In this document: one piece after another, positions 1 to 64,000 of the stretch
Layout of the letters: each line of letters begins with the position of its first letter
Position numbering within the stretch: the first letter of the stretch is position 1
Virus record (IMG/VR): IMGVR_UViG_3300028920_000001
Span: 186,001-250,000 of that record
Reading direction: 5' to 3' (one strand)
DNA length: 64,000 bases
The notes under the pieces: model-generated
What the model was told of the DNA's origin: nothing
Databases searched by the model: none
Seen by the model: only the letters and a program-made list of their open reading frames with translations
Translations under genes and position numbers: made by a program

Positions 1-374
1 ATTTCATCAGCGATTCTTAAGAGACAATCTCTTTCAAGCCAAAACCCATTTCGATCACCTTTTCTTTTGATGATCTGTAGATAGTATTCATTATAAAATA
101 ATTCATTCTCCTGAGAATCATTTAAATGAGGAGCGTCAACTTTAATCCGAGGACCTCTGGTCTCTGAATTATCATATAGAATACCGTAAGCTTTTTTATT
201 CACAGCAGTCCGAATTGTCGAAATAAATTCCTGAGCTCGTTCTATTTCGAAACGAAATTTATAATCAGGATGGCCAATACTAATTTGAATATAATCTCCC
301 ATCCACAATACTTCCATTCGACCATAATCCCAGTGCTCCCAAGAAGCACCAACAGTCTTGTCGATGGAAGGCAT
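1..374 (-). CDS. hypothetical protein, runs off left edge (MPSIDKTVG...)
   Basis: Open frame translated by hand from ATG at 374 to the window edge. Confidence 0.6.
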   Translation of the reverse strand, partial: MPSIDKTVGASWEHWDYGRMEVLWMGDYIQISIGHPDYKFRFEIERAQEFISTIRTAVNKKAYGILYDNSETRGPRIKVDAPHLNDSQENELFYNEYYLQIIKRKGDRNGFWLERDCLLRIADE

Positions 375-405
375 GTTTATGTACTCTTCATTCTCACAAT
401 ACGCG

Positions 406-1140
406 CTAACCTTTCATATTTACATCGTCTTCGTGACAACAATGACCATAAGCACCTATAGCAAAGTTACAATTATGACAAAGAACACGGTAGCCATCAG
501 GAAAATTTTGTTCCATTAACCAAAGCCAAAAACTATGAGTTTTCTTACCAAGCTTTCTACGGTGTTTATTTCCTCCGCCATCAATATGATCTATACAAAG
601 AAATCCAAGATGAGATTCCCCACAACAGGCACATTTTGGTGGATCACCACCATAATATTGAAAAACCGCAGTTTTAATTACTTCCCTTCTTCTCTTGCGA
701 GATTCACGAAATTGCTCAGCTTTTTCGGGATGAGATTCAAGATATTGTTTATTGTACTCTAAACGTTTTTCTTTATTCTCTCTACCCCAATGTCTGGCCC
801 ATTTCCTCCTTCTATCTTTCACTTCCGGACGTTCTAAATATTCTTTATCGCATAATTTGCACTTATCCTTGTAAATAGGTTTTCCTTTATATTCAAATGC
901 CTTTTGTTTACGAAAATCATCAGAAGTAAGTTGTCCATGTTTAGAACAAAAATATCTTGGCTTTTCTTCTAATTTCTTCCCAGTTCGCTTTCTTTCGCGT
1001 TTTCTAACATCAGACTCAGCTGCACATAATCGACAACGATAACTATAAATAGGTTCTCCTGCTGAATTCGTACGAGCAACATATTTATAGTATGCATCAA
1101 TCAACTGCTCGCCATGGCGCTTACAGGTTCGAGTCTCCAT
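406..1140 (-). CDS. HNH (homing-type) endonuclease with N-terminal Zn-binding repeats
   Basis: C-terminal CACCGE...IDHIDGGG...YRVLCHNCN; two CxxHG...CxLC repeats. Confidence 0.8.
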   Translation of the reverse strand: METRTCKRHGEQLIDAYYKYVARTNSAGEPIYSYRCRLCAAESDVRKRERKRTGKKLEEKPRYFCSKHGQLTSDDFRKQKAFEYKGKPIYKDKCKLCDKEYLERPEVKDRRRKWARHWGRENKEKRLEYNKQYLESHPEKAEQFRESRKRRREVIKTAVFQYYGGDPPKCACCGESHLGFLCIDHIDGGGNKHRRKLGKKTHSFWLWLMEQNFPDGYRVLCHNCNFAIGAYGHCCHEDDVNMKG

Positions 1141-1187
1141 ATTTTAAAATACATCTGAGTTAATTTCTCTCTCATGGTCTATATAGG

Positions 1188-1222
1188 TGAGCCTTCCATG
1201 GATTAAATCCATGGAAGGCTCA
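1188..1222. terminator. perfect 17-bp inverted repeat, probable terminator
   Basis: TGAGCCTTCCATGGATT-A-AATCCATGGAAGGCTCA after the AAA ATPase gene. Confidence 0.6.
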
Positions 1223-1264
1223 ATGAACGACTAACCGTTGGAGGTGACTAACCGTTCATGGTCG

Positions 1265-2374
1265 TCAATCATCCTTCATGGCTTTGCGTATCTTCATGTA
1301 CACATCCATGAAAGGCTGGTTCTTGGTGAGTTGGAAGTCCGCGATGACCTTCATGTTGAGAGTGGACTTGACCGCTCCGATGCACACCTCACCAGACAGT
1401 TCCTTCAGCCACTTGAAGACGTTCTCGGTGGTCTGATGAACCTGCTTCTTGTGATCCACCTTCTTGTCCTTGGGAGGATTCCGGGTGGCTTCCATGACCG
1501 CATTCACGCCAGCAATGGCGCAGACGAACAGACGGTCGAGAGTCATATCCTTGGGAGGATGCGTGCCCTTCAGGACCAGCGCATCGATCGCCGGCTGGAT
1601 ATGCCGGTAATGCTCGAGCCACACCTTGAACTTGGTTGCAGCACCGGTTCCGACGCGGCCGGCAACCAACAGTTCCTGGAACTCGATGGGATCGTTTGGC
1701 GAAGTGCCGTCCAGGTCACGGGCAGCCAGAGTCCAAGCACGTGGGCTCGGGTGGCAGTATGCCGTTTCGTCACCCTCTGGTGGCTTCTGCAGCAGGAAGT
1801 TGGTATTCCGTGAGAGGAATCCAACGATGAGAGGATTGACACCAGCAGGCACTGCCCAATCTTGCCATGCCTGGAAATCGTGGGTGACTCGGTAGACACC
1901 GCACCGATTCGTCAGGGCATGAGAGACCGTCTGCGAGTAGGCACCCTCGTCCGGCAGGTTGCCTGTCGCGAGGACTGCCTTGAACTTGAGCTTAGTCCCG
2001 TTGATGCTGCGAAACTGGAACAGCTCCAGCATCGGGTTCTGAAGCTCAGGCTTGGCCTTGTCGATCTCGTCCACGAGAAGGACGGTCTCCTTGGCTTCAG
2101 CTTCACTCACGAGCGGGAACCCCTCTGGAAGGGCGTAGATGCTCTTGTTGGTCTGCTCATTCACGGTAGGCAGACCCAGCAGGTCCGGTGCCTCTAGAAC
2201 GGACAGGTTCAGGTACTTGTGACCGAGACCCGTCTCCTCACAAGCCTGCATGGCGATCTCGGTCTTGCCAATACCGGCCGGACCGAACGTCATCAGATTG
2301 CTACCACGATGGATCGTGAAGATCATCAGGTGCTTGAGTGTCGCTTGGTTAATTTCGCTGACTTGGGTTAGCAT
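1265..2374 (-). CDS. MoxR-like/AAA_5 AAA+ ATPase
   Basis: Walker A GPAGIGKT, DLLGLP, Walker B LLVDEID, ATGN sensor, ALTNR arginine finger; AGGAGG SD before ATG 2374. Confidence 0.85.
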   Translation of the reverse strand: MLTQVSEINQATLKHLMIFTIHRGSNLMTFGPAGIGKTEIAMQACEETGLGHKYLNLSVLEAPDLLGLPTVNEQTNKSIYALPEGFPLVSEAEAKETVLLVDEIDKAKPELQNPMLELFQFRSINGTKLKFKAVLATGNLPDEGAYSQTVSHALTNRCGVYRVTHDFQAWQDWAVPAGVNPLIVGFLSRNTNFLLQKPPEGDETAYCHPSPRAWTLAARDLDGTSPNDPIEFQELLVAGRVGTGAATKFKVWLEHYRHIQPAIDALVLKGTHPPKDMTLDRLFVCAIAGVNAVMEATRNPPKDKKVDHKKQVHQTTENVFKWLKELSGEVCIGAVKSTLNMKVIADFQLTKNQPFMDVYMKIRKAMKDD

Positions 2375-2661
2375 GATATTGTCACCTCCTGTGGGCCAAA
2401 GCCGCACCCACTGATACAGCAGGCACCAAGCGATCTACATGATGCGATGTATCGAATTGAGACAGAATTGGCCATCACAGGCACATACGCGAGACAAAGA
2501 AAAGTTTACGCACTGTTCATTTTGGAATACACTCACACAACCCTCACGTATAAGTTTGATTCATATATAGCATAAATTGAAAAAATATATACTATACACT
2601 TGATCATTGTTCAGTCAACCTTGACACAAACTCAATTGTAAATTTAATTATATAGAGGAAA

Positions 2662-2991
2662 GTGCAATTGATATTTGAAGCTGACTGCGTAATTCGAGAT
2701 TTTGTTCCAGTTGTCTTTGACGCCGCTGGTTGGTCTGATGTTGCTCAGAAGATTAGAGCACTCCCGCCCCTGGAAAACGCTGAAGCGATTATTGAAGCGT
2801 TTGAATACTTAGATATGCTTCAAGGTGAACCACCTAGTGAAGCATGGGCACAAGCAATTGAGGACTGTTGTTTTTGGTGCGAAGCAGCTGTATGGGCCGC
2901 AATTAGAGAGGAACACAATTCCTTCAACGACTATATGGAACGGGCCCAACGAGCTTTAAGTCTCGAATTTAGATCAGTCCCTATTCACTAA
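2662..2991 (+). CDS. hypothetical protein
   Basis: ORF with GAGG SD. Confidence 0.6.
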   Translation: MQLIFEADCVIRDFVPVVFDAAGWSDVAQKIRALPPLENAEAIIEAFEYLDMLQGEPPSEAWAQAIEDCCFWCEAAVWAAIREEHNSFNDYMERAQRALSLEFRSVPIH

Positions 2992-3335
2992 AGCATCATC
3001 ACCTCAATTATAGTGATGTCTTTTTGATTGATCTCTATCCAACCTTGCTCTTTTAAGGATTCAAACCGTAATTTATGTTCATCACAAAATCCAGCTAGAA
3101 CTAAGTCTCCATCTTGGTGCCATTGAAAAGTGATATGGGCAGCAAATCGTGTAGGTTGCCCATCAATTCTGTCGATTTGACGATTGAGTCGATCTTTTTT
3201 GCAAAACAAACACCTGTTTGAATCATTCAATATTCTGGAATTAGGCGACGATAGTTTATCAATCAATTTCATCAAATCATCTGTATCCATAGCAGATTCC
3301 ACTGCATGAAAGAATGATTTAATACTATATTGCAC
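2988..3335 (-). CDS. IMES-tail protein, Cys-rich CxxC...GxCxxH family
   Basis: CLFC...GFCDEH; ends INQKDITIIEVMML. Confidence 0.7.
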   Translation of the reverse strand: MQYSIKSFFHAVESAMDTDDLMKLIDKLSSPNSRILNDSNRCLFCKKDRLNRQIDRIDGQPTRFAAHITFQWHQDGDLVLAGFCDEHKLRFESLKEQGWIEINQKDITIIEVMML

Positions 3336-3378
3336 GTGTTAATCCTAATCGATTACAATGTCATGACCTGTAATCTAT

Positions 3379-4008
3379 CTACGAACACATTACCTCCGAA
3401 GTCAAGACTAACCTACGAGCTTCTTCAACTGTAGAAACGGACTCTATAACAGAAGACTCGAGTTTCAACAAATGGATTAAGAATAAATACTTAGGATTGA
3501 GCGGATCAGATGCCAACAATTTATCAAGCGCTTGATGCACACTTCTAATCTGCCAATCTGACTGAGTAGTAGATTCAGCCTGACTCCTAAAATATCTTTG
3601 AGCTCTATCTAAAATGTCTTCTTCGTTGAAATATGAAATAAACTGTAGAAAATCACTGGACATGGACAACTTGATGAACTGCCTCACCAAGCCAGGACGC
3701 AGAGACTTCCCATAACGCTTATCATATTGCAATGCAAGCTGTGTCAGGCCGACCGAAACCGGGAAAGCTGGCACAATAGCATTTGGCTTCTTCTTGGTCT
3801 GCCAAAATTTAATATCCAATCGCCTGTCAAGATAGACTTGAAGGATGGCGCTAGGATCGCATTTATCACATGAAAATACGTGGTTTTTCACCACACGGTA
3901 AAAAACCTGGTTATCAACTAGGAATTCTCGAACAGGACCGGAGCGGTCACACTTTGGGTGGCCATTATTGCCCACCCCATTCCCTTTGATGGAAATGATG
4001 CAGTCCAT
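3379..4008 (-). CDS. IMES-tail protein
   Basis: ends RRLVLTSEVMCS. Confidence 0.7.
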   Translation of the reverse strand: MDCIISIKGNGVGNNGHPKCDRSGPVREFLVDNQVFYRVVKNHVFSCDKCDPSAILQVYLDRRLDIKFWQTKKKPNAIVPAFPVSVGLTQLALQYDKRYGKSLRPGLVRQFIKLSMSSDFLQFISYFNEEDILDRAQRYFRSQAESTTQSDWQIRSVHQALDKLLASDPLNPKYLFLIHLLKLESSVIESVSTVEEARRLVLTSEVMCS

Positions 4009-4385
4009 TAGTCGTTTGCAGATTGACTACACTGCCAAACTCGACACGGAATCTGGAATTGTACACCGTTATGGGCTTCATGCCAATCATGATGGAAGAA
4101 CCAGAAGTGACCATCCTTGTGATCGTCAGTCAGTGTCAACGTCTTTAGAGGAAGACTCGAGAACAAACTTCCGGAAAAGGAAGCCCACCCCTTTCCAAGG
4201 TACCAAGATCCTCCGTCGGAGCTTTGGAACCACCCATCATCGTAATCCCAGATATGAGAAATCCGACGGACCACTCCATCCGAAAAAAGCACATAGTCAC
4301 CACATCGTGGCCTAGTGCTTTTGTCAAACTCGGCCTGGCGTTCCTTCAAAATCTCGGCGTCTCTATCATCAAACTCTGGATGCAT
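4008..4385 (-). CDS. hypothetical protein
   Basis: GAGGTG SD; 1-nt overlap with next gene. Confidence 0.7.
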   Translation of the reverse strand: MHPEFDDRDAEILKERQAEFDKSTRPRCGDYVLFSDGVVRRISHIWDYDDGWFQSSDGGSWYLGKGWASFSGSLFSSLPLKTLTLTDDHKDGHFWFFHHDWHEAHNGVQFQIPCRVWQCSQSAND

Positions 4386-4484
4386 GTCACCTCTTATGAT
4401 CGAGATACGCGGGCAGATGTTCGATCTTCGCTACGTGCGCACATGCACGCACGTCGCGCGTATACACAGATCAGAAGGTGGCGC

Positions 4485-5057
4485 ATGTATGTAGTGTATA
4501 TACCCAAACTCGAATCAGCTAGGCAGAACCTTCCACTCATCAATGTCTGCGGATACGAAGTCACTGGTAAAAAGACCACTATTTATTACCATAAAGGTCC
4601 TGAGAATCTCGATCTAATCAATAAACCAGACCATTTTAAAATGAGGTCTCTTAGTCTCAGTCGTGCGAAGTCAGCCAAGCATCTTGAATCAACCATCCTA
4701 GATCACTGGTGGCCAGCCTCTCTTCAATTTATTGAAGTTGATGAGCTTGAAGTTGACAGTGCAAACCATGGGGCAGTTAAAGAAGCTAAACAACGTGTTA
4801 AAGTTGCTAAGGAACTAATCAAAACTTTGGCAGAATGGAAGCAGTGCGTCATTCATCTCAGAGGCCAAGTCAAAAAGATCACGGACGGTTCATTCAAGGA
4901 ACTCCGTCATGACAGCAGGAGAGCGGACGCAAAAGAGTACATTAAAGACACTGTAAAGACTTGTGTTTCAGTATATCACATCAAATTTGATGAAATAGTC
5001 GATCTAGCAGAGGAAGCAGTCAAAGAACTTCAAGTTGAAAATATCATGGAAGGATAG
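4485..5057 (+). CDS. IMES-tail protein
   Basis: start MYVVYIPK after promoter motif; ends ELQVENIMEG. Confidence 0.7.
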   Translation: MYVVYIPKLESARQNLPLINVCGYEVTGKKTTIYYHKGPENLDLINKPDHFKMRSLSLSRAKSAKHLESTILDHWWPASLQFIEVDELEVDSANHGAVKEAKQRVKVAKELIKTLAEWKQCVIHLRGQVKKITDGSFKELRHDSRRADAKEYIKDTVKTCVSVYHIKFDEIVDLAEEAVKELQVENIMEG

Positions 5058-5107
5058 GCGCAAATCCAACAGGATTGCACGTATCCCGACATGGAGGTGA
5101 CGCACGC

Positions 5108-5425
5108 ATGCTGACTGAGCAAGACATGCTAAATGCCTTAGACGGAACTCCGGATGGGGCAACCGTCTTTGTGAGTTATAATGCCGGCCGGCCGCCAACG
5201 GCCAGAGCCATCCGTGAAGCCCAGCCTGCAAAAGATATGGGCCTCAATCTGCGTCATTTCGTGGGTAAGCTGTCCAGCGTGTGGATGACCAAGAAAAGCC
5301 AGATTGTAATGACCGTTCTGTGTGACAACCGGTGCAATGAAGACAATGACATGCAACCGCCGCACTACCGGACTTTCAACCCGAGTCTAGGTACCATGCA
5401 TCTCGTCAAGGTGATCGATGCCTGA
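5108..5425 (+). CDS. hypothetical protein
   Basis: promoter motif and GGAGG at 5062-5097. Confidence 0.7.
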   Translation: MLTEQDMLNALDGTPDGATVFVSYNAGRPPTARAIREAQPAKDMGLNLRHFVGKLSSVWMTKKSQIVMTVLCDNRCNEDNDMQPPHYRTFNPSLGTMHLVKVIDA

Positions 5426-5672
5426 CGTACAGCTCCTAAGAACCAAGATAGAAAATCTTGGATCAATGACTTATTGGAAAATTCATTTCATGCTAGGTCC
5501 CCAACGCTTTCTCATGACCTTCATCGACGATCATCATAAAACATATCGTCTGTACAGACGAGAGCCTCGTTATAATCCCACATCTTGTCAGGATGTAACC
5601 GACGATCCAACCTCCTCAGAGGCTATGAAAGCCGGTAAGCAAGTCTTAATTCAAGAGGTGATGGAAACATGA
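5418..5672 (+). CDS. IMES-tail protein
   Basis: ends KQVLIQEVMET. Confidence 0.7.
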   Translation: MPDVQLLRTKIENLGSMTYWKIHFMLGPQRFLMTFIDDHHKTYRLYRREPRYNPTSCQDVTDDPTSSEAMKAGKQVLIQEVMET

Positions 5673-6067
5673 GAATTTATCTCTCAATGGAAGATGAAAA
5701 CCGGTCATTCGAGACGGAACATCAATTTAGTACCGTCTCATCTGAAAACGAGCTTCATGAAATCATTAGGCGCCTGACCGTAGAAACATGGTCTAGCCTG
5801 ACTGAAAATCGTGGAGTATTGCTCCAGGCAGTGCCTCGTTCCAACTGGATACAAGCGATTAAGATCGTCCGAAATCATTCGGACATGGGCTTGAAAGAAG
5901 CTAAGGATTTCGTCGAACGAGTAATTGATGGCGTCCCATTAGCTTTTCTTGTAAATTTGAAAGATAGAGACGTAATAACTTGCGTAGAACAACTAACGCA
6001 AATTGATTGCAAAGCGACGCCATGTACCAAAGCTGAATATGATGTGTGTGAATTGATGGGGTCGTAA
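5669..6067 (+). CDS. ribosomal bL12 (L7/L12) C-terminal-like domain protein with IMES tail
   Basis: IQAIKIVR...MGLKEAKDFVE is the bL12 CTD signature; ends CTKAEYDVCELMGS. Confidence 0.75.
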   Translation: MRIYLSMEDENRSFETEHQFSTVSSENELHEIIRRLTVETWSSLTENRGVLLQAVPRSNWIQAIKIVRNHSDMGLKEAKDFVERVIDGVPLAFLVNLKDRDVITCVEQLTQIDCKATPCTKAEYDVCELMGS

Positions 6068-6393
6068 TGGAACTTATCAAATATATGGGCGAAGTTGTTG
6101 GTTGGAGTTGTCCACAGTGCGGATTTATAGACAGGCATTCCCTCACGGAACCGTCTCAGTGCAAGCAATGCCAAGAGAAATCTAGACAAAAGCGGGATCA
6201 TTGGAAACAGGACACCCCGCGTGAACAGATGGTAGTCCTGACTCAAGCTATCGCTGGCTACGCGGTATGCGCTGATGATTTGGAATGGACACCTGAACGA
6301 ATGCGCCGAGTTCTTAAGTATATTAAAGAACACTGCGACGATCTATTTGAGCTTTCCAAGTGGATGGATTCTCAATGGGAACCACGAACGTAG
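6067..6393 (+). CDS. hypothetical Zn-ribbon protein
   Basis: CPQC...CKQC. Confidence 0.65.
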   Translation: MELIKYMGEVVGWSCPQCGFIDRHSLTEPSQCKQCQEKSRQKRDHWKQDTPREQMVVLTQAIAGYAVCADDLEWTPERMRRVLKYIKEHCDDLFELSKWMDSQWEPRT

Positions 6394-6407
6394 TCATTAT
6401 TTCATAT

Positions 6408-7007
6408 ATGCCTATGTTGACACACAGGCCCGAAACTATTGACTTTGAAAATGGTGAATTTCCGGATTTGGATGATTTGCCAGATGGCACAGCTAGTGGC
6501 TGCGTTTGGATGATCAATAATGGCACTCCCACACCAGTGTTGGTTATGGATAATGCTCATCAAATTATTGATCATCTCATCACGTGGGCCGAAGAAAAAC
6601 CCGTAGAATGGTTTGACTTAGCCATTAAACGCAAAGATGGTAAATATATTATAGCTCTTCTTCCGAAGTTGCACAAATCAATTGAAAGATGGAGAATTGC
6701 TTTTCAACTTCAATATGGCTATCCATATCCTGAAAAAGACCCGAATATCAGGATTCTTTTCAAGCCAATCCACTTCGTCTCAGGAAGCGCCAACTGCTTA
6801 GACGAATTGACTTTGCAGGAAAATATGGAGGTAGGCTTCTTGGATACCAAGCATCTTAACTATCAAAATCCGGACAAGATGGGTGAGCATATTAAGTTTA
6901 TTGGCCCCTTCAAGCAAGAACATGACCCTTACTTTAATACTTATCTCGACCAAGCTTTGGGGGACGCAACAGAGCCCACTGAGAAATCTCATAGATTTGC
7001 AACATGA
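6408..7007 (+). CDS. hypothetical protein
   Basis: long ORF in co-oriented run. Confidence 0.65.
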   Translation: MPMLTHRPETIDFENGEFPDLDDLPDGTASGCVWMINNGTPTPVLVMDNAHQIIDHLITWAEEKPVEWFDLAIKRKDGKYIIALLPKLHKSIERWRIAFQLQYGYPYPEKDPNIRILFKPIHFVSGSANCLDELTLQENMEVGFLDTKHLNYQNPDKMGEHIKFIGPFKQEHDPYFNTYLDQALGDATEPTEKSHRFAT

Positions 7008-7056
7008 TTTGCAAATCATGTGTGTAGGTTTCCGATCGTCGCACGTACCACCGGAC

Positions 7057-7341
7057 ATGGCGAACAACGTACCCAACGTCCCCAATCTTGACGCAATGGA
7101 CCAGGACGAACTGTGGGACTTTTGGAAGAAATTCCATCGCCCAAGTCGCAAAGACGCAGCTTGGCTGGTTGGAGACCGTCGTCCAGGGTACACCAATTTT
7201 GCATCAACTCTGGCCAATTACGCCTGTAATAAGGCGGTTGCCATGAAGTGTCGGCTGGACGGCAATATTCAAGGAGCCGAATGCTACGAATCGGCTGCAG
7301 AAATCTGCTACAAAGAACTGCCTGAGGATCTAAAGTGGTAA
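7057..7341 (+). CDS. hypothetical protein (leaderless)
   Basis: AGGT-N14-CGTA-N9-ATG upstream. Confidence 0.65.
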   Translation: MANNVPNVPNLDAMDQDELWDFWKKFHRPSRKDAAWLVGDRRPGYTNFASTLANYACNKAVAMKCRLDGNIQGAECYESAAEICYKELPEDLKW

Positions 7342-7795
7342 TCCCAATCCTCACCATCTGCATTGGTTTCCTCATCGTTTTGGGAGGATGGTAATGATCT
7401 TGGCAGTTGCTACTCGGGTAGTGGTATATTACCGTTCCATTTCAAGACAACAACTGTCTCGCCTCTTCAAAATTGATAATTTTGCCGAACGTAAACAGCA
7501 ACTTTGGAATGAATCCGAATCTCACGCGGTTATAGCTTCAAACCAAATTGAGGCTACATTGCAAGTCACTGAACCCGAAAGCTGGGGACAACTGGAAAAG
7601 CAACTGTAAATGGAACCCAAGATTCCTATTAATCTGCCTGGCGTCTGGGACAAGGAGATGCTAAAATCTCCCGCCCCAGAACAGCAGCGTTTCATTGATT
7701 TCCATGAAAGGCTACATATCAAACTTCATGCCCAGCATTTGGAGCAAAAACTCCATCAGGAAAAGAATGTACATTGATGATGGTGATGGACGTGA

Positions 7796-8122
7796 ATGGA
7801 AGATCGGTCTTTTGCTAGGATTGATCCTAGCCGGAATCGTGTTTGGAGGTCTAATCTAATGGTCCGTTTGCAAAGGTGGGGGAGCTCCCCAGTCAATTGG
7901 CGCGTCCAACGTCCTGAGGGTGGAGATAAGGTCGTGCCGGCAGATGCACTGACTGACGAAGAAATCAACCTCGCCATCGAGGAAGCCAACCGCTTCAAGA
8001 AATATCATGCAGAACGGCCTAAAACCGATCCACATCGAGCCGGTCTTGTTCAGTTCGAACAAAATATCCTGATGGATCTCCAAACCATTCTCGAGAAGAG
8101 AGCACGAAAGCATGCATCATAA
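7796..8122 (+). CDS. hypothetical protein
   Basis: ORF in co-oriented run. Confidence 0.5.
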   Translation: MEDRSFARIDPSRNRVWRSNLMVRLQRWGSSPVNWRVQRPEGGDKVVPADALTDEEINLAIEEANRFKKYHAERPKTDPHRAGLVQFEQNILMDLQTILEKRARKHAS

Positions 8123-8306
8123 TTGGGGAGAGGCGTTACGCCAAAAGATCCGTGAAGCGGAAGAACTAAGGCACACTCCTCCACAAAAATGGCCTCGCGC
8201 GTTCCTCTTGCCGGACGCTTCCGGGCACATGCCTAAAGAAGCACTCGACCAGGCAATTGAAGAATTGAAGAAGCTTTCCCCAAAGAAGATCCACACAAGG
8301 TAAACG

Positions 8307-8510
8307 ATGCAACATCCTGAGCAACTCTGTTACTTCATCGACTGGCACTACATGGATGCGCATGGTTGGCCAGAGTGGTTGTGTCGACAACTCCGTAAAG
8401 ATCTTGCCAGCCTGGATGAACTCCAAGATGAATGCGCCGAGATTTTCGTCGAAGCGGTGGAAAAGAAGTACGGTGGAAAATCAATCCACGAACTTCGTAG
8501 CTTAGCATGA
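8307..8510 (+). CDS. hypothetical protein
   Basis: ORF, ATGA overlap with next gene. Confidence 0.55.
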   Translation: MQHPEQLCYFIDWHYMDAHGWPEWLCRQLRKDLASLDELQDECAEIFVEAVEKKYGGKSIHELRSLA

Positions 8511-8716
8511 AGTATTTAATCCAAAGCGGCGGGCTCTTTATTGGTCCCCATGCCTTAGATAAAGGGAAAGCCGGTTGGACGTTTGATCTTAACGAAGCTT
8601 TTCGGTATTCTTCTGTTGAAGAAGCAACCAAAGAACAGGGGAGTCTCAAATTCCCCATTCAAGGAAAGGTGATTACTGAAGACGAAGCTCAAGTTTGGGC
8701 AATCATGAGATCATAA
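8507..8716 (+). CDS. IMES-tail protein, MKYVI...W...A..Y family
   Basis: ends VITEDEAQVWAIMRS. Confidence 0.75.
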   Translation: MKYLIQSGGLFIGPHALDKGKAGWTFDLNEAFRYSSVEEATKEQGSLKFPIQGKVITEDEAQVWAIMRS

Positions 8717-9064
8717 GGCCCAGTGGCGGAATGGCATACGCAGGGGATTTCAACGGAATCCCATCAACAGAAATGTTGATCCAAAAAAACCCTGGAAATT
8801 GCTGGAAACCCCTTAGAGCCTGATACACCACAACATGACTGGAAACGGTAAGTGTGACGGTTTGAAAAGAATCAGGATTGGGCAATCAGCAGCCGAGCCC
8901 CTTGACTGGGGAAGGTTCAGAGACTCGCGCTCAGGGCACCTGACCAGATAATGCTGAAGGTGAAGATACAGTCCAGACCACAACGGAAACGGCTCGCGAA
9001 ATCGAGAGTGGTACGAAAATCCCTCGCCCTAACGGGATTGTGAGTTCGAATCTCACCTGGGCTA
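8717..9064 (+). tRNA. trnL: tRNA-Leu(UAA) interrupted by a group I intron
   Basis: acceptor GGCCCAG/CTGGGCT-A; exons 8717-8750 and 9016-9064 join to GGGGA-TTTAAAA-TCCCT; long variable arm; GTTCGAATC T-loop. Confidence 0.9.
8751..9015 (+). ncRNA. group I self-splicing intron (265 nt, no ORF)
   Basis: P AATTGCTGGAAA, Q AATCAGCAG, R GTTCAGAGACT, S AAGATACAGTCC; P1 GGGATTT/GAATCCC with U.G at the splice site; terminal G at 9015. Confidence 0.9.
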
Positions 9065-9171
9065 CTATGGTGATAGGCTATGACAATATCATTCTGTGTG
9101 ATAATGCCATTCAGACGGCACAAAGATCTGAACGGAGGCAGTTTCCGGTCTGGCAGATAAAACCGGATTTC

Positions 9172-9244
9172 GGGAGTATAGCTCAGTCGGCAGAGCCACC
9201 GGCTTTTAACCGGTAGGTCCAGAGTTCGAGTCTCTGTGCTCCCA
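9172..9244 (+). tRNA. trnK: tRNA-Lys(UUU)
   Basis: GGGAGTA/TGCTCCC acceptor; ACCGG-CTTTTAA-CCGGT anticodon arm; GTTCGAG T-loop. Confidence 0.92.
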
Positions 9245-9438
9245 CAAAATGAAATCTGACGCTCAAAAAATGAAAGCTATCCGATTCTTGCTTACAAACG
9301 GTAGTCGCGGAAGCGAATGGCAAGAAGCAGGACTGCTTTGTGCAATCGAAAAAGTCGTCAACGAAGATTATAAAAATCTTTCCACAAGAACCTTACAAAG
9401 CCTCCTAGAGGAGGCTAAAAAATATTAATGCAGCTACC

Positions 9439-9690
9439 ATGAAGCAAAATTTACTACAGCTCGCACAAAATACTCCTGGAACTGTAAACCCTAACGGGTA
9501 TCATACCTGGACACTTCATATAGCGTCGCATCTAGGAAATACTTGGAGATGTACGAGATGCAATTTTATTTATCCTAGTGGTAGTACCAGTCTTTTGATT
9601 AAACCATGCATCCACCAAGTGGACGATCAAGGACATTTTTGCAGAGATAGAATTCGTTCTCAGTTGATAGAAGAAGTCATGGAATCATGA
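9439..9690 (+). CDS. IMES-tail protein, HxW...CxRC family
   Basis: ends SQLIEEVMES. Confidence 0.75.
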   Translation: MKQNLLQLAQNTPGTVNPNGYHTWTLHIASHLGNTWRCTRCNFIYPSGSTSLLIKPCIHQVDDQGHFCRDRIRSQLIEEVMES

Positions 9691-9995
9691 CTTTTCTTGA
9701 TCCTTCTAAAATAGTGCAGGTATCTGACTATTCATATGATTGCTACGAATGCTCGCGCCTAGGGCTCTTACATCGAGATCATCCGATCACAGGTTATGCT
9801 ATAACCACCATTAGCATGTGGTCTACTAACCCATTAGCCCCACTTTCTGAAAAAGAACGTTTAGTGGAAATATTGATTCGTGGATTCTGTAAAGAACATG
9901 ACCACATCCACACTTATCGTAACTATCCTAATTGGACGTGTATATCTAAGTCCGAATACGAACTACTTCAAGTAATTCAAACGATGCTAGAATGA
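9687..9995 (+). CDS. IMES-tail protein, Cys-rich family
   Basis: CYEC...GFCKEH; ends LLQVIQTMLE. Confidence 0.7.
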   Translation: MTFLDPSKIVQVSDYSYDCYECSRLGLLHRDHPITGYAITTISMWSTNPLAPLSEKERLVEILIRGFCKEHDHIHTYRNYPNWTCISKSEYELLQVIQTMLE

Positions 9996-10210
9996 GAGAT
10001 ATAGTCTATATCAAAGGCTTCGCCTGGCATAAGAAATGCTCCACTGGCTGCGGTAGACCTCCCACTCATTGGTATTCTTTAGAAACCCTATCTAGCACCC
10101 GAATCCAGATATTCGGTAGATGCGAAAAGCACCGACGTAATCCTTTACCTAAAAACTGTTACTGTGTGCCTATCCCAGATCCCATTGTGTTCATAGTAAT
10201 GGCATCATGA
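9992..10210 (+). CDS. IMES-tail protein, Cys-rich family
   Basis: GRCEKH; ends PIVFIVMAS. Confidence 0.7.
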   Translation: MRDIVYIKGFAWHKKCSTGCGRPPTHWYSLETLSSTRIQIFGRCEKHRRNPLPKNCYCVPIPDPIVFIVMAS

Positions 10211-10473
10211 TCAACTTCGATAAATATGTAAGACTAGTCGATCGTTCAAACGTCTGTGAAGCTTGTCTTGCTCGAAATCCTCAAAATTCACCTACGTCTT
10301 GGGTTTATCGAGAATTTCTAGCTAAAGAACGATCAAACAAATTGGTCTGTCATGTTATCGGCCTTTGCAATCATCATCTCAATGATCAGGATGCGCTTTT
10401 AAAAGCTGGTTGGGAGTGGATTTCTAAAGAAGACTTGAAGCTATTCAGAATTGCCCTCCTTATGAAGTCATGA
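10207..10473 (+). CDS. IMES-tail protein, Cys-rich family
   Basis: CEAC...GLCNHH; ends FRIALLMKS. Confidence 0.7.
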   Translation: MINFDKYVRLVDRSNVCEACLARNPQNSPTSWVYREFLAKERSNKLVCHVIGLCNHHLNDQDALLKAGWEWISKEDLKLFRIALLMKS

Positions 10474-10730
10474 TCTCTATCATCGACAAATCGGACGTCT
10501 GCGTCATTTGCAAACAATATGGTGAGTCCTACGATCCACCAACCGCTTGGAGTATTAAGACTGAAGTCAATGGAATTTTTTCTTCTGGCACTTTTTTAGA
10601 AATTACTGTACTTGGATTTTGCAATGTCCACTCTGATGAATGGAGCGTGCAAGTTCGTAAGCCTCCATGGGAAGATTTACCTTCATGGAAATTAGCTCAA
10701 TTTCAAGCTTTTGTTGTAATGTTTCAGTAA
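10470..10730 (+). CDS. IMES-tail protein, Cys-rich family
   Basis: CVIC...GFCNVH; ends FQAFVVMFQ. Confidence 0.7.
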   Translation: MISIIDKSDVCVICKQYGESYDPPTAWSIKTEVNGIFSSGTFLEITVLGFCNVHSDEWSVQVRKPPWEDLPSWKLAQFQAFVVMFQ

Positions 10731-10790
10731 TGCTCTCCCCAACTGAAAAGAACAGCATACGTAAGGCCCTTTAGGGCCTATTCCTGTTTC

Positions 10791-10885
10791 GGGGGAGTAG
10801 CTTAGCCTGGTTCAAAGCACCGGCCCTATAACCCGGTTAGCGTCTGATAAGCGCGAGATCGTGGGTTCAAATCCCACCTCCCCTA
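10791..10885 (+). tRNA. trnI: atypical tRNA-Ile with two anticodon-like hairpins (UAU and GAU)
   Basis: acceptor GGGGGAG/CTCCCCT-A; T-arm GTGGG-TTCAAAT-CCCAC; hairpins ACCGG-CCCTATAAC-CCGGT and GCGT-CTGATAA-GCGC. Confidence 0.75.
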
Positions 10886-10931
10886 CCGAAGATCTCGGTG
10901 CCTGTGTCGTATCCGATTATGGAGGCGATCC

Positions 10932-11285
10932 ATGTCACACGAAGTTGATCCAGAGCAGATGCTCGAAAAGGTTGAAACCATAAGGGAGCAGACTACTGAA
11001 TTGATGACAAACCTGTGGCAGTTGAAAGCCAAGATCAAGCAACTGGCCTGGGTAGTTTCTACTCAGGACGAAGACTTATTCAGTCTCTTGCTCAAATTGG
11101 CTGATGTCAAAGATAATATGAGCAAGTATCACACTGAATTACCACCAGACCAGGCCAAGCTAGAACACACAAATCGAGATGCTGCCCATCAAAAATACTG
11201 GTCTGATTTGTGCAATGAAGACCGACGCTTGACTGATAAATTGGCTATAATTGGACGCCAGTTCCGAGAAGCCAAAGAGCCGTGA
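10932..11285 (+). CDS. hypothetical coiled-coil protein
   Basis: promoter motif and GGAGG at 10890-10925. Confidence 0.7.
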   Translation: MSHEVDPEQMLEKVETIREQTTELMTNLWQLKAKIKQLAWVVSTQDEDLFSLLLKLADVKDNMSKYHTELPPDQAKLEHTNRDAAHQKYWSDLCNEDRRLTDKLAIIGRQFREAKEP

Positions 11286-11482
11286 AATATGTAGTTAAGT
11301 GCCGTACAGGATGGTATTGGAATGATTCCATCAGACTGTGGCGGGCAAACTTAGATGAAGCTACTTTATTTACTAAACCACAAGCTATCGAACTAGTAAC
11401 TCTTTTTCAAAAAGACCCGAGCATAGGCGGAGAAGCCAAACTTTTCCGTGAAGAATTGGTCTATCAAATAATGGAATCATAA
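11282..11482 (+). CDS. IMES-tail protein, MKYVI family
   Basis: ends EELVYQIMES. Confidence 0.75.
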   Translation: MKYVVKCRTGWYWNDSIRLWRANLDEATLFTKPQAIELVTLFQKDPSIGGEAKLFREELVYQIMES

Positions 11483-11531
11483 CGACCGGAAATTCTGGCT
11501 CATGCGCCGTACGCATTCGCGGAGGTGACGC

Positions 11532-11936
11532 ATGACTCGACCCGCAACTGGCCCTGGATCCCGTTACGTGGAAGTTCCAGCCCAGGCCATTGAGGATTTC
11601 CTTCAGAGCAAAGGTTTCACCCGTACGACCCAGCGCAACGAGGTCGTTTACGTGCGATCGCATCACGAATGGCCTTGCGTGAAGGTGAAGGTGTATACTT
11701 CCATCAAGGACGGACACACGTCAGTTCGCAAGCGTGGGGCTGATGCCATCAAGGTGTGCACCGTCTATGAAGGCAAAAAGCGAAAGCCTTTTGGGATTGG
11801 CAAGTTCCCGCATGTGCTCCGAACCGGAGATACCCAAGCGGTCTTGGATCGCATGTACGACCGCATGCGTGCAGCATATCGACGTGCCAACGAATGGGTT
11901 GCCAACACTCAGGTTAAACAGGTGATGAACTCTTGA
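11532..11936 (+). CDS. IMES-tail protein
   Basis: promoter motif and GGAGG upstream; ends TQVKQVMNS. Confidence 0.75.
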   Translation: MTRPATGPGSRYVEVPAQAIEDFLQSKGFTRTTQRNEVVYVRSHHEWPCVKVKVYTSIKDGHTSVRKRGADAIKVCTVYEGKKRKPFGIGKFPHVLRTGDTQAVLDRMYDRMRAAYRRANEWVANTQVKQVMNS

Positions 11937-12181
11937 AATACCTGAAGAAAATCGCCAACCGGGCCAAGACCGGGATCTTCAAGCCCTTTCAATGGGAAGG
12001 GACTCAATACAAAATCAAACCAGTTCCAGGTAGAGAGTATAAATGGCTCCTATGGGAGGAACGCCCCTTTTACATGAAGGCCACCTGCATTAGCCTTGAT
12101 GAACTCACAGCTGAAGAACTATTGGGCGCCATCCATCAATTGGTAGCCTACCGTATCCTCGAGGAGATCCACGAATCATGA
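11933..12181 (+). CDS. IMES-tail variant protein
   Basis: ends YRILEEIHES. Confidence 0.65.
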   Translation: MKYLKKIANRAKTGIFKPFQWEGTQYKIKPVPGREYKWLLWEERPFYMKATCISLDELTAEELLGAIHQLVAYRILEEIHES

Positions 12182-12405
12182 CCGGTGAACTCGTCGTCAA
12201 GGCTATCCGCAATCTGGAAACTAATCGTAAAACTGAAGCTAAAATAATGAATGATCTCGGATGGGATGGTCAAGTCTGGGGTGGTATTAGGAGCCTGCTT
12301 CAGACGATAAACAATCATTCCAAGAACGAGCTAAAGCAGCGAGAATCCGAAGGTAAGCTCCCTCTCGGCGTACGTGAAAAAGTCAAGAAGGTGATGGAAT
12401 CATGA
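12178..12405 (+). CDS. IMES-tail protein
   Basis: ends EKVKKVMES. Confidence 0.7.
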   Translation: MTGELVVKAIRNLETNRKTEAKIMNDLGWDGQVWGGIRSLLQTINNHSKNELKQRESEGKLPLGVREKVKKVMES

Positions 12406-12713
12406 AGCGAGCCGTCAAGACCATCGACAAGCAGTGCTGCAAAGGCGGCCAGTCCATGAACTACACCGAGGTCGTTATCCTCGGGAAGGATCGGGTTCGC
12501 ATTGACATTCGCAGCGACTCCTACAAAGAGCAATGCTATGCACGCTGTCAGCTGTGGTCTGGCGGTAAGTGGCAGCTCATTCACAACATCCTCCCTGCTT
12601 TGATGCAGACTCCATCTGAGCTTGTCTACAAGAAGACAGCCGCCGAGAACGATTTCATGAAGGATCGTACTCAACTACTCAACGTGGCTGAACAGGTTCT
12701 ATTCTCAAACTGA
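12402..12713 (+). CDS. hypothetical protein
   Basis: ATGA overlap. Confidence 0.7.
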   Translation: MKRAVKTIDKQCCKGGQSMNYTEVVILGKDRVRIDIRSDSYKEQCYARCQLWSGGKWQLIHNILPALMQTPSELVYKKTAAENDFMKDRTQLLNVAEQVLFSN

Positions 12714-12720
12714 GGTCGTC

Positions 12721-12927
12721 ATGAGCGCTGAAATGGAACGTGAGAAGAGAGCCATCCGCATGTTCGTGGCTACGGCTCTCGACCAAGAGCATCAAGCCGT
12801 CCTGGAAGGAGAACGGGAAGATTCCTCCTACGCTGAGTATTTGGACGACTCTGATCTTCAGCGTGACCCAAGCGGATGGACCATCAAGCTCCGTAACGGA
12901 CGTACTTTCAAGGTGACGGTACTGTGA
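12721..12927 (+). CDS. hypothetical protein
   Basis: GAGG SD. Confidence 0.6.
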   Translation: MSAEMEREKRAIRMFVATALDQEHQAVLEGEREDSSYAEYLDDSDLQRDPSGWTIKLRNGRTFKVTVL

Positions 12928-13119
12928 CCGGAGCTTTAGCGGTAGAAGCTCTCCAGCAAGAGCTATTTGATCGGAGATATGAACAATTTCCCTTGTTCTG
13001 AATTGATCGATCAAATGCTGAAACTACTGGAAACAGCATCTTAAGTTCCAGCAGATGCGAGGAAACCAAGCCTTTCGCTGAGATTCGCAGATCCGAATCT
13101 CTCGCGCGTACAACCAAAC

Positions 13120-13380
13120 ATGGAAGACTCGCGCATCCAGTCGCTGTTTGAGAAAATGGCGGATCAGTATCCACATCGTGTCCAGCTGGAAAAGTGGCAC
13201 GATGATGGGTCGGCGACTATCACCATCTTCAATGAGCGGAACGTCCTGATCTCAGAAAGTCGTCTCAGCTGGCACACCTTCAATGGTGTTCACCTCGTCC
13301 ACATCTGGCCCAAAGACGGCAGAGTGGACTTGCACGTATCGCCCATTGCATCTGCCGTTATCGCAGTTCTCACGAGATAG
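13120..13380 (+). CDS. hypothetical protein (leaderless)
   Basis: AGAT-N14-CGTA-N9-ATG. Confidence 0.65.
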   Translation: MEDSRIQSLFEKMADQYPHRVQLEKWHDDGSATITIFNERNVLISESRLSWHTFNGVHLVHIWPKDGRVDLHVSPIASAVIAVLTR

Positions 13381-13717
13381 TCATGGGAAAAATAAAGCAG
13401 CTCCTAATCCAAGAGCAAGAACGTGAGTACAATGCTCACGAAGAATGGTTGCTGCGTCGTCACGAAGAAGAGGCAAATGGCGCGGCAGAACAGCTCGACA
13501 CCCTGGAACATCATGGCCTCGTAAATGAGACCATTTACCCGAATCTGAGCAAGCCAACATGCCGATAAAGAAGCTCCCCCGCTGGGATGAATCCGGCTCA
13601 ATCGGGCCGCACTTCAAAAAGTCAATGGCACCACTTTTGATGAGTCTGGGCAGCTGAGCCGCGAAACCTTCAGATGCAAGCCGGATGGCAAGCCACTCCT
13701 TGGAATTCTAGACGACG

Positions 13718-14035
13718 ATGCCGGATCTGACGATTGAGTATCACTACATGTGCACCAGCTTAGAGAGCTGGACCTGTCAGGTTCCTAGCTCTCACGGACG
13801 AGGCTATTACCTTGTCCAGTACCATCATTTCGAAATTAACTCTCCATCTGAAGGATGGAGCTGCGAATGTAAGAGCTTCAAGTTTCGTAAAAAGTGTAGC
13901 CATATTGAACAAGCTAAAGCTCAACACTGTGGTTGGCATGGACAGTTCGATGAAGGGGAGAGTGATATTGACCCGGAGAACCCGAAATGTCCACGATGCG
14001 GTGCTGAAGCTGTGTCTGTAAGATGCGGAGTCTGA
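13718..14035 (+). CDS. SWIM zinc-finger protein
   Basis: WSCECKSFKFRKKCSHI (CxC-x-CxH) plus CPRCG. Confidence 0.75.
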   Translation: MPDLTIEYHYMCTSLESWTCQVPSSHGRGYYLVQYHHFEINSPSEGWSCECKSFKFRKKCSHIEQAKAQHCGWHGQFDEGESDIDPENPKCPRCGAEAVSVRCGV

Positions 14036-14036
14036 A

Positions 14037-14444
14037 ATGGGAAGTTCTACCTATAGCGATATCGTTCCATTCGTAGCACCTTGCGTGTACGAATCTAACA
14101 ATCCTTACGAAGAAACACCAAGGATCGGATTTACCCGAGACATGGCCCTCCGTCTCTGTTGTCCTGAAGATGAAGAATGTGACAGCCCTTACAGTCATCA
14201 AGGATGGAAATACCAAAAAGATTCTGAGGAGATTGGTAAACGTCAACGTCTGATTGCAAGAGCTTGGGTCAAAGGCAAACATCGAGTGTGGATTATCAAT
14301 GAATCAGAGTACGCAGCCGGTGGTGATTATCAAATTTCACTTATCGCCAATGATTCAGACTCCATCACAGAATTTGCCAAAGATTGGGACATCGAACTCA
14401 AGCTCGGTATCGAGGAGAATGATACCGTTCAACAGACTCTGTAA
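14037..14444 (+). CDS. hypothetical protein
   Basis: ORF in co-oriented run. Confidence 0.65.
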   Translation: MGSSTYSDIVPFVAPCVYESNNPYEETPRIGFTRDMALRLCCPEDEECDSPYSHQGWKYQKDSEEIGKRQRLIARAWVKGKHRVWIINESEYAAGGDYQISLIANDSDSITEFAKDWDIELKLGIEENDTVQQTL

Positions 14445-14718
14445 ATGTGGTCGAAATTCATCAGCAATGAGAAAAGAATTCATCAATTACACCAGATACG
14501 TTGTCTGGCATGAGTATCACGGCTTCATCTCTGCCAAGTCGGATTCACGTAGTAAATTTTGGACTAAAGATCTTGAACGCGCAGCCTATTGGAAAAGAGA
14601 AGACGAAGCCTATATTAATCGAAGAGAATTGATAGACTGTGGAATCGTAACCAGTCTTTCCGCCGTGCATGTTATGAATTGGAACCAAGTTTTGATTCAG
14701 GAATTGATGGAATCATGA
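14419..14718 (+). CDS. IMES-tail protein, MKYVI family
   Basis: RYVVW...FWTKDLERAAYW; ends QVLIQELMES. Confidence 0.7.
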   Translation: MIPFNRLCKCGRNSSAMRKEFINYTRYVVWHEYHGFISAKSDSRSKFWTKDLERAAYWKREDEAYINRRELIDCGIVTSLSAVHVMNWNQVLIQELMES

Positions 14719-14727
14719 GGTAACGAA

Positions 14728-15024
14728 ATGTCAGCTCTTTTGGATAAAATGTGGGAAGAAGCTCAGAAGCTCCTCAAGCCCAACGTGACTAAAATCGAAT
14801 ACCCGAGATTTCTTCGTGAAGATATTATTGAAATTTCCGTCAAGACATATCGCACACCAACTGGTCCGTGTGAAGACGACTGTGACGGAACAGCTTGGCC
14901 TGATGAAGATGCTGATAAAGCAGCACAGCAAATTGCTGTAAATTGTGGTATCAAATTCGAGAGCTATGAACCTGTTGAAAAGGGATGGGGAGCCTATCTC
15001 TACAAAACTAATCACCTGAAGTGA
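14728..15024 (+). CDS. hypothetical protein
   Basis: GAGG SD. Confidence 0.65.
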   Translation: MSALLDKMWEEAQKLLKPNVTKIEYPRFLREDIIEISVKTYRTPTGPCEDDCDGTAWPDEDADKAAQQIAVNCGIKFESYEPVEKGWGAYLYKTNHLK

Positions 15025-15078
15025 AAAGAAGATTCTAGTCACTCAGGCGTAGAACCAGCCAACCTAACGAGGTGAACC

Positions 15079-16005
15079 ATGATCGATTCAGGAGTCAGCG
15101 AAGCACTTGCTGTCGTCTCTAGCGACGACGCCATCAATACCTGGACTGACGAAAAGAAAAACGAATTCGTCGCCACTTTCGAGCAACGTGCACGCGTGAC
15201 CAGGTATCTGCTCATCACCTGTGCTCACAAGATCTTCCAAACTGCCAATTCCCGACAATACATTGGCAACCAACACGTCAACGAAATCCAGAAGGTATTG
15301 GTCCGCACGGACGATCTCTACGATCCCTCTCAAGAACGCTGGTCATGTTCAAACAAGGTCGGTGGTCGGTCTTGTGAAGAGTTGAACAAGATCGCTACGG
15401 AACGATCCGAGGCCGTCTTGGATGAACTCCCACCACTTCGTCAGGCAGTCAACATCATCAAGCCAGAAGTCGCGAAGAAGCTCGACAGACGCGCGGTCAT
15501 CCTCAAGCAGCTCAAGGAGCTCAAGGGAGAGCTGGAGGAACTGGGTGGAGAGATTCGCTTGAGCGAAGTGGATCAGAACATGACGATCGGCGCCTTTCGC
15601 AAGGCCATCAAGGCTCGCAACCAGCAGCGCAGTCGGTTGGCTCTCAAGCTCAAGGAACTGGCCGAAGAGGGCAATGAACTGGACAAGGACATCAACAAGG
15701 CCATGTACAAGGGCCTGCCCGGCTTGAGCGATGCAGTGACCAGGGTCATCAAGCAACATGTCGAACGAGCCACTGCCCTGGATGCAACCACTCGACGGGT
15801 GGCCGAAAAGGTGAAGTTCGGAGACAGCGCCACGGCAGTGGAATTGCTGCGCAATTTCGAAAAGGATGAAGCTCAGGTCTCGGATGAGATCAAGGAAGAG
15901 TTCAGCGAAGCGATGAAGGTTCTCCGTCTTGCTGGCAAGCCAGCAAAGAAGACAGCAAAGAAGACAGCAAAGAAGACCGCAAAGAAGACCGCCAAGAAGA
16001 GGTAA
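15079..16005 (+). CDS. coiled-coil protein with histone H1-like KKTA C-terminal repeats
   Basis: ends KPAKKTAKKTAKKTAKKTAKKR (12-bp DNA tandem repeat). Confidence 0.75.
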   Translation: MIDSGVSEALAVVSSDDAINTWTDEKKNEFVATFEQRARVTRYLLITCAHKIFQTANSRQYIGNQHVNEIQKVLVRTDDLYDPSQERWSCSNKVGGRSCEELNKIATERSEAVLDELPPLRQAVNIIKPEVAKKLDRRAVILKQLKELKGELEELGGEIRLSEVDQNMTIGAFRKAIKARNQQRSRLALKLKELAEEGNELDKDINKAMYKGLPGLSDAVTRVIKQHVERATALDATTRRVAEKVKFGDSATAVELLRNFEKDEAQVSDEIKEEFSEAMKVLRLAGKPAKKTAKKTAKKTAKKTAKKR

Positions 16006-16010
16006 GACTC

Positions 16011-16646
16011 ATGGACATAGAGGTCCCCAATTGGTTGAAGGGGAACACTACGTCACCAGAAGCCCCGGTATCCGGAAAAGCCGGATACCAGGAGAACGAG
16101 GATGACGCTGTGTTTCATCCTGTTTACATTTTTGTCAAGGCAGCTACAGAGTACTTGCGCAAACATGGACAGGAAAGACATGTACACAATTGTCCCCCAT
16201 CGCGTTCCAAAGGTCTCCTTGATGAGACCAGAGAGGCGATTACGAAGGCTCCAATCCATATCACTCAAAAGGGTGCTAAATTCAACGCCCAAGCACGTGT
16301 TAGACATGAAGTTCCATGCGAAACGCGAGCCCGCCTAGGTCTTCGACACAACGAGATTCAACAAGAAAATCTAGATGAATACGACCGTCGAAAGCGGGAA
16401 ATCTGGGAAAAATACCCATATAGTAAGTTCGAGTTAGACCTTCATAACTATGGTGGCGAAACTCACCCAGATCTCTTGAAGAGAGAAGAAGAACTTCGGA
16501 AACTAGATGAATGGGAAAAAACCCATCCACGTACAATCACAGATCCCATCCCTGAAGGAACGGAACGCCAACTCGTCGTTGAGGGTAACAACTATAAGGA
16601 CCGCAAATGGGAAATCCACGTCCTGAACGACACAATCAGTCTCTAG
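16011..16646 (+). CDS. hypothetical protein
   Basis: long ORF with SD. Confidence 0.65.
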   Translation: MDIEVPNWLKGNTTSPEAPVSGKAGYQENEDDAVFHPVYIFVKAATEYLRKHGQERHVHNCPPSRSKGLLDETREAITKAPIHITQKGAKFNAQARVRHEVPCETRARLGLRHNEIQQENLDEYDRRKREIWEKYPYSKFELDLHNYGGETHPDLLKREEELRKLDEWEKTHPRTITDPIPEGTERQLVVEGNNYKDRKWEIHVLNDTISL

Positions 16647-17254
16647 ACCTACCTGAAGGATTCACGGGCAACAAGACTCGCTGGAATAAAGGTCAGTGTC
16701 AGCCAATTGTTGACTATGATCAGCTGGCAATGATGGGTATCACTGAAGATGATGATTGTGTCGTTTGTTTTAATCATCTAGATGGACAGTGGCAGGCAGA
16801 TAGGTATGTAAATGAACATGATCCTATCCCAGATCCTGATTCAGAAGACGAGAATGAGAAAATCTCTTGGTGGGGAGGAAGCCTAAGAAAAGCACTTCAG
16901 AACCTGCCAGTTACCATTAACAACAAACGTGTTAGCTTTGGTAAGGTATTATTTCAACCTGAGTCGGACCGTGAAATACGAGAACGACTCAAGCTTTCTG
17001 GTCCAAAGCTAAATGCAATCCCTGAAGATAGGGCTCCAGAATGGGATTCATTCTTGGATGAACTCAATGAAAAATATCGTGGAGGAGAAATTTCTCACCA
17101 AGATCATGACACAATCATGAATCGTAAGTGGGCCGAGCTTTGCGGAGCCGATCCGATTCCTGAAAACATAGGGCATGGTGTGTCAGTACAGAGTTTGAAC
17201 CGCACTTCTTATCACTGGGCCTACCACGTCACCAACAACGATATCAAATTATAA
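16607..17254 (+). CDS. hypothetical protein
   Basis: long ORF; start uncertain. Confidence 0.6.
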   Translation: MGNPRPERHNQSLDLPEGFTGNKTRWNKGQCQPIVDYDQLAMMGITEDDDCVVCFNHLDGQWQADRYVNEHDPIPDPDSEDENEKISWWGGSLRKALQNLPVTINNKRVSFGKVLFQPESDREIRERLKLSGPKLNAIPEDRAPEWDSFLDELNEKYRGGEISHQDHDTIMNRKWAELCGADPIPENIGHGVSVQSLNRTSYHWAYHVTNNDIKL

Positions 17255-17259
17255 GAACA

Positions 17260-17535
17260 ATGAAATATATAGTTCGCAGCATAGGTGATGATGGTTGGCT
17301 GGAATATCTGAAGGAAAGCCGTGGGTGGGGACATTTATTGAAAGAGGCTAAAACCTTTCCGAAAGGAATGGCCGAGGAGATTGCTAATTCTTTTACAGAT
17401 GATGTTCAAGCCATATCCTACGAAGAAGCCTGCTTGGATATAATTGAAGATATAATTAAGTCACTTCGCAAAGAGCAGATTTCTATCTCAGACATCTTTC
17501 ATAAATTGGCGGTCCGAGAGGTGATGACTTCATAA
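17260..17535 (+). CDS. IMES-tail protein, MKYVI family
   Basis: ends KLAVREVMTS. Confidence 0.75.
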   Translation: MKYIVRSIGDDGWLEYLKESRGWGHLLKEAKTFPKGMAEEIANSFTDDVQAISYEEACLDIIEDIIKSLRKEQISISDIFHKLAVREVMTS

Positions 17536-17538
17536 ATT

Positions 17539-17796
17539 ATGGAAACTAAATATAAGCCCGTATTTGGTGATAGAGTTCGCCACAAGAAACATGGACTTGG
17601 ACTAGTTCTTGGTAAAGGTGTCCTTCCGAACGCCACTATTGTGCAATGGTACAAAAAATGGAACTTGGAAGGACGGGCCAACATCGCCAAAACATCCGAG
17701 CTAAAATTCGTTAGTAAAAGTGCAGCTTCGGGAGGCCCTTACTTTCACCGAGTAGGAAACGAATTGTTTCCAATCAAGAGGAATCATCGTGCTTAA
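17539..17796 (+). CDS. SH3/KOW-like small protein
   Basis: FGDRVRHKKHGLGLV motif. Confidence 0.6.
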   Translation: METKYKPVFGDRVRHKKHGLGLVLGKGVLPNATIVQWYKKWNLEGRANIAKTSELKFVSKSAASGGPYFHRVGNELFPIKRNHRA

Positions 17797-17907
17797 GTGG
17801 CTTAAATTTACTACTATAGGACATAGCGTCAATTTAGACGCTGAGACCCATCAGAAGATTCAGGAGATTACCAAGAAATTGGGCCTCCCTCAAAACGAAA
17901 CCGGCTA

Positions 17908-18168
17908 ATGGACGCTTACTGCCTAGATATTCACACGCTCAAAAAGCGGCCACCTAAAGATTGGGTGCTGCATGATGTATGGGTCCAAAAATACGGACCA
18001 AAGCAAATCAAAGGCAAGCTCAAGGTATGGGTGGTGAGGCAGACTGATAGGAAATATGCACTAACTCATCTTGTGAATGGGGACGAATCTCAGCTATTCG
18101 ACACTGCTGAAGATGCTCAAGTAGAGTGTGACCGACTCAATCAAGTATCACTTATAATGGACTCGTGA
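17908..18168 (+). CDS. IMES-tail protein
   Basis: ends NQVSLIMDS. Confidence 0.7.
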   Translation: MDAYCLDIHTLKKRPPKDWVLHDVWVQKYGPKQIKGKLKVWVVRQTDRKYALTHLVNGDESQLFDTAEDAQVECDRLNQVSLIMDS

Positions 18169-18413
18169 TGCTTAAACGACTTTGGTGTTTCTTTTGGGGC
18201 CATCATTTTAGATATCATTGTTGCACCCGAGCCGCACCTGTAAGGGATTTCAAGACTAAAAATCTTAATTGCGATCAAATCATGCGTCTTGCGCAAGGAA
18301 GTCATATTCTGACCTTCATTTGCTCTCGCTGCGCAAAGTCAAAACAGGTTGTATCGGTTGGTGAAGTGTTAGAATTGAAAGAACATCTTGTAAAAGAAAT
18401 TATGGAATCGTAA
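18165..18413 (+). CDS. IMES-tail protein, C...GH...CxRC family
   Basis: ends EHLVKEIMES. Confidence 0.7.
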   Translation: MMLKRLWCFFWGHHFRYHCCTRAAPVRDFKTKNLNCDQIMRLAQGSHILTFICSRCAKSKQVVSVGEVLELKEHLVKEIMES

Positions 18414-18457
18414 GTCGCAGCCGATCTCGCGTACCTGAGATCGAGGTGACGCATAGT

Positions 18458-19570
18458 ATGGCACTAGACCACGACGGCGATACTGCATCAATCCCTGGCA
18501 AGCCCTACAAGCTTCGAAACATCGGCGGGGTAATTGATTGCAGCTGCCCGGCTTGGCGCAATCAGTCAAAGCCCATCGACCAGCGTACGTGCAAGCACAT
18601 CATTGCCGTTCGTGGAGTGGAAGTTGAACGAGCTCGGGTAGGCAATGAAAACATGCCCACCAAGTTCAAGAACGCCATCAACCCAAACATGAGTCCTGCG
18701 GCTGCAGCAGCCGTTCAGGCCATCCCTCCCGGGACTCCTCCGGTCCAGACCGTCCAGCAGATGGTGTCGGCCGTCCAGCTTCAGAATATCATCAACGAAA
18801 AGGCAAACCCGCTAGGCGTCCTACTCGCCAAGAAATATGAGTGGGATTGGGATCCCAAAGGATATCTGATGAGTGAAAAGCTCGATGGTGTTCGAGCTTA
18901 CTGGGATGGTGAAAACTTCCTCACGCGCAACGGCAATGTACTGTACGCGCCCGATTGGTTCAAGGCCGGAATGCCCAAGGATGCTCGCGATGGCGAGCTA
19001 TGGATTGGGAGGCACAGGTTCCAAGAAACGATAAGCATCGTCCGTCGTCAGGATGCAGGGGACGGCTGGAAACAGGTCAAGTACCGCATGTTCGATGCCC
19101 CGGACTTCGAGGGCAGGTTCGAAGACCGGCTGAAGTATTGCGAAAGCGAACCAATACCGGCTCATTGCAGTGTGGTCGAGCACATCGTGTGCGAAGGCAA
19201 GGATCACCTGGAGCGGTACGTTCATGAAATCATCAAGTTGGACGGTGAAGGAGCCATGTTGCGAAAGCCCGGCTCCCACTATGTGCGATCTCGTTCAGAC
19301 ACTTTGTGGAAGGTCAAGCGGTTTCGAGACAGCGAGGCAGTCGTCATCGCGCACACTGCTGGCAAGGGCAAATACAAGGGAATGCTAGGAGCCCTGATCT
19401 GCAGATGGATCAAGAATGGTGCCGAATTCAACGTAGGTAGTGGCTTGTCAGACGCTGAACGACTAGAACCACCACCCGTCGGCAGTACTATCACCTTCCG
19501 CTACACAGAAACTACGAAGGCAGGTAAGCCTAAGTGCGGTTCTTTCGTTTGCGTAAGGGACTACGAATAA
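18458..19570 (+). CDS. lig: ATP-dependent DNA ligase with N-terminal SWIM zinc finger
   Basis: SEKLDGVR adenylation motif, DGELW, EGAMLR, KVK, OB-fold VGSG; N-terminal CSCPAW...CKH. Confidence 0.92.
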   Translation: MALDHDGDTASIPGKPYKLRNIGGVIDCSCPAWRNQSKPIDQRTCKHIIAVRGVEVERARVGNENMPTKFKNAINPNMSPAAAAAVQAIPPGTPPVQTVQQMVSAVQLQNIINEKANPLGVLLAKKYEWDWDPKGYLMSEKLDGVRAYWDGENFLTRNGNVLYAPDWFKAGMPKDARDGELWIGRHRFQETISIVRRQDAGDGWKQVKYRMFDAPDFEGRFEDRLKYCESEPIPAHCSVVEHIVCEGKDHLERYVHEIIKLDGEGAMLRKPGSHYVRSRSDTLWKVKRFRDSEAVVIAHTAGKGKYKGMLGALICRWIKNGAEFNVGSGLSDAERLEPPPVGSTITFRYTETTKAGKPKCGSFVCVRDYE

Positions 19571-19971
19571 TGAGTGTAGTAGGCAAAGCCCGGGATGAGG
19601 TTCTCAAGATCGTGCTCGAGCATGGCTTCACTGAAGAAGCAGTGAGGCAAGTCAAGAGCTTGGGCTATTTCTTCTATCTCAACACCAACGGCCATCACAA
19701 ATTCCTTGATCGCCGATATGCCCGTATTTTCACTAGTCACTTGATGAGAGTGGTAAGCGGGAGTGAACGACGGGCAGAGTTCATGAAGCTAGAGCCTCAC
19801 ATTTACTTGGAGCATTTCTATAATTTGAGCAATCACCCGGAAGTGACCACTAAAAGCTTGCGTGCCTGGTTAGAGGACCAATTTGGAACAGGCAGTCAAT
19901 TTGGCCTGGAAGGGACGTCCCGAGAATTTTCCAGTAAGATCCAGGCTTTACTAGAACAGCCGAAATCGTAG
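19570..19971 (+). CDS. hypothetical protein
   Basis: TAATG coupling to the ligase. Confidence 0.65.
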   Translation: MSVVGKARDEVLKIVLEHGFTEEAVRQVKSLGYFFYLNTNGHHKFLDRRYARIFTSHLMRVVSGSERRAEFMKLEPHIYLEHFYNLSNHPEVTTKSLRAWLEDQFGTGSQFGLEGTSREFSSKIQALLEQPKS

Positions 19972-20013
19972 ATCCCATCCGATCGTGCGTATCTCTGATC
20001 GGAGGTAACGCAT

Positions 20014-20958
20014 ATGACAGAACTGCATAAGATCAATCGCGAGGTAGCAAGCCATCTGCGGATGATCATGCAGCTCTATCAAATGGATGATGCAAAGAAG
20101 CATAAATTTCGCATCAAGACCTTCGGGGAAGCAGCCGAGAAAATCGCCGCCCTGAACAAATCTGTCACTGAAGTGGAGCTGAGTAAGCTCCGCGGGTTCG
20201 GTTCCAGTGTCACCGAGGTCGTCAACGACTACCTCGGAACGGGCACTAGCCAGCGTCTCTGCGAACTAGGGAAGAAATGGCCGGTGGAATGCCTCACCAT
20301 GACGGTAGTTGATGGTATCGGCCCCAAGACTGCCCTAGGGTTGCATCGTGAAGGAATCCACAATTTTGACCAGCTGGTGGAAGCTGCCAAGAAGAATCAG
20401 CTCAAGGAGAGATTTATCAAGAATGTCCTGGCCGCTGCGTCCAAGCAAAATGGTCGGGTGCCCCACGAAACGGCCAAGGCTATCGCAGATTACGTCGTCT
20501 CCAAGATTGATTGTCTGTTCGTTACGGTCTGCGGATCACTACGCCGCAAAACCCGAGATAGCAAAGATATTGATATTATCGCCTGCCCGGATCCGATTGA
20601 CCGCGAGAAGGTCCTAGATGGGTTCTGCTCGGCTGGCGAGGTCATCAATCGAGGAGACCATAAGGCCACCCTACGAGTGACCCGAGATGGCGTCCAGATG
20701 AACGTAGATCTATGGCTTGTCGAATCCTGGCATGTAGGCGCGGCTCTCATCTACGCCACAGGCTCCAAGGAACACTGCGTGGCCCTGAGGTCCCGTGCCA
20801 AGTCCCGGGGATTCACACTGAACGAGTACGGGATCTTCCCGGCCACGTGCGATGTCTACAACGAGCAGAATCAATCGGTAGGCAAGACCGAGGAAGAGGT
20901 TTACAAGTTCCTCGACCTGCCCTGCCTGGTGCCTGAAAACCGAACAGGACGTATCTAA
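20014..20958 (+). CDS. polX: DNA polymerase family X (no PHP domain)
   Basis: HhH GIGPKTA, GSLRR...DIDI, YATGSKEH, LNEYG. Confidence 0.92.
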   Translation: MTELHKINREVASHLRMIMQLYQMDDAKKHKFRIKTFGEAAEKIAALNKSVTEVELSKLRGFGSSVTEVVNDYLGTGTSQRLCELGKKWPVECLTMTVVDGIGPKTALGLHREGIHNFDQLVEAAKKNQLKERFIKNVLAAASKQNGRVPHETAKAIADYVVSKIDCLFVTVCGSLRRKTRDSKDIDIIACPDPIDREKVLDGFCSAGEVINRGDHKATLRVTRDGVQMNVDLWLVESWHVGAALIYATGSKEHCVALRSRAKSRGFTLNEYGIFPATCDVYNEQNQSVGKTEEEVYKFLDLPCLVPENRTGRI

Positions 20959-21221
20959 TGAAAGTAAATCAAGAAACCTGGGACTGGATTCGGGCTGAAG
21001 TGAAGAAACTTCGGCCTGAAAAACCGGCTGCAAGCAATTTACTCCTGATGTGGGTTTGGAATACCGCTACTGCGACGCCACCCGAGCAAGATAAATTGAT
21101 CGAGTCTCTCAACAAAACTCTGGAATTGATTACGACCAAGCACCCGGAAGCGGTTCTTGGTCAGGAACTTCCCCAGCTAGAAAACAAGATCCGAAGTTTC
21201 CTGGAAAGGATCCAAACATGA
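20958..21221 (+). CDS. hypothetical protein
   Basis: coupled ORF. Confidence 0.6.
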   Translation: MKVNQETWDWIRAEVKKLRPEKPAASNLLLMWVWNTATATPPEQDKLIESLNKTLELITTKHPEAVLGQELPQLENKIRSFLERIQT

Positions 21222-21622
21222 AGAGTGCAACCCGAGCCAAGAAACTCATTCTCTCCTACCTGAGAAAGGTAGAGAAACAGCAAGCCGAAAAGGGCGAAGA
21301 TTCCTCCGTCAGCGGCAATTACGATGATGTAGAAACCATGCTCAACGAGCTGGCGGACTACCACATCATGGTCAGCGAAGATGTCGCCGACGACACCAAT
21401 ACCCTGGACTTGCAGGAGGGCCAGGTCTCAGCTTTCGAAGCCGGAATCAAGTTGGGAAAGCAATTGGCATCCAATCCCGTTACGCAATTGTTCTATATCT
21501 CTCTCAGTGGGCCGGATGAAGAAGATATTGACTCTCTTGGTCTGGACTACCACCTGGCATATTTCGTCGCCAAAGATGCGAACGAGGTATACGATCGCGT
21601 AAAGGAATATTTGGAGTCATGA
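21218..21622 (+). CDS. hypothetical protein (paralogue of 21836 and 38363)
   Basis: AGIKLG...SNP...LF...YFVAKD. Confidence 0.65.
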   Translation: MKSATRAKKLILSYLRKVEKQQAEKGEDSSVSGNYDDVETMLNELADYHIMVSEDVADDTNTLDLQEGQVSAFEAGIKLGKQLASNPVTQLFYISLSGPDEEDIDSLGLDYHLAYFVAKDANEVYDRVKEYLES

Positions 21623-21822
21623 AGTTTACTGACCTTCATCCTGGACGTACCACCCTATCCCTGTCGGTGGCAGCGGTACTTGGGGTGTTGGCAAATCTGA
21701 TTGTCCGAACCTGGGTTGATCCTGGTCCGGTGATCCTCACTTTGACTATTGGTTTGCCAGTGGGATTTGCGGTGGGTTGGTGGACAGCCCACTATGTGAA
21801 AAAGAACAAAGGCGACCTATGA
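21619..21822 (+). CDS. small two-TM membrane protein
   Basis: two hydrophobic stretches, basic C-terminus. Confidence 0.65.
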   Translation: MKFTDLHPGRTTLSLSVAAVLGVLANLIVRTWVDPGPVILTLTIGLPVGFAVGWWTAHYVKKNKGDL

Positions 21823-21835
21823 AAGATCACCTAGC

Positions 21836-22198
21836 ATGAGGTATTCCAATCAATATCCAAAGCCAATCTTCGCAATAGGGCTCGAGACCTGGGTTCAATG
21901 CCAGGCTCTGGACAAGCATGCCGGTGAGCTGGATAACTTGGTGCCACGACTTCGTCAACTCTGCGGTTATTACCACGAGATTGGCTTGGACGGCAGAGTT
22001 GACACTGACCACCTACTTCCTCTCCGGGACGAGTGGATCGCGGCCGGAATCCAACTCGGGATTGATGCCAAAACCGCCGGCCTGAGGATTTACCTATTCG
22101 AAATCAATGACTTTCCGAGGAACAAAGTTCATGTCTTTTATCTCCTCGCTAAAGATGTGAAGGACGCTAGGAAAAAGCTTCAGCCGGTTCTTGGCTGA
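21836..22198 (+). CDS. hypothetical protein
   Basis: AGIQLG...YLLAKD. Confidence 0.65.
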   Translation: MRYSNQYPKPIFAIGLETWVQCQALDKHAGELDNLVPRLRQLCGYYHEIGLDGRVDTDHLLPLRDEWIAAGIQLGIDAKTAGLRIYLFEINDFPRNKVHVFYLLAKDVKDARKKLQPVLG

Positions 22199-22203
22199 AA
22201 CCT

Positions 22204-22273
22204 TAAAGCCCGCCTAAAGGTGCGTTGCCTCCAATCAGCGCAGCCGGTCACGGTTTCCTTTAGGCGGGCTTTA
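22204..22273. terminator. 17-bp inverted repeat at the end of the + strand gene block
   Basis: TAAAGCCCGCCTAAAGG ... CCTTTAGGCGGGCTTTA. Confidence 0.55.
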
Positions 22274-22280
22274 GGGTATT

Positions 22281-22434
22281 TCAACATCAACTTTATCATC
22301 AACTTGACGATAAAGTTGATGATAAACTTGACGACTCAATTTTAACAACTTTATTATCAACTTGATAGACCGCCTCTATCAACTTGATAATCAACTTGAA
22401 AACGGGTCAAAGGGCCGACGAGCGTCAAGTTGAT
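22281..22434. repeat. iteron-like array of ATCAACTT(G/T)A, about 9 copies in both orientations
   Basis: copies near 22286, 22298, 22311(rc), 22322, 22344, 22356, 22378, 22390, 22425(rc); followed by an AT-rich tract. Confidence 0.75.
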
Positions 22435-22501
22435 GACGTAGCCTATTGAATATATATTAATTTATTATTCACAAAAAATGTAGGACAGTGTAGGATAAAC
22501 C

Positions 22502-22708
22502 TCATGATTCCATTACCTCACGAATCTCGGCTTCCTTCAAGGGCAAAATCTCCATTAAATGCCGGTTCCTGACGCCGATGGTTTCAACAATGTCAATGGC
22601 TTCTTGATAGGAAAACTGATCAGCATTTTCCAACCTGCCTCCCTGGCCCCAATAAACAAATCCCAAAGCGCCTTTCCAACGGATCACATAATCGAGTCGG
22701 ACTACCAT
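22502..22708 (-). CDS. IMES-tail protein, MKYVI family
   Basis: ends LPLKEAEIREVMES. Confidence 0.75.
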   Translation of the reverse strand: MVVRLDYVIRWKGALGFVYWGQGGRLENADQFSYQEAIDIVETIGVRNRHLMEILPLKEAEIREVMES

Positions 22709-22948
22709 TTAAGATTCCATGATCAACCGGACTTCAAGCTCATCAGTAGAGATAATTCGAGCATAATTTGGCAATCCATAGGAACCACAATTCAAACTAA
22801 ATATTTGTTGGGCCATCTCCCGTTCTTTATAGATCTTAGCCTCAAATCGGGAACCAGACTCTCCGGTCCAATAGAAATGGCCGTAGCGAGGATTCTCCCA
22901 AGTGATTATAAATCCGGATTTCATGAATCCATGATCTTGCCGACCCAT
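22709..22948 (-). CDS. IMES-tail protein, MKYVI family
   Basis: ends ISTDELEVRLIMES. Confidence 0.75.
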   Translation of the reverse strand: MGRQDHGFMKSGFIITWENPRYGHFYWTGESGSRFEAKIYKEREMAQQIFSLNCGSYGLPNYARIISTDELEVRLIMES

Positions 22949-23346
22949 TTGAGATTTCTTTGAGCTCGAGCCTCACGAAGATTTCGATAAATAACTATTG
23001 CCCAAATCAACACGGTGATGGCCAAGCAAGGGCGAATGAAACCGCCATTTGAATAATATGAATAGCCCCAAGCTGCTGTACCACCTAAAGCATTCCATAA
23101 TTGAAGATACAACCAAAACATAGGTCGCTTTGAGAACATCGTTAATAGACGATTTCGAAATAACTTGAGCCGATATCGAAACTTGGCCTCAGAAAAAGTG
23201 ATAACGCGAAGGAAAGAATAACCCTGACTGCAACGTAAGGCTTCAGCCCGGGAGTTATAGACCTTGGCTCCCAAAGGATCTGGAGTAAACCAGCCAGTGT
23301 CTGGACTATAATTATCGCCATTAACGTTGATGACCACCCACTTCAT
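22921..23346 (-). CDS. IMES-tail protein, MKYVI domain plus two TM segments
   Basis: ends KWVGKIMDS. Confidence 0.7.
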   Translation of the reverse strand: MKWVVINVNGDNYSPDTGWFTPDPLGAKVYNSRAEALRCSQGYSFLRVITFSEAKFRYRLKLFRNRLLTMFSKRPMFWLYLQLWNALGGTAAWGYSYYSNGGFIRPCLAITVLIWAIVIYRNLREARAQRNLKWVGKIMDS

Positions 23347-23600
23347 AAATCCATGATCTCCATAACTTTAGCTTCGTTTAAGCTTACTACACGAATATTC
23401 TCAGCAAATTCAGGATACTCGCCTTGGACGATTTGAAGAACGATATCAGCTGCAGCTTTATATGGATAGCAGGTGGCCAATTTCATACTAGTCCATTCGT
23501 GGACCCGGCTCCAATAACTGAAAGTCTCGTCCTCGGGAAACAGGGGTTCGCAATAGATAATATAACCACATTTTTCTGGCCGATTGAGATCTACGGTCAC
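23343..23600 (-). CDS. IMES-tail protein, MKYVI family
   Basis: ends VSLNEAKVMEIMDL. Confidence 0.75.
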   Translation of the reverse strand: MTVDLNRPEKCGYIIYCEPLFPEDETFSYWSRVHEWTSMKLATCYPYKAAADIVLQIVQGEYPEFAENIRVVSLNEAKVMEIMDL

Positions 23601-23839
23601 GACTCCATTACTTCCAGAGCTAGAGCCTCACTGACAGTCATAATCTGCAGCTGATGTTGCAGATATTGCCAAATTTCCCTCTGAACCGCCTCTTCGGCAT
23701 ATTGCTTAGTATAAAATATAGTCGCATATTGAAGCGGATGCCAAATCGGATCGCCGCTAGGAATCTTAGATGCCCAACCCCAAAAACCGTGTCCGGGATT
23801 GCAAATTACATATTTATCGTCGCAAGGTTCGTTATTCAT
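23597..23839 (-). CDS. IMES-tail protein, MKYVI family
   Basis: ends MTVSEALALEVMES. Confidence 0.75.
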   Translation of the reverse strand: MNNEPCDDKYVICNPGHGFWGWASKIPSGDPIWHPLQYATIFYTKQYAEEAVQREIWQYLQHQLQIMTVSEALALEVMES

Positions 23840-24150
23840 GACTGCATCAGATAAATTACATGGGCCTCGTCTAAACTGCAGACCTGCCCATCGAGCCCAT
23901 GACGTTCAATGAAATTGAGAGCGGCCTGTTCAGAATCGAATAAAATTGCCTCTGGAAGCTTAACGTTCCAGCCATTTCCTAAATTATTGCTGCACCAGAA
24001 GAAATACGATCCCTTAAATATTAGATAGATGACAAAAATATATAAGGGAGGGTTTGCTGAACTATATTCTATATAATGGCCGTCTTCATCAACCAACAAA
24101 CGTTGGCCCGGGATTGGGATAGGAGGATTTAAATGAATGGATTTAGTCAT
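23836..24150 (-). CDS. IMES-tail protein, MKYVI family
   Basis: ends CSLDEAHVIYLMQS. Confidence 0.75.
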   Translation of the reverse strand: MTKSIHLNPPIPIPGQRLLVDEDGHYIEYSSANPPLYIFVIYLIFKGSYFFWCSNNLGNGWNVKLPEAILFDSEQAALNFIERHGLDGQVCSLDEAHVIYLMQS

Positions 24151-24373
24151 TCATCACCGCCTTAACCTCAACCAATTAGGCTTCCTCAAGGGAAATGACT
24201 CTAAGAGAAGCCGCAGAATCGATCGAAAGAGATAAAAGTGCGGCCTTGGCTTCAGCGAAAGAAGGAAACTGTTGAGTATGTTCAAAATCGACCCATTCAT
24301 TCTCCTCGAAATCTCGATAAAATCCGTCGGAGAAAATGAAGGCACGCAGCGGGTTATAAATCAGATAGGTCAT
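24143..24373 (-). pseudogene. MKYVI-family gene with in-frame TAA just before its tail
   Basis: reads VISLEEA*LVEVKAVMND*. Confidence 0.6.
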
Positions 24374-24379
24374 GATTTA

Positions 24380-24646
24380 CTATGAGGTCATGATTTCGAT
24401 TATCCGGTCCACTGACCGGGCTTCTCCTAAATTGAGGATAAAAACTAAGCCAGGCGAGGCTTTGGTCCAATTCTTAATCCAGTCTTGATGGCAATCAAAA
24501 CAACGGCCGGAAATGAATCGGTGAGGGTAAAGGGAACTTGAAGGATGATGAGGAATGGGATAAACCCAAACGACGGCCGGAGCGGCACCGCAGATAAAAC
24601 AATCCTCTAAGAGGAAATTGGAAGGACGTTTCCCAAGCTCAGACAT
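24380..24646 (-). CDS. IMES-tail protein, Cys-rich family
   Basis: CFICG...PHRFISGRC; ends DRIIEIMTS. Confidence 0.75.
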   Translation of the reverse strand: MSELGKRPSNFLLEDCFICGAAPAVVWVYPIPHHPSSSLYPHRFISGRCFDCHQDWIKNWTKASPGLVFILNLGEARSVDRIIEIMTS

Positions 24647-24647
24647 T

Positions 24648-24878
24648 TCATAAATCCATAATGTGTTGGACCTGGGCCAATTTCAGGGTTATAACTTTAA
24701 CGTCACCTAATTTATAAGTGTTGACAGTGCATAGGGCATCTGCCCGAGAAGTATAGATAAGGGCTTGGCTCAATTTACCCCACCCAGTTTCGTCAGGCCA
24801 ATTTTTACCGCCCCAATAAAAGAAGGCTCCAGGTCGGGTGACGGAAGAGGCAAGACAGGCTTGAATCACCCATTTCAT
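24648..24878 (-). CDS. IMES-tail protein, MKYVI family
   Basis: ends ITLKLAQVQHIMDL. Confidence 0.75.
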   Translation of the reverse strand: MKWVIQACLASSVTRPGAFFYWGGKNWPDETGWGKLSQALIYTSRADALCTVNTYKLGDVKVITLKLAQVQHIMDL

Positions 24879-25177
24879 GAGCTCATCACCTCAACCAACG
24901 CTAGAGCTTCGACAATATGGAGAAGATTAGATTCAGGAAAAGGTCCAGTCAATTCCTCTTGAATGGCAATTTGATAGGTGCCATCAAAATTGAGCTGGAT
25001 TGAGACACCGGTTGGTGCCATCTTACCCGATGAATTTGTACCCCAAAGACGCAAGGTGCACGGACCTATATTGACCAATTCCACCTTATATTTTCGTAAA
25101 TTAGGATTATGCTCTTCGGCAAACTTAATGGTCCGCTGTAGAAAAGATTCCTCTAATTTGGCCAATCCCCATTTCAT
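24875..25177 (-). CDS. IMES-tail protein
   Basis: ends ALALVEVMSS. Confidence 0.7.
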   Translation of the reverse strand: MKWGLAKLEESFLQRTIKFAEEHNPNLRKYKVELVNIGPCTLRLWGTNSSGKMAPTGVSIQLNFDGTYQIAIQEELTGPFPESNLLHIVEALALVEVMSS

Positions 25178-25407
25178 GAATCCATCACCTCCAACACTTG
25201 GGCGTCTTGAAGGGTTATGACTTGGAGCTTATGGAGTTGATTTCCCTGAATGGTTTTAAGCACCACATTAGAATTCATTTCTGTTTGGGCTAAATCCAAG
25301 GTCTTGTAAGTATAAGCGAAATCCAAAGTCCCCCAAACAGGATAGGGTTCATCACCGCCCCAGAAATAGTCGCCGAAAGGCGGATTGTGGAGGTAAATGA
25401 CGTACAT
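25174..25407 (-). CDS. IMES-tail protein, MKYVI family
   Basis: ends ITLQDAQVLEVMDS. Confidence 0.75.
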   Translation of the reverse strand: MYVIYLHNPPFGDYFWGGDEPYPVWGTLDFAYTYKTLDLAQTEMNSNVVLKTIQGNQLHKLQVITLQDAQVLEVMDS

Positions 25408-25413
25408 AGGATT

Positions 25414-25629
25414 TCAGGATGTCATGATTTCTTGGACCAAAGCTTGATTCAGGGTGATGATGTAGCGGGTATAACAATCAAGATTTGGGGTGGACTCCCG
25501 ACCCTCTTCAGCAGCTTTCCTATCAGAATAAATAGTAGCCCGGTTGAGACGACTCCATTCTTCAGTATCTTGATTCCAATACCACCGGACGGATTGGTCA
25601 CTGGAAAAGGAGAAGATGACGTAGGACAT
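25414..25629 (-). CDS. IMES-tail protein, MKYVI family
   Basis: ends ITLNQALVQEIMTS. Confidence 0.75.
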   Translation of the reverse strand: MSYVIFSFSSDQSVRWYWNQDTEEWSRLNRATIYSDRKAAEEGRESTPNLDCYTRYIITLNQALVQEIMTS

Positions 25630-25915
25630 GCGGTGGTTTATTGACTCAGGTGTGGTTTATGCTGGGACCCTAGAATTTATTGTCTCTTGGACCCTGGAAT
25701 TTCTTGGACTCCGGAATTATCCCTCTTTACCCTTGAGACCCTCAGGTTTTGTTCCTTGTTCCTCGGGACCTTTGGGTTTTTGGCCGGATAATCACCCTCT
25801 CACCGGGATGGGTTCAGAATTAGACAAAGAAAAGACCATAAGGTATTAATTTCCTTTCGAAGAAATTAATTGACTGCATCGATAACTCACGAAACGGCTT
25901 CTTTGCTGAAGAGTT

Positions 25916-26158
25916 CTAGGACCACATAACCTCGAGAATTATCTCCATGGCCATGGAATCCTGGAGGTTATTCAGAACCACCAAGTCTACGCCCATTTCT
26001 TTCCAATTCTCTATCCAGCCTGGATGACATTCCTCACATCTACCTGAAATAAATCTATGTGGGAAGATGCTGAGTCGATGAGGACAATAGGTCCAATAAG
26101 CGGCTGGTTTCCCGCAGATGAAGCACTCACTGAGGTCAGGATAAATTGATGGTCTCAT
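25916..26158 (-). CDS. IMES-tail protein, Cys-rich family (close paralogue of 24380)
   Basis: CFICG...PHRFISGRC; ends EIILEVMWS. Confidence 0.75.
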   Translation of the reverse strand: MRPSIYPDLSECFICGKPAAYWTYCPHRLSIFPHRFISGRCEECHPGWIENWKEMGVDLVVLNNLQDSMAMEIILEVMWS

Positions 26159-26601
26159 TCTTCCATTAGCTCCATGACCACCAAAGAATTCACGAAATTG
26201 CGGAGGTCTCCGTAGTAGTACATCTCGGGCTGAATGACCCGATGAACTCCATTTATCAGCATCCCCCACTGAAATTGGAGATTGTAGAACCGGAAAATTG
26301 GCTCCTGAGTGCAGTGTTTTTCATCTATAAATTTGACGGCTGTTAAGCCCGGAAGGCTCCCGTCTGAAAACGTAGTCAAAGTGGCCACCCGACGTACGCT
26401 CTTGTAAATTTTAAACTCACCTAAGCAAGACGCGGGAATTGGTGTAATTCCTAAAGTAACTACTAAATAGCCATGACGGGCGAACTCCGGTTCAATTTTG
26501 TTCCGGAGTTTCATCTTCAATTTGCGATCTAATCCTGCGACCTTCATCAACCCGGCTCCCAAACCATAAATTTGGTCCATTAACCAAATTTTGTGATACA
26601 C
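26155..26601 (-). CDS. IMES-tail protein
   Basis: ends SLVVMELMEE. Confidence 0.65.
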   Translation of the reverse strand: MYHKIWLMDQIYGLGAGLMKVAGLDRKLKMKLRNKIEPEFARHGYLVVTLGITPIPASCLGEFKIYKSVRRVATLTTFSDGSLPGLTAVKFIDEKHCTQEPIFRFYNLQFQWGMLINGVHRVIQPEMYYYGDLRNFVNSLVVMELMEE

Positions 26602-26647
26602 CTATGCCCTGGGAAGAGTGAACTTCCCAGGGCCAGATGCGTCAGGT

Positions 26648-27124
26648 TCAGTTGGCGCTGAACAGGGCCGCCAACTCCGCCTTGGCGGGGTCCTTGGCGC
26701 ACTCTTCGGCTCGGAAGTGGGCCGCGAGCTGCCGGCCGTATCGGGCCGTGATGGTCCGGGCCTGCTCCAGCTCCTCTCCCTCGAGGGTGCCCTCTTCGGC
26801 AGCCTTCTTGGCGAGCTTGGTGCCCACGACCGCGTGGCTTGACATGAAGCCCTGCCGGTTGCGGGTCTCGGTGGAACCGTTGGACTGCTCGGAAGCCGTC
26901 TGCCGGTCGTACAGGATGCCCAAGCATCGCACGCAGAACTCGTCGTCGGACTCGACCTGTGCGACGATGTCCTTCTTGCTGCGGAAGGGGTACGGCTTGG
27001 GATTCTTGTTGACGCGCTTCTTGCGGGTCTTCTTCGGGGCGGTTGCGGTTTCGGCCTGCACGGGTGCTTCTGCGGCCTCTTCCGCCTGGACTTCGATCGT
27101 CTCTGCGGTGTTGGTGTTGCTCAT
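26648..27124 (-). CDS. conserved phage protein, RQTxxE...GFMSSHA family, paralogue 1
   Basis: LYDRQTASEQ...RQGFMSSHAV...YGRQLAAH; SD GGAG. Confidence 0.8.
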   Translation of the reverse strand: MSNTNTAETIEVQAEEAAEAPVQAETATAPKKTRKKRVNKNPKPYPFRSKKDIVAQVESDDEFCVRCLGILYDRQTASEQSNGSTETRNRQGFMSSHAVVGTKLAKKAAEEGTLEGEELEQARTITARYGRQLAAHFRAEECAKDPAKAELAALFSAN

Positions 27125-27299
27125 TTGGGATTCTCCTGGTTTGTCTGAGCGGAACAAGGTCCGCGTCGCAGTCCAGGGTACGTCGGCCCGCAGCGGATCT
27201 GCGCGGGTCTCTTCCCAATCAATTTTGCAACCTATTACTCAAAAACAAGACGGAAGCCGTATTGATCTGCGCGTACAGCAGCGCACGGAGGTCAAATCA

Positions 27300-27584
27300 A
27301 TGAGTGAGAATCAAGTCAAATCAAGTGAACCCATGGTCGAAGAGGATCTGCTGCACGAGCTGGTGGTGGGTCTGGTCCAGCGACCGGGAGAGGTCGAAAT
27401 CACCAACTTCGCCGGCCCTGAGGGTCACAAGAACCTGGTCATCCACTGCGCCAGTGAAGATCGTGGCCGGATCATCGGCAAGCAAGGTTGCAACATCGCG
27501 GCCCTGCGCGCCTACTTCCGCAGCTACGCCACCTTCGACGGAGGTCGCCGGCTGTACGTCCACCTGGAAAAGCTGGACGACTAA
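27300..27584 (+). CDS. khpA: KH-domain RNA-binding protein (KhpA/UPF0109-like)
   Basis: LVQRPGEV...DRGRIIGKQGCNIAALR (GxxG loop), about 94 aa. Confidence 0.8.
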   Translation: MSENQVKSSEPMVEEDLLHELVVGLVQRPGEVEITNFAGPEGHKNLVIHCASEDRGRIIGKQGCNIAALRAYFRSYATFDGGRRLYVHLEKLDD

Positions 27585-27787
27585 TGAAGTATCAGATACT
27601 CGTCCATGACGGCTGCAACGGCTGGAAGCAGGCAGGCGAAATGGAGATGGACCCTCCCAAGTCCGGGTCAATCAAAATCAACGATCCAGACTACGATCCT
27701 CCGGAGCGAGAGTTTATCGACCGAGGGAACGGAGTCTATGAAGAAGCGGAAGAAGGACTGGAGATGTGGGTCCCTATTGAGCCCTGA
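27584..27787 (+). CDS. hypothetical protein
   Basis: TAATG coupling. Confidence 0.6.
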   Translation: MKYQILVHDGCNGWKQAGEMEMDPPKSGSIKINDPDYDPPEREFIDRGNGVYEEAEEGLEMWVPIEP

Positions 27788-27799
27788 GGAGTCAAGCTA

Positions 27800-28114
27800 A
27801 TGCGCGTTTTTCGAATCCCAATTCGTTTGGTCATCAACGGGATAGCCGAAGTGGCTGTCCCGAACAATGGCACGGCGGAGGACGCTGAAAAGAAGGTTCG
27901 TGACCTGCAGTTCGCAGGCATAATGTCCCCTTCCTGCACCACAGTTATCAACATCAATGACTCTGACATTGAGTTTGTGGGAGCAGCACAGGAAAGAAAA
28001 ATATTGCACTCAGGAGCCGATCTACAATCTTCAATTTCAGTGGGACCCAACGATTTTGGTTTTGCTTCAGCCGACCCGGACATTCCAGACCCGGACCACG
28101 GAGGACCCAGTTGA
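27800..28114 (+). CDS. hypothetical protein
   Basis: GAGGAG SD. Confidence 0.6.
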   Translation: MRVFRIPIRLVINGIAEVAVPNNGTAEDAEKKVRDLQFAGIMSPSCTTVININDSDIEFVGAAQERKILHSGADLQSSISVGPNDFGFASADPDIPDPDHGGPS

Positions 28115-28281
28115 TGCGTCAAATCCAAAAGCCGCATCCGAAAGACCAACGGTTCTGGCCTGGTTACCGCACGGCCATCAGCAAGCACTTGGCGCGTAAG
28201 CAGGGAATCATGGTCATCAAGTTGCGGCCTGTGAAGATAGAGGCCGAAGACTTGCTTGGCCTGCCGAAAATCCTACCCTAA
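28114..28281 (+). CDS. 55-aa mini-protein resembling a fragment of the MoxR-like ATPase
   Basis: GGAGG SD; ...VKIEAEDLLGLPKILP versus ATPase SVLEAPDLLGLPTV. Confidence 0.55.
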   Translation: MRQIQKPHPKDQRFWPGYRTAISKHLARKQGIMVIKLRPVKIEAEDLLGLPKILP

Positions 28282-28386
28282 AGCGAACAACCGCCAGCGA
28301 CACAGCCCGGACAGCGTAAGTTGTCCGGGTCGCCGCGTATCTGGCGTAGGGCTGCAAGTCTCACGTTCGTCATCGTACCAATCAGT

Positions 28387-28623
28387 ATGATGAACGCAAC
28401 CGACGTGATGACGAGCAGGTTTTCGAAGCCATCCCGAATTCAGCAATTTCGGACCATCAACGAAACCGAGACTGCTGGAACCGTGGATGGGTATGAAGTT
28501 GACCCACACACCGCGTTCATCGTCTGTAGTGTCTACGACAAGGTCAATTCCCAAAACCAGCAAGCACTTGATCAACTTTCTACCCGAGACCTGATCGCAG
28601 TTTCCATTCAAATGGTGATGTAA
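28387..28623 (+). CDS. hypothetical protein (leaderless)
   Basis: CGTA-N9-ATG. Confidence 0.6.
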   Translation: MMNATDVMTSRFSKPSRIQQFRTINETETAGTVDGYEVDPHTAFIVCSVYDKVNSQNQQALDQLSTRDLIAVSIQMVM

Positions 28624-28829
28624 GAACAACCAGGGCAGTTCGCCTCCAACCATACTGACCCTGACCTGCGCCCGATGTGCTTTCGCGTTGCCTCGCACAT
28701 CGGGCGCAAATTTATGAATTATATAGCATAAATTTGATTCATATATGCCATATATTGATAAATTAAGTAGAAAACTTGATAGTTATTTTAACCACGCAAA
28801 CAGTTCTGTTCGGGCCGTAAAGTTGATCG

Positions 28830-29282
28830 ATGACCGAGCCAACCTTGGATATTCTTATCTTGGATATTGATGGGGTCCTTAACACTCGTGAGGATCTTCT
28901 TCAAGAGGTTGAAATTACCAAAGTTTGCATGGATGAGCTAGAGCGGATCGTTGAGACTACTGGCTGCAAAATTGTGATTAGTAGCTCTTGGCGGTGCCTG
29001 GGTAAAAAGCACATCGTGCGCATGTTCAATCATGCGCTAGGTCGAGTCGGCTCAGCCGTTCGAGCCATCGTTGGTATGACCCCTAACCGACTCAAAAATA
29101 GCGATTTGAGAGGTGACGAGATTCAGGCTTGGCTAGACCAGAATCCGAACGTCGGTAAAATCGTCATTCTAGACGATGACGTTGATATGGGTCATTTAAT
29201 ACCTCATTTGGTCAGGACGGACCCGGCAGTAGGCTTGACGCCTGAAATCGCAGACGAGGTGATCAGTCGATTTCAGAACTAA
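28830..29282 (+). CDS. HAD-superfamily phosphatase (Swiss Army Knife RNA-repair-like HAD)
   Basis: LDIDGVLN, IVISSSWR, RGDEI..WL, VILDD. Confidence 0.85.
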   Translation: MTEPTLDILILDIDGVLNTREDLLQEVEITKVCMDELERIVETTGCKIVISSSWRCLGKKHIVRMFNHALGRVGSAVRAIVGMTPNRLKNSDLRGDEIQAWLDQNPNVGKIVILDDDVDMGHLIPHLVRTDPAVGLTPEIADEVISRFQN

Positions 29283-29363
29283 AGCCCGCTTATGTGCTCT
29301 AATAAGAAATTCTCGAGCTCCAGTTGACAACTGCTCGCGAGCTCGTCGAGTTGGAAAAAGTTG

Positions 29364-29437
29364 TGGGACCCGTCGGGTTCGAACCGACAACAGCCCGCTT
29401 ATGAGGCGGGGGCTCTGACCGATTGAGCTAGAGTCCC
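29364..29437 (-). tRNA. tRNA with CAU anticodon (elongator Met or Ile2)
   Basis: GGGACTC/GGGTCCC acceptor; CCCGC-CTCATAA-GCGGG; GGTTCGAACCC; paired 1:72, so not initiator. Confidence 0.88.
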
Positions 29438-29694
29438 TTGAGTTCAGAAAACCATACAGTAAAGCTTTGAATCAATTATGTGGGAAGAAATTGATTGAAA
29501 TATCCCTATATACTTTGAAGCCGAGCTTCAAAAATTCCCTCGATGAAGCTCGGCTCGGCGGAAATCTCAGTGTGGCCATCGTACCTATCGGTATGAAACG
29601 GAACGCGGCCAGCATTTGCATGTCGATCGCATACGTGTGCCTGCCGCCGATCTGCGGCCCTGTAGATGCGCGCATTTCGCGCGTATCAGAACAC

Positions 29695-29945
29695 GTGCGG
29701 ATAGCGAATTGACGCTAACACTCCGACTCCGGTACTATCCGGTTGAAATGTCACGAAAGCCACTGAGGTCCGGCAGGCTGAGTAAGTCCGGTGTCCCTTT
29801 GGTGAAGGCAGCCCCCGGAAGGAGAGAAACCTTCCGGGCGGTGGCTTATACGTCTGAGACTATCTTTGAAAACTAGCTTTTGAAGGTCCTTAGGAAAAGA
29901 AGCGTTAGATACTTTTGAGCCGGGCTCCGAAGAACCCGGCTCTAG
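29695..29945 (+). ncRNA. candidate structured non-coding RNA
   Basis: promoter motif 29664-29685 with no ATG or SD following; stems AAGCCAC/GTGGCTT and CCCGGAAGG/CCTTCCGGG; hairpin at about 29917-29942. Confidence 0.4.
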
Positions 29946-29961
29946 CTGGTGTTGGCGTAAA

Positions 29962-30357
29962 TCACACGCCGAACTTGGCGCGGATTTGCTCCTGGGCCTC
30001 TTCGTCCAGGTGCATCTGCTGCTCTGCCCGGAAATGGGCTGCGAGCTGCTTGGTGTAGCGGCAAGGGATCTCCTCGGCCTTCCCTTCCTCCTCTTCCGTC
30101 AGCTCCTCGCCCGAGATCACCTTCTCGGCGATCTTGCTGCCCCACACTGCGTGCGAGGACATGAAGCCACGACGGTTCTTGTACTTGGTATCCTTCTCAT
30201 CCCGCTCGTCTTCCGTCTGACGCCGGTACAGGACGAGGATGCACTGCAGACGGAAGTCCGCATCCTCTTCCAGACGTGCCTTGACCTGCGCCTTGGTCAC
30301 GTACGGGTAGGAGTTGGTGGGGTTGGTGTTGATTGCAAAAGTCGGTTGGTTGCTCAT
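29962..30357 (-). CDS. RQTEDE...GFMSSHA family, paralogue 2
   Basis: highly similar to 37473-37874; promoter and GGAGG upstream. Confidence 0.85.
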   Translation of the reverse strand: MSNQPTFAINTNPTNSYPYVTKAQVKARLEEDADFRLQCILVLYRRQTEDERDEKDTKYKNRRGFMSSHAVWGSKIAEKVISGEELTEEEEGKAEEIPCRYTKQLAAHFRAEQQMHLDEEAQEQIRAKFGV

Positions 30358-30490
30358 GGTTGCGTTACCTCCAGTGTCCGATACGTTGCGCAGCAGGAGA
30401 CTTCCGGCAGCGGAAATGAGCAGCAACCAAACGTAAACGCTGATGGGGAAGAGTAGCAGCAGCGCGAATTAACTGATTTTAAATACTTTT

Positions 30491-30552
30491 CCCCGAAGCG
30501 TTCCTACTTCGTCCGGGTTTATCACTCTGTGTGAAATTACCGTCCGCTTCAA
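30491..30552 (-). ncRNA. conserved structured RNA motif, copy 1
   Basis: similar to 37979-38040; own promoter AAGT-N14-CGTA. Confidence 0.55.
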
Positions 30553-30849
30553 TCAAGTGTACGCATCAACTTGATCAACTTGCGGATTTTATAGGTCTAT
30601 GCCTAAAGAAAACAAACATCTTGGACGGCAGGACACCGCTCCCTCCCGCAGGAACCGTCTGGTTCAGAAGCGTTTGGTTCGTCCTGCCGCCAGGCCCTTA
30701 CTGTCGCTCACTGCGCCCCGTCGGAACGGATTACGTGAACCGGGAACCCACAGACTGTTACGCGGCAATTGATCGCATTTCCGCCTGTCTTTTGAAGGTG
30801 ATCCCCTAAAGCCAAAGAAAATGCGCCCATTTCGCGCGTAAAAAGGAAC

Positions 30850-31056
30850 ATGCGAGTTTCTCAGTTGATCGACGCTTTGAGCAAGCTGGACCAAGACGCG
30901 TTCGTTCGAGTTTCGGTTGGATGGGCTGCAGACACGGCCATCAGCAGTCGGTACGACGATACGTTGACGGTAGTGGCCAAAGGAGACACCGTGGAGATCG
31001 GTGGTTGGCTTCCCAACTGTGGCACTGAGTTGGAAATCTACGAGGACGAAGAATAA
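30850..31056 (+). CDS. hypothetical protein
   Basis: CGTA-N9-ATG. Confidence 0.7.
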   Translation: MRVSQLIDALSKLDQDAFVRVSVGWAADTAISSRYDDTLTVVAKGDTVEIGGWLPNCGTELEIYEDEE

Positions 31057-31280
31057 TGGCGGACAAAACCGAGGACGTCAGCGAAGAGATCCGTGTGTTC
31101 ATGGCCGAACGCCTGGCCCCGACTCAGATTTTGCTCGATTCTCTTCAAAAGCTGACCGAATACGACGACGTCGACTGGGATCAAGTCGAAGAAGAGGTGC
31201 TAGCTGCAGGGGACCGGCTAGCTGAAAGCTTGTTAGGCGAAATCAAAGACAAGCTGGAAGTGGACGAGGACGGCGAGTAA
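31056..31280 (+). CDS. acidic hypothetical protein
   Basis: TAATG coupling. Confidence 0.7.
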   Translation: MADKTEDVSEEIRVFMAERLAPTQILLDSLQKLTEYDDVDWDQVEEEVLAAGDRLAESLLGEIKDKLEVDEDGE

Positions 31281-31364
31281 ACAGGACTGAGGTCGCCGTT
31301 TCATTGCGGGTAAGCTCCTCAAAGACGGGCCGGAGATCATCCGGCCCGAGCCGTATCTCTCATC

Positions 31365-31652
31365 ATGGCCAATTCGATTGTTTGTTTCAGGCTCAGAAAA
31401 GGTGAAGCACCGGAGCTTGCTTCACCGACCATCTATCGAAATTGGAAGCGAGCCGTTCGAATCAACCTGGGCACCAAGGGCACCAAGGGACGTTTGGTCC
31501 TCGAAACCCAAAACAGCAAGGTCTTCGAGGCTGACGATTTGATTTGGGTTGGTGACGGATACGGCCCCTGTCATCTGGTTTTCTTGGATGTTGAGGCAGA
31601 CTTCCAAGAAACCTTGGCCTCTATTCGCAAACGAATACCGTCCGCAGATTGA
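31365..31652 (+). CDS. hypothetical protein
   Basis: CGTA-N9-ATG. Confidence 0.7.
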   Translation: MANSIVCFRLRKGEAPELASPTIYRNWKRAVRINLGTKGTKGRLVLETQNSKVFEADDLIWVGDGYGPCHLVFLDVEADFQETLASIRKRIPSAD

Positions 31653-31686
31653 CGCACAGCACGCGTATCTTTGACTGGAGGCACAC

Positions 31687-31896
31687 GTGAGAATTAAGGA
31701 CTTGCTCGCCCGGTTAGTGCACTATGATCCTGAAATGGAGGTTGTAGTGGTCAACGAAGAGACTGGCAGGCTGGAAGAGGCTTGCCTCGTCCAGGTTTGT
31801 AACACCAACCTTGTGCCAGACACGGGCGAAGAACAAGAAGGACCATTCCTAGTCATAAACTGGGTGCCAGACTGGGTGCCAGACGAAACTCGGTAA
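31687..31896 (+). CDS. hypothetical protein
   Basis: cassette promoter and SD. Confidence 0.75.
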   Translation: MRIKDLLARLVHYDPEMEVVVVNEETGRLEEACLVQVCNTNLVPDTGEEQEGPFLVINWVPDWVPDETR

Positions 31897-31934
31897 ATCT
31901 CACGCTAGTCCGCGTATCCGGGACTGGAGGCAAC

Positions 31935-32237
31935 ATGCAGGCTCAGATTCATTCAGCAACATACTGCGACAAAGATGAAGCAGTGTGGTCTGGATACGAC
32001 CCGGATCACGCACACCATGTGTTGACCCCAGAAGGTAGCCTTCTCGTCGTCCGCAACGACGAGGACGGCCCTGTGGTCTTTGCCCTACCCGGGGCCACGA
32101 ACAAGCTTATGGCGGCCGTCGAGCAGTTCCTTTCCCCGGACCCGGCAACGGGAGACGTGAGCTACGACGAGTCTGCATTCGACAGCTCTGCCCACACGGC
32201 AGCCCAGTTGTTGGCGGATTACCTACAAAACAAGTAA
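31935..32237 (+). CDS. hypothetical protein
   Basis: cassette promoter and SD. Confidence 0.75.
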   Translation: MQAQIHSATYCDKDEAVWSGYDPDHAHHVLTPEGSLLVVRNDEDGPVVFALPGATNKLMAAVEQFLSPDPATGDVSYDESAFDSSAHTAAQLLADYLQNK

Positions 32238-32281
32238 GGAAATCGCGCGTCAGCACGCGTATCCACGTCTGGAGGCAACAC

Positions 32282-32503
32282 GTGGATTTGACGATCATCA
32301 TCCTGTACGACGATGGGCTGTGTGAACACTACGTTGGTGCTTGGCCTGGCCCAATCCCTTCGGACGTAAGAAAAAGCCTGGCGAGGCAGTACCGGGCCGT
32401 CATTGACGGCGAACCTGGTTCTCACGAAGAGAATGCTCGTACCATCAGCTTCCGTGAAGTCCGGGCTGGTGCAGGTGATTTGGTCAACATCTGGAACTCG
32501 TAG
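32282..32503 (+). CDS. hypothetical protein
   Basis: cassette promoter and SD. Confidence 0.75.
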   Translation: MDLTIIILYDDGLCEHYVGAWPGPIPSDVRKSLARQYRAVIDGEPGSHEENARTISFREVRAGAGDLVNIWNS

Positions 32504-32541
32504 ATTCTACGCAAGCACGTGTATCCGTGACTGGAGGTAAT

Positions 32542-32817
32542 GTGGCGAAACCGAAATACGAAGCACTTCAAATCGACGACGCTTGCTGCGAACTCATCGC
32601 ACTCGACAAGGTAGTCCAAGTCGGATCCTGTCTCATCGGTATACTGGGAGGCAGAGCCGGTCAGTATACGCTCATTGGTCCAGCCGATGAGGTCAAGATG
32701 GTCAAGATGCTCTACGATGAGCACGAAAAGGAACTGAACGCACGGGAAGAGGATTACGACGAAGACGAGGGTGAATGGTTCGATTTGGTTCAAATCGCTC
32801 GTAAAGCGTTAGAGTAA
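32542..32817 (+). CDS. hypothetical protein
   Basis: cassette promoter and SD. Confidence 0.7.
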   Translation: MAKPKYEALQIDDACCELIALDKVVQVGSCLIGILGGRAGQYTLIGPADEVKMVKMLYDEHEKELNAREEDYDEDEGEWFDLVQIARKALE

Positions 32818-32855
32818 ATCACGCGCCAGTATACGTATCCGTGGGTGGAGGCGAC

Positions 32856-33077
32856 ATGCGATACGTAAGAATCAACTGTAACGTGAGCCCGGCCCGATAC
32901 AGCGGAACCCTATATGCGGGCACTGTGGCCACAGTGCGCGTTGTGAAGAGGTGGCAGCTGAAGATCGAGCTGCATGATGGCAATTGCTACTGGTTATACA
33001 AAGACCAGGTGGACGAAATCACACAGCAGGAATACGCAGCACAGCATCCGGTGATGGAGGCAACACATGAAACCTGA
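32856..33077 (+). CDS. SH3-like protein with degenerate IMES-like tail
   Basis: ends EITQQEYAAQHPVMEATHET. Confidence 0.65.
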   Translation: MRYVRINCNVSPARYSGTLYAGTVATVRVVKRWQLKIELHDGNCYWLYKDQVDEITQQEYAAQHPVMEATHET

Positions 33078-33348
33078 GCAAGTTCGCGAAGCGATCGAAG
33101 CGGTCTACGAGGTCCGGGACTATTCGGGTCGTGCCATGTTCGGCAAGCAGTGTGTGGGCATCGAGGTAGATGACCCAACCAAGGCCATACTCGAAATCGT
33201 GGAGGAGTTCTACCGGTCCACGGACACGGAAGAAGAGCCAGGCGCACTTCCGGACTTGTGCTACGAACTGAAGAATCATCGGGTTGATATGATGGGTCTC
33301 GGCAGCATCCTCTACTGGCCCAGCATCCCGTGGGAAGCGGACGAGTAG
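33067..33348 (+). CDS. hypothetical protein
   Basis: YSGRAMFGKQC...DMMG...YWP; SD. Confidence 0.75.
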   Translation: MKPEQVREAIEAVYEVRDYSGRAMFGKQCVGIEVDDPTKAILEIVEEFYRSTDTEEEPGALPDLCYELKNHRVDMMGLGSILYWPSIPWEADE

Positions 33349-33388
33349 ATCTCGCGCCAGCACGCGTATCGGTGAGTGGAGGCAACAC

Positions 33389-33802
33389 ATGGCGCAGATC
33401 ATCAGCAGGCGAGAGCACCACGAAGAGAAGGTCTACAACCTGGCCTTTCATTGGCGGGACGACCCGGGTGCCGGTTTTTCCTTCCCGTGTGACAAGGACG
33501 GGAACGTGGACGAAGACCACGTTCCCGAGAGCTATTACAAGTGCCTAAGCGGCGAATACGACGTCGTGGCTGATGGGGTAGTCTGCTACACCCATCGGTG
33601 GACGTCGCCAACCGTCATCAGGTGCACTTGTGGCGCAGAGGTGGAACTGTACGGATTCACGAACACCTGCCACGTATGTGAGGCCGACTACAACATGAGC
33701 GGCCAGAGGTTGGCTCCTCGATGCCAATGGGGTGAGGAAACCGGCGAGTCACTGTCGGACATCATGGCTGCGGACACCGACCCATGGGGAGGCGACTACT
33801 GA
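33389..33802 (+). CDS. hypothetical Zn-binding protein
   Basis: cassette promoter; CTCG...CHVC. Confidence 0.75.
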   Translation: MAQIISRREHHEEKVYNLAFHWRDDPGAGFSFPCDKDGNVDEDHVPESYYKCLSGEYDVVADGVVCYTHRWTSPTVIRCTCGAEVELYGFTNTCHVCEADYNMSGQRLAPRCQWGEETGESLSDIMAADTDPWGGDY

Positions 33803-34023
33803 TGGCGTGCTATCAGCGTGAACAAACCGGCAACTGCAACCACCATCAGTGTCAGTTCAGTTCGGATACTGATCACGGATACGAATGCGTGGAACTAGCT
33901 TCCGGTTTCTGTGAATGTGGTGAAGACTGCCTCGCCAAGTGTCCTCACTCTTGGCGAACTTCTGCTCGGGCAGAACAGGCAGACACAGCTTTTCGCAGGA
34001 AGTACCCAGAAATCAAATTGTAG
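33802..34023 (+). CDS. Cys-rich hypothetical protein
   Basis: coupled ORF with GGAGG. Confidence 0.6.
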   Translation: MACYQREQTGNCNHHQCQFSSDTDHGYECVELASGFCECGEDCLAKCPHSWRTSARAEQADTAFRRKYPEIKL

Positions 34024-34061
34024 ATCTTGCGCCAATCCGCGTATCCGTGATTGGAGGCAAC

Positions 34062-34271
34062 ATGAGCCACGTCACTCTGAATCAGGAAGAGGCTGAACAA
34101 GCCTCCAACTTCCTGTCTGCATACAGCGCTTACTTGGATAACCACGGATACAAACATGATCCGGATTGGAAGACCAAGATAGACCAAGCTGAAAAGCTGA
34201 TTGATATCCTGGAAGGACGACGACCCTGCGCTGAGTGTGGTTACTACCCTTGCTGTTGTGAGGCGACATGA
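34062..34271 (+). CDS. hypothetical protein
   Basis: cassette promoter and SD. Confidence 0.7.
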   Translation: MSHVTLNQEEAEQASNFLSAYSAYLDNHGYKHDPDWKTKIDQAEKLIDILEGRRPCAECGYYPCCCEAT

Positions 34272-34519
34272 CGTACCAAGTCTTCTATACCAACCACGGA
34301 TACTACAGCTCAGAGCAACCGGTCAATTTCCAGGATGCCCTGACCGTGGCGCGTGCCAGCGGTTTCGAAGCCCGAATCGACAGAGACGGGCAGCCTATTG
34401 GTGCCTGGTCTCCCTTGTACGGCTACAGGTCACTGTTCTACGTCCGGTTCTTCGGGGAGCTACCCACCGAAGCCGAAATTGACGTGGCTTTCGAAGAACT
34501 GAGACAATTCGGCTGGTAG
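34268..34519 (+). CDS. hypothetical protein
   Basis: SD, ATGA overlap. Confidence 0.7.
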   Translation: MTYQVFYTNHGYYSSEQPVNFQDALTVARASGFEARIDRDGQPIGAWSPLYGYRSLFYVRFFGELPTEAEIDVAFEELRQFGW

Positions 34520-34558
34520 ATTTCACGCTAGGCGTTGTATCCTTGACCGGAGGCGACG

Positions 34559-34711
34559 ATGGCACGGACCCAGAAGCAGACCAAACCCCGGAAGACCCGC
34601 AATATGATCGCCTTCGGGCTGATCGTCCAGGGTCGAAATCGGGTGATGCGTGACCGGCGTAAGCGCCGACCTGGCGATCGTACCGACAACTGGCGCAAGG
34701 AGCTGGACTGA
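34559..34711 (+). CDS. 50-aa Arg/Lys-rich protein
   Basis: cassette promoter and SD; MARTQKQTKPRK... Confidence 0.65.
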   Translation: MARTQKQTKPRKTRNMIAFGLIVQGRNRVMRDRRKRRPGDRTDNWRKELD

Positions 34712-35135
34712 TGCGAATCAAGCTTGGTGATCTTGTCAGAGTGGTTCAAGGAAGAAGGACGTGCAGCACTCACGAGCTGGCACGTTTGCTTCTGGAGCTA
34801 CCGGAGACCCCTATCCGAAAAGTGGAGCAGACCGTAGCTTGGTCCGGTCCTCTAGCAAAGGAAGAGGACGTCCAGATTGGCGTCCGAGCTTGGTAAGTTC
34901 ATTCCGTCCAATCGTCGAAGGCATTTGGAAAGGACTAACCCGTGGGAGCAAAGCTGACGATTGAGCAAGACCGTCTTGGTTGGTGGTGTGCGTACGAGCA
35001 CAGCCCGATTCCAGGCCAAGGAAAACGCATCGTCGTTGCCCGTAAGGACCGGAAGGAAGCAGAACGCGATGCCCGGACGTTCCTCAAGAAGGAACGTGAT
35101 GGGTCTATCTTCAAAGCAGAGCGATCGGTGGTGGG

Positions 35136-35498
35136 CGCGTAGATCGCCAGTCATCTGGCGTAAAGGCGAACATGACACTGCATGAACAACTTAAGACCCT
35201 GAATGATGATTTCGGGGTTGTCACTCACACCCGTGACAAGGATGAATTCAGCAGTGGGGAATTGTGGGACAACCTCGTATATACCTGCTTGCAAAGGCAG
35301 AGGCATGAACAAGTGCATCTTTCCTTTGTGATTAGGTATGATGCGTTGGGTGTTGTTGCCTATGACACCGTAGTCACGACCAAAATGATCACTCAGGAGC
35401 AAGCTCGTCAGTACCTTGACTTACTGAATCAAGTCACTGAAAAGGAAGAACAAGAAGACGCGTAGATCGCCAGTCATCTGGCGTAAAGGCGAACATGA
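35136..35498 (+). repeat. exact 40-bp direct repeat (35136-35175, 35459-35498) flanking one gene
   Basis: CGCGTAGATCGCCAGTCATCTGGCGTAAAGGCGAACATGA twice. Confidence 0.9.
35172..35465 (+). CDS. hypothetical protein
   Basis: between the 40-bp repeats. Confidence 0.75.
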   Translation: MTLHEQLKTLNDDFGVVTHTRDKDEFSSGELWDNLVYTCLQRQRHEQVHLSFVIRYDALGVVAYDTVVTTKMITQEQARQYLDLLNQVTEKEEQEDA

Positions 35499-35944
35499 GG
35501 CAGGCATTGATCACGGCAAGTCAGCAGAAGCCACTTCCGCCTTGGGTGCGGGATGTGGCAGATGCCGCCAGGGCTGGCGGAACTCTTGTTCCGGAATCCA
35601 CCTGGACCTGGCTTGGTGCCTGGCTGGCCACCCTAGCGGAAACCGAGCTGGACCTAGAGGATTGTCTCCCTCAGATCCTGTCGGCCGAATTCATCTATCT
35701 CCAGAACCACGCTAGATCCCAGGACCACCGAGAGTGGATCGAGGACCAGCTTCACCGAATCCAGGACGAAAACCCGGGCCAAACTGTTTGGTTCATTCCG
35801 GTTGACGAGCTGCTCTGCCTCCATCTGCAGGATGAGTACGGCAGTGACGGAATCCAGCTGGAGCGACTGGTGTTCGTGGGGACCGAACCCGAGCTACTTG
35901 CGGCCATTCATCAATTGACGCACGTCGACCTGCCGGTGCCGTAA
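35495..35944 (+). CDS. hypothetical protein
   Basis: cassette promoter. Confidence 0.75.
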   Translation: MRQALITASQQKPLPPWVRDVADAARAGGTLVPESTWTWLGAWLATLAETELDLEDCLPQILSAEFIYLQNHARSQDHREWIEDQLHRIQDENPGQTVWFIPVDELLCLHLQDEYGSDGIQLERLVFVGTEPELLAAIHQLTHVDLPVP

Positions 35945-35959
35945 ACACAAGAGGAAAGC

Positions 35960-36211
35960 ATGGCTGAAGCTGTTCGTCACCCGTACGATTTATGGGATGT
36001 CCTCAAAGGCCGAGTCATCGTGGCGGCAGATGAATGCAAAAGTCTGTTCGTCACCTGGAACCGGTCAGACACCTTTCAGGTCTTCTACGTAGATAAAGGA
36101 TTCGAGGACGTAACGTACCGCGAATGTCAAATTGCAACCGGATTCGACGTCCCAAGAAACGATCTCGAAGCGGCAATCCACGTCGCCGAGCAGCTTCTAC
36201 GAGAAAGCTAG
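35960..36211 (+). CDS. hypothetical protein
   Basis: GAGG SD. Confidence 0.7.
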   Translation: MAEAVRHPYDLWDVLKGRVIVAADECKSLFVTWNRSDTFQVFYVDKGFEDVTYRECQIATGFDVPRNDLEAAIHVAEQLLRES

Positions 36212-36305
36212 GCAGGTGTGATTGGTGCGGAGGCCGAATCGTTGAGGGTGACGAGGTTCACCCCGGTTATCGAGGCTGGCCCTGTTGCGAAGACTGTAAG
36301 GCGGT

Positions 36306-36551
36306 GTGATGGCTGTCGAGTACTTGATCGGTGAGGTTCCAGGAAGCGTGGAGGAACGGGTGGCGTTGGTAGACAGCGTTACCAGCGTCTGTGTGCCGGT
36401 TCACACCTTCAGAAGCCCGGAAGCGGCCGAGGATTTTCTCACGTACGTACGTGAAAACCAAGCTGGTGTTGACGTACGCCAGCTCAACCAACGGACCCTC
36501 AGCGGTTTGTGGAACAATTGGTGGGAAGAACGCGGCAAATCCCTGGCATAG
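36306..36551 (+). CDS. hypothetical protein
   Basis: ORF in run. Confidence 0.65.
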   Translation: MMAVEYLIGEVPGSVEERVALVDSVTSVCVPVHTFRSPEAAEDFLTYVRENQAGVDVRQLNQRTLSGLWNNWWEERGKSLA

Positions 36552-36681
36552 GGTTTAAAGAAATATATACCATATATTGCTGCCATCATGGCCTCTGATG
36601 CGGTCTTGACCGCAATCATTTTGGTAGGAAGTTGGTACCGACTCTCGCGTAAGCCAGCTGCCTAGTCGCGTATCCAACAAC

Positions 36682-36855
36682 ATGACGAGGCTACTCATAG
36701 CTCTGTTAGTGGCAGTTGGGCTTTACATCTTGCTGTTCATCTTCTTACCCATCACCCAGGAAACGGCCGTCGTCATCCCCCTACTCGGCAAGTTCGAGTG
36801 GTCCTTTGGTGGGCTAGGGTGTACGGGCATTTTCGCGATCATTATGGGGAAGTGA
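36682..36855 (+). CDS. small membrane protein
   Basis: CGTA-N9-ATG; hydrophobic. Confidence 0.6.
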   Translation: MTRLLIALLVAVGLYILLFIFLPITQETAVVIPLLGKFEWSFGGLGCTGIFAIIMGK

Positions 36856-36890
36856 GCGTAAATTTTAGGGTGGGGATCGTAGAAAAACCT

Positions 36891-37283
36891 ATGCTAAGAT
36901 TCGCTGCGATATATATCCTAACCATCGTTGTCAGTCTCCCATTGATGATTGCGGGAGGAGTGTGGGCAGCGCAAGCATACTTAGAACATAAGCAAGAAAT
37001 ATCTACCCAGGAGCCAGCTCCATTACCTGTCCTAGTTCTTCCTAAGACTACTACAGTCTCGGCTCCCTCGGCTCAGCCAACTGCCTCTGCAAAGCCGGCT
37101 CGAGAGAAACCTAAGCTCCACCCGACCAAGCCACGTTTTATCCGTAAAGCTCCCAAGCGGAAGCACGGACCGTGCTTTTACGGGGCGAATGGTCAATGCT
37201 ATCCGATAGACGCCTACTCAAACTGGCGTGCAACACCAGTGATGCGTCCAGACGGCACCTATCCGGAGCCCGGCGAATACTGA
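36891..37283 (+). CDS. membrane-anchored Pro/Ala-rich protein
   Basis: N-terminal TM segment, Pro-rich linker, CFYGANGQC. Confidence 0.65.
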   Translation: MLRFAAIYILTIVVSLPLMIAGGVWAAQAYLEHKQEISTQEPAPLPVLVLPKTTTVSAPSAQPTASAKPAREKPKLHPTKPRFIRKAPKRKHGPCFYGANGQCYPIDAYSNWRATPVMRPDGTYPEPGEY

Positions 37284-37472
37284 GATAGTCGTCCTCCTAC
37301 GGGCGTGCCACGGGTTGGTTACCGCTGGCCGGCCAAGGCACCAATATGCTGTGGTCTTGGACACCGCTGCACATATGATACTGTAGTGATAGCGGACGGC
37401 TATCCCACTTGAGTGTACGCTTGAGCCCGGCCAACTTCCGTCAGCCGGGCTCTGTGGGTTGGGTTGTCGGGA

Positions 37473-37874
37473 TCAGACCCCGAACTTCTCGTGAATCTGG
37501 GCGGCAGCTTCGTCGTCCAAGCAGGCCGTCTGCTCTGCTCGGTAGTGGGCCGTCAACTGCTTGCTGTACTTGCAGACGATCCCTTCGATCTTGCCGGACT
37601 CTTCCTCGGTCAGCTCCTCACCTGCGATCACCTTCTCGGCCAGCCGGCTGCCGTTCACGGCATGGCTGCTCATGAAGCCACGCTTGTTCTTCCACTTGGT
37701 GTCTTTGGTCTCCCGCTCGTCCTCGGTCTGCCGGCGATACAGGACCAGCAGGCACTGCAGGCGGAAGTCTGCGTCGTCGGCCAGCCGTTCGGCGACCTGC
37801 TTCTTGGTGACGTAGGGGTAGCTGTTGTTGGCTGCGGGGTTGATCGCGAAAGTCGGAATCTTGGTGTCGGTCAT
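37473..37874 (-). CDS. RQTEDE...GFMSSHA family, paralogue 3
   Basis: promoter and GGAGG upstream. Confidence 0.85.
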   Translation of the reverse strand: MTDTKIPTFAINPAANNSYPYVTKKQVAERLADDADFRLQCLLVLYRRQTEDERETKDTKWKNKRGFMSSHAVNGSRLAEKVIAGEELTEEESGKIEGIVCKYSKQLTAHYRAEQTACLDDEAAAQIHEKFGV

Positions 37875-37978
37875 TGTCGTTGCCTCCAGCCAAGGATACG
37901 GAGTTCGACCCGAGACCTACGCAGGGAATCTGTCGCGAAGCGTGAATCGGCCGGCTGGTCCGGATTTCGGACAGATCT

Positions 37979-38040
37979 CCCCGAAGCGTGTCTACTCCGT
38001 CCGGATTTACGGCCTTGTGCCGGGTCACCGTCCGCTTCAA
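37979..38040 (-). ncRNA. conserved structured RNA motif, copy 2
   Basis: own promoter AGAT-N14-CGTA; covarying inner stem. Confidence 0.55.
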
Positions 38041-38362
38041 AGATAAGTACGTAAAGATAAGGAAGATCTGCACCGATGACTGCCGCTGCGAGGTGGTTTT
38101 CCCACGGCTTCTTCGGCCCGTTCGGTTCTAGAAACCGCACGGTTGCCATCGGTGCAGTGAAGTATACGAAGTGGCCACCATGATTTCCGGCTGCGGAAGT
38201 GCGGATCCGGCCTGCGTATCCGACAGTGACAGCGGGCACGGTTGGCTTCTCAGAGCCGACCCAACTTCCGCTTGCAGCCCCTTGCCGTGACAGCCCACCT
38301 CCCGCCCGGACCATCGCGGCCGGGCGGGAGGAAATCTTGGGGTACGACAGGTACACGAGGAC

Positions 38363-38620
38363 ATGATGGCTGATTTGACCAAGCTCTGCGCCAGCAAAGA
38401 TCCGGATGACCTGTTTACCGTTTGCAATGGGACTTGCACGGCCGGGTTCGACCAAGACGGGTCTACGGGCCGAGAGATCTACGAGAACGGAATCCGACTC
38501 GGCCGAAAGCTCGGGTCAAACCCAAGAGCCAAGCTCTTCACGTACTCAAACGGCCAAACGGCCTGGTTTTTCGTGTACACAGACGAAGACGAGCTGGTCA
38601 CCCGGCTGAACACCATCTGA
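38363..38620 (+). CDS. hypothetical protein (paralogue of 21218)
   Basis: NGIRLGRKLGSNP..KLF. Confidence 0.7.
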   Translation: MMADLTKLCASKDPDDLFTVCNGTCTAGFDQDGSTGREIYENGIRLGRKLGSNPRAKLFTYSNGQTAWFFVYTDEDELVTRLNTI

Positions 38621-38668
38621 CCGGAAATCTCACGCCACGCCAGGTAGAAGAAACCGGAGGCAATTGAA

Positions 38669-39037
38669 ATGAAAAAGACGACCAAAGCTCACCTGATCGC
38701 GGTTTCCCTTCTCGGACTGGCCATGGCAGCAGCCCCTGCGTCCATGATTCTCAACGCGCCTGATGCCAACGCGCGGGTCGCCCATCCGGCTCCTTCCGCA
38801 AGCGAAGCTACTGTGGCTCCGGAGGCGTCCGTTCCGGCTCCTCCGGCCGTCGTTGAGCTGGACGAGGTCAAGGTCGTGGGGAACCCGAAGCCTGCGACGT
38901 CGGCCCGTCCTGCGGCCAAGAAGACCCACAAGAGCTGGACCTGTCACCGGGTGCCGCTCGCGCAGAACCGGCCTGCCCTGGCGACCAAGGACAGCGCCCC
39001 GGCCAACCAGACGGTCCAGCTCTGCGAGTGGCTGTAA
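38669..39037 (+). CDS. secreted Pro/Ala-rich protein
   Basis: signal peptide MKKTTK-hydrophobic; two C-terminal Cys. Confidence 0.7.
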   Translation: MKKTTKAHLIAVSLLGLAMAAAPASMILNAPDANARVAHPAPSASEATVAPEASVPAPPAVVELDEVKVVGNPKPATSARPAAKKTHKSWTCHRVPLAQNRPALATKDSAPANQTVQLCEWL

Positions 39038-39521
39038 GTCTCTTCGGGCAGGGGAGGCCCAAAACCTCCCCTGCCCGGCCTCCACCTCGGAGGTCCCAAC
39101 GGACTCGGCGTATCCGAGAGTGGAGGCGACACATGGTAGTTCTTTCACTCATCGCGATTTTCGTTCCCATCATTTGGGTAGCGTGTCCGAACCGGCCCTA
39201 TCGCCGAGATCTGGCCTGATGGCCAAAAGACGACCGGTGGCCTGCTAGGCGTTCATGGCCAGTCTGCCTTAGCGTTCCACCTAGAGCCCGGCCAGCGGAA
39301 GTTGGTCGGGCTCAAGCGTATCAGAGATTGGAGGCAACGCAAAATGAAGAGATGCCCACACTGTGGAAGGACTGACTGTGCGGTTCATGCCGAGGACGGT
39401 GGAGTGACCGAACTCTGCAGCGTGACTGGCAAGGTCATTCCTCCGGCCAAGAAGACCCGTTAAGGGTCCACGGCGTAAATGTGATAGCCTGCGGTGTACC
39501 TGAAATTGGAGGCAACGCGAA

Positions 39522-39836
39522 ATGAGCGAAGAGCATCATCCTAGGTACTGCAAGACCGTCGATCTCATCGGGCGCATTCGAAAAGCCCCTGCTGAGATCA
39601 GCTATCGCGATGCGGCCGTCAAGCTGATTCAGGAGGGAGCCTGTACGCCCGAGGAAGCGTTCTTCGCGGAAATGGGTGCCAGAATCTTGAACAAACCCTC
39701 CTGTGAGGTCTGTGGCGGTTTCTTGACCAACGACGAGGCCCGGGTCGGTGTCCTGTGCACCGGATGCCACGACGAGATGTTCGGCGACCGCGGACCGGTC
39801 GCACATCTCGGTACCCGACCCGTACGGATGTGGTGA
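39522..39836 (+). CDS. hypothetical Zn-finger protein
   Basis: cassette promoter; CEVC...CTGC. Confidence 0.7.
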   Translation: MSEEHHPRYCKTVDLIGRIRKAPAEISYRDAAVKLIQEGACTPEEAFFAEMGARILNKPSCEVCGGFLTNDEARVGVLCTGCHDEMFGDRGPVAHLGTRPVRMW

Positions 39837-39845
39837 GGAGGCAAG

Positions 39846-40049
39846 ATGCAAGATCTCGAGAGCCGTATCAACCAATTGCTGGAAGACTCTGACCGGGCCG
39901 ACAAGATGGGCCTGACCAACCGCAGCATGAAGCTGCTCAGTCAGGCGGCCGAACTCGAAACCGAGCTGCTGAAGAAGCGCAAGGAAGCGGCCAGGGCCCG
40001 GTCCGTCGAACGGATGGTGCGAGAAGCTCTCGCCGATTGTGGTCAGTAG
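39846..40049 (+). CDS. hypothetical coiled-coil protein
   Basis: GAGGAGG SD. Confidence 0.7.
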   Translation: MQDLESRINQLLEDSDRADKMGLTNRSMKLLSQAAELETELLKKRKEAARARSVERMVREALADCGQ

Positions 40050-40088
40050 ATCTTCCAAGCCTTCCCGTATTCGTGACTGGAGGTCACG

Positions 40089-40256
40089 ATGGCGCAAATT
40101 GGTTGGAAGGGTCAAGGGCAGGATGGGTCAAAGCTCTGCGTTCAACGGCATGGGCACAAGCGCGGAAAGGCCCGTCGTTCATACAACGCGGCTGAAAAGG
40201 CCGCTGAGACGCGAGTTCGGCAGGCCGGCAAGAAAATCTGCCGAGATTGGCAATAG
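40089..40256 (+). CDS. 55-aa basic protein
   Basis: cassette promoter and SD. Confidence 0.6.
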   Translation: MAQIGWKGQGQDGSKLCVQRHGHKRGKARRSYNAAEKAAETRVRQAGKKICRDWQ

Positions 40257-40499
40257 GGAAAGCAAGAGCCCGGAAATTCTCCGGGCTCACGCGTATCTGG
40301 AATTGTGATAGCGGCTCTTCTCGTCTTGCTAGCTCTCGCTATCTGGCTGCTTCTCCTCCTACGGACTGAGAAAAAGCCACAAGCGATTCCAGTCTGGGCG
40401 AATGTAAGGACCCGCTGTCCTTGTGTACAGACACGCATAGCACAAGTACCCTCTATGAAACCAAGGTTCGGAGGTGGCCACCCGCCTTAGGTACGTCAG

Positions 40500-41460
40500 C
40501 TTTACAACCATCAAAGAACGACTGCAGAGCCCGGAAATTCTCCGGGCTCATGCGTATTTGAGATCGGAAACGAGTTCGGCCGAACTTGAGAACTCTCGTA
40601 AACTCGCCCTATAACTCCGTACCTAGAAACATGGGAACACGGATTATGGAGATAGGAGGTGGTAAGAGACATATCTACGTAAATACCCTATACTTATAGG
40701 TATACGCCCCATATAGGATGGTATAGGGGATATAATGTAAATAGGATTCCCCAGTAGATATCTTTGGGTGGGGAAATTTATGCACCCCTTTGAAATGGGT
40801 CCTCGCGTTCGAAAGATATTCCTTTAAATTAGACGGGGCGAAGCCTTCTTTCGAAATATTTAATATTTTAAAGCAACATTCAAACTACACTTGAATGTTG
40901 GAACAATATGAGGTTTAGGAATAGTTGTAAGAACGTGTTTCCCACCAAATTGCCATTGTGACTGTTATTTGTCCGTTTGTATCAAAGCAAGAGTTAACTG
41001 CATCACGCACCACATGAATCCGGTCAGTTTTCCATTTATTAATTAATTCTTCTACTTCTTTTGGTTTTCCCACAAACAGTTTTAGTTGCATATTAAATAT
41101 TACATTTTAATCCTTAAAATATCAGCCACTGCTAACGTCTTTGATGGGTTTGATAAGGTTAATCTACTTGAAAATGTACGTCTGAACCAAATATAAAACT
41201 AGACCAAACATTAGGGCTGCAATTATATAAAATCCGGCTAACCCGAAGATTGTCTTGGCGCTAAATAAATTCTTACAACTACAGTCTTCTTCATTATGTA
41301 AGATCCTGCCACAATTACCACATCTTCGCATATTTTAATTTACACAGCTTCGAATCATAAAACAATATATTTCCGAAGTTTCGCGAAGCGAAACTAAACC
41401 CTTTTTGAGAAATATACTATTTGAGCCCTTTCAATTTTCGGGTCCTTCTTTGTACCTTAA
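40500..41460. other. about 1 kb non-coding region at the GC-rich/AT-rich boundary
   Basis: no ORF of 60 aa or more; composition switch; GCGAAGC hairpins. Confidence 0.6.
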
Positions 41461-41463
41461 TAA

Positions 41464-41682
41464 GTGATTGACCTCGGTACTTATATCAAATTTAATCATC
41501 AGAGTTTCCCCGGATTATTTTATGGGAGAATCATTGCTAAAACTAGTGAAAGATATGGTATTTCGATTTTTGACCCTCAGCAAATTACAGAAACTTGGTT
41601 TGCTTGGATTTTTCTCAAACATATTAAGAAAATTTATATTAATCGGGAAGAGATGTTGGTTGAATTCATCATGGAGTTATGA
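41464..41682 (+). CDS. IMES-tail protein, SH3/KOW-like family
   Basis: ends INREEMLVEFIMEL. Confidence 0.7.
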   Translation: MIDLGTYIKFNHQSFPGLFYGRIIAKTSERYGISIFDPQQITETWFAWIFLKHIKKIYINREEMLVEFIMEL

Positions 41683-41744
41683 GTAAAATCATTCGTAAAC
41701 TCGGGGAGGGTTCGTGTCGGGTTTGTTATTTACTCGAGCAATTA

Positions 41745-41948
41745 TTAAGATAGCATAATTCGAGCAATTTCATATTCTTCTCGAGAAATCGACTGTTTAC
41801 TTGGGCCTAATAATTTAGAGCAATGGTCACAACAGGCTTTGAGATAGAGGTCAGTTTTTCCAAAAATCAAATAAAATTGGGTCGCTTCTGCCGTGCACGA
41901 CGGTTCCCCGGTCGTTAGCAGTAGGTTATAGTTGTCACATATAGGCAT
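41745..41948 (-). CDS. IMES-tail protein, Cys-rich family
   Basis: ends ISREEYEIARIMLS. Confidence 0.75.
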   Translation of the reverse strand: MPICDNYNLLLTTGEPSCTAEATQFYLIFGKTDLYLKACCDHCSKLLGPSKQSISREEYEIARIMLS

Positions 41949-42215
41949 TTAAACTTCCATAATATCTTCAACCAACAACCGGTCGTATTCCATGAGTTCG
42001 CCGGTCCCGTATTCTTGTAACACTTTAGCCAAACGTCTTTCCGCATCTTTCTTGCAAACAAAAACGCTGGCTAAATTAATATGGCAGGTCCAACGATAGG
42101 TTTGCCGAGAACCCTTCTTCATATAATACACACGTTCTGAATCCTTCTTCATATAGTACATACCCCAAGGCACGTTGCAGAGTTCGAGTTCGGTGGTTGT
42201 AATTACGTACCTCAT
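41949..42215 (-). CDS. IMES-tail protein, MKYVI family
   Basis: ends RLLVEDIMEV. Confidence 0.75.
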   Translation of the reverse strand: MRYVITTTELELCNVPWGMYYMKKDSERVYYMKKGSRQTYRWTCHINLASVFVCKKDAERRLAKVLQEYGTGELMEYDRLLVEDIMEV

Positions 42216-42249
42216 TTTATACGGTTCATTTTATGTACAATTTGAATAG

Positions 42250-42456
42250 ATGAATGTTACCAAAGCAGAAGAAAAATCTTTAAGGAAAAATATTTGTCCT
42301 GATTGTGGACATGAAGAATTTATAGCTGGGCCTGAAGGTGGAGGCAGTCAAAATTTTAAATGCCGTCATTGTGGTAGCCGATTTAATGATATGGGTCCAT
42401 TCGGTATTGAGCGTATTGGAACTCCTGTAAGGAAACGAATCTTCGTTAAGAAATAA
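42250..42456 (+). CDS. Zn-ribbon protein
   Basis: CPDC...GPEGG...CRHC. Confidence 0.7.
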   Translation: MNVTKAEEKSLRKNICPDCGHEEFIAGPEGGGSQNFKCRHCGSRFNDMGPFGIERIGTPVRKRIFVKK

Positions 42457-42603
42457 TTTTTAATAATCACCGCCCTAGGGTAACGGCGGCGTTTTAAAGA
42501 AAGTTCGTGCCGCCTGTAAACTTGGCTATGAGTCATTTATTCAAATACGTTTCCGATTAGTATATTTACGAAGTTCGCTTCGCGAACAAATGTAATTTAT
42601 TGA

Positions 42604-43170
42604 GTGATTTTATTTTATCGACCCCAGGACCCGCACGGTCATTATTCTAATTTTTCGAGTCATCCCGTCCATTTCATAGGCCAGGATTGGGATACTAGTG
42701 AACATGCCTTTCAGGCCATGAAATATTGGCCCCATCGGCCTGACCTGGTCAAAGCGGTTCATGACGCTAAAACTCCTGGGAAGGCTGCCATGATTGGTCG
42801 AGACCGTTCTTTACCGTTGCGACCTGATTGGGATTTGTCTCCAAACAATGATGTGCGAGTTCGCATTCCGGATCTGTTGAATATTGGACCAGTGTGGATG
42901 GATGATGGACGCGGGGTTTCACCCCCACCTCAGCCCATCTTTGCCAAAACCAAAGATGTGTTTATGTATGAGGTCGTTTGGCATAAATTCCATCAACATG
43001 CGAATCTCAAGCAAGCTCTGCTGGACACTGGAGAACAGCCTTTAATTGAGGACGCCGTTGGCGATCCTTATTGGGGTTGGGGTTGTTCCCGAGTTGGGCA
43101 AAACATGCTAGGGAGGATTTTGATGTTGGCTCGGCGTTCATTCCGAGTTGGAGGCTATATTCCGGCATGA
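42604..43170 (+). CDS. NADAR family (YbiA-like) protein
   Basis: YSNFS, TSEHAFQAMK, LRPDW, KFHQH..L...LLDTG, DPYWG, GQNMLGRILM. Confidence 0.9.
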   Translation: MILFYRPQDPHGHYSNFSSHPVHFIGQDWDTSEHAFQAMKYWPHRPDLVKAVHDAKTPGKAAMIGRDRSLPLRPDWDLSPNNDVRVRIPDLLNIGPVWMDDGRGVSPPPQPIFAKTKDVFMYEVVWHKFHQHANLKQALLDTGEQPLIEDAVGDPYWGWGCSRVGQNMLGRILMLARRSFRVGGYIPA

Positions 43171-43245
43171 TTAGGCCCGGCACTCCCGTCAGATTTCCGT
43201 TAAATTTCCTGATGGTGATGCTTATATTGAATGTACAATATTAGA

Positions 43246-43473
43246 ATGAAATCTGGTACGCCTATTCGATATAAATTTAGTTTTAATCCCCGTAGCTTTT
43301 CTTCGGTTCAACACACGTTTATTGGATATGGGCGTTTAGCTTATACGATGCGCGATGTGATGAATTCGCATGTAATTAGGGATATAAGCGGACATGAATA
43401 TTCATTTACACCTGATGAGCTCGAGCCAATTACTGAAGAAGAATTTGTAATTGCTCAGATTATGCAATCATGA
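43246..43473 (+). CDS. IMES-tail protein, SH3-like family (paralogue of 47927)
   Basis: ends ITEEEFVIAQIMQS. Confidence 0.75.
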   Translation: MKSGTPIRYKFSFNPRSFSSVQHTFIGYGRLAYTMRDVMNSHVIRDISGHEYSFTPDELEPITEEEFVIAQIMQS

Positions 43474-43527
43474 AACCAATTATCTGAATTGGTTTCATGG
43501 CTGGATTCTAAAAATGTAATATAAAAT

Positions 43528-43887
43528 ATGGCTAGGTACCCATTTCTTTACCGAACCCGAAGTGGCAAATATCCGAGCCTAAAATTACTAGACGAGCTTA
43601 ATTTGTTATCTGAGCCCGTAATGGAAAAATTTATCGCCAAGATGAAGGTTGATTTTCCAATTTCTTATCATGATGGCTTAATCATTGTTGGAAATCCGAT
43701 TTACAACATAACTGGTATTCAACGGATGTTAATCAAACGTTATACTAATGTCCGCCGTTTAAATAAACGGGCCAAACAACGAAAAGCCAACTACAAGAAA
43801 CTCCGGCGGGAAATTCTATACCAGTATAAGCTCGAGGCTTATGAGCTCAATCAATTGATGGCTGAAGCTAATAGTCGTAACAAATAA
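43528..43887 (+). CDS. basic hypothetical protein
   Basis: TGTA-N9-ATG. Confidence 0.65.
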   Translation: MARYPFLYRTRSGKYPSLKLLDELNLLSEPVMEKFIAKMKVDFPISYHDGLIIVGNPIYNITGIQRMLIKRYTNVRRLNKRAKQRKANYKKLRREILYQYKLEAYELNQLMAEANSRNK

Positions 43888-44132
43888 TGTTTGTGATTCG
43901 TCTTTTAAATCCGGTAATTAGACTCGAAGACGCTGGAAAACCTATCTTTGTTTATTTAGATAAAGAAGGGCCAACTCCTGATGTTGTTTGGAACTGCACT
44001 GATCCTAAAGAAGCTACCCGATTTTCATTAGTTGACGCCAAAATCTTCCAAAATCGAAATCCAAAATGTGAGGTTATTGATGAAATCATTTTGAATGAAT
44101 ATGTTCAATTATTCGACATCATGGAATCATGA
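43887..44132 (+). CDS. IMES-tail protein, MKYVI family
   Basis: ends VQLFDIMES. Confidence 0.75.
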   Translation: MFVIRLLNPVIRLEDAGKPIFVYLDKEGPTPDVVWNCTDPKEATRFSLVDAKIFQNRNPKCEVIDEIILNEYVQLFDIMES

Positions 44133-44155
44133 GTTCGTAGCTGTAATCTAAAGAA

Positions 44156-44380
44156 ATGGAAATTGAGCCTGGAGAGCTCGTTCGGTCTATTTTAGACGGC
44201 CTCTACGGCTGTGTTGTTACTAAAAGTAATATCTTCGATCAAGACGGTCATCGGATTACATTTGATGTGGTGTGGTTTGAAGATGAAGATGACTTAAGAA
44301 CTGATAGAGCTATCGACAGTTCACAAATTCAGCTCGCCACTAACGATGAAAGAATGGTCTTCCACATCATGTGTTCCTAA
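44156..44380 (+). CDS. IMES-tail protein, SH3-like family
   Basis: ends ATNDERMVFHIMCS. Confidence 0.75.
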   Translation: MEIEPGELVRSILDGLYGCVVTKSNIFDQDGHRITFDVVWFEDEDDLRTDRAIDSSQIQLATNDERMVFHIMCS

Positions 44381-44595
44381 TGATTAACCGCCCTATCATA
44401 TGGATGTGTGTTTTTTGTTCAACTAAACAGACTCATATGTTTATTGAAAGGACTGACCATCCTGGAATTGCACTTTATGGATATTGTGAGCATTGTCTTA
44501 AATTTGAGAATGTTCGTAATCATATGAATGACTCAAACATGAAATTTCATGTTCGAGAAGAGATAGAGATTATTTTACCAGTCATGCAGTCTTGA
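44371..44595 (+). CDS. IMES-tail protein, Cys-rich family
   Basis: CVFC...GYCEHC; ends IILPVMQS. Confidence 0.7.
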   Translation: MFLMINRPIIWMCVFCSTKQTHMFIERTDHPGIALYGYCEHCLKFENVRNHMNDSNMKFHVREEIEIILPVMQS

Positions 44596-44596
44596 T

Positions 44597-44869
44597 ATGG
44601 TTGCACTTCAAAAATTTCCTGATCTTTATATTCTTCCTGATTATCCTTATTGGGGCTTAGATTTTGTCGATGATTTTAAAATCAATTTATACTTTATTAG
44701 AGGAGTAACTAAAGTAAACGGAAAACTGAGTTATTACATGTGTTCACCGGAGGCTGTCGGCTTTATTTATAAAGGTGAATTTCGATCTTATGAAAAAATC
44801 AGTGTTTCAGTTGGAGTTCTTCACCAATTACTTCAACATTGGGAAGTATTTCGAATGATGGCCACTTAA
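44597..44869 (+). CDS. IMES-tail protein
   Basis: ends WEVFRMMAT. Confidence 0.65.
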   Translation: MVALQKFPDLYILPDYPYWGLDFVDDFKINLYFIRGVTKVNGKLSYYMCSPEAVGFIYKGEFRSYEKISVSVGVLHQLLQHWEVFRMMAT

Positions 44870-44870
44870 A

Positions 44871-45143
44871 TCATGACTCCATAATTTTAGCAACTATATA
44901 TTCTTCTTTACTAACTGTAGTTAAAACATCTGTATCAAGTGGGACAATCTCTCCAGGAGAAATTTCGATCATCCGATAAGTATCTTGTTGAGTTGGAATT
45001 TGAAAGAAATCACTAGTCATGAAGCGATTGCCACCTAATTCTCGCATTTCTTCCTTAGATCGAATAATGCCGTAATTGCTAAATGAATGAGTTTGTTGAT
45101 AAGTTCGATTCCAACTTATTTTGACATAGTCACCAATTTTCAT
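44871..45143 (-). CDS. IMES-tail protein, SH3-like family
   Basis: MKIGDYVKI; ends VSKEEYIVAKIMES. Confidence 0.75.
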   Translation of the reverse strand: MKIGDYVKISWNRTYQQTHSFSNYGIIRSKEEMRELGGNRFMTSDFFQIPTQQDTYRMIEISPGEIVPLDTDVLTTVSKEEYIVAKIMES

Positions 45144-45237
45144 AGAAACGTCCAGAGTGCTATTAAAGGTGCTAAAATCCCTACTGAAATGCCTAGAATA
45201 GTAGCAATTTTTTCTGATTTAGAATACTTAGCAAACA

Positions 45238-45402
45238 TCATTTAGTCACAATCTGTTTTGTCCTAGAACGCCCTGTACCATTACAAGCTGTGCACATCCG
45301 GCTACAAGAATGTGATGCGTCAAACCATCGCCCCTTACCATCACATTCTTTACACATATTTTTAGGCACAATTTTCTTGGTGCGTTGGGGTTGTTTAATC
45401 AT
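45238..45402 (-). CDS. 54-aa DnaJ-type CxxCxGxG zinc-finger protein
   Basis: CKECDGKG...CTACNGTG (translated by hand). Confidence 0.6.
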   Translation of the reverse strand: MIKQPQRTKKIVPKNMCKECDGKGRWFDASHSCSRMCTACNGTGRSRTKQIVTK

Positions 45403-45419
45403 GGATGTAAAGTACAATT

Positions 45420-45782
45420 ATGGCCAGTTTAGAAGAACAAATGCAGGAAATTGTTGGAGAAGAATCTGAAGGTCATAAATTAGCAATGAGAACTCTCAAA
45501 GATTTTGCTCGAGCATTGCAAAAGGCTATTGGAGACCCCTTTGTCGCCAGATTTGAACCAGGATTTGCTATTTGTGATGGATTACAATTTACGTTAAAAG
45601 TCAAATCTGAGTATGCTGAAGATTCTCTCTTCAGAGTTTATGTTCCGTGTGAAGGATTTCCAGTTAAACATAGAAGGTTCGGATCAGCTAACGATATAGA
45701 AGAATTGAATGATATGTTGTACAATCTTTTAGAAGAACAAAAATTAAGATTACGAAGTGTACTGATCTTAGGAAAGCCATGA
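45420..45782 (+). CDS. hypothetical protein
   Basis: TGTA element upstream. Confidence 0.7.
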   Translation: MASLEEQMQEIVGEESEGHKLAMRTLKDFARALQKAIGDPFVARFEPGFAICDGLQFTLKVKSEYAEDSLFRVYVPCEGFPVKHRRFGSANDIEELNDMLYNLLEEQKLRLRSVLILGKP

Positions 45783-46042
45783 ATTTTAAACAAATTATTC
45801 GAAATGCTAGACGTAATTATTTAAAAGATTTTATTCGTGATCAAAAAGTAATTGCAACTGTTCATGGTCAATTTCAAGTTATGGAGAAACAGGAATATGA
45901 AGATTGGATGACGCTTAATCCTGAAGCTTTAAAAAATCCAGATTTCTTTCCGGGTCGTTATTTATTTAATGATACTGAATTCGAGCTTATTAAGCTCGAG
46001 GCTGAACGAGAACGTGAATGGCAGAAGCTTCTTGAATCATGA
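45779..46042 (+). CDS. hypothetical protein, weak tail variant
   Basis: ends WQKLLES. Confidence 0.65.
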   Translation: MNFKQIIRNARRNYLKDFIRDQKVIATVHGQFQVMEKQEYEDWMTLNPEALKNPDFFPGRYLFNDTEFELIKLEAEREREWQKLLES

Positions 46043-46269
46043 GAGTTTTACTTTCAAATAATTTGAATTCCGGACTTTGTTATTGTAATAATCAATGTCG
46101 TTTACCTTGTACCCGATGGTTTATACGTAAGCCAATTGATGGGAATCTGTATATATTCGGACGTTTCGAAAATCATGTACCTCGGCGATGCGCACCAAAT
46201 ATACGTTCTGAGGAATTAATTGAGATTAGCCATGATGAAATGATGGTGTATAAATTAATGGATAGCTAA
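46039..46269 (+). CDS. IMES-tail protein, Cys-rich family
   Basis: ends ISHDEMMVYKLMDS. Confidence 0.7.
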   Translation: MRVLLSNNLNSGLCYCNNQCRLPCTRWFIRKPIDGNLYIFGRFENHVPRRCAPNIRSEELIEISHDEMMVYKLMDS

Positions 46270-46644
46270 TTATGATTCCATAATTTGTTCGATTAGTAGT
46301 GAAGCTATTGATAAATAACTGATTCCAAAAGTTTCTTCACATTGAGTACGTTCTGCATCAGTTTGATTTACAGGGTACTTAAAACGTCTTTGTTGATCTG
46401 TGAAAAACGCTTCTCGAGCTTCTTTTTCTGTGTTAAATAATTTGGCTTGACGCCAATGCTCTACAAATCTATTATTAAATCCATTTTCATTTGATTTGAT
46501 ATCAGGATTCCCCGTCCAGAATTCAATTGTTCTTCCAAATTTATTAAAAAGACCGTTCTCAGTTCTTTTACAAACTAAATATTTTGTAGCTTCATCCTCT
46601 ATAATATCCACCCAATTCCCATTTTTCCAAACTATATGTTTCAT
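46270..46644 (-). CDS. IMES-tail protein, MKYVI family
   Basis: ends SLLIEQIMES. Confidence 0.75.
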   Translation of the reverse strand: MKHIVWKNGNWVDIIEDEATKYLVCKRTENGLFNKFGRTIEFWTGNPDIKSNENGFNNRFVEHWRQAKLFNTEKEAREAFFTDQQRRFKYPVNQTDAERTQCEETFGISYLSIASLLIEQIMES

Positions 46645-46880
46645 ATGTTCATTACTAAATGAACTGTTGCTTCTGGTTCTGAAATTTCTTCAAATTCATG
46701 TCGATAAAGAATAACTTTAAATCCATCAAAAAAATCGATATAATAAACTGGTTTGTTGCAAATAGTGTTATTCCAATCACAAATTAATAAACCATATTGT
46801 TCCGTATTTGTTCGTTTAACTACATGGTCTTGATGATAATTCTTTTTAACTTGATACTTATCTAGGTCAATTTCTGTCAT
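46641..46880 (-). CDS. IMES-tail protein, SH3-like family
   Basis: ends ISEPEATVHLVMNI. Confidence 0.7.
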   Translation of the reverse strand: MTEIDLDKYQVKKNYHQDHVVKRTNTEQYGLLICDWNNTICNKPVYYIDFFDGFKVILYRHEFEEISEPEATVHLVMNI

Positions 46881-46929
46881 TTAAATATTGTACATCGGAA
46901 ATAAAATGATAGTCTGTGTAAATTAGTAC

Positions 46930-47217
46930 ATGTCCCTTGTGGTCATCGAGCTCAAGCCCAACCTTTCGTTTCAGAAAACTCGTAATTTACTTCATTGGTA
47001 CACTCCTAAGATTATCCGGTCTCATCCTGAATATGGAAGATATAAACTCAAGACTGAACCTGCGCAGCATGCTCCTCCAGTTAAAGTCAGGGGCCCATTT
47101 ACTGATGTTGATTCTCGAGGACTTACTTTTGAAGTAGACAATCGAGAAGATGCAGAGAAATTTGCAGCTCATATGCAAAAGTCGGGTTGTGTTGCTAACC
47201 ACTGGATTGAGGACTAA
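46930..47217 (+). CDS. hypothetical protein
   Basis: TGTA-N9-ATG. Confidence 0.7.
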   Translation: MSLVVIELKPNLSFQKTRNLLHWYTPKIIRSHPEYGRYKLKTEPAQHAPPVKVRGPFTDVDSRGLTFEVDNREDAEKFAAHMQKSGCVANHWIED

Positions 47218-47219
47218 TT

Positions 47220-47894
47220 ATGGGATACGATATCTATACTCTTGCTCGATCGATGCAACTTAAGCAGAAGATGCTTAAATTCATGCGTAAAAATCATGTT
47301 ACTTGGGAAAAATTGACGGGCTGTGAGCATCGATATACTTCAAAAATCTTGCATGGACGGCAATTATTCGCGTCTAAGTACGCTCTTGGATTTCATTACG
47401 GAGTGGTAACGGGACTCGAGCGGGAATATGCCTATTCATTGGTTCGATGGATGGCGCTCAAAGTTGGAAAGAGATGTCGCACCTTCGGCCATAATGGAAA
47501 GGAAGGCCGGAGTAACAAGCCTATTCCTTATTATGTGTATGATGGCTTTGAACGCTTTCCAGTGTTTACTGAACAATGTGGACTTCCCTCGGGTACTTAT
47601 CGGGCAGTTGATAACTATGGAATTCTCAAGAGACCATATCTAATAGATTTAAGAATGGCTGGCTTGCATAAAATTCATTTTGATAAGATGAAGAAAACCA
47701 AAGATGGAAAATATTTAATTTTTCCCATCACGGCTGCCGATTGTAAAAAGTATGGACTGAGAAAAGGCAGTCATATGAATACCCCGGCGGCTCAAAAATT
47801 ATTTGAAAGACTGGGACGGGAAGCTGTCCGCCGGGATCGCAAGTTCATCCGAGATGAAATTAAGAGACTCGATGCGTTATGGGAAGGATCATAA
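47220..47894 (+). CDS. hypothetical basic protein
   Basis: long ORF. Confidence 0.7.
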   Translation: MGYDIYTLARSMQLKQKMLKFMRKNHVTWEKLTGCEHRYTSKILHGRQLFASKYALGFHYGVVTGLEREYAYSLVRWMALKVGKRCRTFGHNGKEGRSNKPIPYYVYDGFERFPVFTEQCGLPSGTYRAVDNYGILKRPYLIDLRMAGLHKIHFDKMKKTKDGKYLIFPITAADCKKYGLRKGSHMNTPAAQKLFERLGREAVRRDRKFIRDEIKRLDALWEGS

Positions 47895-47926
47895 TTTTTT
47901 TCAAGTGTAAAATTATTTAAGTAAAA

Positions 47927-48154
47927 ATGAATGTACTTCTTCTGCGGTCTGGCGCCCCTTATAAATATACCGTAAATATACCGTATAACCAGCAGCCTCT
48001 TACTGGTTATGGTAGGTTTTTATATGCTACGCAAGATGTCTTAGATCCAATTATTTTAAGAAGAATTGATGGTATAGAATTGTGCTTTTCTCCATCTAAT
48101 TTGAAAAGAATCAGCGAAGAAGAATATCTAACAGCTGAAGTTATGGAATTATGA
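47927..48154 (+). CDS. IMES-tail protein, SH3-like family
   Basis: ends ISEEEYLTAEVMEL. Confidence 0.75.
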   Translation: MNVLLLRSGAPYKYTVNIPYNQQPLTGYGRFLYATQDVLDPIILRRIDGIELCFSPSNLKRISEEEYLTAEVMEL

Positions 48155-48369
48155 ATAATTGTAAAGTAGGATATGAAAGCAAGTCTAGAAGCTCGAATAG
48201 CAAAAGTATTGGAAAAACTTGAAGAAGAATCTATATCCATCACTTACAATAAACCAAAACACATGTTAAATGTAGGTGACGCTCAAACTCGAAATGTTCA
48301 AGGAAAATTTCTGAGTCAAACTACTTATAGTGAAATTGTTCAATTACTTGGTGGAACTGTTGATTAAAG

Positions 48370-48573
48370 TTAAAGTTCCCAGCCCATTCTTTCTCGAGCC
48401 CAATTTACAAGGATTTTGAAATTATCTTTATCAAAAGTGATAGATTCATGCGCTTGATCAAAAGCCAGACGAATCTTAAAACCTGATTTAGATACTGATA
48501 CATTAAATATTTTTCCTTTACTTTCAAGATAATCGCTTATTTTAAGTAAATCAGCTTTAGGTTCGTCAGACAT
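48370..48573 (-). CDS. hypothetical protein
   Basis: coupled ORF. Confidence 0.6.
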   Translation of the reverse strand: MSDEPKADLLKISDYLESKGKIFNVSVSKSGFKIRLAFDQAHESITFDKDNFKILVNWARERMGWEL

Positions 48574-48884
48574 TATGATTCCATAATTTCTTCTACGTCA
48601 ATAGACTTTACTAAATGAATTAAATCTTCTTGTTCGTAACCTAATGCGTGGGCATGAAGTAAGACTTCACTAAGGTCTTCGTTGGCTTGTTTAATAATCA
48701 TATCTATGGCTTGTTCAATGGCGTCATAAATAGTTTCAGTTTGGATAGTTTTAGTGTTTTCTAGACGGTTTTTAGTGTAAATCCAAGCTCCTTTAGCATC
48801 TAATTCTACCCAAATCATGAGTTTACGTCCAATTTCTAGATGATTACCACTTCCTAACGATTTTTGTAGAACAATTCGATTCAT
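48573..48884 (-). CDS. IMES-tail protein
   Basis: ends KSIDVEEIMES. Confidence 0.75.
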   Translation of the reverse strand: MNRIVLQKSLGSGNHLEIGRKLMIWVELDAKGAWIYTKNRLENTKTIQTETIYDAIEQAIDMIIKQANEDLSEVLLHAHALGYEQEDLIHLVKSIDVEEIMES

Positions 48885-48934
48885 ATCATATTATACATGA
48901 AGAAGTAGAAACGCTATTAGATGTAGATTAAAAC

Positions 48935-49342
48935 ATGAATAATATTCGGGAAGCTGATATTAAGAAAGCTCTGGTTGGATATGAAATTATAAATGTTCGT
49001 AAAAAACGCGGTGGAGAATTTTGTGATGAACAAATGACTCTTACGTTGCGCCATTCTAAAACTAAAGAAGAGCTAAAAGCTAAAATTTTCTATTACAGTA
49101 ACGATCATGAGATTTGGGTTGAAACTTATCAAAGACCTCGAAATAGTAAATCGAAGAAAAAACGTGAACATCAATGGAAACGAATCGGAGACGCTGGAAC
49201 TTGCATTCATGAATCATCCATCTTTAAATGTGAACATTGTGGTTGTATGGCTACTGTTACTGTAGGACATGCCATTAATCCTAAAGATTACCCACCTTGT
49301 GTATCCCGAAGTTTCATGAAAGCTTGGCGCAAGAAACACTAA
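48935..49342 (+). CDS. hypothetical protein with HQW...CEHC motif
   Basis: TGTA-N9-ATG. Confidence 0.7.
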   Translation: MNNIREADIKKALVGYEIINVRKKRGGEFCDEQMTLTLRHSKTKEELKAKIFYYSNDHEIWVETYQRPRNSKSKKKREHQWKRIGDAGTCIHESSIFKCEHCGCMATVTVGHAINPKDYPPCVSRSFMKAWRKKH

Positions 49343-49548
49343 TGCAGTATGTTATCTGGAGTATTACTTTTAGTAAATATTACTATGAGCATTATAATGG
49401 ATTTGATCACTTTCATAATATTGAAAAAGCTTCATATTATTCTTCCAGAGAAGAAGCTATGCTGGCAGTTAAAAGACGACCAGATCCTGATAGTCTAATC
49501 ATTTATAGCATAGATGAAGCCATAGTCGCGGAGATTATGAGGAAATGA
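49342..49548 (+). CDS. IMES-tail protein, MKYVI family
   Basis: ends YSIDEAIVAEIMRK. Confidence 0.75.
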   Translation: MQYVIWSITFSKYYYEHYNGFDHFHNIEKASYYSSREEAMLAVKRRPDPDSLIIYSIDEAIVAEIMRK

Positions 49549-49820
49549 ACAGTAAATGTCATGCTGCCATGAAGTACGCTATTCGAATTGCAAATGCTCC
49601 ATTTCCAGTCTGGATTGAAGCTATTTATCCTGATCAACTTGGAAAGCCAGGGCCTAAAGATAAATATGGTTTAGGTGCTAGTCATTTTTACACTGATTTT
49701 CCTCGACGTGCGACTTTATACACTACTGTTCAATTAGCGATTGAAGCTAGATGCGTAGAAGATCCGATAGAAATCATTACTGAAGATGAATTACAGGTGT
49801 ATATTATAATGGATGAGTAA
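49545..49820 (+). CDS. IMES-tail protein, MKYVI family
   Basis: ends ITEDELQVYIIMDE. Confidence 0.75.
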   Translation: MNSKCHAAMKYAIRIANAPFPVWIEAIYPDQLGKPGPKDKYGLGASHFYTDFPRRATLYTTVQLAIEARCVEDPIEIITEDELQVYIIMDE

Positions 49821-50139
49821 TTATAAAGAAACATTAGAACGATACATCATTGGTGAATACGTTAAAGTCATGGCTGGTCGGACTAAGTTAACAATCATGC
49901 TCGGTGATGGGGTTATAGCAACCGAACTTGATAAGAATGTATTTCAAATTGGTTCTCGCGTGAGAATTGAATATAATCACAAATACCAAGGAGAACATTA
50001 CGGAACAATAACTGAACGTTTTTCAAATCGCGGAACTTGCATGGTAGAATTCAAAGAATCGATTTTAGAATGGAGAATGCGAGATCTTAAATTAATAAGC
50101 GAAGATGAATTTCAAATAGGCATAATCATGGAGATGTAA
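49813..50139 (+). CDS. IMES-tail protein, SH3-like family
   Basis: ends ISEDEFQIGIIMEM. Confidence 0.75.
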   Translation: MSNYKETLERYIIGEYVKVMAGRTKLTIMLGDGVIATELDKNVFQIGSRVRIEYNHKYQGEHYGTITERFSNRGTCMVEFKESILEWRMRDLKLISEDEFQIGIIMEM

Positions 50140-50364
50140 ATGGGTGATTTATTCAGATCGATGGCTGCCTCTTTAAATAAGCCTGTTCGAATTTTGGATA
50201 ATCATATGTGTGGAACAGTTATTTCTCGAGGATTAGACGGTTCACTTGAAATTCAAATTTATGGTTCTAAAGAAATCCAATTTGTTAGATTTCAAGATGT
50301 TGAGTTCATGGCAGCAGACGAATTTGAACAAATTAAGACATTGTTGGAAATCATGCAATCATGA
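50140..50364 (+). CDS. IMES-tail protein, SH3-like family
   Basis: ends KTLLEIMQS. Confidence 0.7.
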   Translation: MGDLFRSMAASLNKPVRILDNHMCGTVISRGLDGSLEIQIYGSKEIQFVRFQDVEFMAADEFEQIKTLLEIMQS

Positions 50365-50522
50365 TTGAAGTAACGGTATGGCTCGGCTCGAAACTCAAAG
50401 ATTTAATTACCAGAATGTCAAGATTTTTGAATCAATTAGCTTTGAACCGAATTTAATTGCTTTTAACATAGTTCTTATTTTATCATCCAGGAAGTCATGA
50501 AATTATGACTGTATGTTAAAGT

Positions 50523-51050
50523 GTGAATTTAATCATAGCTTTTATTATAGTATTTAACTTTGGGGTTTGTTTTGCTTTAATCTGGCAGATACGACGTGCC
50601 AAAGATGAGGCTGCTAGATATGAGGCATTGAATATACTAAAAACAAATGTCAGTAAGCTTGATTTAGGTTTATATGAGCAAAGAACTTTTTCTTTTGATT
50701 CCAGTTCTTGTTTTGTTCAGTACGAATCGATTAGGTTCAGTATTAGACTTCATAAATATAAATACAGAAAGTATGACGCAGAAATTACTATTGATTATTT
50801 CAATCAAGTTGAATTTGAAGTATTGGAAAGCAGATTTTGCGGATTATCTTTCAGTGATTTAAGAGCTACCATTCAGCATATGGTCGAGAGACTAAATGCT
50901 AAATTAATCAGAGCTACCATGCATTTAGGTGTTCTTACTCAAAATGATATAATTTCAATTATGCTAGATGAAACTACGAGAGTAAGATCACGCGAAACAT
51001 TAATTACTATTATCGATCAATCGATAGTAAAAAGAATTATGGAAAGTTAG
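50523..51050 (+). CDS. IMES-tail protein with N-terminal TM segment
   Basis: ends QSIVKRIMES (Ser encoded by AGT). Confidence 0.75.
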   Translation: MNLIIAFIIVFNFGVCFALIWQIRRAKDEAARYEALNILKTNVSKLDLGLYEQRTFSFDSSSCFVQYESIRFSIRLHKYKYRKYDAEITIDYFNQVEFEVLESRFCGLSFSDLRATIQHMVERLNAKLIRATMHLGVLTQNDIISIMLDETTRVRSRETLITIIDQSIVKRIMES

Positions 51051-51063
51051 TTGTACTATTTAA

Positions 51064-51585
51064 ATGATGATTACGTTTGTTCAATACAGATTAGCTGATG
51101 GTGAAATTGCACCTCGTTGTAAGAGTAACTGTATTGGTCTTTCGTCAAATGCTTTAAAGAGTAATAAAAAGTGGTCCTGTTTACAAATTACGGATCATCC
51201 TCCATTATTTGAATTTTCGAGCAATTACACTATATTAATTTCTCAAATTAACCAACTGAATTTTAAATGCACTAATAAATGGTTACAAAAAATGGCATAT
51301 GAAAAGTTTGTCCAAGATTTTCAAGATTTTTTAGAAAGACAAATATTTAGTGTTTGGCATAGTTGTCCTTTCGTGACTGTTATTTTTGAGCCACTCAATG
51401 TTTCACCAGCTGATAGTCCTCCATCTAAAGGGATGGTTCATTTTATTAACATGACTTTAGTTATGGGGAATCAGCCAGTAGCAAAATCTAATTGTTGCGA
51501 AAAGTGGCTCCCTAAATTTTGGGATTCAGATTTTGTTCAGGAACGTCGTAACTTTTATATGGTTGAAAGGATCATGCAATTATAA
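51064..51585 (+). CDS. IMES-tail protein
   Basis: ends YMVERIMQL. Confidence 0.7.
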   Translation: MMITFVQYRLADGEIAPRCKSNCIGLSSNALKSNKKWSCLQITDHPPLFEFSSNYTILISQINQLNFKCTNKWLQKMAYEKFVQDFQDFLERQIFSVWHSCPFVTVIFEPLNVSPADSPPSKGMVHFINMTLVMGNQPVAKSNCCEKWLPKFWDSDFVQERRNFYMVERIMQL

Positions 51586-51776
51586 TGCCTGTTACTCAAG
51601 TGACTCCGTATATGATGAAACCAGGACAATATGTTCGACAAGGTGATCATCTGTCTATAGTTGAATCTTGTGAATTTTGTAATAAGCCCAGATCGATATT
51701 TAATGGGAAGTGGGTTTCAAAGATGAGAGCTCCAACCGAGAAAGAACATATTGTGTCTGATGTGATGCAAACGTAG
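51585..51776 (+). CDS. IMES-tail protein, SH3-like family
   Basis: ends PTEKEHIVSDVMQT. Confidence 0.7.
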   Translation: MPVTQVTPYMMKPGQYVRQGDHLSIVESCEFCNKPRSIFNGKWVSKMRAPTEKEHIVSDVMQT

Positions 51777-51962
51777 ATGTAATCTAAATTATGAGTGATT
51801 GGGAAGTTTCTGGTTATTTAAGACGTCAAGACCGGGCTGATAAGGCTTTGTATGAGTCTATTTCTAGAGTAATCAAAGTTTTTGAAGAAATGGAACGAAA
51901 ACCTAAAGTTCTACGAGAACCAATAGCTAAATTAAAGAAACAAACTAAAAAACATAAAAAGG

Positions 51963-52340
51963 GTGAAGATGAATAATCGAACAGACTTGCCTAAAGATCA
52001 TGCTGAATGGCAAGCTCAGTTAGAAGCAAAAAATCAAGAGTCGCTTCAACTTGCCATATCTGTTTTAAAACGCGTTCCTCAAATTGTTGGTGAATTTGCA
52101 CCTGTACAAGTTCAGCGTACTTTTGCTGGAATTATTAATGGATACAAATATCGGAAACGTCGTAACTCTGGCAACATATTTCTTCATATGTTGCCAGAGT
52201 TAGCAAAACAATCTGCTCGAACATTCGGACTTTTTGAGCCTGATGAATGTGTGCTGATAGCTCAGGCGATTGTTGATGAAACTGCATCTAATAATGAACT
52301 TCACAATCTTTTGAAATACGAAAGGTACGAAAATGACTGA
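51963..52340 (+). CDS. hypothetical protein
   Basis: ORF in run. Confidence 0.65.
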   Translation: MKMNNRTDLPKDHAEWQAQLEAKNQESLQLAISVLKRVPQIVGEFAPVQVQRTFAGIINGYKYRKRRNSGNIFLHMLPELAKQSARTFGLFEPDECVLIAQAIVDETASNNELHNLLKYERYEND

Positions 52341-52540
52341 TCAAGAACGAATTGCTGAGCTCGAGCAACGAATCGCTGAGCTTGAATATGCTCTAGCTGG
52401 AACAATGATTTCATTGTCTTCTCGGGATGGTGTAATACCTGATCCTCATATAATTCAAGCGATGCAGGCGAGTAAACAAGTTCAATTTAAAATTATGTTT
52501 GATGACGAACGCATAATAATGGTCAAACTTGAAATTAAAG

Positions 52541-52918
52541 ATGCGTGAAGAAGTATTTAACGTAAAATTTCTACATTATTGCTACGAAATCTTTATCCGA
52601 GGTCCTGGTTATCGGGTTGAGCGTATTACTGTAAGTCCATATGATTATCAAGATATTCTTAAAGGCGGTAAAGAAACGTTAGATCTAACAAATAATCGTT
52701 TTGATTTAAAAAGAGGAAAAGTAGCTACCCTTTTTGGAACAGACTTGTATGTAAACAAAATTGCTCCTATTGGAATAATTGAAATTAAACATGGTAGACA
52801 TAAAATTAAAACATCTCATGTGTTTATTTCAACCTGGGAAAGTCATTCGGGAGCCATTTTAGATTGTAGACATGCTTCTTGTAGAAAGTATTTAATTGCT
52901 CATATAATGGAGACCTAG
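52541..52918 (+). CDS. IMES-tail protein resembling a fragment of a major capsid protein
   Basis: RVERITVSPYDYQDILKGG...LKRGKVATLFGTDLYVNKIAPIG; ends YLIAHIMET. Confidence 0.55.
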   Translation: MREEVFNVKFLHYCYEIFIRGPGYRVERITVSPYDYQDILKGGKETLDLTNNRFDLKRGKVATLFGTDLYVNKIAPIGIIEIKHGRHKIKTSHVFISTWESHSGAILDCRHASCRKYLIAHIMET

Positions 52919-53003
52919 ATCCAAATGTAAGTTTAAATAGTGAAGATCCTGATCCCCCTTGGGATCTTCCGAGAGCCTGGATACCCTCCGGGCTCTTGTT
53001 TAT

Positions 53004-53207
53004 TTAGAAATAATTCCAGAGAATGTCTCTCTTATATTTATTTTTAATAATATCAAATTTATCACTTTGAATGAAGTGACAAGTTACTCGTCGCCTTCTT
53101 CTATTACTTTCTTGCTTCCAGCTTTTCAGGGAAGGAAAGTATCCCCAATAACGACAATTGTGATGTTTGGCCCGATGGATATTTTTGCGTCGATAGTTGA
53201 TGTGCAT
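53004..53207 (-). CDS. small basic protein
   Basis: Arg-rich ORF. Confidence 0.55.
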   Translation of the reverse strand: MHINYRRKNIHRAKHHNCRYWGYFPSLKSWKQESNRRRRRVTCHFIQSDKFDIIKNKYKRDILWNYF

Positions 53208-53234
53208 ACTTAAGTCATAACCAAACCTCCAAGT

Positions 53235-53639
53235 CTATTTTACAGTCTGCACAAAATCCTTGATTTCATTAGGTGGATAACCTGATAAGTAACCGACTAA
53301 GTAATGATAATCTTTTCCAGTTAAATTATCCTGACACCATCTTAGTAATTTAGCCATGTCTCTATTTTCAGGCAAATATGCAGATACACCGTCAGATTCC
53401 AGGCCGTATTTTTCAGCGTTTTCTTTAAGTTCATCCTCTCGCCAACCATGTGTTAATGGTTTAGTTCCTTTTTTAACAAATCGACAGGCTTTTTCAACTG
53501 AATAGTCCCAGCCTTTAGTTTTAGGGTCCCAATTCACTGCTTTTTCAAACGCTGGAATATATTCTTCAGGCACCTTATCTTTTATGATAGATACCATTGA
53601 ATCTTCCGTCATTTTACGTGCAATCTTAAATAGATCCAC
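53235..53639 (-). CDS. hypothetical protein with N-terminal MDLFKIARK motif
   Basis: C-terminal GYLSGYP..EI..F. Confidence 0.7.
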   Translation of the reverse strand: MDLFKIARKMTEDSMVSIIKDKVPEEYIPAFEKAVNWDPKTKGWDYSVEKACRFVKKGTKPLTHGWREDELKENAEKYGLESDGVSAYLPENRDMAKLLRWCQDNLTGKDYHYLVGYLSGYPPNEIKDFVQTVK

Positions 53640-53913
53640 GCTTCAATGACTAGATAAAAATTTAATGGAAAAGTTTAAATGCCTTCTTCTTGATCTCCCT
53701 CTCGCCAGTCATGAAGACCCAGGCTAATGCTTGGGTCTTCGTTTATTTGGGAAGGTATCTATTTCTTCTTGATTAAACTTAATTATTATTTCTTCTACAG
53801 ATTTCCATTCATGTTCACATTGTTTGCAACGATAATAAGTAAGCACATTTATACCATCTGAATGGCCGCCTAATCTTTCTATAAATCTATGATCACACAG
53901 AGATAATAATGAA

Positions 53914-54141
53914 TTAAACTGTCATGATTTTGAGCACATTAGCTTCTTTACAGTCTATTGGGACTCCAACGTGTTTTAATAATTCACCAGGAGTAGTTTT
54001 CTTTAATTTGTCGAGCTTAATTTTTGTTCCTCGAGTAGTAATTCTGTGACCACAACCCGGACAGCACCAAGTTCGATGAAGAGTCGGTTGTGCTTCTCTA
54101 ATCTTCACCCAATTATGCTGCTTCATATTTTCATATACCAC
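53914..54141 (-). CDS. IMES-tail protein, HxW...CxxC family
   Basis: ends KEANVLKIMTV. Confidence 0.7.
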   Translation of the reverse strand: MVYENMKQHNWVKIREAQPTLHRTWCCPGCGHRITTRGTKIKLDKLKKTTPGELLKHVGVPIDCKEANVLKIMTV

Positions 54142-54182
54142 TGGCCTTAATAAATTTACAGTTCTAATCTCTTGGTTCGGAC

Positions 54183-55334
54183 GTGGATTTACACGCGATA
54201 GCCATCCGGATTGCTAGCCGGCATTTAGGATTTAGTGGTGTCCGTGGGTGGCTTTACACTGATGGGAAATACGCTTCACTTAAAGATCGAGATTCAAACA
54301 TGCACCGGGAATTTGCTCAAAAGCATATTCTTGAAGACGCTGGACTAGATCAATTTTTAGAAGCTCAAAAAGGTAAGATTTCAGAGCATACTTTGAAGGA
54401 ATTGGAAAGTGCCCCAACTTTCTCAATTTTTCCAGCGTACATAGGAACTGATGAACAGGAGTTGATAGACTCGGTGGTAGAGAATACCGCACTTACTCCT
54501 GAAATTTACAAAAAATACCAAGAAGACGCCGAAAAAGCCTATTCTGAAGATTATGACGCTATTCGAATTTGGGGTCAGAGCTCAGAATTAACTGCTGACT
54601 TTTATGGATGGGATCGGAAAGCCTTATTAACTCTACAGGATTTTGTAATAGATAATCCGGAAGTTCAGAAGCCGAATCTGAAAGTCAAACTCGGTGATTA
54701 TAAGACCGGAAAGACCTATGATACCACTATTGAAGATTTACTAGCTTATTCCGGGAAGGGTAAATCACTAGTATCTAGTCAATTACGTAGAATTGCAGCT
54801 CGAGTTGCATTTTTCCATCAAGCTTTTACTGGATTACGATGGTGGGTCTTCATCGATGGTAATAAGATTATACCAATAAAGGGATTTCATGATGCTTTTG
54901 CTGAAGCCTATTTACTGAAAGACTTAGGTATTGATAAATATTTAGAAGAAAATCAAGAAAGTTTAGGAGATTTAGGTTATGCTATAAAGGTTTCTGGGCC
55001 TAAAGCTATTTGGTATCGAAAAGTAGAAGAGATCCCAGAGGCAGTGTTTAATGATACTGCTTTGACTCCTGAAGTATTTGAACGTTATAAAGAAGATACT
55101 GAGGAGTCATTTTCTAAAGATTATAATGCAATTCGAATGTGGGAAATGGATCCAGGTACATTAAATGTTGAATATTATAAATGGGATGACGCGGCTCTTC
55201 AGACTTTAAAGAACTTTTTGCGAAAAGAGCACTTAACGGACAATGTATTTATTGAAGAATCGAGTACTGATAGGCATAAATTATTATCTATAAAGGCCGT
55301 ACTCAAGTTACGAAGCATAAATAAACTATTCTAA
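54183..55334 (+). CDS. protein made of two tandem about 190-aa repeats, each starting with IAxR[IV]A
   Basis: TALTPE...DY.AIR.W...Y.WD..AL.TL occurs twice. Confidence 0.8.
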   Translation: MDLHAIAIRIASRHLGFSGVRGWLYTDGKYASLKDRDSNMHREFAQKHILEDAGLDQFLEAQKGKISEHTLKELESAPTFSIFPAYIGTDEQELIDSVVENTALTPEIYKKYQEDAEKAYSEDYDAIRIWGQSSELTADFYGWDRKALLTLQDFVIDNPEVQKPNLKVKLGDYKTGKTYDTTIEDLLAYSGKGKSLVSSQLRRIAARVAFFHQAFTGLRWWVFIDGNKIIPIKGFHDAFAEAYLLKDLGIDKYLEENQESLGDLGYAIKVSGPKAIWYRKVEEIPEAVFNDTALTPEVFERYKEDTEESFSKDYNAIRMWEMDPGTLNVEYYKWDDAALQTLKNFLRKEHLTDNVFIEESSTDRHKLLSIKAVLKLRSINKLF

Positions 55335-55337
55335 TAA

Positions 55338-55592
55338 TTATTTAGTAATAATAGGTTTGGCTTCAACGCCTTCCTGCGCTAAAATATGATTTTGATCATT
55401 AAGTCGAAGAATGACTTCATGTTTGTGTGTTAGAACGACTTGACCCTCCGGAGTTTGGAGAAAAGGTTGCACACAATGGGCATGGAGTCCCGTGTCCCAT
55501 TCTTCACAGAAATGATCGAGTTGTCCAGTTTTCCCACAATGGAAACATTCACCTTCAAATGGGTCAACTGGCCAGATTCCTCCACAAGGCAT
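55338..55592 (-). CDS. Zn-binding hypothetical protein
   Basis: CFHC...HFCEEW...HAHC. Confidence 0.65.
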   Translation of the reverse strand: MPCGGIWPVDPFEGECFHCGKTGQLDHFCEEWDTGLHAHCVQPFLQTPEGQVVLTHKHEVILRLNDQNHILAQEGVEAKPIITK

Positions 55593-55603
55593 TACAAACC
55601 ATC

Positions 55604-56476
55604 CTATTGGTTAGTTTTTAATTTTTCTTCTGCTGTTCGGCCAAGAATTTCTGCCATCTTATCTAAAGTTAAATCGCACATGTCATCAACCCAATCCCCG
55701 ATAATATAAAGGTCGCTCCTGCCTTTCAAAATTCCAAATAAAATAGGATCTTTGCGTGCAGCTCTCTCAGCTTTAGTTTCTTCCCATGATTTACCATCCG
55801 GATCATAATGAAGTACAGCGTAATTGTCGAAAATTTCGAGCTCATCAGCTTTCATTTTAAGTTGGGTAAGTTCATCTGGAATTGGCCTGGTGAAATTTTT
55901 AATGTAACTCAGACACATTCCCTTTTTTGATTTCTTGTAAAATTCGACAATAGTTTGTTCTGAAACGTAACTTGTGATACCAACTGAAAGCATGAGCGTT
56001 TCTACTCTAAATGCATTGAGTCCATCTTTCAATTTTTCTAAGAGCGCTATTTGTCCAGCTTGTTTAGCTTTGATAATGGCTTGTTCGTAACCTTTAGCTC
56101 GAGATTCTACTAAATTGATATCCTGGGCAGAGCTTTTTATATTAGTGAAGAACTCTAATATGCTCATCTCAGGAACAGCTTCTTTTATTGGTTTTCGAAA
56201 TATATTTAAAAACCAATTCCAAAATCTTCCCCAAAAGTTTACTGAACGTGCTTCTCCAACAGGACGTACTGCAAGTTGGGTTATTTCTCCTGAATTTCCT
56301 CCTGTAACCATGAAATCAAAGTTATTGCCTGAAAATTCTATATTATCCCCATATTTGGAATTAGAATTCTTTATCCTTTCTTTTCGTTCTTTTTCTAATC
56401 TGATATATTTAGGAAGTCCCATATCAGGATGAAAATCTTCAATAATTGCAAGCCGCTGTTCAGTTCGATCTAACAT
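55604..56476 (-). CDS. conserved phage hypothetical protein
   Basis: long ORF; KDPILFG...LYIIGDW..CDLTLD. Confidence 0.75.
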   Translation of the reverse strand: MLDRTEQRLAIIEDFHPDMGLPKYIRLEKERKERIKNSNSKYGDNIEFSGNNFDFMVTGGNSGEITQLAVRPVGEARSVNFWGRFWNWFLNIFRKPIKEAVPEMSILEFFTNIKSSAQDINLVESRAKGYEQAIIKAKQAGQIALLEKLKDGLNAFRVETLMLSVGITSYVSEQTIVEFYKKSKKGMCLSYIKNFTRPIPDELTQLKMKADELEIFDNYAVLHYDPDGKSWEETKAERAARKDPILFGILKGRSDLYIIGDWVDDMCDLTLDKMAEILGRTAEEKLKTNQ

Positions 56477-56496
56477 AAATGTATTTTACATTTATG
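56474..56496. promoter_or_regulatory. palindromic bidirectional leaderless promoter
   Basis: CATAAATGTA-TTT-TACATTTATG spans both start codons. Confidence 0.7.
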
Positions 56497-56832
56497 GGTA
56501 TACTAAGCTGGGATAAGCCTAAGAAAGTCAAGGAAACTGGAACTTGTTATAAGTATGAATCCAACATGAGCAAAGAAGATGAACAAAAATGGAAAGCTAA
56601 AATTGTTGGTCATCGAGTTGGGAAACCTAGAATTGAAATTCGAAAGATAATGAATGGAACCAATATTAAGGTAATTATTTCAGATGGGAAAAATAAAGGA
56701 ATGAAGCATGCACTTCCTGGATGCAACGTTCATTTATCATTAAATGGAACTTGCCAAATGTCCTTTATAGAATACGATGAACTACATCAAGCCATTGAAG
56801 AAGCTCGAGCAGTAATGGAACAAGCTTTGTAG
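56494..56832 (+). CDS. hypothetical protein
   Basis: TGTA-N10-ATG. Confidence 0.7.
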   Translation: MGILSWDKPKKVKETGTCYKYESNMSKEDEQKWKAKIVGHRVGKPRIEIRKIMNGTNIKVIISDGKNKGMKHALPGCNVHLSLNGTCQMSFIEYDELHQAIEEARAVMEQAL

Positions 56833-57155
56833 TGGGTATCAGGTCTTTGCCAAAGCCTATGGGATGGAAACCCCCGCCTTTTCCAAGGCAATCATCTTTT
56901 CAAGAAATCATAAAACGAAAAGAGAAAAGTGCACGAAGAGCATTGTGTTTAAATAAAATAATAATTATCTCTAGTGCTTCTGCTTCAATTTTTAACATGG
57001 TCTCTGCTATTATTCAATGGCGACCTTTTGCATCTAGCTTAAGTTTAATGGGTTCAATCTGTTTTTTGGTTATTACCCTAATATATTTGAAGGGTCGATC
57101 AAACTTAGTTAATGAATTAGATAATGTGATGGTGGAAAATATTATGGAATCCTAA
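56832..57155 (+). CDS. IMES-tail protein with two TM segments
   Basis: ends NVMVENIMES. Confidence 0.7.
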   Translation: MGIRSLPKPMGWKPPPFPRQSSFQEIIKRKEKSARRALCLNKIIIISSASASIFNMVSAIIQWRPFASSLSLMGSICFLVITLIYLKGRSNLVNELDNVMVENIMES

Positions 57156-57169
57156 TATTAAATTAGGAT

Positions 57170-57595
57170 GTGAATGTTAGTGAAATAATTAAAGATCAAT
57201 TATGGATAGGGAGTAAACCTGATCCCGGTACTTATTGTTTCGATTTAATTGTATTAGCTGCATATGAATATCCGCTACGAATCGTGGGTTCTATTGAAGG
57301 ACCTAAAATAATCGAGGTTGGACTCTCGGACCGAGAATTAAATAATCAACAAGTAACTCGAGCTCTAGAAGCCGCTCAAACAGTAGCTAAATACTTATCA
57401 GAGGGAAAGAAGGTTTGTTGTACTTGTGCGATGGGTATTAACCGGTCTTCTTTAGTGGCTGCCTTATCCTTGGTATTATTAGGCGTATCCCCTCGGAGGG
57501 TAATCTCAAGGATAAGGAAAGCTCGAGGAATAGCCTTGACTAATCCTTGGTTCATTGAACAGATTTATGAAACCTATTTAGGTATAAAGCCCTAA
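57170..57595 (+). CDS. dual-specificity/protein-tyrosine phosphatase family protein
   Basis: CX5R active site CAMGINRS; LWIGS; LTNPWF. Confidence 0.85.
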   Translation: MNVSEIIKDQLWIGSKPDPGTYCFDLIVLAAYEYPLRIVGSIEGPKIIEVGLSDRELNNQQVTRALEAAQTVAKYLSEGKKVCCTCAMGINRSSLVAALSLVLLGVSPRRVISRIRKARGIALTNPWFIEQIYETYLGIKP

Positions 57596-57604
57596 TCTAA
57601 TTAT

Positions 57605-58363
57605 TTGAATGTGAAAAGAAACGCTGCAATAGTCACGATGGAAGATTTAACCAACTTCTTCAAGGGGGAAGCTTGGAAGTCTGTTGATTTAAGAGATTCA
57701 GAATTGTTTGCTAGAGCGAATCAAGCTATAGTTAACGTTGAGGAAAGTGAAACTCAGTATAATGTTAAAATTCAAGCTATAGATGACCCTTATGATTCTG
57801 AAGAAGTCACTACTGGAGAACCGATTAAGGCCATTGTTGATTTTTTAGGGGAGGGACTTCCAGGGGCTGAGTATTTTGAACAAATGGCTTCCAGTCCAAG
57901 AGCTTTTGCATCATACTTGAATTTATTAGCTTATCAAATAGACAAAAAGAATATTGATAAGAAAACGTTGATCGAAACCCTGCGTAGGGTTTCGGTAGCC
58001 TTAAATCGTAACCTATTGCATCATATTGTAATAGCTATGACTAGACTTGCACGGGAAAATGTTGAACAAAAGGAAATGAGTAAATTGCTTAGCGAAATGA
58101 AGAAAAAGGGTTGGAAAGTTAAAGAATCTGAAGATGATCGTGGGGAACTTCAATTAACTGTAAACATATCGGATATTTACGAAGTTGTTATCTCGGTTGA
58201 GAGCATATTATATGATTATATCTTCCAAATCCCAGATCATCCAGATTTAACTGAAGATGGAATAACTGACGACCCTATTCGAGAATTTCAGAAATATGTC
58301 AAAAAACATGACGAGGTGATGTCTTCTATCAAGAGCCCGGAAAATATGGAAATTAGGGCCTGA
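57605..58363 (+). CDS. hypothetical protein (possible virion protein)
   Basis: long acidic ORF. Confidence 0.7.
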   Translation: MNVKRNAAIVTMEDLTNFFKGEAWKSVDLRDSELFARANQAIVNVEESETQYNVKIQAIDDPYDSEEVTTGEPIKAIVDFLGEGLPGAEYFEQMASSPRAFASYLNLLAYQIDKKNIDKKTLIETLRRVSVALNRNLLHHIVIAMTRLARENVEQKEMSKLLSEMKKKGWKVKESEDDRGELQLTVNISDIYEVVISVESILYDYIFQIPDHPDLTEDGITDDPIREFQKYVKKHDEVMSSIKSPENMEIRA

Positions 58364-58383
58364 AATTTGTATATTTATATAGA

Positions 58384-58752
58384 ATGCGAATCAAGAGCTT
58401 TAAGATTACTAATGGATTGATATCAATCGAACTAGAAAGATATGAAGCAGATATTATTCTTGAAAAAGTTTCTGATATCATTCGACAGTTAACACGAATC
58501 AACCCTGACCCCGAAAATTTTACTAAAATTTGTCGAGCTGCACTGATTTGTCACAAGCTTTCGAAGCCCGGTAATACTGTTTCTTTAGACAATTTATCTA
58601 AAGAAGACATGAATATTCTTTGTAATTTAAATCTAAATGGTACGATTGTTAATGACTTAAGTGGGCTTAGGATGATAGCTCGATCTTGTGTCATGACCAT
58701 GGTCGAGGCTGACCAGATAGCTAAAGATTTCGAAAATGTAATGACTTGTTAA
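58384..58752 (+). CDS. IMES-tail protein
   Basis: ends KDFENVMTC. Confidence 0.6.
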   Translation: MRIKSFKITNGLISIELERYEADIILEKVSDIIRQLTRINPDPENFTKICRAALICHKLSKPGNTVSLDNLSKEDMNILCNLNLNGTIVNDLSGLRMIARSCVMTMVEADQIAKDFENVMTC

Positions 58753-58767
58753 TTGATTCTTTCAGAT

Positions 58768-59151
58768 ATGAAACCGGGCCATCTTCAGAGGATTGCTAGT
58801 AGGCTTGCGGCTGATTTAGATGGAGATCAGAGCAAGAAATCTACACAGTGGAAGTCGTTCCTTAAGCAATTAACTAAAAGTCTTGACCATGGCGTCAAGG
58901 AATTAGAACAAATTATTTTTAATGTGAATCATAATACAAAGCTTCAGGATTTAAAGGGAAACCCTGAAGCCATTCAAATGATTGAAGCTGAAAAAGAAAA
59001 TCTAGTTAGGACGTTAAAATCAAAGAGCGAGAGACTTCAAACAGTCATGGAAGCACTGAAAGAAGCTGAATCTGACCTTGATGACGTTTATTCGGCAATC
59101 AATGCGCTCGAGGAGAGTGCTGAACAAGCTAAGGAATCTAAGACTCCATAA
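58768..59151 (+). CDS. coiled-coil protein with N-terminal LQRIASRLA motif
   Basis: MKPGHLQRIASRLAAD. Confidence 0.7.
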   Translation: MKPGHLQRIASRLAADLDGDQSKKSTQWKSFLKQLTKSLDHGVKELEQIIFNVNHNTKLQDLKGNPEAIQMIEAEKENLVRTLKSKSERLQTVMEALKEAESDLDDVYSAINALEESAEQAKESKTP

Positions 59152-59644
59152 TTTTAGGAAGATATTTCACAGCATCTTTTCTTACAGCTGTTTTAATTAC
59201 ATTAGCTGTATAGGCTCCGAATTTTTTAAATTTTGGCCTCTTTTGTATCGGTAATCTCAGATTATACTGTAATTTTCTTCTTGGTATAACTGCTCTTACC
59301 CAAGTTTTCTTTAGGGGATAATGTAAATAATTTACCCTTCCAACATTAAGTTCAAGCCAATTTTTTGCAATTAAGATTTCTACACTTAGCCATTCATCTC
59401 CGACTGGATAAATGAAATTTCCATAAACAATGTTTGTTATTTTGAAATAGAGAGTATGACAGGATTTTAAAGGTCTTAGATTTTCATATTTGAGAATAAT
59501 TCCTCTATTGGTAAGGGCACGCAAGAAAGCCCTGATGCCCATTTCATGATAAGGAATCTTGAGATTAGAGATGCTGTTATTTTGGGTAGTTAGCATACTC
59601 TGAACAACTCCGGACTGATATCTATCAATGGCGCGCATGTCCAA
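59138..59644 (-). CDS. IMES-tail protein
   Basis: ends KYLPKIMES. Confidence 0.7.
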   Translation of the reverse strand: MDMRAIDRYQSGVVQSMLTTQNNSISNLKIPYHEMGIRAFLRALTNRGIILKYENLRPLKSCHTLYFKITNIVYGNFIYPVGDEWLSVEILIAKNWLELNVGRVNYLHYPLKKTWVRAVIPRRKLQYNLRLPIQKRPKFKKFGAYTANVIKTAVRKDAVKYLPKIMES

Positions 59645-59722
59645 AGTATCTTTCCCTTCTGTATGTCGCCGTCACAGCTTCACGTGCATTGAGAGGTAGG
59701 ATAATCAAATGTACAATGGAAT

Positions 59723-60094
59723 ATGAAATTATTTAAATTATCTAGAGCTATCGGAATGCCGTGCCTTGATCCAAATGATTTACGTTCAGTATTACTAGTC
59801 ACAGCTCCTACTGCACGACATGCTCGAGTTTTAGCTAAACAATACGCTCTTTCAACTGGCGGACTAAAAGAATATGCGGATGAATGGATGAATACTGATG
59901 TAACTACATGTGAAGAACGTGGGTTAGATGAGGGAAGAGTATATGAAGTTCGTTTGAGTAAAATAGTGACTTATCCTGAATCAATACTTACAGACAAATA
60001 TTGTGCCCTTTGTGGAAGGCAATTATTTAGTTGTCCGAGTGGTTTGCTTTGTAAAAATTGTGGAGGCGGAGTTCCTGTTAAAGAATCTGATTGA
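59723..60094 (+). CDS. hypothetical protein with C-terminal Zn ribbon
   Basis: CALCG...CKNCG. Confidence 0.7.
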   Translation: MKLFKLSRAIGMPCLDPNDLRSVLLVTAPTARHARVLAKQYALSTGGLKEYADEWMNTDVTTCEERGLDEGRVYEVRLSKIVTYPESILTDKYCALCGRQLFSCPSGLLCKNCGGGVPVKESD

Positions 60095-61025
60095 GACCTT
60101 TGTGTAAATCAGAAATAATATACCCCAAAGGATAAAGATCAGACTTTACCCTAAATCCGGCAGCCTTAGGATGGCCTCCTCCTTTGTAGAGTTTGGCCAC
60201 TTCATTAATCGGAATCTCTTTTGATCTCAAGGAAATAATAGTGTGGTGTTGGCCATCCATATAAGCTATGAAATAACTAACAGCTATATCACAGTTTTTT
60301 TCTTCTAAAAGAACATGACAAGCTTCAGAAATAATTTTTTCAGTGCAATTAAAATATCCAATTTTAAGTTCACGTCCCTTAATGATCACGGTTTGAATAT
60401 AGGCACTATCGGCTAACACTTCAGCCTTTTTCATCATTTTAGTATATAAAATATCTCCAAACTTGTAAAAATCATCGAATGGAACTGTTCCTTGACGAGC
60501 TCGTTCAATCAGTTCTTTGCTTGAATAAAGCTGCATTCCTTGAGAAATTTCATGAGCTTGTCTCCAATCTGGATGATGAGCTTGCCATGTATCGCGAATA
60601 GAAACAAGATGGGCAATTCTTTCCCAGTTTCCAGCTGGAATCCAGCTTGACTCCACCAATTGTTGCATTACATGCCGAAAAGCCAGTGTAGCGCCTGATT
60701 CAGTTTCGTTTCCGTAAATTCCATTTAGTCCTTCAACTACATGTTTAGTTGTAGCATGATGATCTAAAACAATCGGTTCAAATTCTTTCCATCTTTCCCA
60801 GCCATCTTTGCATGGAGTCATGTCTACAAACATGACTCCATGTTCTGGTTCAAGTTCATTGTGATCTTTAGTATCATACTGAATTAATTTAATATCGGGA
60901 ATACCATACGGAGTTTGACGATAAGCGGCGGCACAAATCATTGCCGCTGTGATGCCATCACCACAACTAGCATGGGAATAAATTTTCTTAATTTTGATTA
61001 AACGGTCCCTTGTAATGGTGTCCAT
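60078..61025 (-). CDS. DHH/DHHA1 family phosphoesterase
   Basis: H..C.DG, FVD, LDHH, SLRS, GGGHPKAAGF. Confidence 0.88.
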   Translation of the reverse strand: MDTITRDRLIKIKKIYSHASCGDGITAAMICAAAYRQTPYGIPDIKLIQYDTKDHNELEPEHGVMFVDMTPCKDGWERWKEFEPIVLDHHATTKHVVEGLNGIYGNETESGATLAFRHVMQQLVESSWIPAGNWERIAHLVSIRDTWQAHHPDWRQAHEISQGMQLYSSKELIERARQGTVPFDDFYKFGDILYTKMMKKAEVLADSAYIQTVIIKGRELKIGYFNCTEKIISEACHVLLEEKNCDIAVSYFIAYMDGQHHTIISLRSKEIPINEVAKLYKGGGHPKAAGFRVKSDLYPLGYIISDLHKGLNQIL

Positions 61026-61909
61026 CCTGGTGTCCTTATGGTAGTAAGTATTTTTTCAACTTTTCGGTCTAAATCTTCTAGAGTCTTGTCATTGTTAATT
61101 ACAAAGTCAAAAGCTCCATCTTCAATCGTGGCTTGTTCAGTTTCTGAACGATGATTGAAAGGAGGTTTGTCGATTCCAGGTCGTTTAATTCTGATAAGGG
61201 CCGGGGTTAAAGCCGGTCCGGCTTTGTTACGAAGATAATTAATTTCATGTTTATGCCTGAAGTCAGCGAAGCAAGTTATAATAACATTTTCTTTAATCAC
61301 TGGGCCATGATTATTAGGTCCATAATATTTTTTAAGTCCTTCCATTTGGCTATACCTGTATTGAGCCAGATTCACGCCAGTTTTAAAAAAATAAGTTTCA
61401 GCTAGTTTTAGACTGGTATCGATCCCTTTATGGATCCAAGTATCTCCATAAAGGGTATTCATGAGTTCGCAGTATTTTTGAAGGGCTTCTCGAGGGGAGA
61501 GCCAAAAACGGGGATCGCCTTGTTGTATAAAGATCCTGGCACTTCCCAACCTAAGTGGGATATAAGGATCATTATTATTGTAAGTTTTTCCAACTCGGTC
61601 TCTTCCCTCAAACCACCAATAAGTGGCGTTATCATCCCAATCTCCAATTAATCCCTCACCTTCCGGTTTAGGACCATTCCATAATCGTAATTTTTCCATT
61701 GCTGGTTTAGGATAACGGAGATCACCACCATTTCGAAATTCACTTGGACCAAATAGCTGCTGCTCTGTAAATTCATAAAGATCAGCCATGTGTCGCTTAG
61801 CTGGGTCGGCTAAACCTAATTGGATTGCGCCCCTCTTTACAAGACTTTTTGCTACTTCATCTTTTCCAGAGCCGGAGAAACCTGATATACCAATACAAAT
61901 GTTCCTCAT
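60998..61909 (-). CDS. deoxynucleoside monophosphate kinase
   Basis: GISGFSGSGKD, LADP.K, PREALQ, DFR..HE, HRSE, INND..LEDL. Confidence 0.85.
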   Translation of the reverse strand: MRNICIGISGFSGSGKDEVAKSLVKRGAIQLGLADPAKRHMADLYEFTEQQLFGPSEFRNGGDLRYPKPAMEKLRLWNGPKPEGEGLIGDWDDNATYWWFEGRDRVGKTYNNNDPYIPLRLGSARIFIQQGDPRFWLSPREALQKYCELMNTLYGDTWIHKGIDTSLKLAETYFFKTGVNLAQYRYSQMEGLKKYYGPNNHGPVIKENVIITCFADFRHKHEINYLRNKAGPALTPALIRIKRPGIDKPPFNHRSETEQATIEDGAFDFVINNDKTLEDLDRKVEKILTTIRTPGWTPLQGTV

Positions 61910-61933
61910 GAATAATTATACATTTCAAAAACA

Positions 61934-62308
61934 ATGACAGACACAAGAGATTATCAAGATACTTTTCAGTATTTAACTGAACTAATTAAATCATATAAGA
62001 GGAGACTACGAAAAAGAATAGTTAAGAAAAATCGTAAATCTCGATTTGTACCTTCAGATGCTATTATTGTTCCCCCTGATCATGAAATTTCGCCCATTAT
62101 GCCGTCTGCTTATTTAAAGAACCTCCGTATAGTTTTTCTTTCTACTAGTCATGGCATTGGGATGACTTGTATCCTTCCTGATGAGCTCACTTCGTTTACA
62201 ACTCCGCCTAAATCTGTTCATTGTATTAATGTCCATACCTTAAGTTCTAAGCGACTAGCACGATTCATAACTTATGATTGGATGGTGGAAGATATTATGG
62301 AATCCTAG
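61934..62308 (+). CDS. IMES-tail protein
   Basis: ends WMVEDIMES. Confidence 0.7.
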   Translation: MTDTRDYQDTFQYLTELIKSYKRRLRKRIVKKNRKSRFVPSDAIIVPPDHEISPIMPSAYLKNLRIVFLSTSHGIGMTCILPDELTSFTTPPKSVHCINVHTLSSKRLARFITYDWMVEDIMES

Positions 62309-62781
62309 CTATTCATCAAATCTTGAACTAAAGATAAATCAACAGCTTCTCTAATCTTTTCTTCTGATATTCCTCGTTGTTTGGCTATAGTAACTATCTC
62401 AATTATATCTTCAATCAATGCGCTTTCCGGAATAGGTTCTCTTATGGCTTTCTCAGGGGAGCTAAAATACTCAAGATCACCCTCATATTGTATTTCTTTG
62501 GATGTCACTCTAAAATTACTTCGAATTTGTCGATTGGAATGGGTTAGATTTTCTAATATGTGTCCTATATAATGGTTCATTTTGTCTGATTTAATATGAT
62601 CAAAATAGGCAATAGGTCGTTTTGTACGAATCGCTTCTCGAATAAATCCGATAGCCAATAAAAATGTTCGTCCTTGACCCCGGTTCTTACTATTTAAAAG
62701 CCAGTTGATAGTTCGAAGGTGACTTAATTGATCATCGTTAAGTCGAGCTACTAGGTCATAATAATATTGCCAACCACTCAT
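62305..62781 (-). CDS. IMES-tail protein with degenerate P-loop-like motif
   Basis: NRGQGRTFLLA; ends SLVQDLMNS. Confidence 0.7.
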   Translation of the reverse strand: MSGWQYYYDLVARLNDDQLSHLRTINWLLNSKNRGQGRTFLLAIGFIREAIRTKRPIAYFDHIKSDKMNHYIGHILENLTHSNRQIRSNFRVTSKEIQYEGDLEYFSSPEKAIREPIPESALIEDIIEIVTIAKQRGISEEKIREAVDLSLVQDLMNS

Positions 62782-62810
62782 GTTTAGAGTTTACATTGGT
62801 ATCATAAAAT

Positions 62811-63938
62811 ATGGTAGATGCTAGTAAAATTGGTTGGGGTCATTATCGAGAGTACGAAGGACCTTTTTTCAAGGGAAATGCCCCTTTTAAGTTTCCTGAA
62901 GACCCATCTGAAAATCATAAGAGATTAGCAGTTATTACTGCTACTGAAGGTGGACGTTATAACGCCTATAATGGATATGATCGGTGTATTTGTTCACTTG
63001 GTTTGATTCAGTGGTGTGAGGCTAAGTATTATCTAGTTTCAACTATGCTTGGATATGTAGCTGATTTACACCCGGAGGCTCTTCAGCCTCTTCACACTCA
63101 TTTAGCTAAAATTAGAGCTGAATTCAAAAAGAATCATCGTGATCGTTATCGTTTCTTTTTCAAGGATGAACGGGGTGAAGTTGATCAGGGTCAAGAACAA
63201 AAGCAACTTTTCTTGTTAAACTCGAGTGGACTTCGAAATTCCTGGGATGAAGAATCAAAGTATTATGCTAAGCAAATGGCTTCGGTTCTAGCTTCAGTAT
63301 TTGAAGATAATAATGCTCAAAATGCTCAAGCAGTCTACACTGCTAAAAAATTGATTGGATTTGCTACCAAGCAAGCTCAACAAATTTTATTTGGTCATGA
63401 GCCTTCTGGGAAGGCTGAAGATTGGGTAGGAGCCGCTCAAGCTGCATATTTATCATATGCGGCTAATCTACCTGCTGTGGCATCTAAGCATATTATAAAA
63501 TATCAAGAACAAGCTGGTGACTTCCAACCAAATCAAGAATGGGTGGTTGGAATGTTGAAGCAACTCACTTTCGGGCCTAGTATTTCCATTTATCCACATC
63601 GATACAACGCTATTCGTCCAGTTCTCGAGAAGCTCTACAAAATCGATTTACCTGATTTTGCTAAAGAACTGAAGGAACAAGAAGACTTTCATGCTTCAAA
63701 AGTCGATATTGATATTGATGATGATTTTGATAAGTTAAAAGAACCTAAAGCAGTTCAAGAAGCACTTATTAGTCTGGGTTTTGATTTGGGTCCGCATGGA
63801 GCTGATGGAGTAATTGGTCGCAAAACACTTGCAGCTCTTATGGCTTTCCAACAACATCGTGGACTTAAAGTTGATGGAGTTATAGGATCAGATACTCGAA
63901 AGAAATTATGGGAAGCAATAACTGGTCGGTATTGTTAG
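62811..63938 (+). CDS. putative endolysin/cell-wall hydrolase with C-terminal peptidoglycan-binding domain
   Basis: VQEALISLGFDLGPHGADGVIGRKTLAALMAFQ...GLKVDGVIG (PG_binding_1); N-terminal TEGG...N.YD...SLGLIQW lysozyme-like motif. Confidence 0.78.
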   Translation: MVDASKIGWGHYREYEGPFFKGNAPFKFPEDPSENHKRLAVITATEGGRYNAYNGYDRCICSLGLIQWCEAKYYLVSTMLGYVADLHPEALQPLHTHLAKIRAEFKKNHRDRYRFFFKDERGEVDQGQEQKQLFLLNSSGLRNSWDEESKYYAKQMASVLASVFEDNNAQNAQAVYTAKKLIGFATKQAQQILFGHEPSGKAEDWVGAAQAAYLSYAANLPAVASKHIIKYQEQAGDFQPNQEWVVGMLKQLTFGPSISIYPHRYNAIRPVLEKLYKIDLPDFAKELKEQEDFHASKVDIDIDDDFDKLKEPKAVQEALISLGFDLGPHGADGVIGRKTLAALMAFQQHRGLKVDGVIGSDTRKKLWEAITGRYC

Positions 63939-64000
63939 ATTATGGTATTTGATTATCCCGATAAACCATTGAAGGAATTAACTGATGTTGAACTTTTGAA

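What the first reader, a model, noticed from the sequence alone, without database searches (positions are those of the whole stretch)
2988..62781. About 59 unrelated small proteins share one C-terminal 'IMES' tail: a candidate phage adaptor or sorting system
Seen: by my count 59 ORFs end in [IVLMT]-M-x-x-stop, with Met exactly third from last. The full consensus is [IV][ST]xxE[YAFL]x[VI]xx[IVL]M[EDQT]S, e.g. ITEEEFVIAQIMQS, VSKEEYIVAKIMES, ISTDELEVRLIMES, LPLKEAEIREVMES. It looks like an amphipathic helix ending at the free carboxyl terminus. It is attached to at least four unrelated N-terminal families, to TM proteins, and to a bL12-like domain. It is absent from all recognisable enzymes (ligase, PolX, NADAR, kinase, DHH, lysin). 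Codons vary: Ser is TCA, TCG, TCT, TCC, AGT (51050) or AGC (46269, 62305), and all three stops are used, so selection acts on the peptide. Inference: a constant docking tail on variable head domains is how adaptor libraries are built (compare F-box/PRANC tails, TPR-bound MEEVD, C-terminal secretion signals, degrons). The tail may plug many target-binding modules into one phage hub (protease or AAA+ unfoldase, capsid loading, or a compartment) to neutralise many host proteins. I know of no described phage system like this.
Basis: partly seen in the sequence, partly recalled or inferred. Interest (0 to 1): 0.95.

Follow-up and report, generated by a model that had tools for sequence, protein, structure and literature searches.

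The report
Shared C-terminal tag on megaphage proteins
About half of the small accessory proteins of an uncultured 427-kb phage, and of its relatives, end in the same short helix with a methionine exactly third from the end, which looks like an address label read by one still unknown partner; no such phage system has been described.

Summary
59 credible ORFs in the window end [IVL]-M-x-x-stop. The full 16-residue motif occurs at 49 C-termini and at none of 46,584 internal positions. Selection acts on the peptide: third codon positions carry no information, and half of the tails have no coupled downstream gene. The tail sits on at least four head families that BLASTP, hhalign and Foldseek neighbours do not connect. 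It also sits on two membrane proteins (cytoplasmic end) and on a bL12-like protein. Every enzyme recognised here lacks it.

The window comes from a 427-kb IMG/VR phage contig. The same tail is enriched in most related loci, which lie on 23 to 436 kb contigs. The residue at -3 changes in concert by lineage: Met, Gln or Val/Ile/Leu. That pattern, with synonymous sites not homogenised, argues for one shared reader.

AlphaFold puts the tail as a short strand plus a terminal helix in two different folds. No Pfam or PHROG model covers it, and my literature searches found no description. Best reading: a C-terminal docking tag (confidence 0.55).

The parts
2988..6067 (.). Five tail ORFs: 2988-3335(-), 3379-4008(-), 4224-5057(+), 5418-5672(+) and 5669-6067(+, bL12 C-terminal-domain-like).
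   Evidence: 3379-4008 has tail-bearing orthologues in L004, L009, L011, L012 and L014.
8507..8716 (+). Family B tail ORF. Its stop lies 1 nt before an intron-split tRNA.
9439..10730 (+). Five tandem tail ORFs with ATGA overlaps, starting at 9439, 9687, 9992, 10207 and 10470. The last four belong to the Zn-type family A.
11282..12405 (+). Tail ORFs 11282-11482, 11532-11936 and 12178-12405, plus the variant 11933-12181 that ends with His in place of Met.
14254..14718 (+). Tail ORF of 154 aa.
17260..18413 (+). Tail ORFs 17260-17535, 17908-18168 and 18165-18413.
22502..26601 (-). Array of 13 tail ORFs, mostly family B, with two family A members and one membrane protein (22921-23346). 24176-24373 is a tail gene cut by an in-frame TAA inside its tail.
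41464..42215 (.). Tail ORFs 41464-41682(+), 41745-41948(-) and 41949-42215(-).
43231..45143 (.). Six tail ORFs: 43231, 43887, 44156, 44371 and 44597 on the + strand, and 44871-45143 on the - strand. The last two are convergent, with their stops 1 nt apart.
46039..46880 (.). Tail ORFs 46039-46269(+), 46270-46644(-) and 46641-46880(-). The first two are convergent and abut each other.
47927..48884 (.). Tail ORFs 47927-48154(+) and 48573-48884(-).
49297..51776 (+). Seven tail ORFs starting at 49297, 49545, 49813, 50140, 50523, 51064 and 51585.
52529..54141 (.). Tail ORFs 52529-52918(+) and 53914-54141(-).
56832..59644 (.). Tail ORFs 56832-57155(+, membrane protein with two hydrophobic segments), 58384-58752(+) and 59138-59644(-).
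61934..62781 (.). Convergent pair of tail ORFs, 61934-62308(+) and 62305-62781(-), whose stops overlap by 4 nt.
1265..2407 (-). MoxR-like AAA ATPase without a tail. It is the only conserved candidate reader in view, and this role is unproven. I used it as the marker to find relatives.

Best explanation
The tail is a proteome-wide C-terminal docking tag of one clade of uncultured megaphages. It is a short strand followed by an 11 to 14 residue helix that ends the protein. One face of the helix carries V/I at -7, I/V/L at -4 and Met at -3, followed by an acidic or polar residue, usually Ser, and the free carboxylate. I propose that this face and the chain end plug into one shared cytoplasmic receptor, which measures from the carboxyl end. 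This would give a large class of small accessory proteins a common fate. What is shown: the motif exists, it is restricted to the C-terminus, selection is on the peptide, the heads are diverse, it is conserved across the clade, and the -3 residue shifts by lineage. What is inferred: that it is read in trans, and which helix face is used. The fate is not decided.
For: Strict register: 49 terminal against 0 internal full-motif matches, and Met only at -3. Peptide-level selection: the second codon positions of -7 and -4 carry 1.6 to 1.9 bit and the third positions 0.07 and 0.01 bit; six Ser codons and three stop codons are used; there is no information downstream of the stop. Independence from neighbouring genes: 29 tails are followed by a coupled gene, 17 are convergent and 13 have a gap over 12 nt, and the tail is at least as canonical without coupling. 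Heads unrelated: with tails trimmed, BLASTP finds only 5 pairs; hhalign probabilities between families A to D are at most 1.1%; the family B model has BFVD neighbours with TM 0.55 to 0.66, while the family A model has no match above TM 0.4 and none of B's listed neighbours. The family B head also occurs as tail-less tandem repeats inside long proteins. In two membrane proteins the tail follows the last hydrophobic segment by 19 to 20 residues, after basic residues. Clade-wide: enriched in L004, L006, L007, L009, L011, L012, L014, L015 and L016, weaker in L008 and L010, and in nearly all of about 35 family B homologues from public data. Concerted change at -3: Met in 57 of 66 selected window C-termini, Gln in 9 of 14 in L007, Val/Ile/Leu in 18 of 20 in L011 plus L012. 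Fisher p for Met versus other residues is 3e-7 for the window against L007 and 5e-13 for the window against L011 plus L012. Orthologous proteins follow the flavour of their lineage. Universal residues (-7, -4, -3) fall on one helical face. The family-specific residue at -9 (Ala in family B; aromatic in examples from A, C and D) falls on the opposite face. This last point is my inference from helix geometry.
Against: No receptor was found. AlphaFold predicts the tail as an ordered, confident part of the fold (pLDDT 77 to 97), so the conserved face could be buried within the protein; I could not inspect coordinates. The lineage shift could reflect a shared machine such as the ribosome or a host protease rather than a dedicated receptor. 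The only conserved candidate nearby, the MoxR ATPase with its DUF2201 partner, also occurs where no tails were detected (L013). Only about 80 of the 427 kb of the genome were seen.
Confidence: 0.55

Rival explanations
1. The tail is an intramolecular cap. A terminal helix would close small domains and leave a polar or acidic chain end. This would stabilise tiny proteins or shield them from host proteases that attack non-polar C-termini. No common partner would be needed.
For: AlphaFold places the tail inside compact, confident folds. The family B fold, terminal helix included, resembles many small phage proteins in BFVD. The mean side-chain charge of the last 14 residues is -1.6.
Against: Packing against unrelated cores does not require the same V, I/V, Met and Ser, nor an exact distance to the chain end. 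It does not predict that dozens of unrelated proteins switch Met to Gln or to aliphatic residues together. The membrane proteins carry the tail on a short stub with no domain to cap.
Confidence: 0.18
2. The tail acts as a nascent chain inside the ribosome at termination. The last 14 residues would sit in the exit tunnel at the stop codon and tune release, recycling or re-initiation, under the host's or the phage's translation factors.
For: The register is exact relative to the stop codon. 29 of 59 tails are followed by an overlapping or abutting start. The phage encodes tRNAs and a bL12-like protein. A change of host ribosome could explain the lineage-specific flavours.
Against: All three stop codons are used, there is no downstream context, and the Ser codons used are decoded by different tRNAs. 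The tail is equally present at convergent gene ends. The amphipathic pattern and the capping box are typical of a folded helix, and AlphaFold folds it.
Confidence: 0.08
3. All tail proteins are one hyper-diverged paralogous superfamily, and the tail is its last conserved core. The 'unrelated heads' would then be an illusion of sequence divergence.
For: The models of families A and B share the same order of elements: three strands, one or two helices, a strand and a terminal helix. The genes lie in tandem arrays.
Against: hhalign probabilities are at most 1.1% and the Foldseek neighbours differ. The tail is also on membrane proteins, on a bL12-like protein and on 150 to 280 aa helical ORFans. 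Common descent alone would still need a reason for the exact chain end and the concerted shift. Gene conversion is unlikely because synonymous sites are not homogenised.
Confidence: 0.1
4. The tail is a DNA or RNA signal: the imprint of a Shine-Dalgarno sequence or coupling signal for the next gene, or a terminator.
For: In the 1 to 27 kb part, some tails read GAG GTG ATG, which resembles an extended Shine-Dalgarno sequence. TCATGA and TAATG overlaps are common.
Against: 30 of 59 tails have no coupled downstream gene. Third codon positions are uninformative. In the 41 to 64 kb part the tails are ATT ATG GAA with no Shine-Dalgarno sequence, and the genes there start without one. In L007 Met is replaced by Gln.
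Confidence: 0.02

Closest known systems
C-terminal sorting signals of eukaryotes (peroxisomal SKL-type PTS1 read by a TPR receptor; KDEL/HDEL retrieval signal). From my own knowledge.
   Same: Short tag at the exact chain end of many unrelated proteins, read by one receptor. The consensus differs between lineages together with the receptor.
   Different: Those tags are 3 to 4 residues long, unstructured and belong to membrane-bound organelles. Here the tag is a 14-residue strand plus helix in a phage of bacteria, with no known compartment or receptor.
Terminal docking motifs of chaperone and protease machines (EEVD bound by TPR clamps; hydrophobic-Tyr-X tails of proteasomal ATPases). From my own knowledge.
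   Same: Hydrophobic plus acidic residues in fixed register with the free carboxylate.
   Different: Those motifs occur on a few machine components, not on half of an accessory proteome. The last residue here is Ser, and no TPR or proteasome-like partner was seen in the window.
C-terminal degrons (the ssrA tag and ClpX C-motifs). From my own knowledge.
   Same: Position at the extreme C-terminus and dependence on the chain end. A class-wide fate is conceivable.
   Different: Known bacterial C-degrons are non-polar or basic and unstructured. This tail ends acidic/Ser and is predicted to be folded.
Encapsulation peptides of bacterial microcompartments and cargo-loading peptides of encapsulins. 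From my own knowledge.
   Same: A terminal amphipathic helix or peptide on unrelated cargo proteins that docks onto a protein shell. Encapsulin shells are of the HK97 phage-capsid type.
   Different: Those peptides are joined by flexible linkers, have a different consensus and serve a handful of cargos. No shell gene was seen here.
Hub-binding tails in phage replication (C-terminal clamp-binding tails of T4 gp43, gp33 and gp55; acidic tail of SSB and of T7 gp2.5). From my own knowledge.
   Same: In phages, several unrelated proteins use a similar C-terminal tail to bind one hub.
   Different: Three to a dozen proteins, all in DNA transactions. Here the DNA enzymes are exactly the proteins that lack the tail.
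C-terminal translocation signals of type IV secretion substrates, and poxvirus ankyrin-PRANC adaptor families. From my own knowledge.
   Same: Hundreds of unrelated proteins, or variable heads, share a C-terminal element rich in Glu and small polar residues, with a hydrophobic residue near -3. That element couples them to one machine.
   Different: Those signals are loose and disordered, or are a folded F-box-like domain, and they belong to cellular secretion or ubiquitin systems that are not known in phages.
[quoted passage not shown]
   Same: A large phage sorts its own proteins selectively.
   Different: No conserved signal sequence was found there. Recognition uses a surface patch and the importer PicA (PMC11087766). 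Here there is an obvious linear signal but no known destination.

Membership tests
Shine-Dalgarno or translational-coupling imprint | A same-strand start codon within about 15 nt downstream of the stop. | tested here: not met
   30 of 59 tails are convergent or followed by a gap over 12 nt.
Shine-Dalgarno or translational-coupling imprint | Conservation at the nucleotide level, synonymous sites included. | tested here: not met
   Third codon positions at -7 and -4 carry 0.07 and 0.01 bit.
ssrA-like or ClpX-type C-degron | Located at the extreme C-terminus. | tested here: met
ssrA-like or ClpX-type C-degron | Non-polar (LAA-like) or basic last residues. | tested here: not met
   The tail mostly ends E/D/Q then Ser.
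ssrA-like or ClpX-type C-degron | Binding to and degradation by an unfoldase-protease. | not testable with these tools
   Needs biochemistry or complex prediction.
Microcompartment encapsulation peptide | Terminal amphipathic helix of about 15 to 20 residues. | tested here: met
Microcompartment encapsulation peptide | Flexible linker between the cargo domain and the peptide. | tested here: not met
   The tail's strand and helix directly continue the fold, with no low-confidence linker.
Microcompartment encapsulation peptide | Shell proteins encoded by the same genome. | tested here: inconclusive
   None among the Pfam hits in the window, but about 80% of the genome was not seen.
Encapsulin cargo-loading peptide | Gly/Ser/Leu-rich consensus near the C-terminus. 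| tested here: not met
   The consensus here is V-x-x-[IV]-M-[ED]-S.
Sortase or exosortase type sorting domain | A motif followed by a transmembrane helix and a basic cluster. | tested here: not met
   No hydrophobic segment follows the motif, and the tail has net charge -1.6.
TPR-clamp ligand (EEVD type) | Acidic residues and a terminal Asp at the chain end. | tested here: inconclusive
   E/D at -2 in 31 of 59 tails, but the last residue is Ser in 38 of 59. No TPR protein among the Pfam hits in the window.
Any curated protein family (Pfam-A, PHROGs) | A profile that matches the tail region in many members. | tested here: not met
   No family is shared by more than one of the 59 proteins.
Single paralogous gene family | Detectable homology between the heads. 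| tested here: not met
   One real family (B) of 12 to 15 members does exist within the set.

The most novel reading that the evidence does not exclude
A clade of megaphages runs its own protein-addressing system. A helical C-terminal 'postcode' on roughly a hundred or more unrelated accessory proteins per genome would be read by a dedicated receptor that co-evolves with it (Met, Gln or aliphatic flavours). The receptor would deliver the proteins, and perhaps host proteins bound to them, to a common destination such as a protease or remodelling machine, a compartment or the capsid. This would be the first linear sorting signal known in viruses of bacteria.
Probability: 0.4. Interest if true: 0.92.

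Novelty: categorically new. Interest (0 to 1): 0.86.

Why it matters
Most genes of huge phages are small ORFans with no handle for study. A shared tag would group a large part of them into one functional class. It would also give an experimental hook: a peptide for pull-downs and a transferable tag for reporters. And it would point to an unknown hub at the centre of the infection programme. If a receptor exists, tag and receptor would make a compact, orthogonal recruitment or turnover module for bacterial synthetic biology. They would also be the first case in bacterial viruses of signal-based protein sorting, which has been looked for in nucleus-forming phages without success (PMC11087766).

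Tried and rejected
- **Shine-Dalgarno or coupling imprint:** rejected.
- **Stop-codon recoding as the reason for the short ORFs at 27.7 to 41 kb:** no alternative code gives clean long ORFs. The region turned out to hold small genes behind a repeated upstream element.
- **Known domain:** Pfam and PHROGs give nothing for the tail, nor for ten 200 to 280 aa tail proteins, nine from relatives and one from the window.
- **Word-based homologue search with family B:** found only near-identical strain variants. The full HMMER search was needed.
- **DNA similarity to GenBank phages:** none. By protein, the ATPase has only distant cultured relatives.
- **Source names for NCBI relatives:** none held.
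- **Host:** relatives are binned with a Lentisphaeria MAG and a Methylobacter MAG, which does not settle it.
- **A DNA pattern for a collection-wide census:** only 2 matches in the window, so not worth a scan.
- **Idea that the 200 to 280 aa tail proteins form one family:** not supported, although two orthologous groups exist.
- **Enrichment of sigma-70-like promoters in the tail region:** none (69 found, 69.7 expected). So 'early genes' remains an inference.
- **PDB fold search for family B:** no match.
- **Literature:** five searches found no description of such a tail.
Full report
**Observation.** A six-frame ORF scan finds 63 ORFs of at least 40 aa that end [IVLMT]-M-x-x-stop.
- Among 406 open stretches of at least 60 codons, Met sits at -3 in 67, and at every other position from -1 to -15 in only 2 to 10.
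- Positions that played no part in the selection are conserved too: V/I at -7 in 50 of 59, Ser at -1 in 38, Glu at -10 in 23 and at -5 in 21.
- A PSSM of the last 16 residues scores above 14 bits at 49 C-termini and at none of 46,584 internal windows.
- A 50-kb stretch of the unrelated jumbo phage PBS1 shows no such signal.

**DNA or peptide.** At codons -7 and -4 the second base carries 1.6 to 1.9 bit and the third base 0.07 and 0.01 bit. Ser is encoded by six codons, all three stop codons are used, and there is no information after the stop.
- 29 tails are followed by a coupled start, 17 are at convergent gene ends and 13 are followed by a gap over 12 nt.
- The tail is at least as canonical where nothing is coupled.
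- Several convergent pairs abut or overlap at their stops (44869/44871, 46269/46270, 62305-62308).
- The resemblance of GAG GTG ATG to a Shine-Dalgarno sequence, seen in the first 27 kb, is therefore incidental. In the 41 to 64 kb part neither the tails nor the gene starts contain one.

**What carries the tail.** Median length is 88 aa, range 63 to 277.
- With tails trimmed, BLASTP links only five pairs.
- A head-only HMM iteration recovers one real family, B, with 12 members.
- By inspection and alignment there are also a CxxC...C-x-x-H family (A, 10 members), an SH3-like family (C) and a pair (D).
- hhalign between these head profiles gives probabilities of at most 1.1%.
- Two proteins have hydrophobic segments, with the tail 19 to 20 residues after the last one, following basic residues. 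This places the tail in the cytoplasm.
- One protein has part of a bL12 C-terminal domain.
- Proteins with recognisable domains lack the tail: the AAA ATPase, ligase, PolX, NADAR, a dual-specificity phosphatase, DHH, dNMP kinase, a KH protein, the lysin and a transposase-like protein.
- 17 genes preceded by a conserved element, GTAGATC...CGTATCC...GGAGG, also all lack it. These include PolX and the small genes of the GC-rich island at 28 to 41 kb (Fisher p 1e-4).

**Structure.** AlphaFold models of a family B member (39-sequence alignment, pLDDT 90.8) and a family A member (10 sequences, pLDDT 88.2) both end in a short strand followed by a terminal helix, with pLDDT 77 to 97.
- The B model has many uncharacterised small phage proteins as fold neighbours in BFVD (TM 0.55 to 0.66) and none in the PDB.
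- The A model has no match above TM 0.4 and none of B's listed neighbours.
- So the tail is an ordered element attached to different folds, not a floppy peptide. I could not inspect coordinates.
- From helix geometry, the universally conserved residues (-7, -4, -3) lie on one face. The family-specific residue at -9 (Ala in 32 of 39 family B sequences; aromatic in examples from A, C and D) lies opposite. This suggests one face packs on the protein's own head and the universal face is free. This is inference.

**Origin and relatives.** The window is part of IMGVR_UViG_3300028920_000001, 426,960 bp. Nothing similar exists among GenBank phages at DNA level.
- The AAA ATPase has hundreds of relatives at 54 to 70% identity, many on contigs of 190 to 436 kb. 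I fetched 13 related loci around it.
- Tails are enriched in most of them, on proteins of up to about 330 aa. They also continue on the same contig outside the window (L002 and L003).
- A full HMMER search with the family B profile found about 45 single-domain homologues, and nearly all of the about 35 that I read end in the tail. The head alone matches tandem repeats inside long proteins that have no tail.

**Lineage-specific flavours.** I selected C-termini only on positions -16 to -4 and then read position -3.

| Loci | Residue at -3 |
|---|---|
| Window, L004, L009, L014, L015, L016 | Met (57 of 66 in the window) |
| L007 | Gln (9 of 14) |
| L006 | Met and Gln |
| L011, L012 | Val/Ile/Leu (18 of 20) |

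- Fisher p for Met versus other residues is 3e-7 for the window against L007 and 5e-13 for the window against L011 plus L012.
- Orthologous tail proteins next to the ATPase follow the flavour of their lineage.
- Synonymous sites are not homogenised, so gene conversion is unlikely. GC content does not track the change: L004 and L014 are as GC-rich as L006 but keep Met.
- A concerted change across unrelated proteins is what co-evolution with one reader predicts.

**Candidate reader.** None is established. In 12 of the 14 loci compared, the ATPase gene is followed, 0 to about 4 kb downstream, by a protein of about 450 to 525 aa with DUF2201_N (putative metallopeptidase) and DUF2201 (VWA-like) domains. 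Two tail-bearing orthologous groups lie nearby. The pair is also present in L013, where I detected no tails, and more distant relatives of the ATPase occur in many cultured phages. So it is a lead only.

**Verdict.** The feature is real, strong and clade-wide, and no Pfam or PHROG model or paper that I could find describes it. In nucleus-forming phages, by contrast, no signal sequence could be found (PMC11087766). The most likely reading is a C-terminal docking tag read in trans (0.55). The rivals are an intramolecular cap (0.18), a hyper-diverged superfamily (0.10), a nascent-chain effect at termination (0.08) and a nucleic-acid signal (0.02).

Noticed in passing
window 8717-9040: A tRNA gene with a long variable arm is split by a group I intron (Rfam hit 8739-8996). 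Joining the flanks in a script gives ARAGORN tRNA calls whose anticodon depends on the junction chosen. The gene starts 1 nt after the stop of a tail gene.
   Followed up: partly
window 9172-9245, 10791-10887, 29363-29437: tRNA-Lys(ttt), a 97-nt tRNA-Ile(tat) that probably holds an intron, and tRNA-Met(cat) on the minus strand.
   Followed up: no
window 27700-41000: GC-rich island (0.52 to 0.58, against 0.34 to 0.49 elsewhere) of small tail-less genes. At least 13 of them are preceded by a conserved element of about 45 nt: GTAGATC, then about 17 nt, then CGCGTATCC, then 6 to 7 nt, then GGAGGCAAC and the start codon. The same element precedes PolX (20014), 5108-5425, 10932-11285 and 27300. It is probably a phage promoter plus ribosome-binding site of another gene class.
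   Followed up: partly
window 29961-30260 and 37472-37771: A 300-nt direct repeat at 71% identity, lying in two paralogous minus-strand genes (29962-30357 and 37473-37874). Both genes are preceded by the element above.
   Followed up: no
window 24176-24373 (-): A tail gene interrupted by an in-frame TAA in the middle of its tail. The same frame continues for ten codons to a second stop, with Met again third from the end. Either a nonsense mutation or read-through. I did not read it through in any search.
   Followed up: partly
window 11933-12181, 21218-21622, 45779-46042: Three ORFs with an otherwise good tail but His or Leu in place of Met at -3.
   Followed up: no
L003:13441-14910 (same contig, about 1.1 to 2.5 kb beyond the window's left end): A 490-aa protein with DUF2201_N (putative metallopeptidase) and DUF2201 (VWA-like) domains. 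It is conserved 0 to about 4 kb downstream of the MoxR-like ATPase gene in 12 of the 14 loci compared.
   Followed up: partly
window 41000-64000: Gene starts here have no Shine-Dalgarno sequence. Upstream regions are A/T-rich, often with a TATAAT-like hexamer a few bases before the ATG. Genes behind the conserved element, by contrast, have a strong GGAGG.
   Followed up: no
window 55604-56476 (-): A 290-aa ORF that matches a PHROG annotated as transposase (phrog_10081), inside the tail-gene region.
   Followed up: no
P0134, P0138, P0141 (public proteins of 1113 to 2419 aa): The family B head domain occurs as 6 to 8 matched stretches in very long proteins of unknown function. Of these, only P0138 was scanned against Pfam, and it had no hit above the cut-off.
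   Followed up: partly

What the first reader, a model, noticed from the sequence alone, without database searches (positions are those of the whole stretch)
4441..40100. Fixed-geometry promoter A[AG][AG]T-N14-YGTA-N9 followed by either ATG or GGAGG
Seen: more than 25 intergenic sites with constant spacing, e.g. 5062, 10890, 11490, 13089, 19970, 31646, 31895, 32240, 32502, 32816, 33347, 34022, 34518 and 40048. Exactly 9 nt after YGTA comes either a start codon (7057, 13120, 28387, 30850, 31365, 35172, 36682) or the SD GGAGG. The upstream gene's stop often supplies the first element (TAGAT, TAAAT). Inference: one promoter class, ECF-sigma-like (CGTA -10) or read by a phage sigma/RNAP, giving mRNAs that are leaderless or begin almost at the SD. 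Each gene is then a self-contained expression cassette.
Basis: partly seen in the sequence, partly recalled or inferred. Interest (0 to 1): 0.7.

Follow-up and report, generated by a model that had tools for sequence, protein, structure and literature searches.

The report
Phage promoter class with fixed start geometry
A 427-kb uncultivated marine-sediment phage and its relatives carry about a hundred copies of a rigid two-box promoter-like signal placed so that transcripts should begin exactly at the start codon or at the first G of the ribosome-binding site; the pattern is real and conserved, but no RNA data exist to prove where transcription starts.

Summary
The window is G000:186001-250000 of a 426,960-bp jumbo phage with terminal repeats.

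The full motif is C-G-n-A-R-R-T-(C/T), then N13, then (C/T)-G-T-A-(T/C). There are about 100 sites in the genome against about 8 in a reversed-sequence control. The spacer is rigid: N14 only. Exactly 9 nt after YGTA comes ATG (36 sites) or GGAGG (20 sites), and almost never at any other offset. A pyrimidine precedes that position.

About 80% of sites lie in a GC-rich block of small genes, transcribed divergently from window 4427/4441.

Two other complete about 400-kb phage genomes have the same motif and geometry. Orthologous upstream regions keep only the two boxes and the Shine-Dalgarno (SD) sequence. A conserved non-coding element begins exactly at the predicted +1.

The phage encodes an ECF-like sigma factor and two other sigma-like proteins. 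No phage RNA polymerase was found.

Best reading: a phage-specific promoter class, probably read by host core polymerase plus a phage sigma. It would give leaderless or SD-first mRNAs. The sigma assignment and the start sites are inferred, because no RNA runs were listed. I rate it a new variant of a known kind.

The parts
4396..4472 (.). Divergent pair of class-A sites (4427 minus, 4441 plus). This is the switch point between the leftward and rightward transcribed halves of the block.
   Evidence: Both score 17.5 bits on the position weight matrix (PWM). An SD follows 3-5 nt after the predicted +1.
5059..5093 (+). Class-A site 5062, SD-first type, serving gene 5108-5425.
   Evidence: 21.0 bits. 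Orthologous sites in G001 and G002 keep only the boxes and the SD.
7023..7057 (+). Class-A site 7026, leaderless type. The ATG at 7057 opens a 94-aa ORF.
10887..10921 (+). Class-A site 10890, SD-first, directly after tRNA-Ile (10791-10887). Serves gene 10932-11285.
11487..11521 (+). Class-A site 11490, SD-first, serving gene 11532-11936.
   Evidence: 21.7 bits
13086..13120 (+). Class-A site 13089, leaderless, serving gene 13120-13380.
   Evidence: 19.6 bits
18409..18443 (+). Class-A site 18412, SD-first (GAGG), serving the ATP-dependent DNA ligase gene 18458-19570. The upstream stop codon lies in the first box.
   Evidence: 26.7 bits. Pfam ligase domains. The orthologous site in G001 is aligned.
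19967..20001 (+). Class-A site 19970, SD-first, serving the PolX-like gene 20014-20958.
   Evidence: 25.8 bits. Pfam DNA polymerase beta domains.
27169..27285 (.). Divergent sites 27200 (minus) and 27254 (plus). They serve paralog-family gene 26648-27157 (minus) and KH-domain gene 27300-27584 (plus).
   Evidence: 27.5 and 15.7 bits. Paralogy. KH domain.
28315..28387 (+). Tandem sites 28318 and 28356. The second is leaderless for gene 28387-28623. The first box of 28318 lies in the loop of a GC hairpin.
29559..29695 (.). Sites 29562 (plus, leaderless), 29653 (minus) and 29664 (plus). The last two stand back to back, their first boxes forming an imperfect 18-bp inverted repeat.
30372..30445 (.). 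Back-to-back sites 30403 (minus, SD-first, serving paralog gene 29962-30357) and 30414 (plus).
30461..30584 (-). Site 30581 (minus), followed from the predicted +1 at 30550 by a conserved non-coding element.
30816..30850 (+). Class-A site 30819, leaderless, serving gene 30850-31056.
31331..34549 (+). Run of nine one-gene cassettes: sites 31334 (leaderless), then 31646, 31895, 32240, 32502, 32816, 33347, 34022 and 34518 (all SD-first). The genes are 50-137 aa and are not paralogs of one another.
   Evidence: 21-26.7 bits each. No paralogy among these genes. Spacers are partly conserved among the sites.
35138..35495 (+). Sites 35141 and 35464, both leaderless (genes 35172-35465 and 35495-35944). 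They are identical from the first box through the ATG, and a perfect 6-bp hairpin lies in the spacer.
36648..36891 (+). Sites 36651 (first box AAGC) and 36860, both leaderless (genes 36682-36855 and 36891-37283).
37887..38072 (-). Site 37918 (minus, SD-first, serving paralog gene 37473-37874) and the upstream site 38069 (minus), whose predicted +1 at 38038 starts the second copy of the conserved non-coding element.
38155..38228 (.). Back-to-back sites 38186 (minus) and 38197 (plus). Their first boxes form an 18-bp palindrome.
38329..40631 (+). Sites 38332 (leaderless), 38625, 39091, 39299, 39477 and 40048 (SD-first), 40274 (GTG at +1), 40535 and 40600. This is the last cluster before GC drops to about 40%.
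46896..46930 (+). Isolated class-A site in the AT-rich part of the window, leaderless, serving gene 46930-47217.
   Evidence: 14.2 bits
61909..61922 (-). Example of the second class, which lacks a first box (TGTAWWNT-N5-ATG). It is leaderless for the dNMP-kinase-like gene 60998-61909.

Best explanation
The motif is a phage-specific promoter class, here called class A.

- **Elements.** A first box CGnARAT(C/T) and a second box (C/T)GTA(T/C) are separated by a rigid spacer: 14 nt between ARRT and YGTA.
- **Start site.** The polymerase would start 10 nt after the A of GTA, at a purine preceded by a pyrimidine.
- **Transcripts.** That purine is either the A of the AUG (a leaderless mRNA) or the first G of an extended Shine-Dalgarno sequence, GGAGG(TGA), giving leaders of 9-15 nt.
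- **Polymerase.** It is most likely read by host core RNA polymerase carrying a phage-encoded sigma. The best candidate is the 219-aa ECF-like sigma at G000:44101-44760. That gene has a sigma-70-type promoter of its own, not a class-A site. The implied cascade is host sigma-70, then the phage sigma, then class-A genes.
- **Genes served.** DNA repair and recombination genes (RuvA-like, RuvB, ligase, PolX) and a GC-rich, fast-changing block of small unrelated genes, many with a private promoter.

Shown: the motif, its geometry, its orientation, its conservation, and the sigma genes. Inferred: promoter activity, the exact +1, which sigma reads it, and the timing.
For: - **Enrichment and rigid geometry:**
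- **Layout:** sites are co-oriented with their genes and arranged divergently around 190.4 kb.
- **Start position:** Y at -1 in 91% of sites and R at +1.
- **Leaderless ORFs:** SD-like sequences are missing (2 of 40), ATG outnumbers GTG 40 to 4, and Pfam models begin at residues 1-19 (RuvB, DFP, ligase-like).
- **Relatives:** the same motif occurs in G001 (60 against 9 control) and G002 (73 against 5). GGAG lies exactly at N9 in 44 of 62 G001 sites and 28 of 67 G002 sites.
- **Footprints:** orthologous upstream regions of three phages keep only the two boxes and the SD at fixed spacing.
- **Conservation boundary:** conservation of a non-coding element begins at the predicted +1.
- **Polymerase and sigma:** no phage RNA polymerase was found by Pfam. 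The sigma has a Sigma70_r2 domain above cut-off. Its best structural matches are ECF sigma region 2 bound to -10 DNA (Z 7.6) and full-length ECF sigmas.
- **Co-occurrence:** the composite pattern with ATG occurs 5-36 times (control 0-2) in the complete or larger records whose sigma is at least about 52-54% identical, and only 1-2 times in three fragments (G009-G011). It is absent from records with more distant sigmas.
- **Sigma gene's own promoter:** TTGCGC-N17-TAGAAT in G000 and TTGTTA-N17-TATAAT in G001 lie upstream of the sigma gene.
- **Geometry versus known sigmas:** from my own knowledge of E. coli sigma-E (GTC at -12 to -10), GTA at -12 to -10 matches ECF geometry. phiEco32 gp36 promoters carry AATGTA centred at -11.5 (PMC12276001).
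Against: - No transcript data: no RNA run was listed.
- The first box is not the AAC motif typical of ECF promoters, and the spacer is 1-2 bp shorter than in SigW-type promoters.
- The sigma's C-terminal domain gives no Pfam region-4 hit, and the structural Z-scores are modest.
- Co-occurrence with the sigma is confounded by phage relatedness. Records with about 51-52% identical sigmas (G014-G017) lack the first box.
- Two other sigma-like genes are also conserved in the relatives.
- About 40 of 103 sites have neither ATG nor SD exactly at +1.
- An SD at the very 5' end of an mRNA is unusual.
Confidence: 0.72

Rival explanations
1. It is a promoter, but read by a host sigma (a stress-induced host ECF sigma or an unusual housekeeping sigma) or by the phage RpoD-like sigma (396 aa, G000:65859-67049), not by the 219-aa ECF-like sigma.
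For: - The block resembles early-gene regions of other large phages, and early genes need a sigma already present in the cell.
- The RpoD-like sigma has regions 2, 3 and 4 and homologs in G001 and G002.
- Sigma-70-type consensus promoters are not enriched anywhere in the genome (152 against 134; 11 against 9.2 in the block), so it is unclear what drives early genes.
Against: - CGTA with no T at -7 is unlike the -10 element of group 1-3 sigmas.
- The motif follows the phage clade, not one environment.
- The RpoD-like protein is only 33-38% identical among phages that share an identical motif, whereas the ECF-like sigma is 58-62% identical.
- The host is unknown, so a host sigma cannot be examined.
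Confidence: 0.17
2. Sigma appropriation, as at T4 middle promoters. The first box, centred near -30, would be bound by a phage activator, for example the conserved 261-aa protein with two region-4-like HTH domains (G000:282361-283146). A sigma would read only the YGTA box.
For: - If +1 is as predicted, the first box spans -34 to -27, the position of the T4 MotA box (from my own knowledge).
- A -35-less class with the same TGTA and the same distance to ATG exists (40 sites at N5, control 0).
- G014 has GTA-N9-ATG without the first box. The two boxes are therefore separable.
- The 261-aa protein is conserved at 65-71% identity.
Against: - The 261-aa protein is equally conserved in G014 and G016, which lack the first box.
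- Homologs of MotA or AsiA were not searched for.
- A one-length spacer is also what a single two-domain sigma would impose.
Confidence: 0.08
3. The motif is mainly a recombination or cassette-junction sequence, or an RNA-level signal (a processing site or translational enhancer), with no promoter activity.
For: - Junctions in 31.6-34.5 kb share spacer sequence while flanking unrelated genes.
- Block gene content differs greatly between relatives. This recalls the promoter-stem-loop cassettes of T4-type phages (from my own knowledge).
- A subset of sites has inverted repeats around the second box, with an anti-SD sequence in the spacer.
Against: - Most sites genome-wide and in relatives have unrelated spacers, with only two short boxes kept at fixed distance. 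That is the signature of protein-DNA recognition.
- Predicted folding is no stronger than for random segments in G000 and G002 (mean z -0.68 and -0.56, against -0.56 for controls).
- Leaderless-type genes have no SD, so they need a 5'-terminal AUG.
Confidence: 0.03

Closest known systems
ECF (group 4) sigma promoters, for example B. subtilis SigW (TGAAAC-N16-CGTA) and E. coli sigma-E
   Same: - Bipartite, with a strictly fixed spacer.
- The -10 box has a CGT(A) core about 10-13 nt before the start.
- The -35 box has an A-rich core after a G.
- The candidate reader has an ECF-like region 2 by Pfam and by fold.
   Different: - The first box is GnARAT, not the AAC motif.
- The boxes are 1-2 bp closer together.
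- The sigma gene does not sit behind its own promoter class.
- No anti-sigma factor was identified (none was searched for).
- About 100 targets carry a fixed position of the start codon or SD, which ECF regulons do not show.
phiEco32 gp36 sigma and its middle/late promoters (AATGTA centred at -11.5; PMC12276001)
   Same: - A phage-encoded, very divergent sigma works with the host core polymerase.
- The -10 box contains TGTA at almost the same distance from the start.
- The -35-less class here (aaaTGTAWWnT) is nearly the same word.
- gp36 appears among the structural matches (9m7y chain F, Z 5.7).
   Different: - Class A adds a conserved first box.
- The geometry to the start codon is fixed.
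- No sequence similarity to gp36 was detected.
- The genome is more than five times larger than phiEco32-type genomes (SU10, a relative, is 77 kb) and unrelated.
Leaderless middle/late transcripts of Thermus phages phiYS40 and P23-45 (from my own knowledge; not read here)
   Same: Many phage genes would be transcribed from promoters placed so that the mRNA starts at the AUG.
   Different: - Those promoters are extended -10 promoters read by the host sigma-A.
- Here there is a two-box class and a parallel SD-first form.
PeSL promoter-stem-loop cassettes in hyperplastic regions of T4-type phages (from my own knowledge)
   Same: Small unrelated genes each have a private promoter, in a region whose gene content changes fast between relatives.
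   Different: - The promoter is not of sigma-70 type.
- Stem-loops occur only at a subset of sites.

Membership tests
ECF-sigma-type promoter | Two boxes with a spacer of essentially one length | tested here: met
   N14 gives 123 hits; every other spacer from N9 to N20 gives 18-45.
ECF-sigma-type promoter | -10 box with a CGT core | tested here: met
   Position weight matrix: C/T 0.68/0.26, then G 0.99, T 0.98, A 0.99.
ECF-sigma-type promoter | -35 box with the AAC motif, 16-17 nt before CGT | tested here: not met
   The first box is C-G-n-A-R-R-T with no conserved C after the A run. The distance from the last A to CGT is 15 nt.
ECF-sigma-type promoter | A group 4 sigma (regions 2 and 4 only) is encoded and recognises the motif | tested here: inconclusive
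   Region 2 scores 34 bits against a 24-bit cut-off and matches ECF region 2 structurally (Z 7.6). The C-terminal helical domain gives no Pfam region-4 hit. Recognition cannot be tested with these tools.
Leaderless mRNA | Transcript begins at the A of the AUG | not testable with these tools
   No RNA run was listed. Indirect support: ATG at one fixed distance, Y at -1, and a conservation boundary at +1 in a non-coding element.
Leaderless mRNA | No Shine-Dalgarno sequence upstream; AUG strongly preferred | tested here: met
   An SD-like word occurs in -20 to -1 in 2 of 40 cases. ATG 40, GTG 4.
phiEco32 gp36-type promoter | A single AATGTA box near -11.5, with no -35 requirement | tested here: not met
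   Class A has a conserved first box and no AA before YGTA. The separate -35-less class does match: aaaTGTA, with T at -6 in 44 of 51 sites.
T4-type PeSL cassette | Sigma-70 early promoter plus stem-loop between small ORFs | tested here: not met
   Sigma-70-like sites: 11 against 9.2 expected. Terminator-like hairpins: 14 against 15.2. Folding z-scores are no different from controls in G000.
T4 middle (MotA-dependent) promoter | Activator box near -30 plus a sigma-70 -10 box (TAnnnT) | tested here: inconclusive
   The box position fits. The -10 box of class A is CGTA(T/C)(C/T) with no conserved T at the hexamer end. MotA and AsiA homologs were not searched for.

The most novel reading that the evidence does not exclude
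A whole clade of uncultivated 360-440-kb phages uses its own minimal sigma to start transcripts at single-nucleotide precision, either on the AUG or on the first G of an 8-nt Shine-Dalgarno sequence.

In a fifth to a quarter of cassettes the promoter spacer carries the anti-SD word. Read-through RNA from the upstream gene would then fold over the SD, with the -10 box in the loop. Only RNA born at the gene's own promoter would be translated.

This would be a way to tie translation to the promoter of origin in a terminator-less array of swappable one-gene cassettes.
Probability: 0.15. Interest if true: 0.8.

Novelty: new variant of a known kind. Interest (0 to 1): 0.6.

Why it matters
Huge environmental phages are known almost only from sequence, and their gene-expression programmes are unknown.

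This motif gives a directly testable promoter for one such clade: a 219-aa sigma plus a 35-bp DNA element. It also gives a way to call true start codons for about a hundred genes and a marker for a temporal class.

The strict coupling of promoter position to the start codon or SD is unusual. If confirmed, it would be a natural, compact, orthogonal expression cassette. It would also show leaderless and 5'-terminal-SD initiation used side by side.

Tried and rejected
- **RNA evidence:** two searches for sequencing runs found only DNA metagenomes (marine sediment, wetland, marsh) and no RNA run.
- **Phage polymerases:** Pfam searches for a T7-like polymerase and for beta and beta-prime domains found nothing in the genome. 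The T7-like search also rang in none of the 14 control genomes, so it shows little.
- **Cultured relatives:** no DNA match among 50,697 phage records. The sigma and the two-HTH protein hit only one uncultured 485-kb phage.
- **Sequence search of solved structures with the sigma profile:** no sigma hit.
- **RNA-structure explanation:** folding z-scores of the sites equal those of random segments in G000 and G002. Inverted repeats around the second box occur only in a subset.
- **Tandem duplication as the source of the repeated junctions:** rejected, because the flanking genes are not paralogs.
- **Sigma-70 promoters and intrinsic terminators:** not enriched.
- **Simple pattern counts in 35 further sigma-bearing records:** uninformative, because background equals signal. 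The composite pattern with ATG was needed.
- **Rfam:** no family for the conserved non-coding element. RNAalifold on five copies did not recover its variable hairpin because of alignment gaps.
- **Literature:** three full-text searches found no description of this motif.

Full report
**Context.** The window is G000:186001-250000 of a 426,960-bp virus record with direct terminal repeats, rated complete. It comes from a marine-sediment metagenome. The genome is 34-42% GC over most of its length. The stretch 180-227 kb (window 1-41000) rises to 44-60% GC, and a second island lies at 330-340 kb. The phage carries 37 tRNAs and a tmRNA.

- Aligning the sites shows a longer motif. An invariant G lies two bases before ARRT, usually preceded by C. 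T/C follows YGTA, and a pyrimidine stands immediately before the downstream signal.
- Genome-wide, G.ARRT-N14-YGTA gives 123 hits, against 19 and 12 on the two strands of the reversed sequence.
- The spacer is rigid. N14 gives 123 hits; every other length from 9 to 20 gives 18-45.
- After YGTA, ATG lies at exactly 9 nt in 36 sites (34 open an ORF of at least 40 codons). GGAGG lies at exactly 9 nt in 20 sites and at no other offset.
- A position weight matrix (PWM) finds 103 sites at 12 bits or more, against 8 in the control.
- At 21 of these 103 sites the TAA or TAG stop of an upstream ORF of at least 40 codons lies inside the first box.

**Distribution.** About 80% of the sites lie between 140 and 227 kb. 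They are on the minus strand up to 190.4 kb and on the plus strand after it. A back-to-back pair at window 4427/4441 marks the switch. The class continues leftward beyond the window. It ends on the right near 40,600, where GC drops.

In 31.3-37 kb and 38-40.6 kb almost every gene of 39-149 aa has its own site. In 4.4-22 kb one site serves several genes. The small genes are not paralogs of one another, so tandem duplication does not explain the repeated junctions.

**Evidence that it is a promoter with the predicted +1.**
1. It consists of two short conserved boxes at a fixed distance with free sequence between them, always co-oriented with the downstream ORF.
2. Pyrimidine at -1 and purine at +1.
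3. Leaderless-type ORFs lack SD-like words (2 of 40) and start with ATG 40 times against GTG 4. Pfam models for RuvB, DFP and a ligase-like nucleotidyltransferase begin at residues 1-19 of these ORFs.
4. Two other complete phage genomes, IMGVR_UViG_3300032782_000001 (G001, 436 kb) and IMGVR_UViG_3300012980_000004 (G002, 393 kb), carry the motif 60 and 73 times, against 9 and 5 in controls. It is again clustered in GC-richer blocks. GGAG lies exactly 9 nt after YGTA in 44 of 62 G001 sites and 28 of 67 G002 sites.
5. Upstream regions of orthologous genes in the three phages keep only CGCA(A/G)AT, CGTATC and GGAGGTG, in register. The same holds for the ligase gene.
6. Two class-A sites in the window (30581 and 38069, minus strand) and one in G002 are followed by a conserved non-coding element. 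Its conservation starts at the predicted +1, while upstream only the boxes are shared.
7. In 26-41.5 kb neither sigma-70-type promoters (11 against 9.2) nor intrinsic terminators (14 against 15.2) exceed expectation. This motif is the only enriched signal there.

**Who reads it?** Pfam finds no T7-like polymerase and no beta or beta-prime domains. The T7-like search rang in no control genome, so it carries little weight. The genome has three sigma-like genes:
- a 396-aa RpoD/RpoS-like protein (65859-67049, minus strand);
- a 219-aa protein with an ECF-like region 2 (44101-44760);
- a 261-aa protein with two region-4-like HTH domains (282361-283146).

The 219-aa protein belongs to a family of more than 250 metagenomic proteins, many on 200-436-kb contigs. 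Its model has mean pLDDT 81.8. The model matches ECF sigma region 2 bound to -10 DNA best (4lup, Z 7.6). It also aligns over its full length with SigH, AlgU, sigma-E and phiEco32 gp36. The Z-scores are modest, and its C-terminal domain gives no Pfam region-4 hit.

G001 and G002 encode homologs that are 58-62% identical. The composite pattern with ATG occurs 5-36 times (control 0-2) in the complete or larger records whose sigma is at least about 52-54% identical, and only 1-2 times in three fragments (G009-G011). Records with more distant sigmas have essentially none. This co-occurrence is confounded by relatedness.

G014 has a 52% identical sigma. It keeps a GTA-N9-ATG peak (66 against about 28) but has no first box. 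The two boxes are therefore separable.

The sigma gene itself lies behind a sigma-70-type promoter in G000 and G001, which suggests a cascade. This was seen by eye in two of three genomes, and such promoters are not enriched overall.

From my own knowledge of sigma-E/-10 complexes, GTC occupies -12 to -10. Here GTA occupies -12 to -10 if +1 is the A of ATG. phiEco32 gp36 promoters carry AATGTA centred at -11.5 (PMC12276001).

**What the class serves.** Class-A sites precede a RuvA-like gene, RuvB, a DFP-domain protein, a ligase-like enzyme and a DUF2201 protein. In the window they precede an ATP-dependent DNA ligase, a PolX-like polymerase, a KH protein and an RNA-repair HAD protein. They also precede many small genes with no Pfam hit. 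This looks like an early or middle set rather than a structural one. The timing is inferred.

**A second class.** The word TGTAWWNT followed by 5 nt and ATG occurs 40 times (17 at 6 nt, 0-6 at other distances, 0 in the control). It has no first box and has T at -6 in 44 of 51 sites. It is spread over the whole genome. Together the two classes predict roughly 100 leaderless genes.

**Comparison and novelty.** The motif works like an ECF-type or phiEco32-type phage sigma promoter. It fails the AAC-box criterion for ECF promoters. Unlike phiEco32 promoters, it has a first box.

The fixed placement of AUG or SD at +1 across about 100 sites and several genomes has no described counterpart in the three literature searches I ran. 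Leaderless phage transcripts are known from Thermus phages (from my own knowledge).

I rate it a new variant of a known kind. Confidence is about 0.9 that it is a promoter (the best and two rival readings together), 0.72 for the full cascade reading, and about 0.5 that the 219-aa sigma reads it.

Noticed in passing
window 30461-30550 (-) and 37949-38038 (-); L029:19797-19886; L095:5543-5632; L096:3406-3495 (-): A conserved non-coding element of about 75-90 nt. It begins GAAGCGGACGG, followed by a short hairpin whose stem differs in every copy but stays complementary, then CCGGACGGAGTAGG and GCTTCGGGG. In G000 it lies upstream of two members of a paralogous gene family. Two unrelated-looking viral contigs (286 kb and 17 kb) also carry it. 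No Rfam family matches. It is a candidate new phage RNA or cis-regulatory leader.
   Followed up: partly
L025-L030 (G001, G002); window sites such as 18412 and 31895: The promoter spacer often holds the anti-SD word CTCC or CCTCC: G001 12 of 47 sites, G002 9 of 54, G000 8 of 65, against 0-1 in a control window. In G001 this extends to 9-17-bp inverted repeats with the -10 box in the loop and the SD in the 3' arm. Read-through RNA from upstream would hide the SD. Alternatively these may be 3' hairpins of the upstream message.
   Followed up: partly
window 29640-29667, 30390-30417, 38173-38200: Bidirectional promoter modules. Two first boxes stand back to back, 4 nt apart. They form an 18-bp palindrome of the type ATTTCCG-nnnn-CGGAAGT at 38186/38197 and a near-perfect one at 30403/30414; the 29653/29664 pair is imperfect.
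   Followed up: partly
window 26648-27157 (-), 29962-30357 (-), 37473-37874 (-): A three-member paralogous family (39-73% identity) on the minus strand inside the plus-strand block, each gene with its own class-A site. Several copies also occur in G001 and G002. No Pfam hit. The long plus-strand ORFs that overlap them are probably spurious.
   Followed up: partly
whole genome; examples at window 43515, 48922 and 61922 (-): A second, -35-less promoter-like class: aaaTGTAWWnT, then 5 (sometimes 6) nt, then ATG. There are 57 sites against 0 in the control. It resembles the phiEco32 AATGTA box.
   Followed up: partly
window 8739-8996 (+): A group I intron (Rfam RF00028, 65 bits) lies 176 nt upstream of tRNA-Lys (9172-9244). 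The host gene of the intron was not identified.
   Followed up: no
window 10791-10887 (+), 29364-29437 (-); G000:80541-80615 and 75832-76185: The window holds a 97-nt tRNA-Ile (anticodon TAT) and a tRNA-Met on the minus strand. Elsewhere the genome has 34 more tRNAs, a tRNA with anticodon TCA (called SeC by ARAGORN, possibly an opal suppressor) and a tmRNA with tag ANDNASLAIAA. Conserved genes read intact under code 11.
   Followed up: no
window 1-41000 versus 41000-64000; G000:330-340 kb: A compositional island. The promoter-rich block is 44-60% GC in a genome that is otherwise 34-42% GC. In G001 and G002 the blocks are 52-59% GC against 46-52% elsewhere. Few block genes are shared between the three phages.
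   Followed up: partly
window 35138-35175 and 35461-35498: Two promoter regions are identical from the first box through the ATG. Each includes a perfect 6-bp hairpin in the spacer, and they precede unrelated ORFs.
   Followed up: no
window 39088-39140, 40532-40566, 37406-37440 (-), 30749-30783 (-): Very high-scoring class-A sites (20-28 bits) with no ORF of at least 30 codons at the expected place (only a 48-aa GTG ORF 42 nt below 37437 and a 37-aa TTG ORF 20 nt below 40535). They may drive small peptides or small RNAs.
   Followed up: no

What the first reader, a model, noticed from the sequence alone, without database searches (positions are those of the whole stretch)
8717..9064. Phage tRNA-Leu(UAA) with a group I intron in the anticodon
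Seen: complete P/Q/R/S elements, a P1 helix with U.G, and a terminal G. The insertion is between U34 and A35. Established: this is the same site as the cyanobacterial/plastid trnL(UAA) intron. Inference: splitting the anticodon could shield the gene or precursor from anticodon- or sequence-targeting defences; no homing ORF is inside, though an HNH gene lies at 406-1140.
Basis: partly seen in the sequence, partly recalled or inferred. Interest (0 to 1): 0.6.

Follow-up and report, generated by a model that had tools for sequence, protein, structure and literature searches.

The report
Self-splicing intron in phage tRNA-Leu
A 427-kb phage carries a leucine tRNA gene whose anticodon is split by a 265-base self-splicing (group I) intron, which is ordinary chemistry at a well-known site but was found in no paper on phage tRNA genes, and the intron appears to have spread recently among related phages.

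Summary
Window 8717-9064 is a class II tRNA-Leu(UAA) gene: exon 1 at 8717-8750, exon 2 at 9016-9064. A 265-nt group I intron (8751-9015) lies between U34 and A35.

- **Intron identity:** Rfam RF00028 scores 65 bits against a cut-off of 50. All core helices P1-P9 are intact, including the U8750.G8756 wobble and the terminal G9015. 22 of 95 RNAalifold pairs show compensatory change.
- **Host genome:** a 426,960-bp tailed phage with terminal repeats, a terminase gene, 38 tRNA-like genes (one of them tmRNA) by ARAGORN's default scan, and only this one group I intron.
- **No internal endonuclease gene.**
- **Signs of recent spread:** the intron is 98-99% identical in two relatives whose neighbouring tRNA-Lys is only 82-85% identical. 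In one of them tRNA-Leu exon 2 is only 69% identical.
- **Origin:** it is not nested in the cyanobacterial trnL intron clade (AU p 0.001). Its P4-P5 domain resembles phage introns in protein-coding genes.
- **Other cases:** a 182-kb phage has the same arrangement, a second intron-bearing tRNA, and an adjacent I-Ssp6803I-like endonuclease gene.
- **Not shown:** splicing itself, because no RNA data exist.
no support. The HNH call at 406-1140 rests on a motif only.

Verdict: a real new member of a known kind, of moderate interest.

The parts
8717..8750 (+). tRNA-Leu(UAA) exon 1: acceptor 5' strand, D arm, anticodon-stem 5' strand, U32-U34
   Evidence: ARAGORN intron-mode cloverleaf. Helix check: acceptor 8717-8723 with 9057-9063, D stem 8726-8728 with 8739-8741. 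5' splice site after U8750, set by the U.G pair in P1.
8751..9015 (+). Group I intron, 265 nt, no ORF
   Evidence: RF00028 65 bits, E 3.3e-14. All helices fully paired. RNAalifold recovers them independently.
9016..9064 (+). tRNA-Leu(UAA) exon 2: A35-A38, anticodon-stem 3' strand, long variable arm, T arm, acceptor 3' strand, discriminator A9064; CCA not encoded
   Evidence: Variable-arm stem 9027-9029 with 9034-9036; T stem 9040-9044 with 9052-9056.
8744..8762 (+). P1: exon GGGAUUU plus intron C8751 paired with the internal guide 8755-8762; U8750.G8756 marks the 5' splice site; loop 8752-8754
   Evidence: Eight consecutive pairs. Found by RNAalifold and in the Rfam alignment.
8763..8780 (+). 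P2, 7 bp with a GAAA tetraloop
8790..8795 (+). P3 5' strand (pairs with 8931-8936)
   Evidence: Six pairs. U-A in the window becomes C-G in L025.
8800..8891 (+). P4 (8800-8805 with 8886-8891) enclosing P5 (8809-8811 with 8880-8882) and a roughly 60-nt P5 extension (P5a 8819-8824 with 8871-8876; inner helices; GAAA loop 8842-8845)
   Evidence: This domain is 72-82% identical to introns in phage protein-coding genes, for example Twort nrdE.
8893..8915 (+). P6 (8893-8894 with 8914-8915; 8898-8901 with 8908-8911)
8920..8925 (+). P7 5' strand: 8922-8925 pairs with 8970-8973. The G8922-C8973 pair follows a bulged A8921, so it is the inferred guanosine-binding site.
   Evidence: Four pairs invariant in all relatives. 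It forms a pseudoknot with P3, so folding programs do not predict it. The binding-site role is inferred from the canonical group I core.
8937..8962 (+). P8 (8937-8941 with 8958-8962, inner 8945-8947 with 8954-8956)
   Evidence: Two compensatory pairs against L025.
8963..8974 (+).
8978..9015 (+). P9 closing helix (8978-8981 with 9008-9011) around two hairpins (8984-8985 with 8990-8991, GAAA loop; 8993-8996 with 9003-9006), then UAC and the terminal G9015
   Evidence: L025 and Anabaena trnL have the same three-way layout. Four compensatory pairs against L025.
9172..9245 (+). Neighbouring tRNA-Lys(UUU), used as the yardstick for divergence
   Evidence: It is 82% (L028) and 85% (L030) identical, where the intron is 98-99% identical.

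Best explanation
Window 8717-9064 is a functional, split tRNA-Leu(UAA) gene of a 427-kb tailed phage. It is probably transcribed within a long plus-strand run of small genes. No convincing promoter lies in front of it and the gene upstream ends one base before it.

The 265-nt intron folds into a complete group I ribozyme. The 5' strand of the anticodon stem plus U32-U34 pairs with the internal guide (P1).

1. A free guanosine bound in P7 attacks after U8750.
2. The terminal G9015 then takes the guanosine site.
3. The 3'-OH of U34 attacks after G9015 and joins the exons. This gives an 83-nt class II tRNA with the loop UUUAAAA and discriminator A.
4. Host enzymes must then trim the ends, add CCA and charge it with leucine.

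It would read UUA and UUG, which make up 53% of the Leu codons in the phage's long ORFs.

The intron has no endonuclease gene and is best seen as a selfish, phenotypically neutral element. It belongs to a lineage distinct from the cyanobacterial trnL clade, and its P4-P5 domain resembles phage introns in protein-coding genes. It has recently spread among related phages by recombination, possibly helped in trans by a free-standing endonuclease.

Shown here: the fold, the splice-site signals, the cloverleaf, conservation and the divergence pattern. Inferred: splicing itself, aminoacylation and the mode of spread.
For: - **Group I model:** 65 bits over the full model, and the only hit in the genome.
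- **Cloverleaf:** class II, with the insert in the anticodon loop.
- **Helices:** every helix from P1 to P9b is fully paired in the window.
- **RNAalifold:** on four sequences it recovers the acceptor, D and T stems and P1-P6, P8 and P9. 22 of 95 pairs keep pairing through changes on both sides.
- **Selection on the tRNA:** acceptor and T stems differ between the window, L028 and L025 by compensatory changes.
- **Phage origin:** the record has direct terminal repeats and is rated complete. It has a terminase large subunit, phrog_2 at 1.2e-24, and 38 tRNA-like genes, one of them tmRNA.
- **Codon demand:** UUA is 36% and UUG 17% of Leu codons in 131 long ORFs.
- **Spread:** in L028 the intron is 258/264 identical, exon 1 is 29/33, exon 2 is 33/48 and tRNA-Lys is 61/74. 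In L030 the intron is 262/265 and both exons are 100% identical, but tRNA-Lys is 63/74 and upstream DNA is 61-92% identical.
- **Lineage:** the three phage tRNA-Leu introns form a supported clade (97/92) outside a supported bacterial tRNA-intron clade (99/98). 202 phage records match its P4-P5 core, and none of the rows shown lies under an annotated tRNA.
- **Help in trans is plausible:** the 182-kb phage has an I-Ssp6803I-like PD-(D/E)XK gene directly downstream of its intron-bearing tRNA-Leu.
Against: - No RNA data exist: all 12 public runs that hold the stretch are DNA. Splicing, processing and charging are therefore untested.
- The window's phage has no identified endonuclease next to the intron, and no PF11645 match. 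That search also found nothing in its control genomes, so its negative result is weak.
- High intron identity could partly reflect strong purifying selection on the ribozyme rather than transfer.
- P1 uses four nucleotides of the anticodon stem, so P1 and the anticodon stem compete. No P10 pairing is apparent.
- The genome also has a 76-nt tRNA with anticodon UAA, so this gene may be redundant.
- The covariation rests on only three distinct lineages.
Confidence: 0.82

Rival explanations
1. Adaptive shield. The intron is kept because splitting the anticodon protects the tRNA gene or its precursor from host anticodon nucleases or sequence-targeting defences.
For: Only indirect. The phage invests heavily in its own tRNAs. 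An intron at a nuclease's DNA target site does protect that allele, which is established for homing endonucleases. An endonuclease gene sits beside the homologous intron in L018.
Against: The mature product has a normal UUUAAAA loop, identical to that of the intron-less 76-nt tRNA(UAA) of the same genome. The working tRNA is therefore as exposed as any other. Only one of the genome's roughly 38 tRNA genes has a group I intron. The divergence pattern fits a spreading selfish element.
Confidence: 0.08
2. Host capture. The phage picked up a whole bacterial, cyanobacterial-type trnL(UAA) gene with its resident intron, and the intron has simply been inherited with it.
For: The insertion site and ORF-less state are the same. 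The P9 three-way layout is the same as in Anabaena trnL. L025's P8 carries a 20-nt motif shared with cyanobacterial trnL introns. A sister position to the bacterial tRNA-intron clade is not rejected (AU p 0.476).
Against: The supported bacterial clade excludes the phage introns. Placing all tRNA-Leu(UAA) introns in one clade is rejected (AU p 0.0011). blastn finds no cyanobacterial intron similar to the window's, and no phage record similar to Anabaena trnL. The P8 motif is also common in non-tRNA introns: 34 of 80 bacterial loci examined and 114 of 116 viral loci. The P4-P5 domain matches introns in phage protein-coding genes.
Confidence: 0.1
3. Dead relic. The gene is a decaying pseudogene or the ribozyme no longer splices, and the 76-nt tRNA(UAA) does the decoding.
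For: A second tRNA with anticodon UAA exists. There is no expression evidence.
Against: Every ribozyme and tRNA helix is intact. Changes between relatives are compensatory. The unit is more conserved than its neighbours in L030.
Confidence: 0.05
4. ARAGORN's reading: a tRNA-Ser(CGA) with a 263-nt intron between positions 35 and 36.
For: ARAGORN in intron mode outputs this call.
Against: Those boundaries make the 5' exon end in C and the intron end in C. That violates the U.G and terminal-G rules of group I splicing, and both signals are present one base away. The discriminator is A, not the G of bacterial tRNA-Ser (established knowledge). ARAGORN itself calls Leu(taa) for the homologous L005/L025 gene. 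It also miscalls several cyanobacterial trnL genes as Ser(aga).
Confidence: 0.02

Closest known systems
[quoted passage not shown] Anabaena pre-tRNA-Leu; Xu et al. 1990 and Kuhsel et al. 1990, cited in PMC3984707)
   Same: Insertion between U34 and A35 of a class II tRNA-Leu(UAA). No ORF. Similar size (221-325 nt in the cyanobacterial genes fetched here). P1 built on the last bases of exon 1 with a U.G wobble. P9 closing helix around two hairpins.
   Different: It is not in that clade and has no blastn-level similarity to it. It has a roughly 60-nt P5 extension. Its P1 reaches four bases into the anticodon stem. It lies in a phage genome.
Group I introns in phage protein-coding genes (Twort nrdE, N4-like RNA polymerase genes, ICP1, phiKZ-like and PBS1-like phages)
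   Same: The P3-P5 core is 72-82% identical over 95-140 nt in 202 phage records. The viral setting is the same. The tree does not separate them from the phage tRNA introns.
   Different: Those introns interrupt genes for RNA polymerase, ribonucleotide reductase, capsid and tail proteins, and endonuclease genes lie beside some of them. This one interrupts a tRNA anticodon and has no ORF.
Other bacterial tRNA group I introns: tRNA-Ile(CAU) of Azoarcus, tRNA-Arg(CCU), tRNA-fMet with I-Ssp6803I
   Same: A self-splicing intron in the anticodon loop of a tRNA. Examples in tRNA-Arg(CCT), Thr, Asn and Gln genes of several phyla were fetched here.
   Different: A different tRNA and position in the loop. 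They group with the cyanobacterial clade, not with the phage introns.
Introns in tRNA genes of Lak megaphages (Devoto et al., preprint 10.1101/356790)
   Same: Huge phages whose tRNA genes carry highly conserved inserts.
   Different: Those were called 'enigmatic', were predicted with eukaryotic tRNAscan settings, and were not reported as group I introns. This one is a full group I ribozyme.
Collaborative homing: an ORF-less intron mobilised by a free-standing endonuclease that cuts the intron-less site (cyanophage psbA; recalled from my own knowledge, not tested here)
   Same: An ORF-less intron that is more conserved than its flanks. In the 182-kb relative an I-Ssp6803I-like endonuclease gene lies right beside the intron-bearing gene.
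   Different: No adjacent endonuclease was found in the window's phage. Cleavage of an intron-less tRNA-Leu site has not been tested.

Membership tests
Group I catalytic intron (Rfam RF00028) | Covariance-model score at or above the curated gathering score | tested here: met
   65.0 bits against 50, E 3.3e-14, model positions 1-253 of 253; repeated.
Group I catalytic intron (Rfam RF00028) | Conserved core: P3-P8 with paired P4, P6 and P7 (the P/Q/R/S elements) and the P3/P7 pseudoknot | tested here: met
   All helices are fully complementary. RNAalifold recovers P3, P4, P5, P6 (inner helix), P8 and P9. P7 is invariant in all relatives.
Group I catalytic intron (Rfam RF00028) | 5' splice site after a U that forms a U.G wobble in P1; the intron ends in G | tested here: met
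   U8750.G8756 lies within an 8-bp P1, and G9015 directly precedes exon 2.
Group I catalytic intron (Rfam RF00028) | Guanosine-dependent self-splicing | not testable with these tools
   No RNA run holds the locus. An in vitro assay is needed.
tRNA-Leu (bacterial class II) | Cloverleaf with long variable arm, 3-bp D stem, discriminator A73 and a Leu anticodon after splicing | tested here: met
   ARAGORN cloverleaf and helix check. The loop reads UUUAAAA by the group I splice rules.
tRNA-Leu (bacterial class II) | Charged by leucyl-tRNA synthetase | not testable with these tools
   No synthetase of this class is encoded by the phage. The host is unknown.
Cyanobacterial/plastid trnL(UAA) intron lineage | Insertion between U34 and A35 of tRNA-Leu(UAA) | tested here: met
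   Same junction as in Anabaena and about 35 other cyanobacterial genes fetched.
Cyanobacterial/plastid trnL(UAA) intron lineage | Descent within that clade of introns | tested here: not met
   A supported clade (99/98) of 16 cyanobacterial trnL-type introns (one from an unclassified bacterium) plus 4 other bacterial tRNA introns excludes the phage introns. Placing all tRNA-Leu introns in one clade is rejected, AU p 0.0011. A sister position is not excluded (p 0.476).
Subgroup IC3 architecture | Compact core with P2 but without P2.1, P5abc or P7.1/P7.2; GNRA loops L2 and L9 docking on P8 and P5 | tested here: inconclusive
   P2 with a GAAA loop and a GAAA loop in P9a are present. P8 follows P3 directly, so there is no P7.1/P7.2. 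However, P5 carries a roughly 60-nt extension, and no subgroup-specific model was available.
Mobile group I intron with a homing endonuclease gene | Endonuclease ORF inside the intron | tested here: not met
   The intron is 265 nt and has no sense ORF. For contrast, the viral tRNA-Leu intron in L206 carries a 161-aa HNH ORF.

The most novel reading that the evidence does not exclude
A lineage of endonuclease-less group I introns drawn from the phage intron pool colonised the U34/A35 site of tRNA-Leu(UAA) independently of the cyanobacterial intron. It is now actively spreading among co-occurring huge phages of sediments and hot springs. Free-standing nucleases that cut the intron-less anticodon region mobilise it in trans, such as the I-Ssp6803I-like gene beside it in the 182-kb phage. 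On this reading, phage tRNA genes are a previously unrecognised arena for intron homing.
Probability: 0.3. Interest if true: 0.65.

Novelty: new member of a known kind. Interest (0 to 1): 0.5.

Why it matters
Group I introns at the anticodon of tRNA-Leu(UAA) are a textbook case of an ancient bacterial and plastid intron. Phage group I introns are a textbook case of mobile introns in protein-coding genes. A 2014 review states that every phage intron then known lies in a protein-coding gene, despite the many phage tRNA genes (PMC3984707). The Lak megaphage preprint called its tRNA introns unprecedented and left them unclassified.

This locus and its relatives show that true group I ribozymes do occupy phage tRNA genes. 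The other cases found here are:

- a second intron-bearing tRNA in the 182-kb phage;
- a viral tRNA(CAU);
- a viral tRNA-Leu with an HNH-bearing intron.

There are also practical consequences:

- Default tRNA finders miss such genes, and intron mode can assign the wrong identity (here Ser instead of Leu). tRNA inventories of huge phages are therefore undercounted.
- The intron is a compact natural ribozyme, and the source metagenome already contains variants of it.
- The contrast between 98-99% intron identity and 69-88% identity of the flanking RNA genes offers a testable case of intron movement without an internal endonuclease.

Tried and rejected
- **Expression evidence.** The search of public runs found 12 holders, all DNA and none RNA. 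Laying four of them gave contigs only, so nothing on splicing.
- **Intron-less orthologues in related phages.** A search with the 69-aa upstream gene found no relatives in viral contigs. One hot-spring contig has an intron-less tRNA-Leu(UAA)-like gene, but in a different context, so it may belong to another organism.
- **Cyanobacterial trnL against 50,697 phage records.** No match.
- **The HNH call for ORF 406-1140.** No match in Pfam (even at E up to 5), PHROGs or PDB. The genome's Pfam HNH matches are at 71.7 kb and 352.7 kb.
- **Endonuclease beside the window's intron.** The small flanking ORFs scanned have no family. PF11645 found nothing in the genome, but that search's controls also found nothing, so it is uninformative. 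tblastn with the L018 nuclease found nothing.
- **Phage-encoded CCA-adding enzyme and class Ia synthetase.** None.
- **Terminase Pfam models PF03237 and PF17289.** No match; phrog_2 did match.
- **Promoter and terminator scan.** Nothing above chance near the gene.
- **ARAGORN's Ser(CGA) reading.** Rejected on the splice rules.
- **Own covariance model of the whole intron.** Not built, because 265 positions exceed the stated calibration limit. MAFFT, RNAalifold and IQ-TREE were used instead, so the intron tree rests on a sequence alignment of 236 columns with an unresolved backbone.
- **Joined exons.** The exons were analysed by reference, and ARAGORN was run on the unspliced DNA.

Full report

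Yes. Rfam's group I intron model (RF00028) matches window 8739-8996 over its whole length. The score is 65.0 bits against a gathering score of 50, E 3.3e-14. It is the only such match in the genome.

ARAGORN in default mode sees only three tRNAs in the window and misses this gene. Allowed to look for inserts, and run on the unspliced DNA, it draws a class II cloverleaf over 8717-9065 with about 263 nt in the anticodon loop.

**Exact anatomy**

Reading the sequence against the group I rules gives a single consistent solution.

- The exon bases GGGAUUU (8744-8750) plus C8751 pair with 8755-8762. This makes an 8-bp P1 in which U8750 pairs with G8756.
- The intron ends in G9015.
- Exon 1 is therefore 8717-8750 (34 nt), the intron 8751-9015 (265 nt), and exon 2 9016-9064 (49 nt).
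- The ligated anticodon loop reads UUUAAAA, that is U33, anticodon UAA, A37.
- The discriminator is A9064. CCA is not encoded.

ARAGORN's call, Ser(CGA) with boundaries one base to the right, would end the exon in C and the intron in C, so I reject it. ARAGORN calls the homologous gene in L005/L025 Leu(taa). It also miscalls several genuine cyanobacterial trnL genes as Ser(aga).

The insertion point, between U34 and A35, is the same as in Anabaena and about 35 other cyanobacterial trnL genes fetched here.

**The fold**

All helices are fully complementary in the window:

- P1
- P2 (7 bp, GAAA loop)
- P3 (8790-8795 with 8931-8936)
- P4 (8800-8805 with 8886-8891)
- P5, with a roughly 60-nt extension ending in a GAAA loop
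- P6
- P7 (8922-8925 with 8970-8973, next to a bulged A8921)
- P8
- P9, a closing helix around two hairpins

P8 follows P3 directly, so there is no P7.1/P7.2.

RNAalifold on the window, L030, L028 and L025 finds the tRNA stems and P1-P6, P8 and P9 without any input from me. It predicts 95 pairs, and 22 of them are kept through changes on both sides. Compensatory changes occur in P3, the P5 extension, P8, P9a, P9b, and the acceptor and T stems. P7 is a pseudoknot that folding programs cannot draw; it is invariant.

One detail stands out. The guide 8757-8762 (AAUCCC) repeats the AAUCCC at 9018-9023 in exon 2. The 5' strand of the anticodon stem can therefore pair first with the guide and, after splicing, with exon 2. 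I see no P10 pairing. As in the Anabaena system (Zaug et al. 1993, listed in PMC3984707), the tRNA body probably holds the exons together. That last point is inference.

**The genome around it**

The window is bases 186,001-250,000 of a 426,960-bp virus record with direct terminal repeats, rated complete. GC content is 40%.

- It encodes a terminase large subunit (phrog_2, 1.2e-24).
- The window itself carries genes for a DNA ligase, a DHH phosphoesterase, a dNMP kinase and an endolysin-like domain, plus an AAA ATPase.
- The genome has 38 tRNA-like genes, one of them tmRNA, by ARAGORN's default scan.
- The split gene sits one base after the stop codon of a 69-aa ORF, in a long plus-strand run of small genes. 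No convincing promoter lies in front of it.
- tRNA-Lys(UUU) follows 107 nt downstream.

UUA and UUG make up 36% and 17% of Leu codons in 131 long ORFs, so this anticodon is the one most in demand. The phage encodes neither a CCA-adding enzyme nor a class Ia synthetase that Pfam detects. Maturation and charging must therefore rely on the host.

**Relatives**

Pattern scans found the same split gene in the following places:

- L026: near-identical.
- L030: a relative whose flanking genes are about 87% identical.
- L028: a 1,017-bp contig from the same sample as the window.
- A 182,739-bp phage contig held as L005, L018 and L025, where the intron is 69% identical.

Contigs of hot-spring, wetland and salt-marsh metagenomes also carry it. 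The hot-spring contigs cover 8307-9078 with about 65 differences.

**Signs of recent movement**

| Segment | L028 vs window | L030 vs window |
|---|---|---|
| Intron | 258/264 (97.7%) | 262/265 (98.9%) |
| tRNA-Leu exon 1 | 29/33 | 34/34 |
| tRNA-Leu exon 2 | 33/48 | 49/49 |
| tRNA-Lys | 61/74 (82%) | 63/74 (85%) |
| Other DNA | rest of contig about 78% | upstream 61-92% |

An intron that is far better conserved than the structured RNA genes around it fits one of two histories. In L028 the intron alone would have been transferred recently. In L030 the intron would have been transferred together with co-converted exons. Very strong selection on the ribozyme is the alternative explanation and is not excluded.

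**Origin**

An IQ-TREE of 46 introns (236 columns) gave these results:

- The window, L028 and L025 form a supported clade (97/92).
- Sixteen cyanobacterial trnL-type introns (one from an unclassified bacterium), with bacterial tRNA-Thr, Asn, Arg and Gln introns, form another supported clade (99/98) that excludes the phage introns.
- The backbone is unresolved.

AU tests:

- A sister position of the phage clade to the bacterial tRNA-intron clade is not rejected (p 0.476).
- A single clade of all tRNA-Leu(UAA) introns is rejected (p 0.0011).

blastn finds no cyanobacterial intron like the window's, and no phage record like Anabaena trnL. In contrast, 202 phage records match the window's P3-P5 core at 72-82% identity. 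The annotated ones among the rows shown lie in or beside protein-coding genes, and none lies under a tRNA: Twort nrdE, RNA polymerase genes, DNA polymerase, tape measure and capsid genes.

So this is not a recent loan from cyanobacteria. Whether the shared site reflects deep common ancestry or a second colonisation stays open.

**Other viral cases and nucleases**

- **The 182-kb phage, second intron.** It has a second group I intron (58.7 bits) in a neighbouring tRNA.
- **The 182-kb phage, nuclease.** Directly downstream of its split tRNA-Leu lies an ORF with a PD-(D/E)XK domain (PF11645, 1.2e-8, above the cut-off). The ORF matches PDB 2OST (E 0.0026), which is the homing endonuclease I-Ssp6803I. 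[quoted passage not shown]
- **Viral contigs sharing L025's P8 motif.** Two of 116 carry the intron in a tRNA. One is a tRNA(CAU) split after U36. The other is a tRNA-Leu(UAA) with a 688-nt intron at U34/A35 that carries a 161-aa HNH ORF.
- **The window's phage.** I found no nuclease beside the intron.

Nothing here supports a shield against anticodon nucleases. The spliced tRNA has the same loop as the genome's intron-less tRNA(UAA), and only one of the genome's tRNA genes carries a group I intron. The defensible version is the standard one: an intron at a homing endonuclease's target site makes that allele immune.

The 'HNH gene' at 406-1140 shows a CxxC...DH...N...CxxCN pattern but has no profile or structure match. 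It lies 7.6 kb away on the other strand.

**Novelty**

The 2014 review of bacterial group I introns says that all phage introns then known are in protein-coding genes, despite the many phage tRNA genes. The Lak megaphage preprint reports unclassified tRNA introns as unprecedented. The huge-phage survey of 2020 does not mention introns. Five full-text searches found no report of a group I intron in a phage tRNA gene. The library lacks most subscription journals, so this is absence of evidence only.

I rate it a new member of a known kind, of moderate interest.

**Limits**

- Splicing is inferred, not shown.
- The covariation rests on three lineages.
- The tree rests on a sequence alignment.
- Read laying was given 1,201 letters.
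- No sequence was taken for human.

Noticed in passing
window 9099-9135 (spacer between tRNA-Leu and tRNA-Lys); further copies at genome 12851, 145031 and 376364 (plus strand) and 45957-45993 and 67888-67924 (minus strand): A 37-nt unit occurs as six dispersed single copies in the phage genome, each preceded by a TATAAT-like box. In hot-spring metagenome contigs the same unit recurs head to tail, with 15-39 unrelated GC-rich letters between copies, at summed depths of 400-640 against 16-33 for the phage relative. That looks like a CRISPR array whose repeat the phage carries as solitary units, which makes an RNA anti-CRISPR a lead worth testing. A phage promoter or leader is the alternative. 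It has no Rfam match, and one other viral contig holds a single copy.
   Followed up: partly
window 10791-10887: A 97-nt class II tRNA (Rfam tRNA 53 bits, long variable arm, discriminator A, G1.U72) has a 9-nt anticodon loop, CCCUAUAAC. ARAGORN calls it Ile(tat), or Tyr(ata) with a 2-nt 'intron'. Its identity is unclear. It is also present in L026.
   Followed up: partly
genome 109783-113049 (outside the window, minus strand): Five 75-76-nt tRNAs with all the other Leu anticodons plus UAA (GAG, UAG, CAA, CAG, UAA) share one body and a short variable loop. They are class-I-like 'Leu' tRNAs. The intron-bearing gene is the only class II tRNA-Leu that ARAGORN found.
   Followed up: partly
genome 80541-80615 (outside the window, minus strand): A 75-nt tRNA with anticodon UCA, labelled SeC by ARAGORN, may be an opal suppressor. 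Codon reassignment was not examined, and no other genetic code was used.
   Followed up: no
L025:3607-3922 (182,739-bp phage contig): A second group I intron (RF00028 58.7 bits) sits in the anticodon loop of a neighbouring tRNA. By the splice rules the anticodon would be UGU (Thr) or UUU (Lys); ARAGORN's 'tca' call is unreliable.
   Followed up: partly
L018: about 6270-6800, minus strand: A free-standing ORF directly downstream of the intron-bearing tRNA-Leu has an N-terminal GcrA-like helix-turn-helix and a PD-(D/E)XK domain (PF11645 1.2e-8; PDB 2OST, which is I-Ssp6803I, E 0.0026). It is a candidate trans-acting homing endonuclease. The reading frame stays open back through exon 2 into the intron.
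   Followed up: partly
L203:6977-7286 and L206:9042-9826 (viral contigs of 88 kb and 113 kb): L203 is a viral tRNA(CAU) with a group I intron after U36, as in proteobacterial tRNA-Ile(CAU). L206 is a viral tRNA-Leu(UAA) with a 688-nt intron at U34/A35 that encodes a 161-aa HNH endonuclease.
   Followed up: partly
window 406-1140, minus strand: A 244-aa Cys-rich ORF has a C-terminal CxxC...DH...N...CxxCN pattern, which is HNH-like by eye. It has no Pfam, PHROG or PDB match.
   Followed up: yes
L028 and L030 against window 9065-9457: The region after tRNA-Leu is a hot spot of rearrangement. The spacer before tRNA-Lys differs in length and sequence. L030 has about 535 extra bases after tRNA-Lys, holding a 112-aa Cys-rich ORF. 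L028 lacks window 9249-9700.
   Followed up: partly
window 55604-56476, minus strand: A 290-aa ORF matches a transposase family (phrog_10081, 1.1e-21) inside the phage genome.
   Followed up: no
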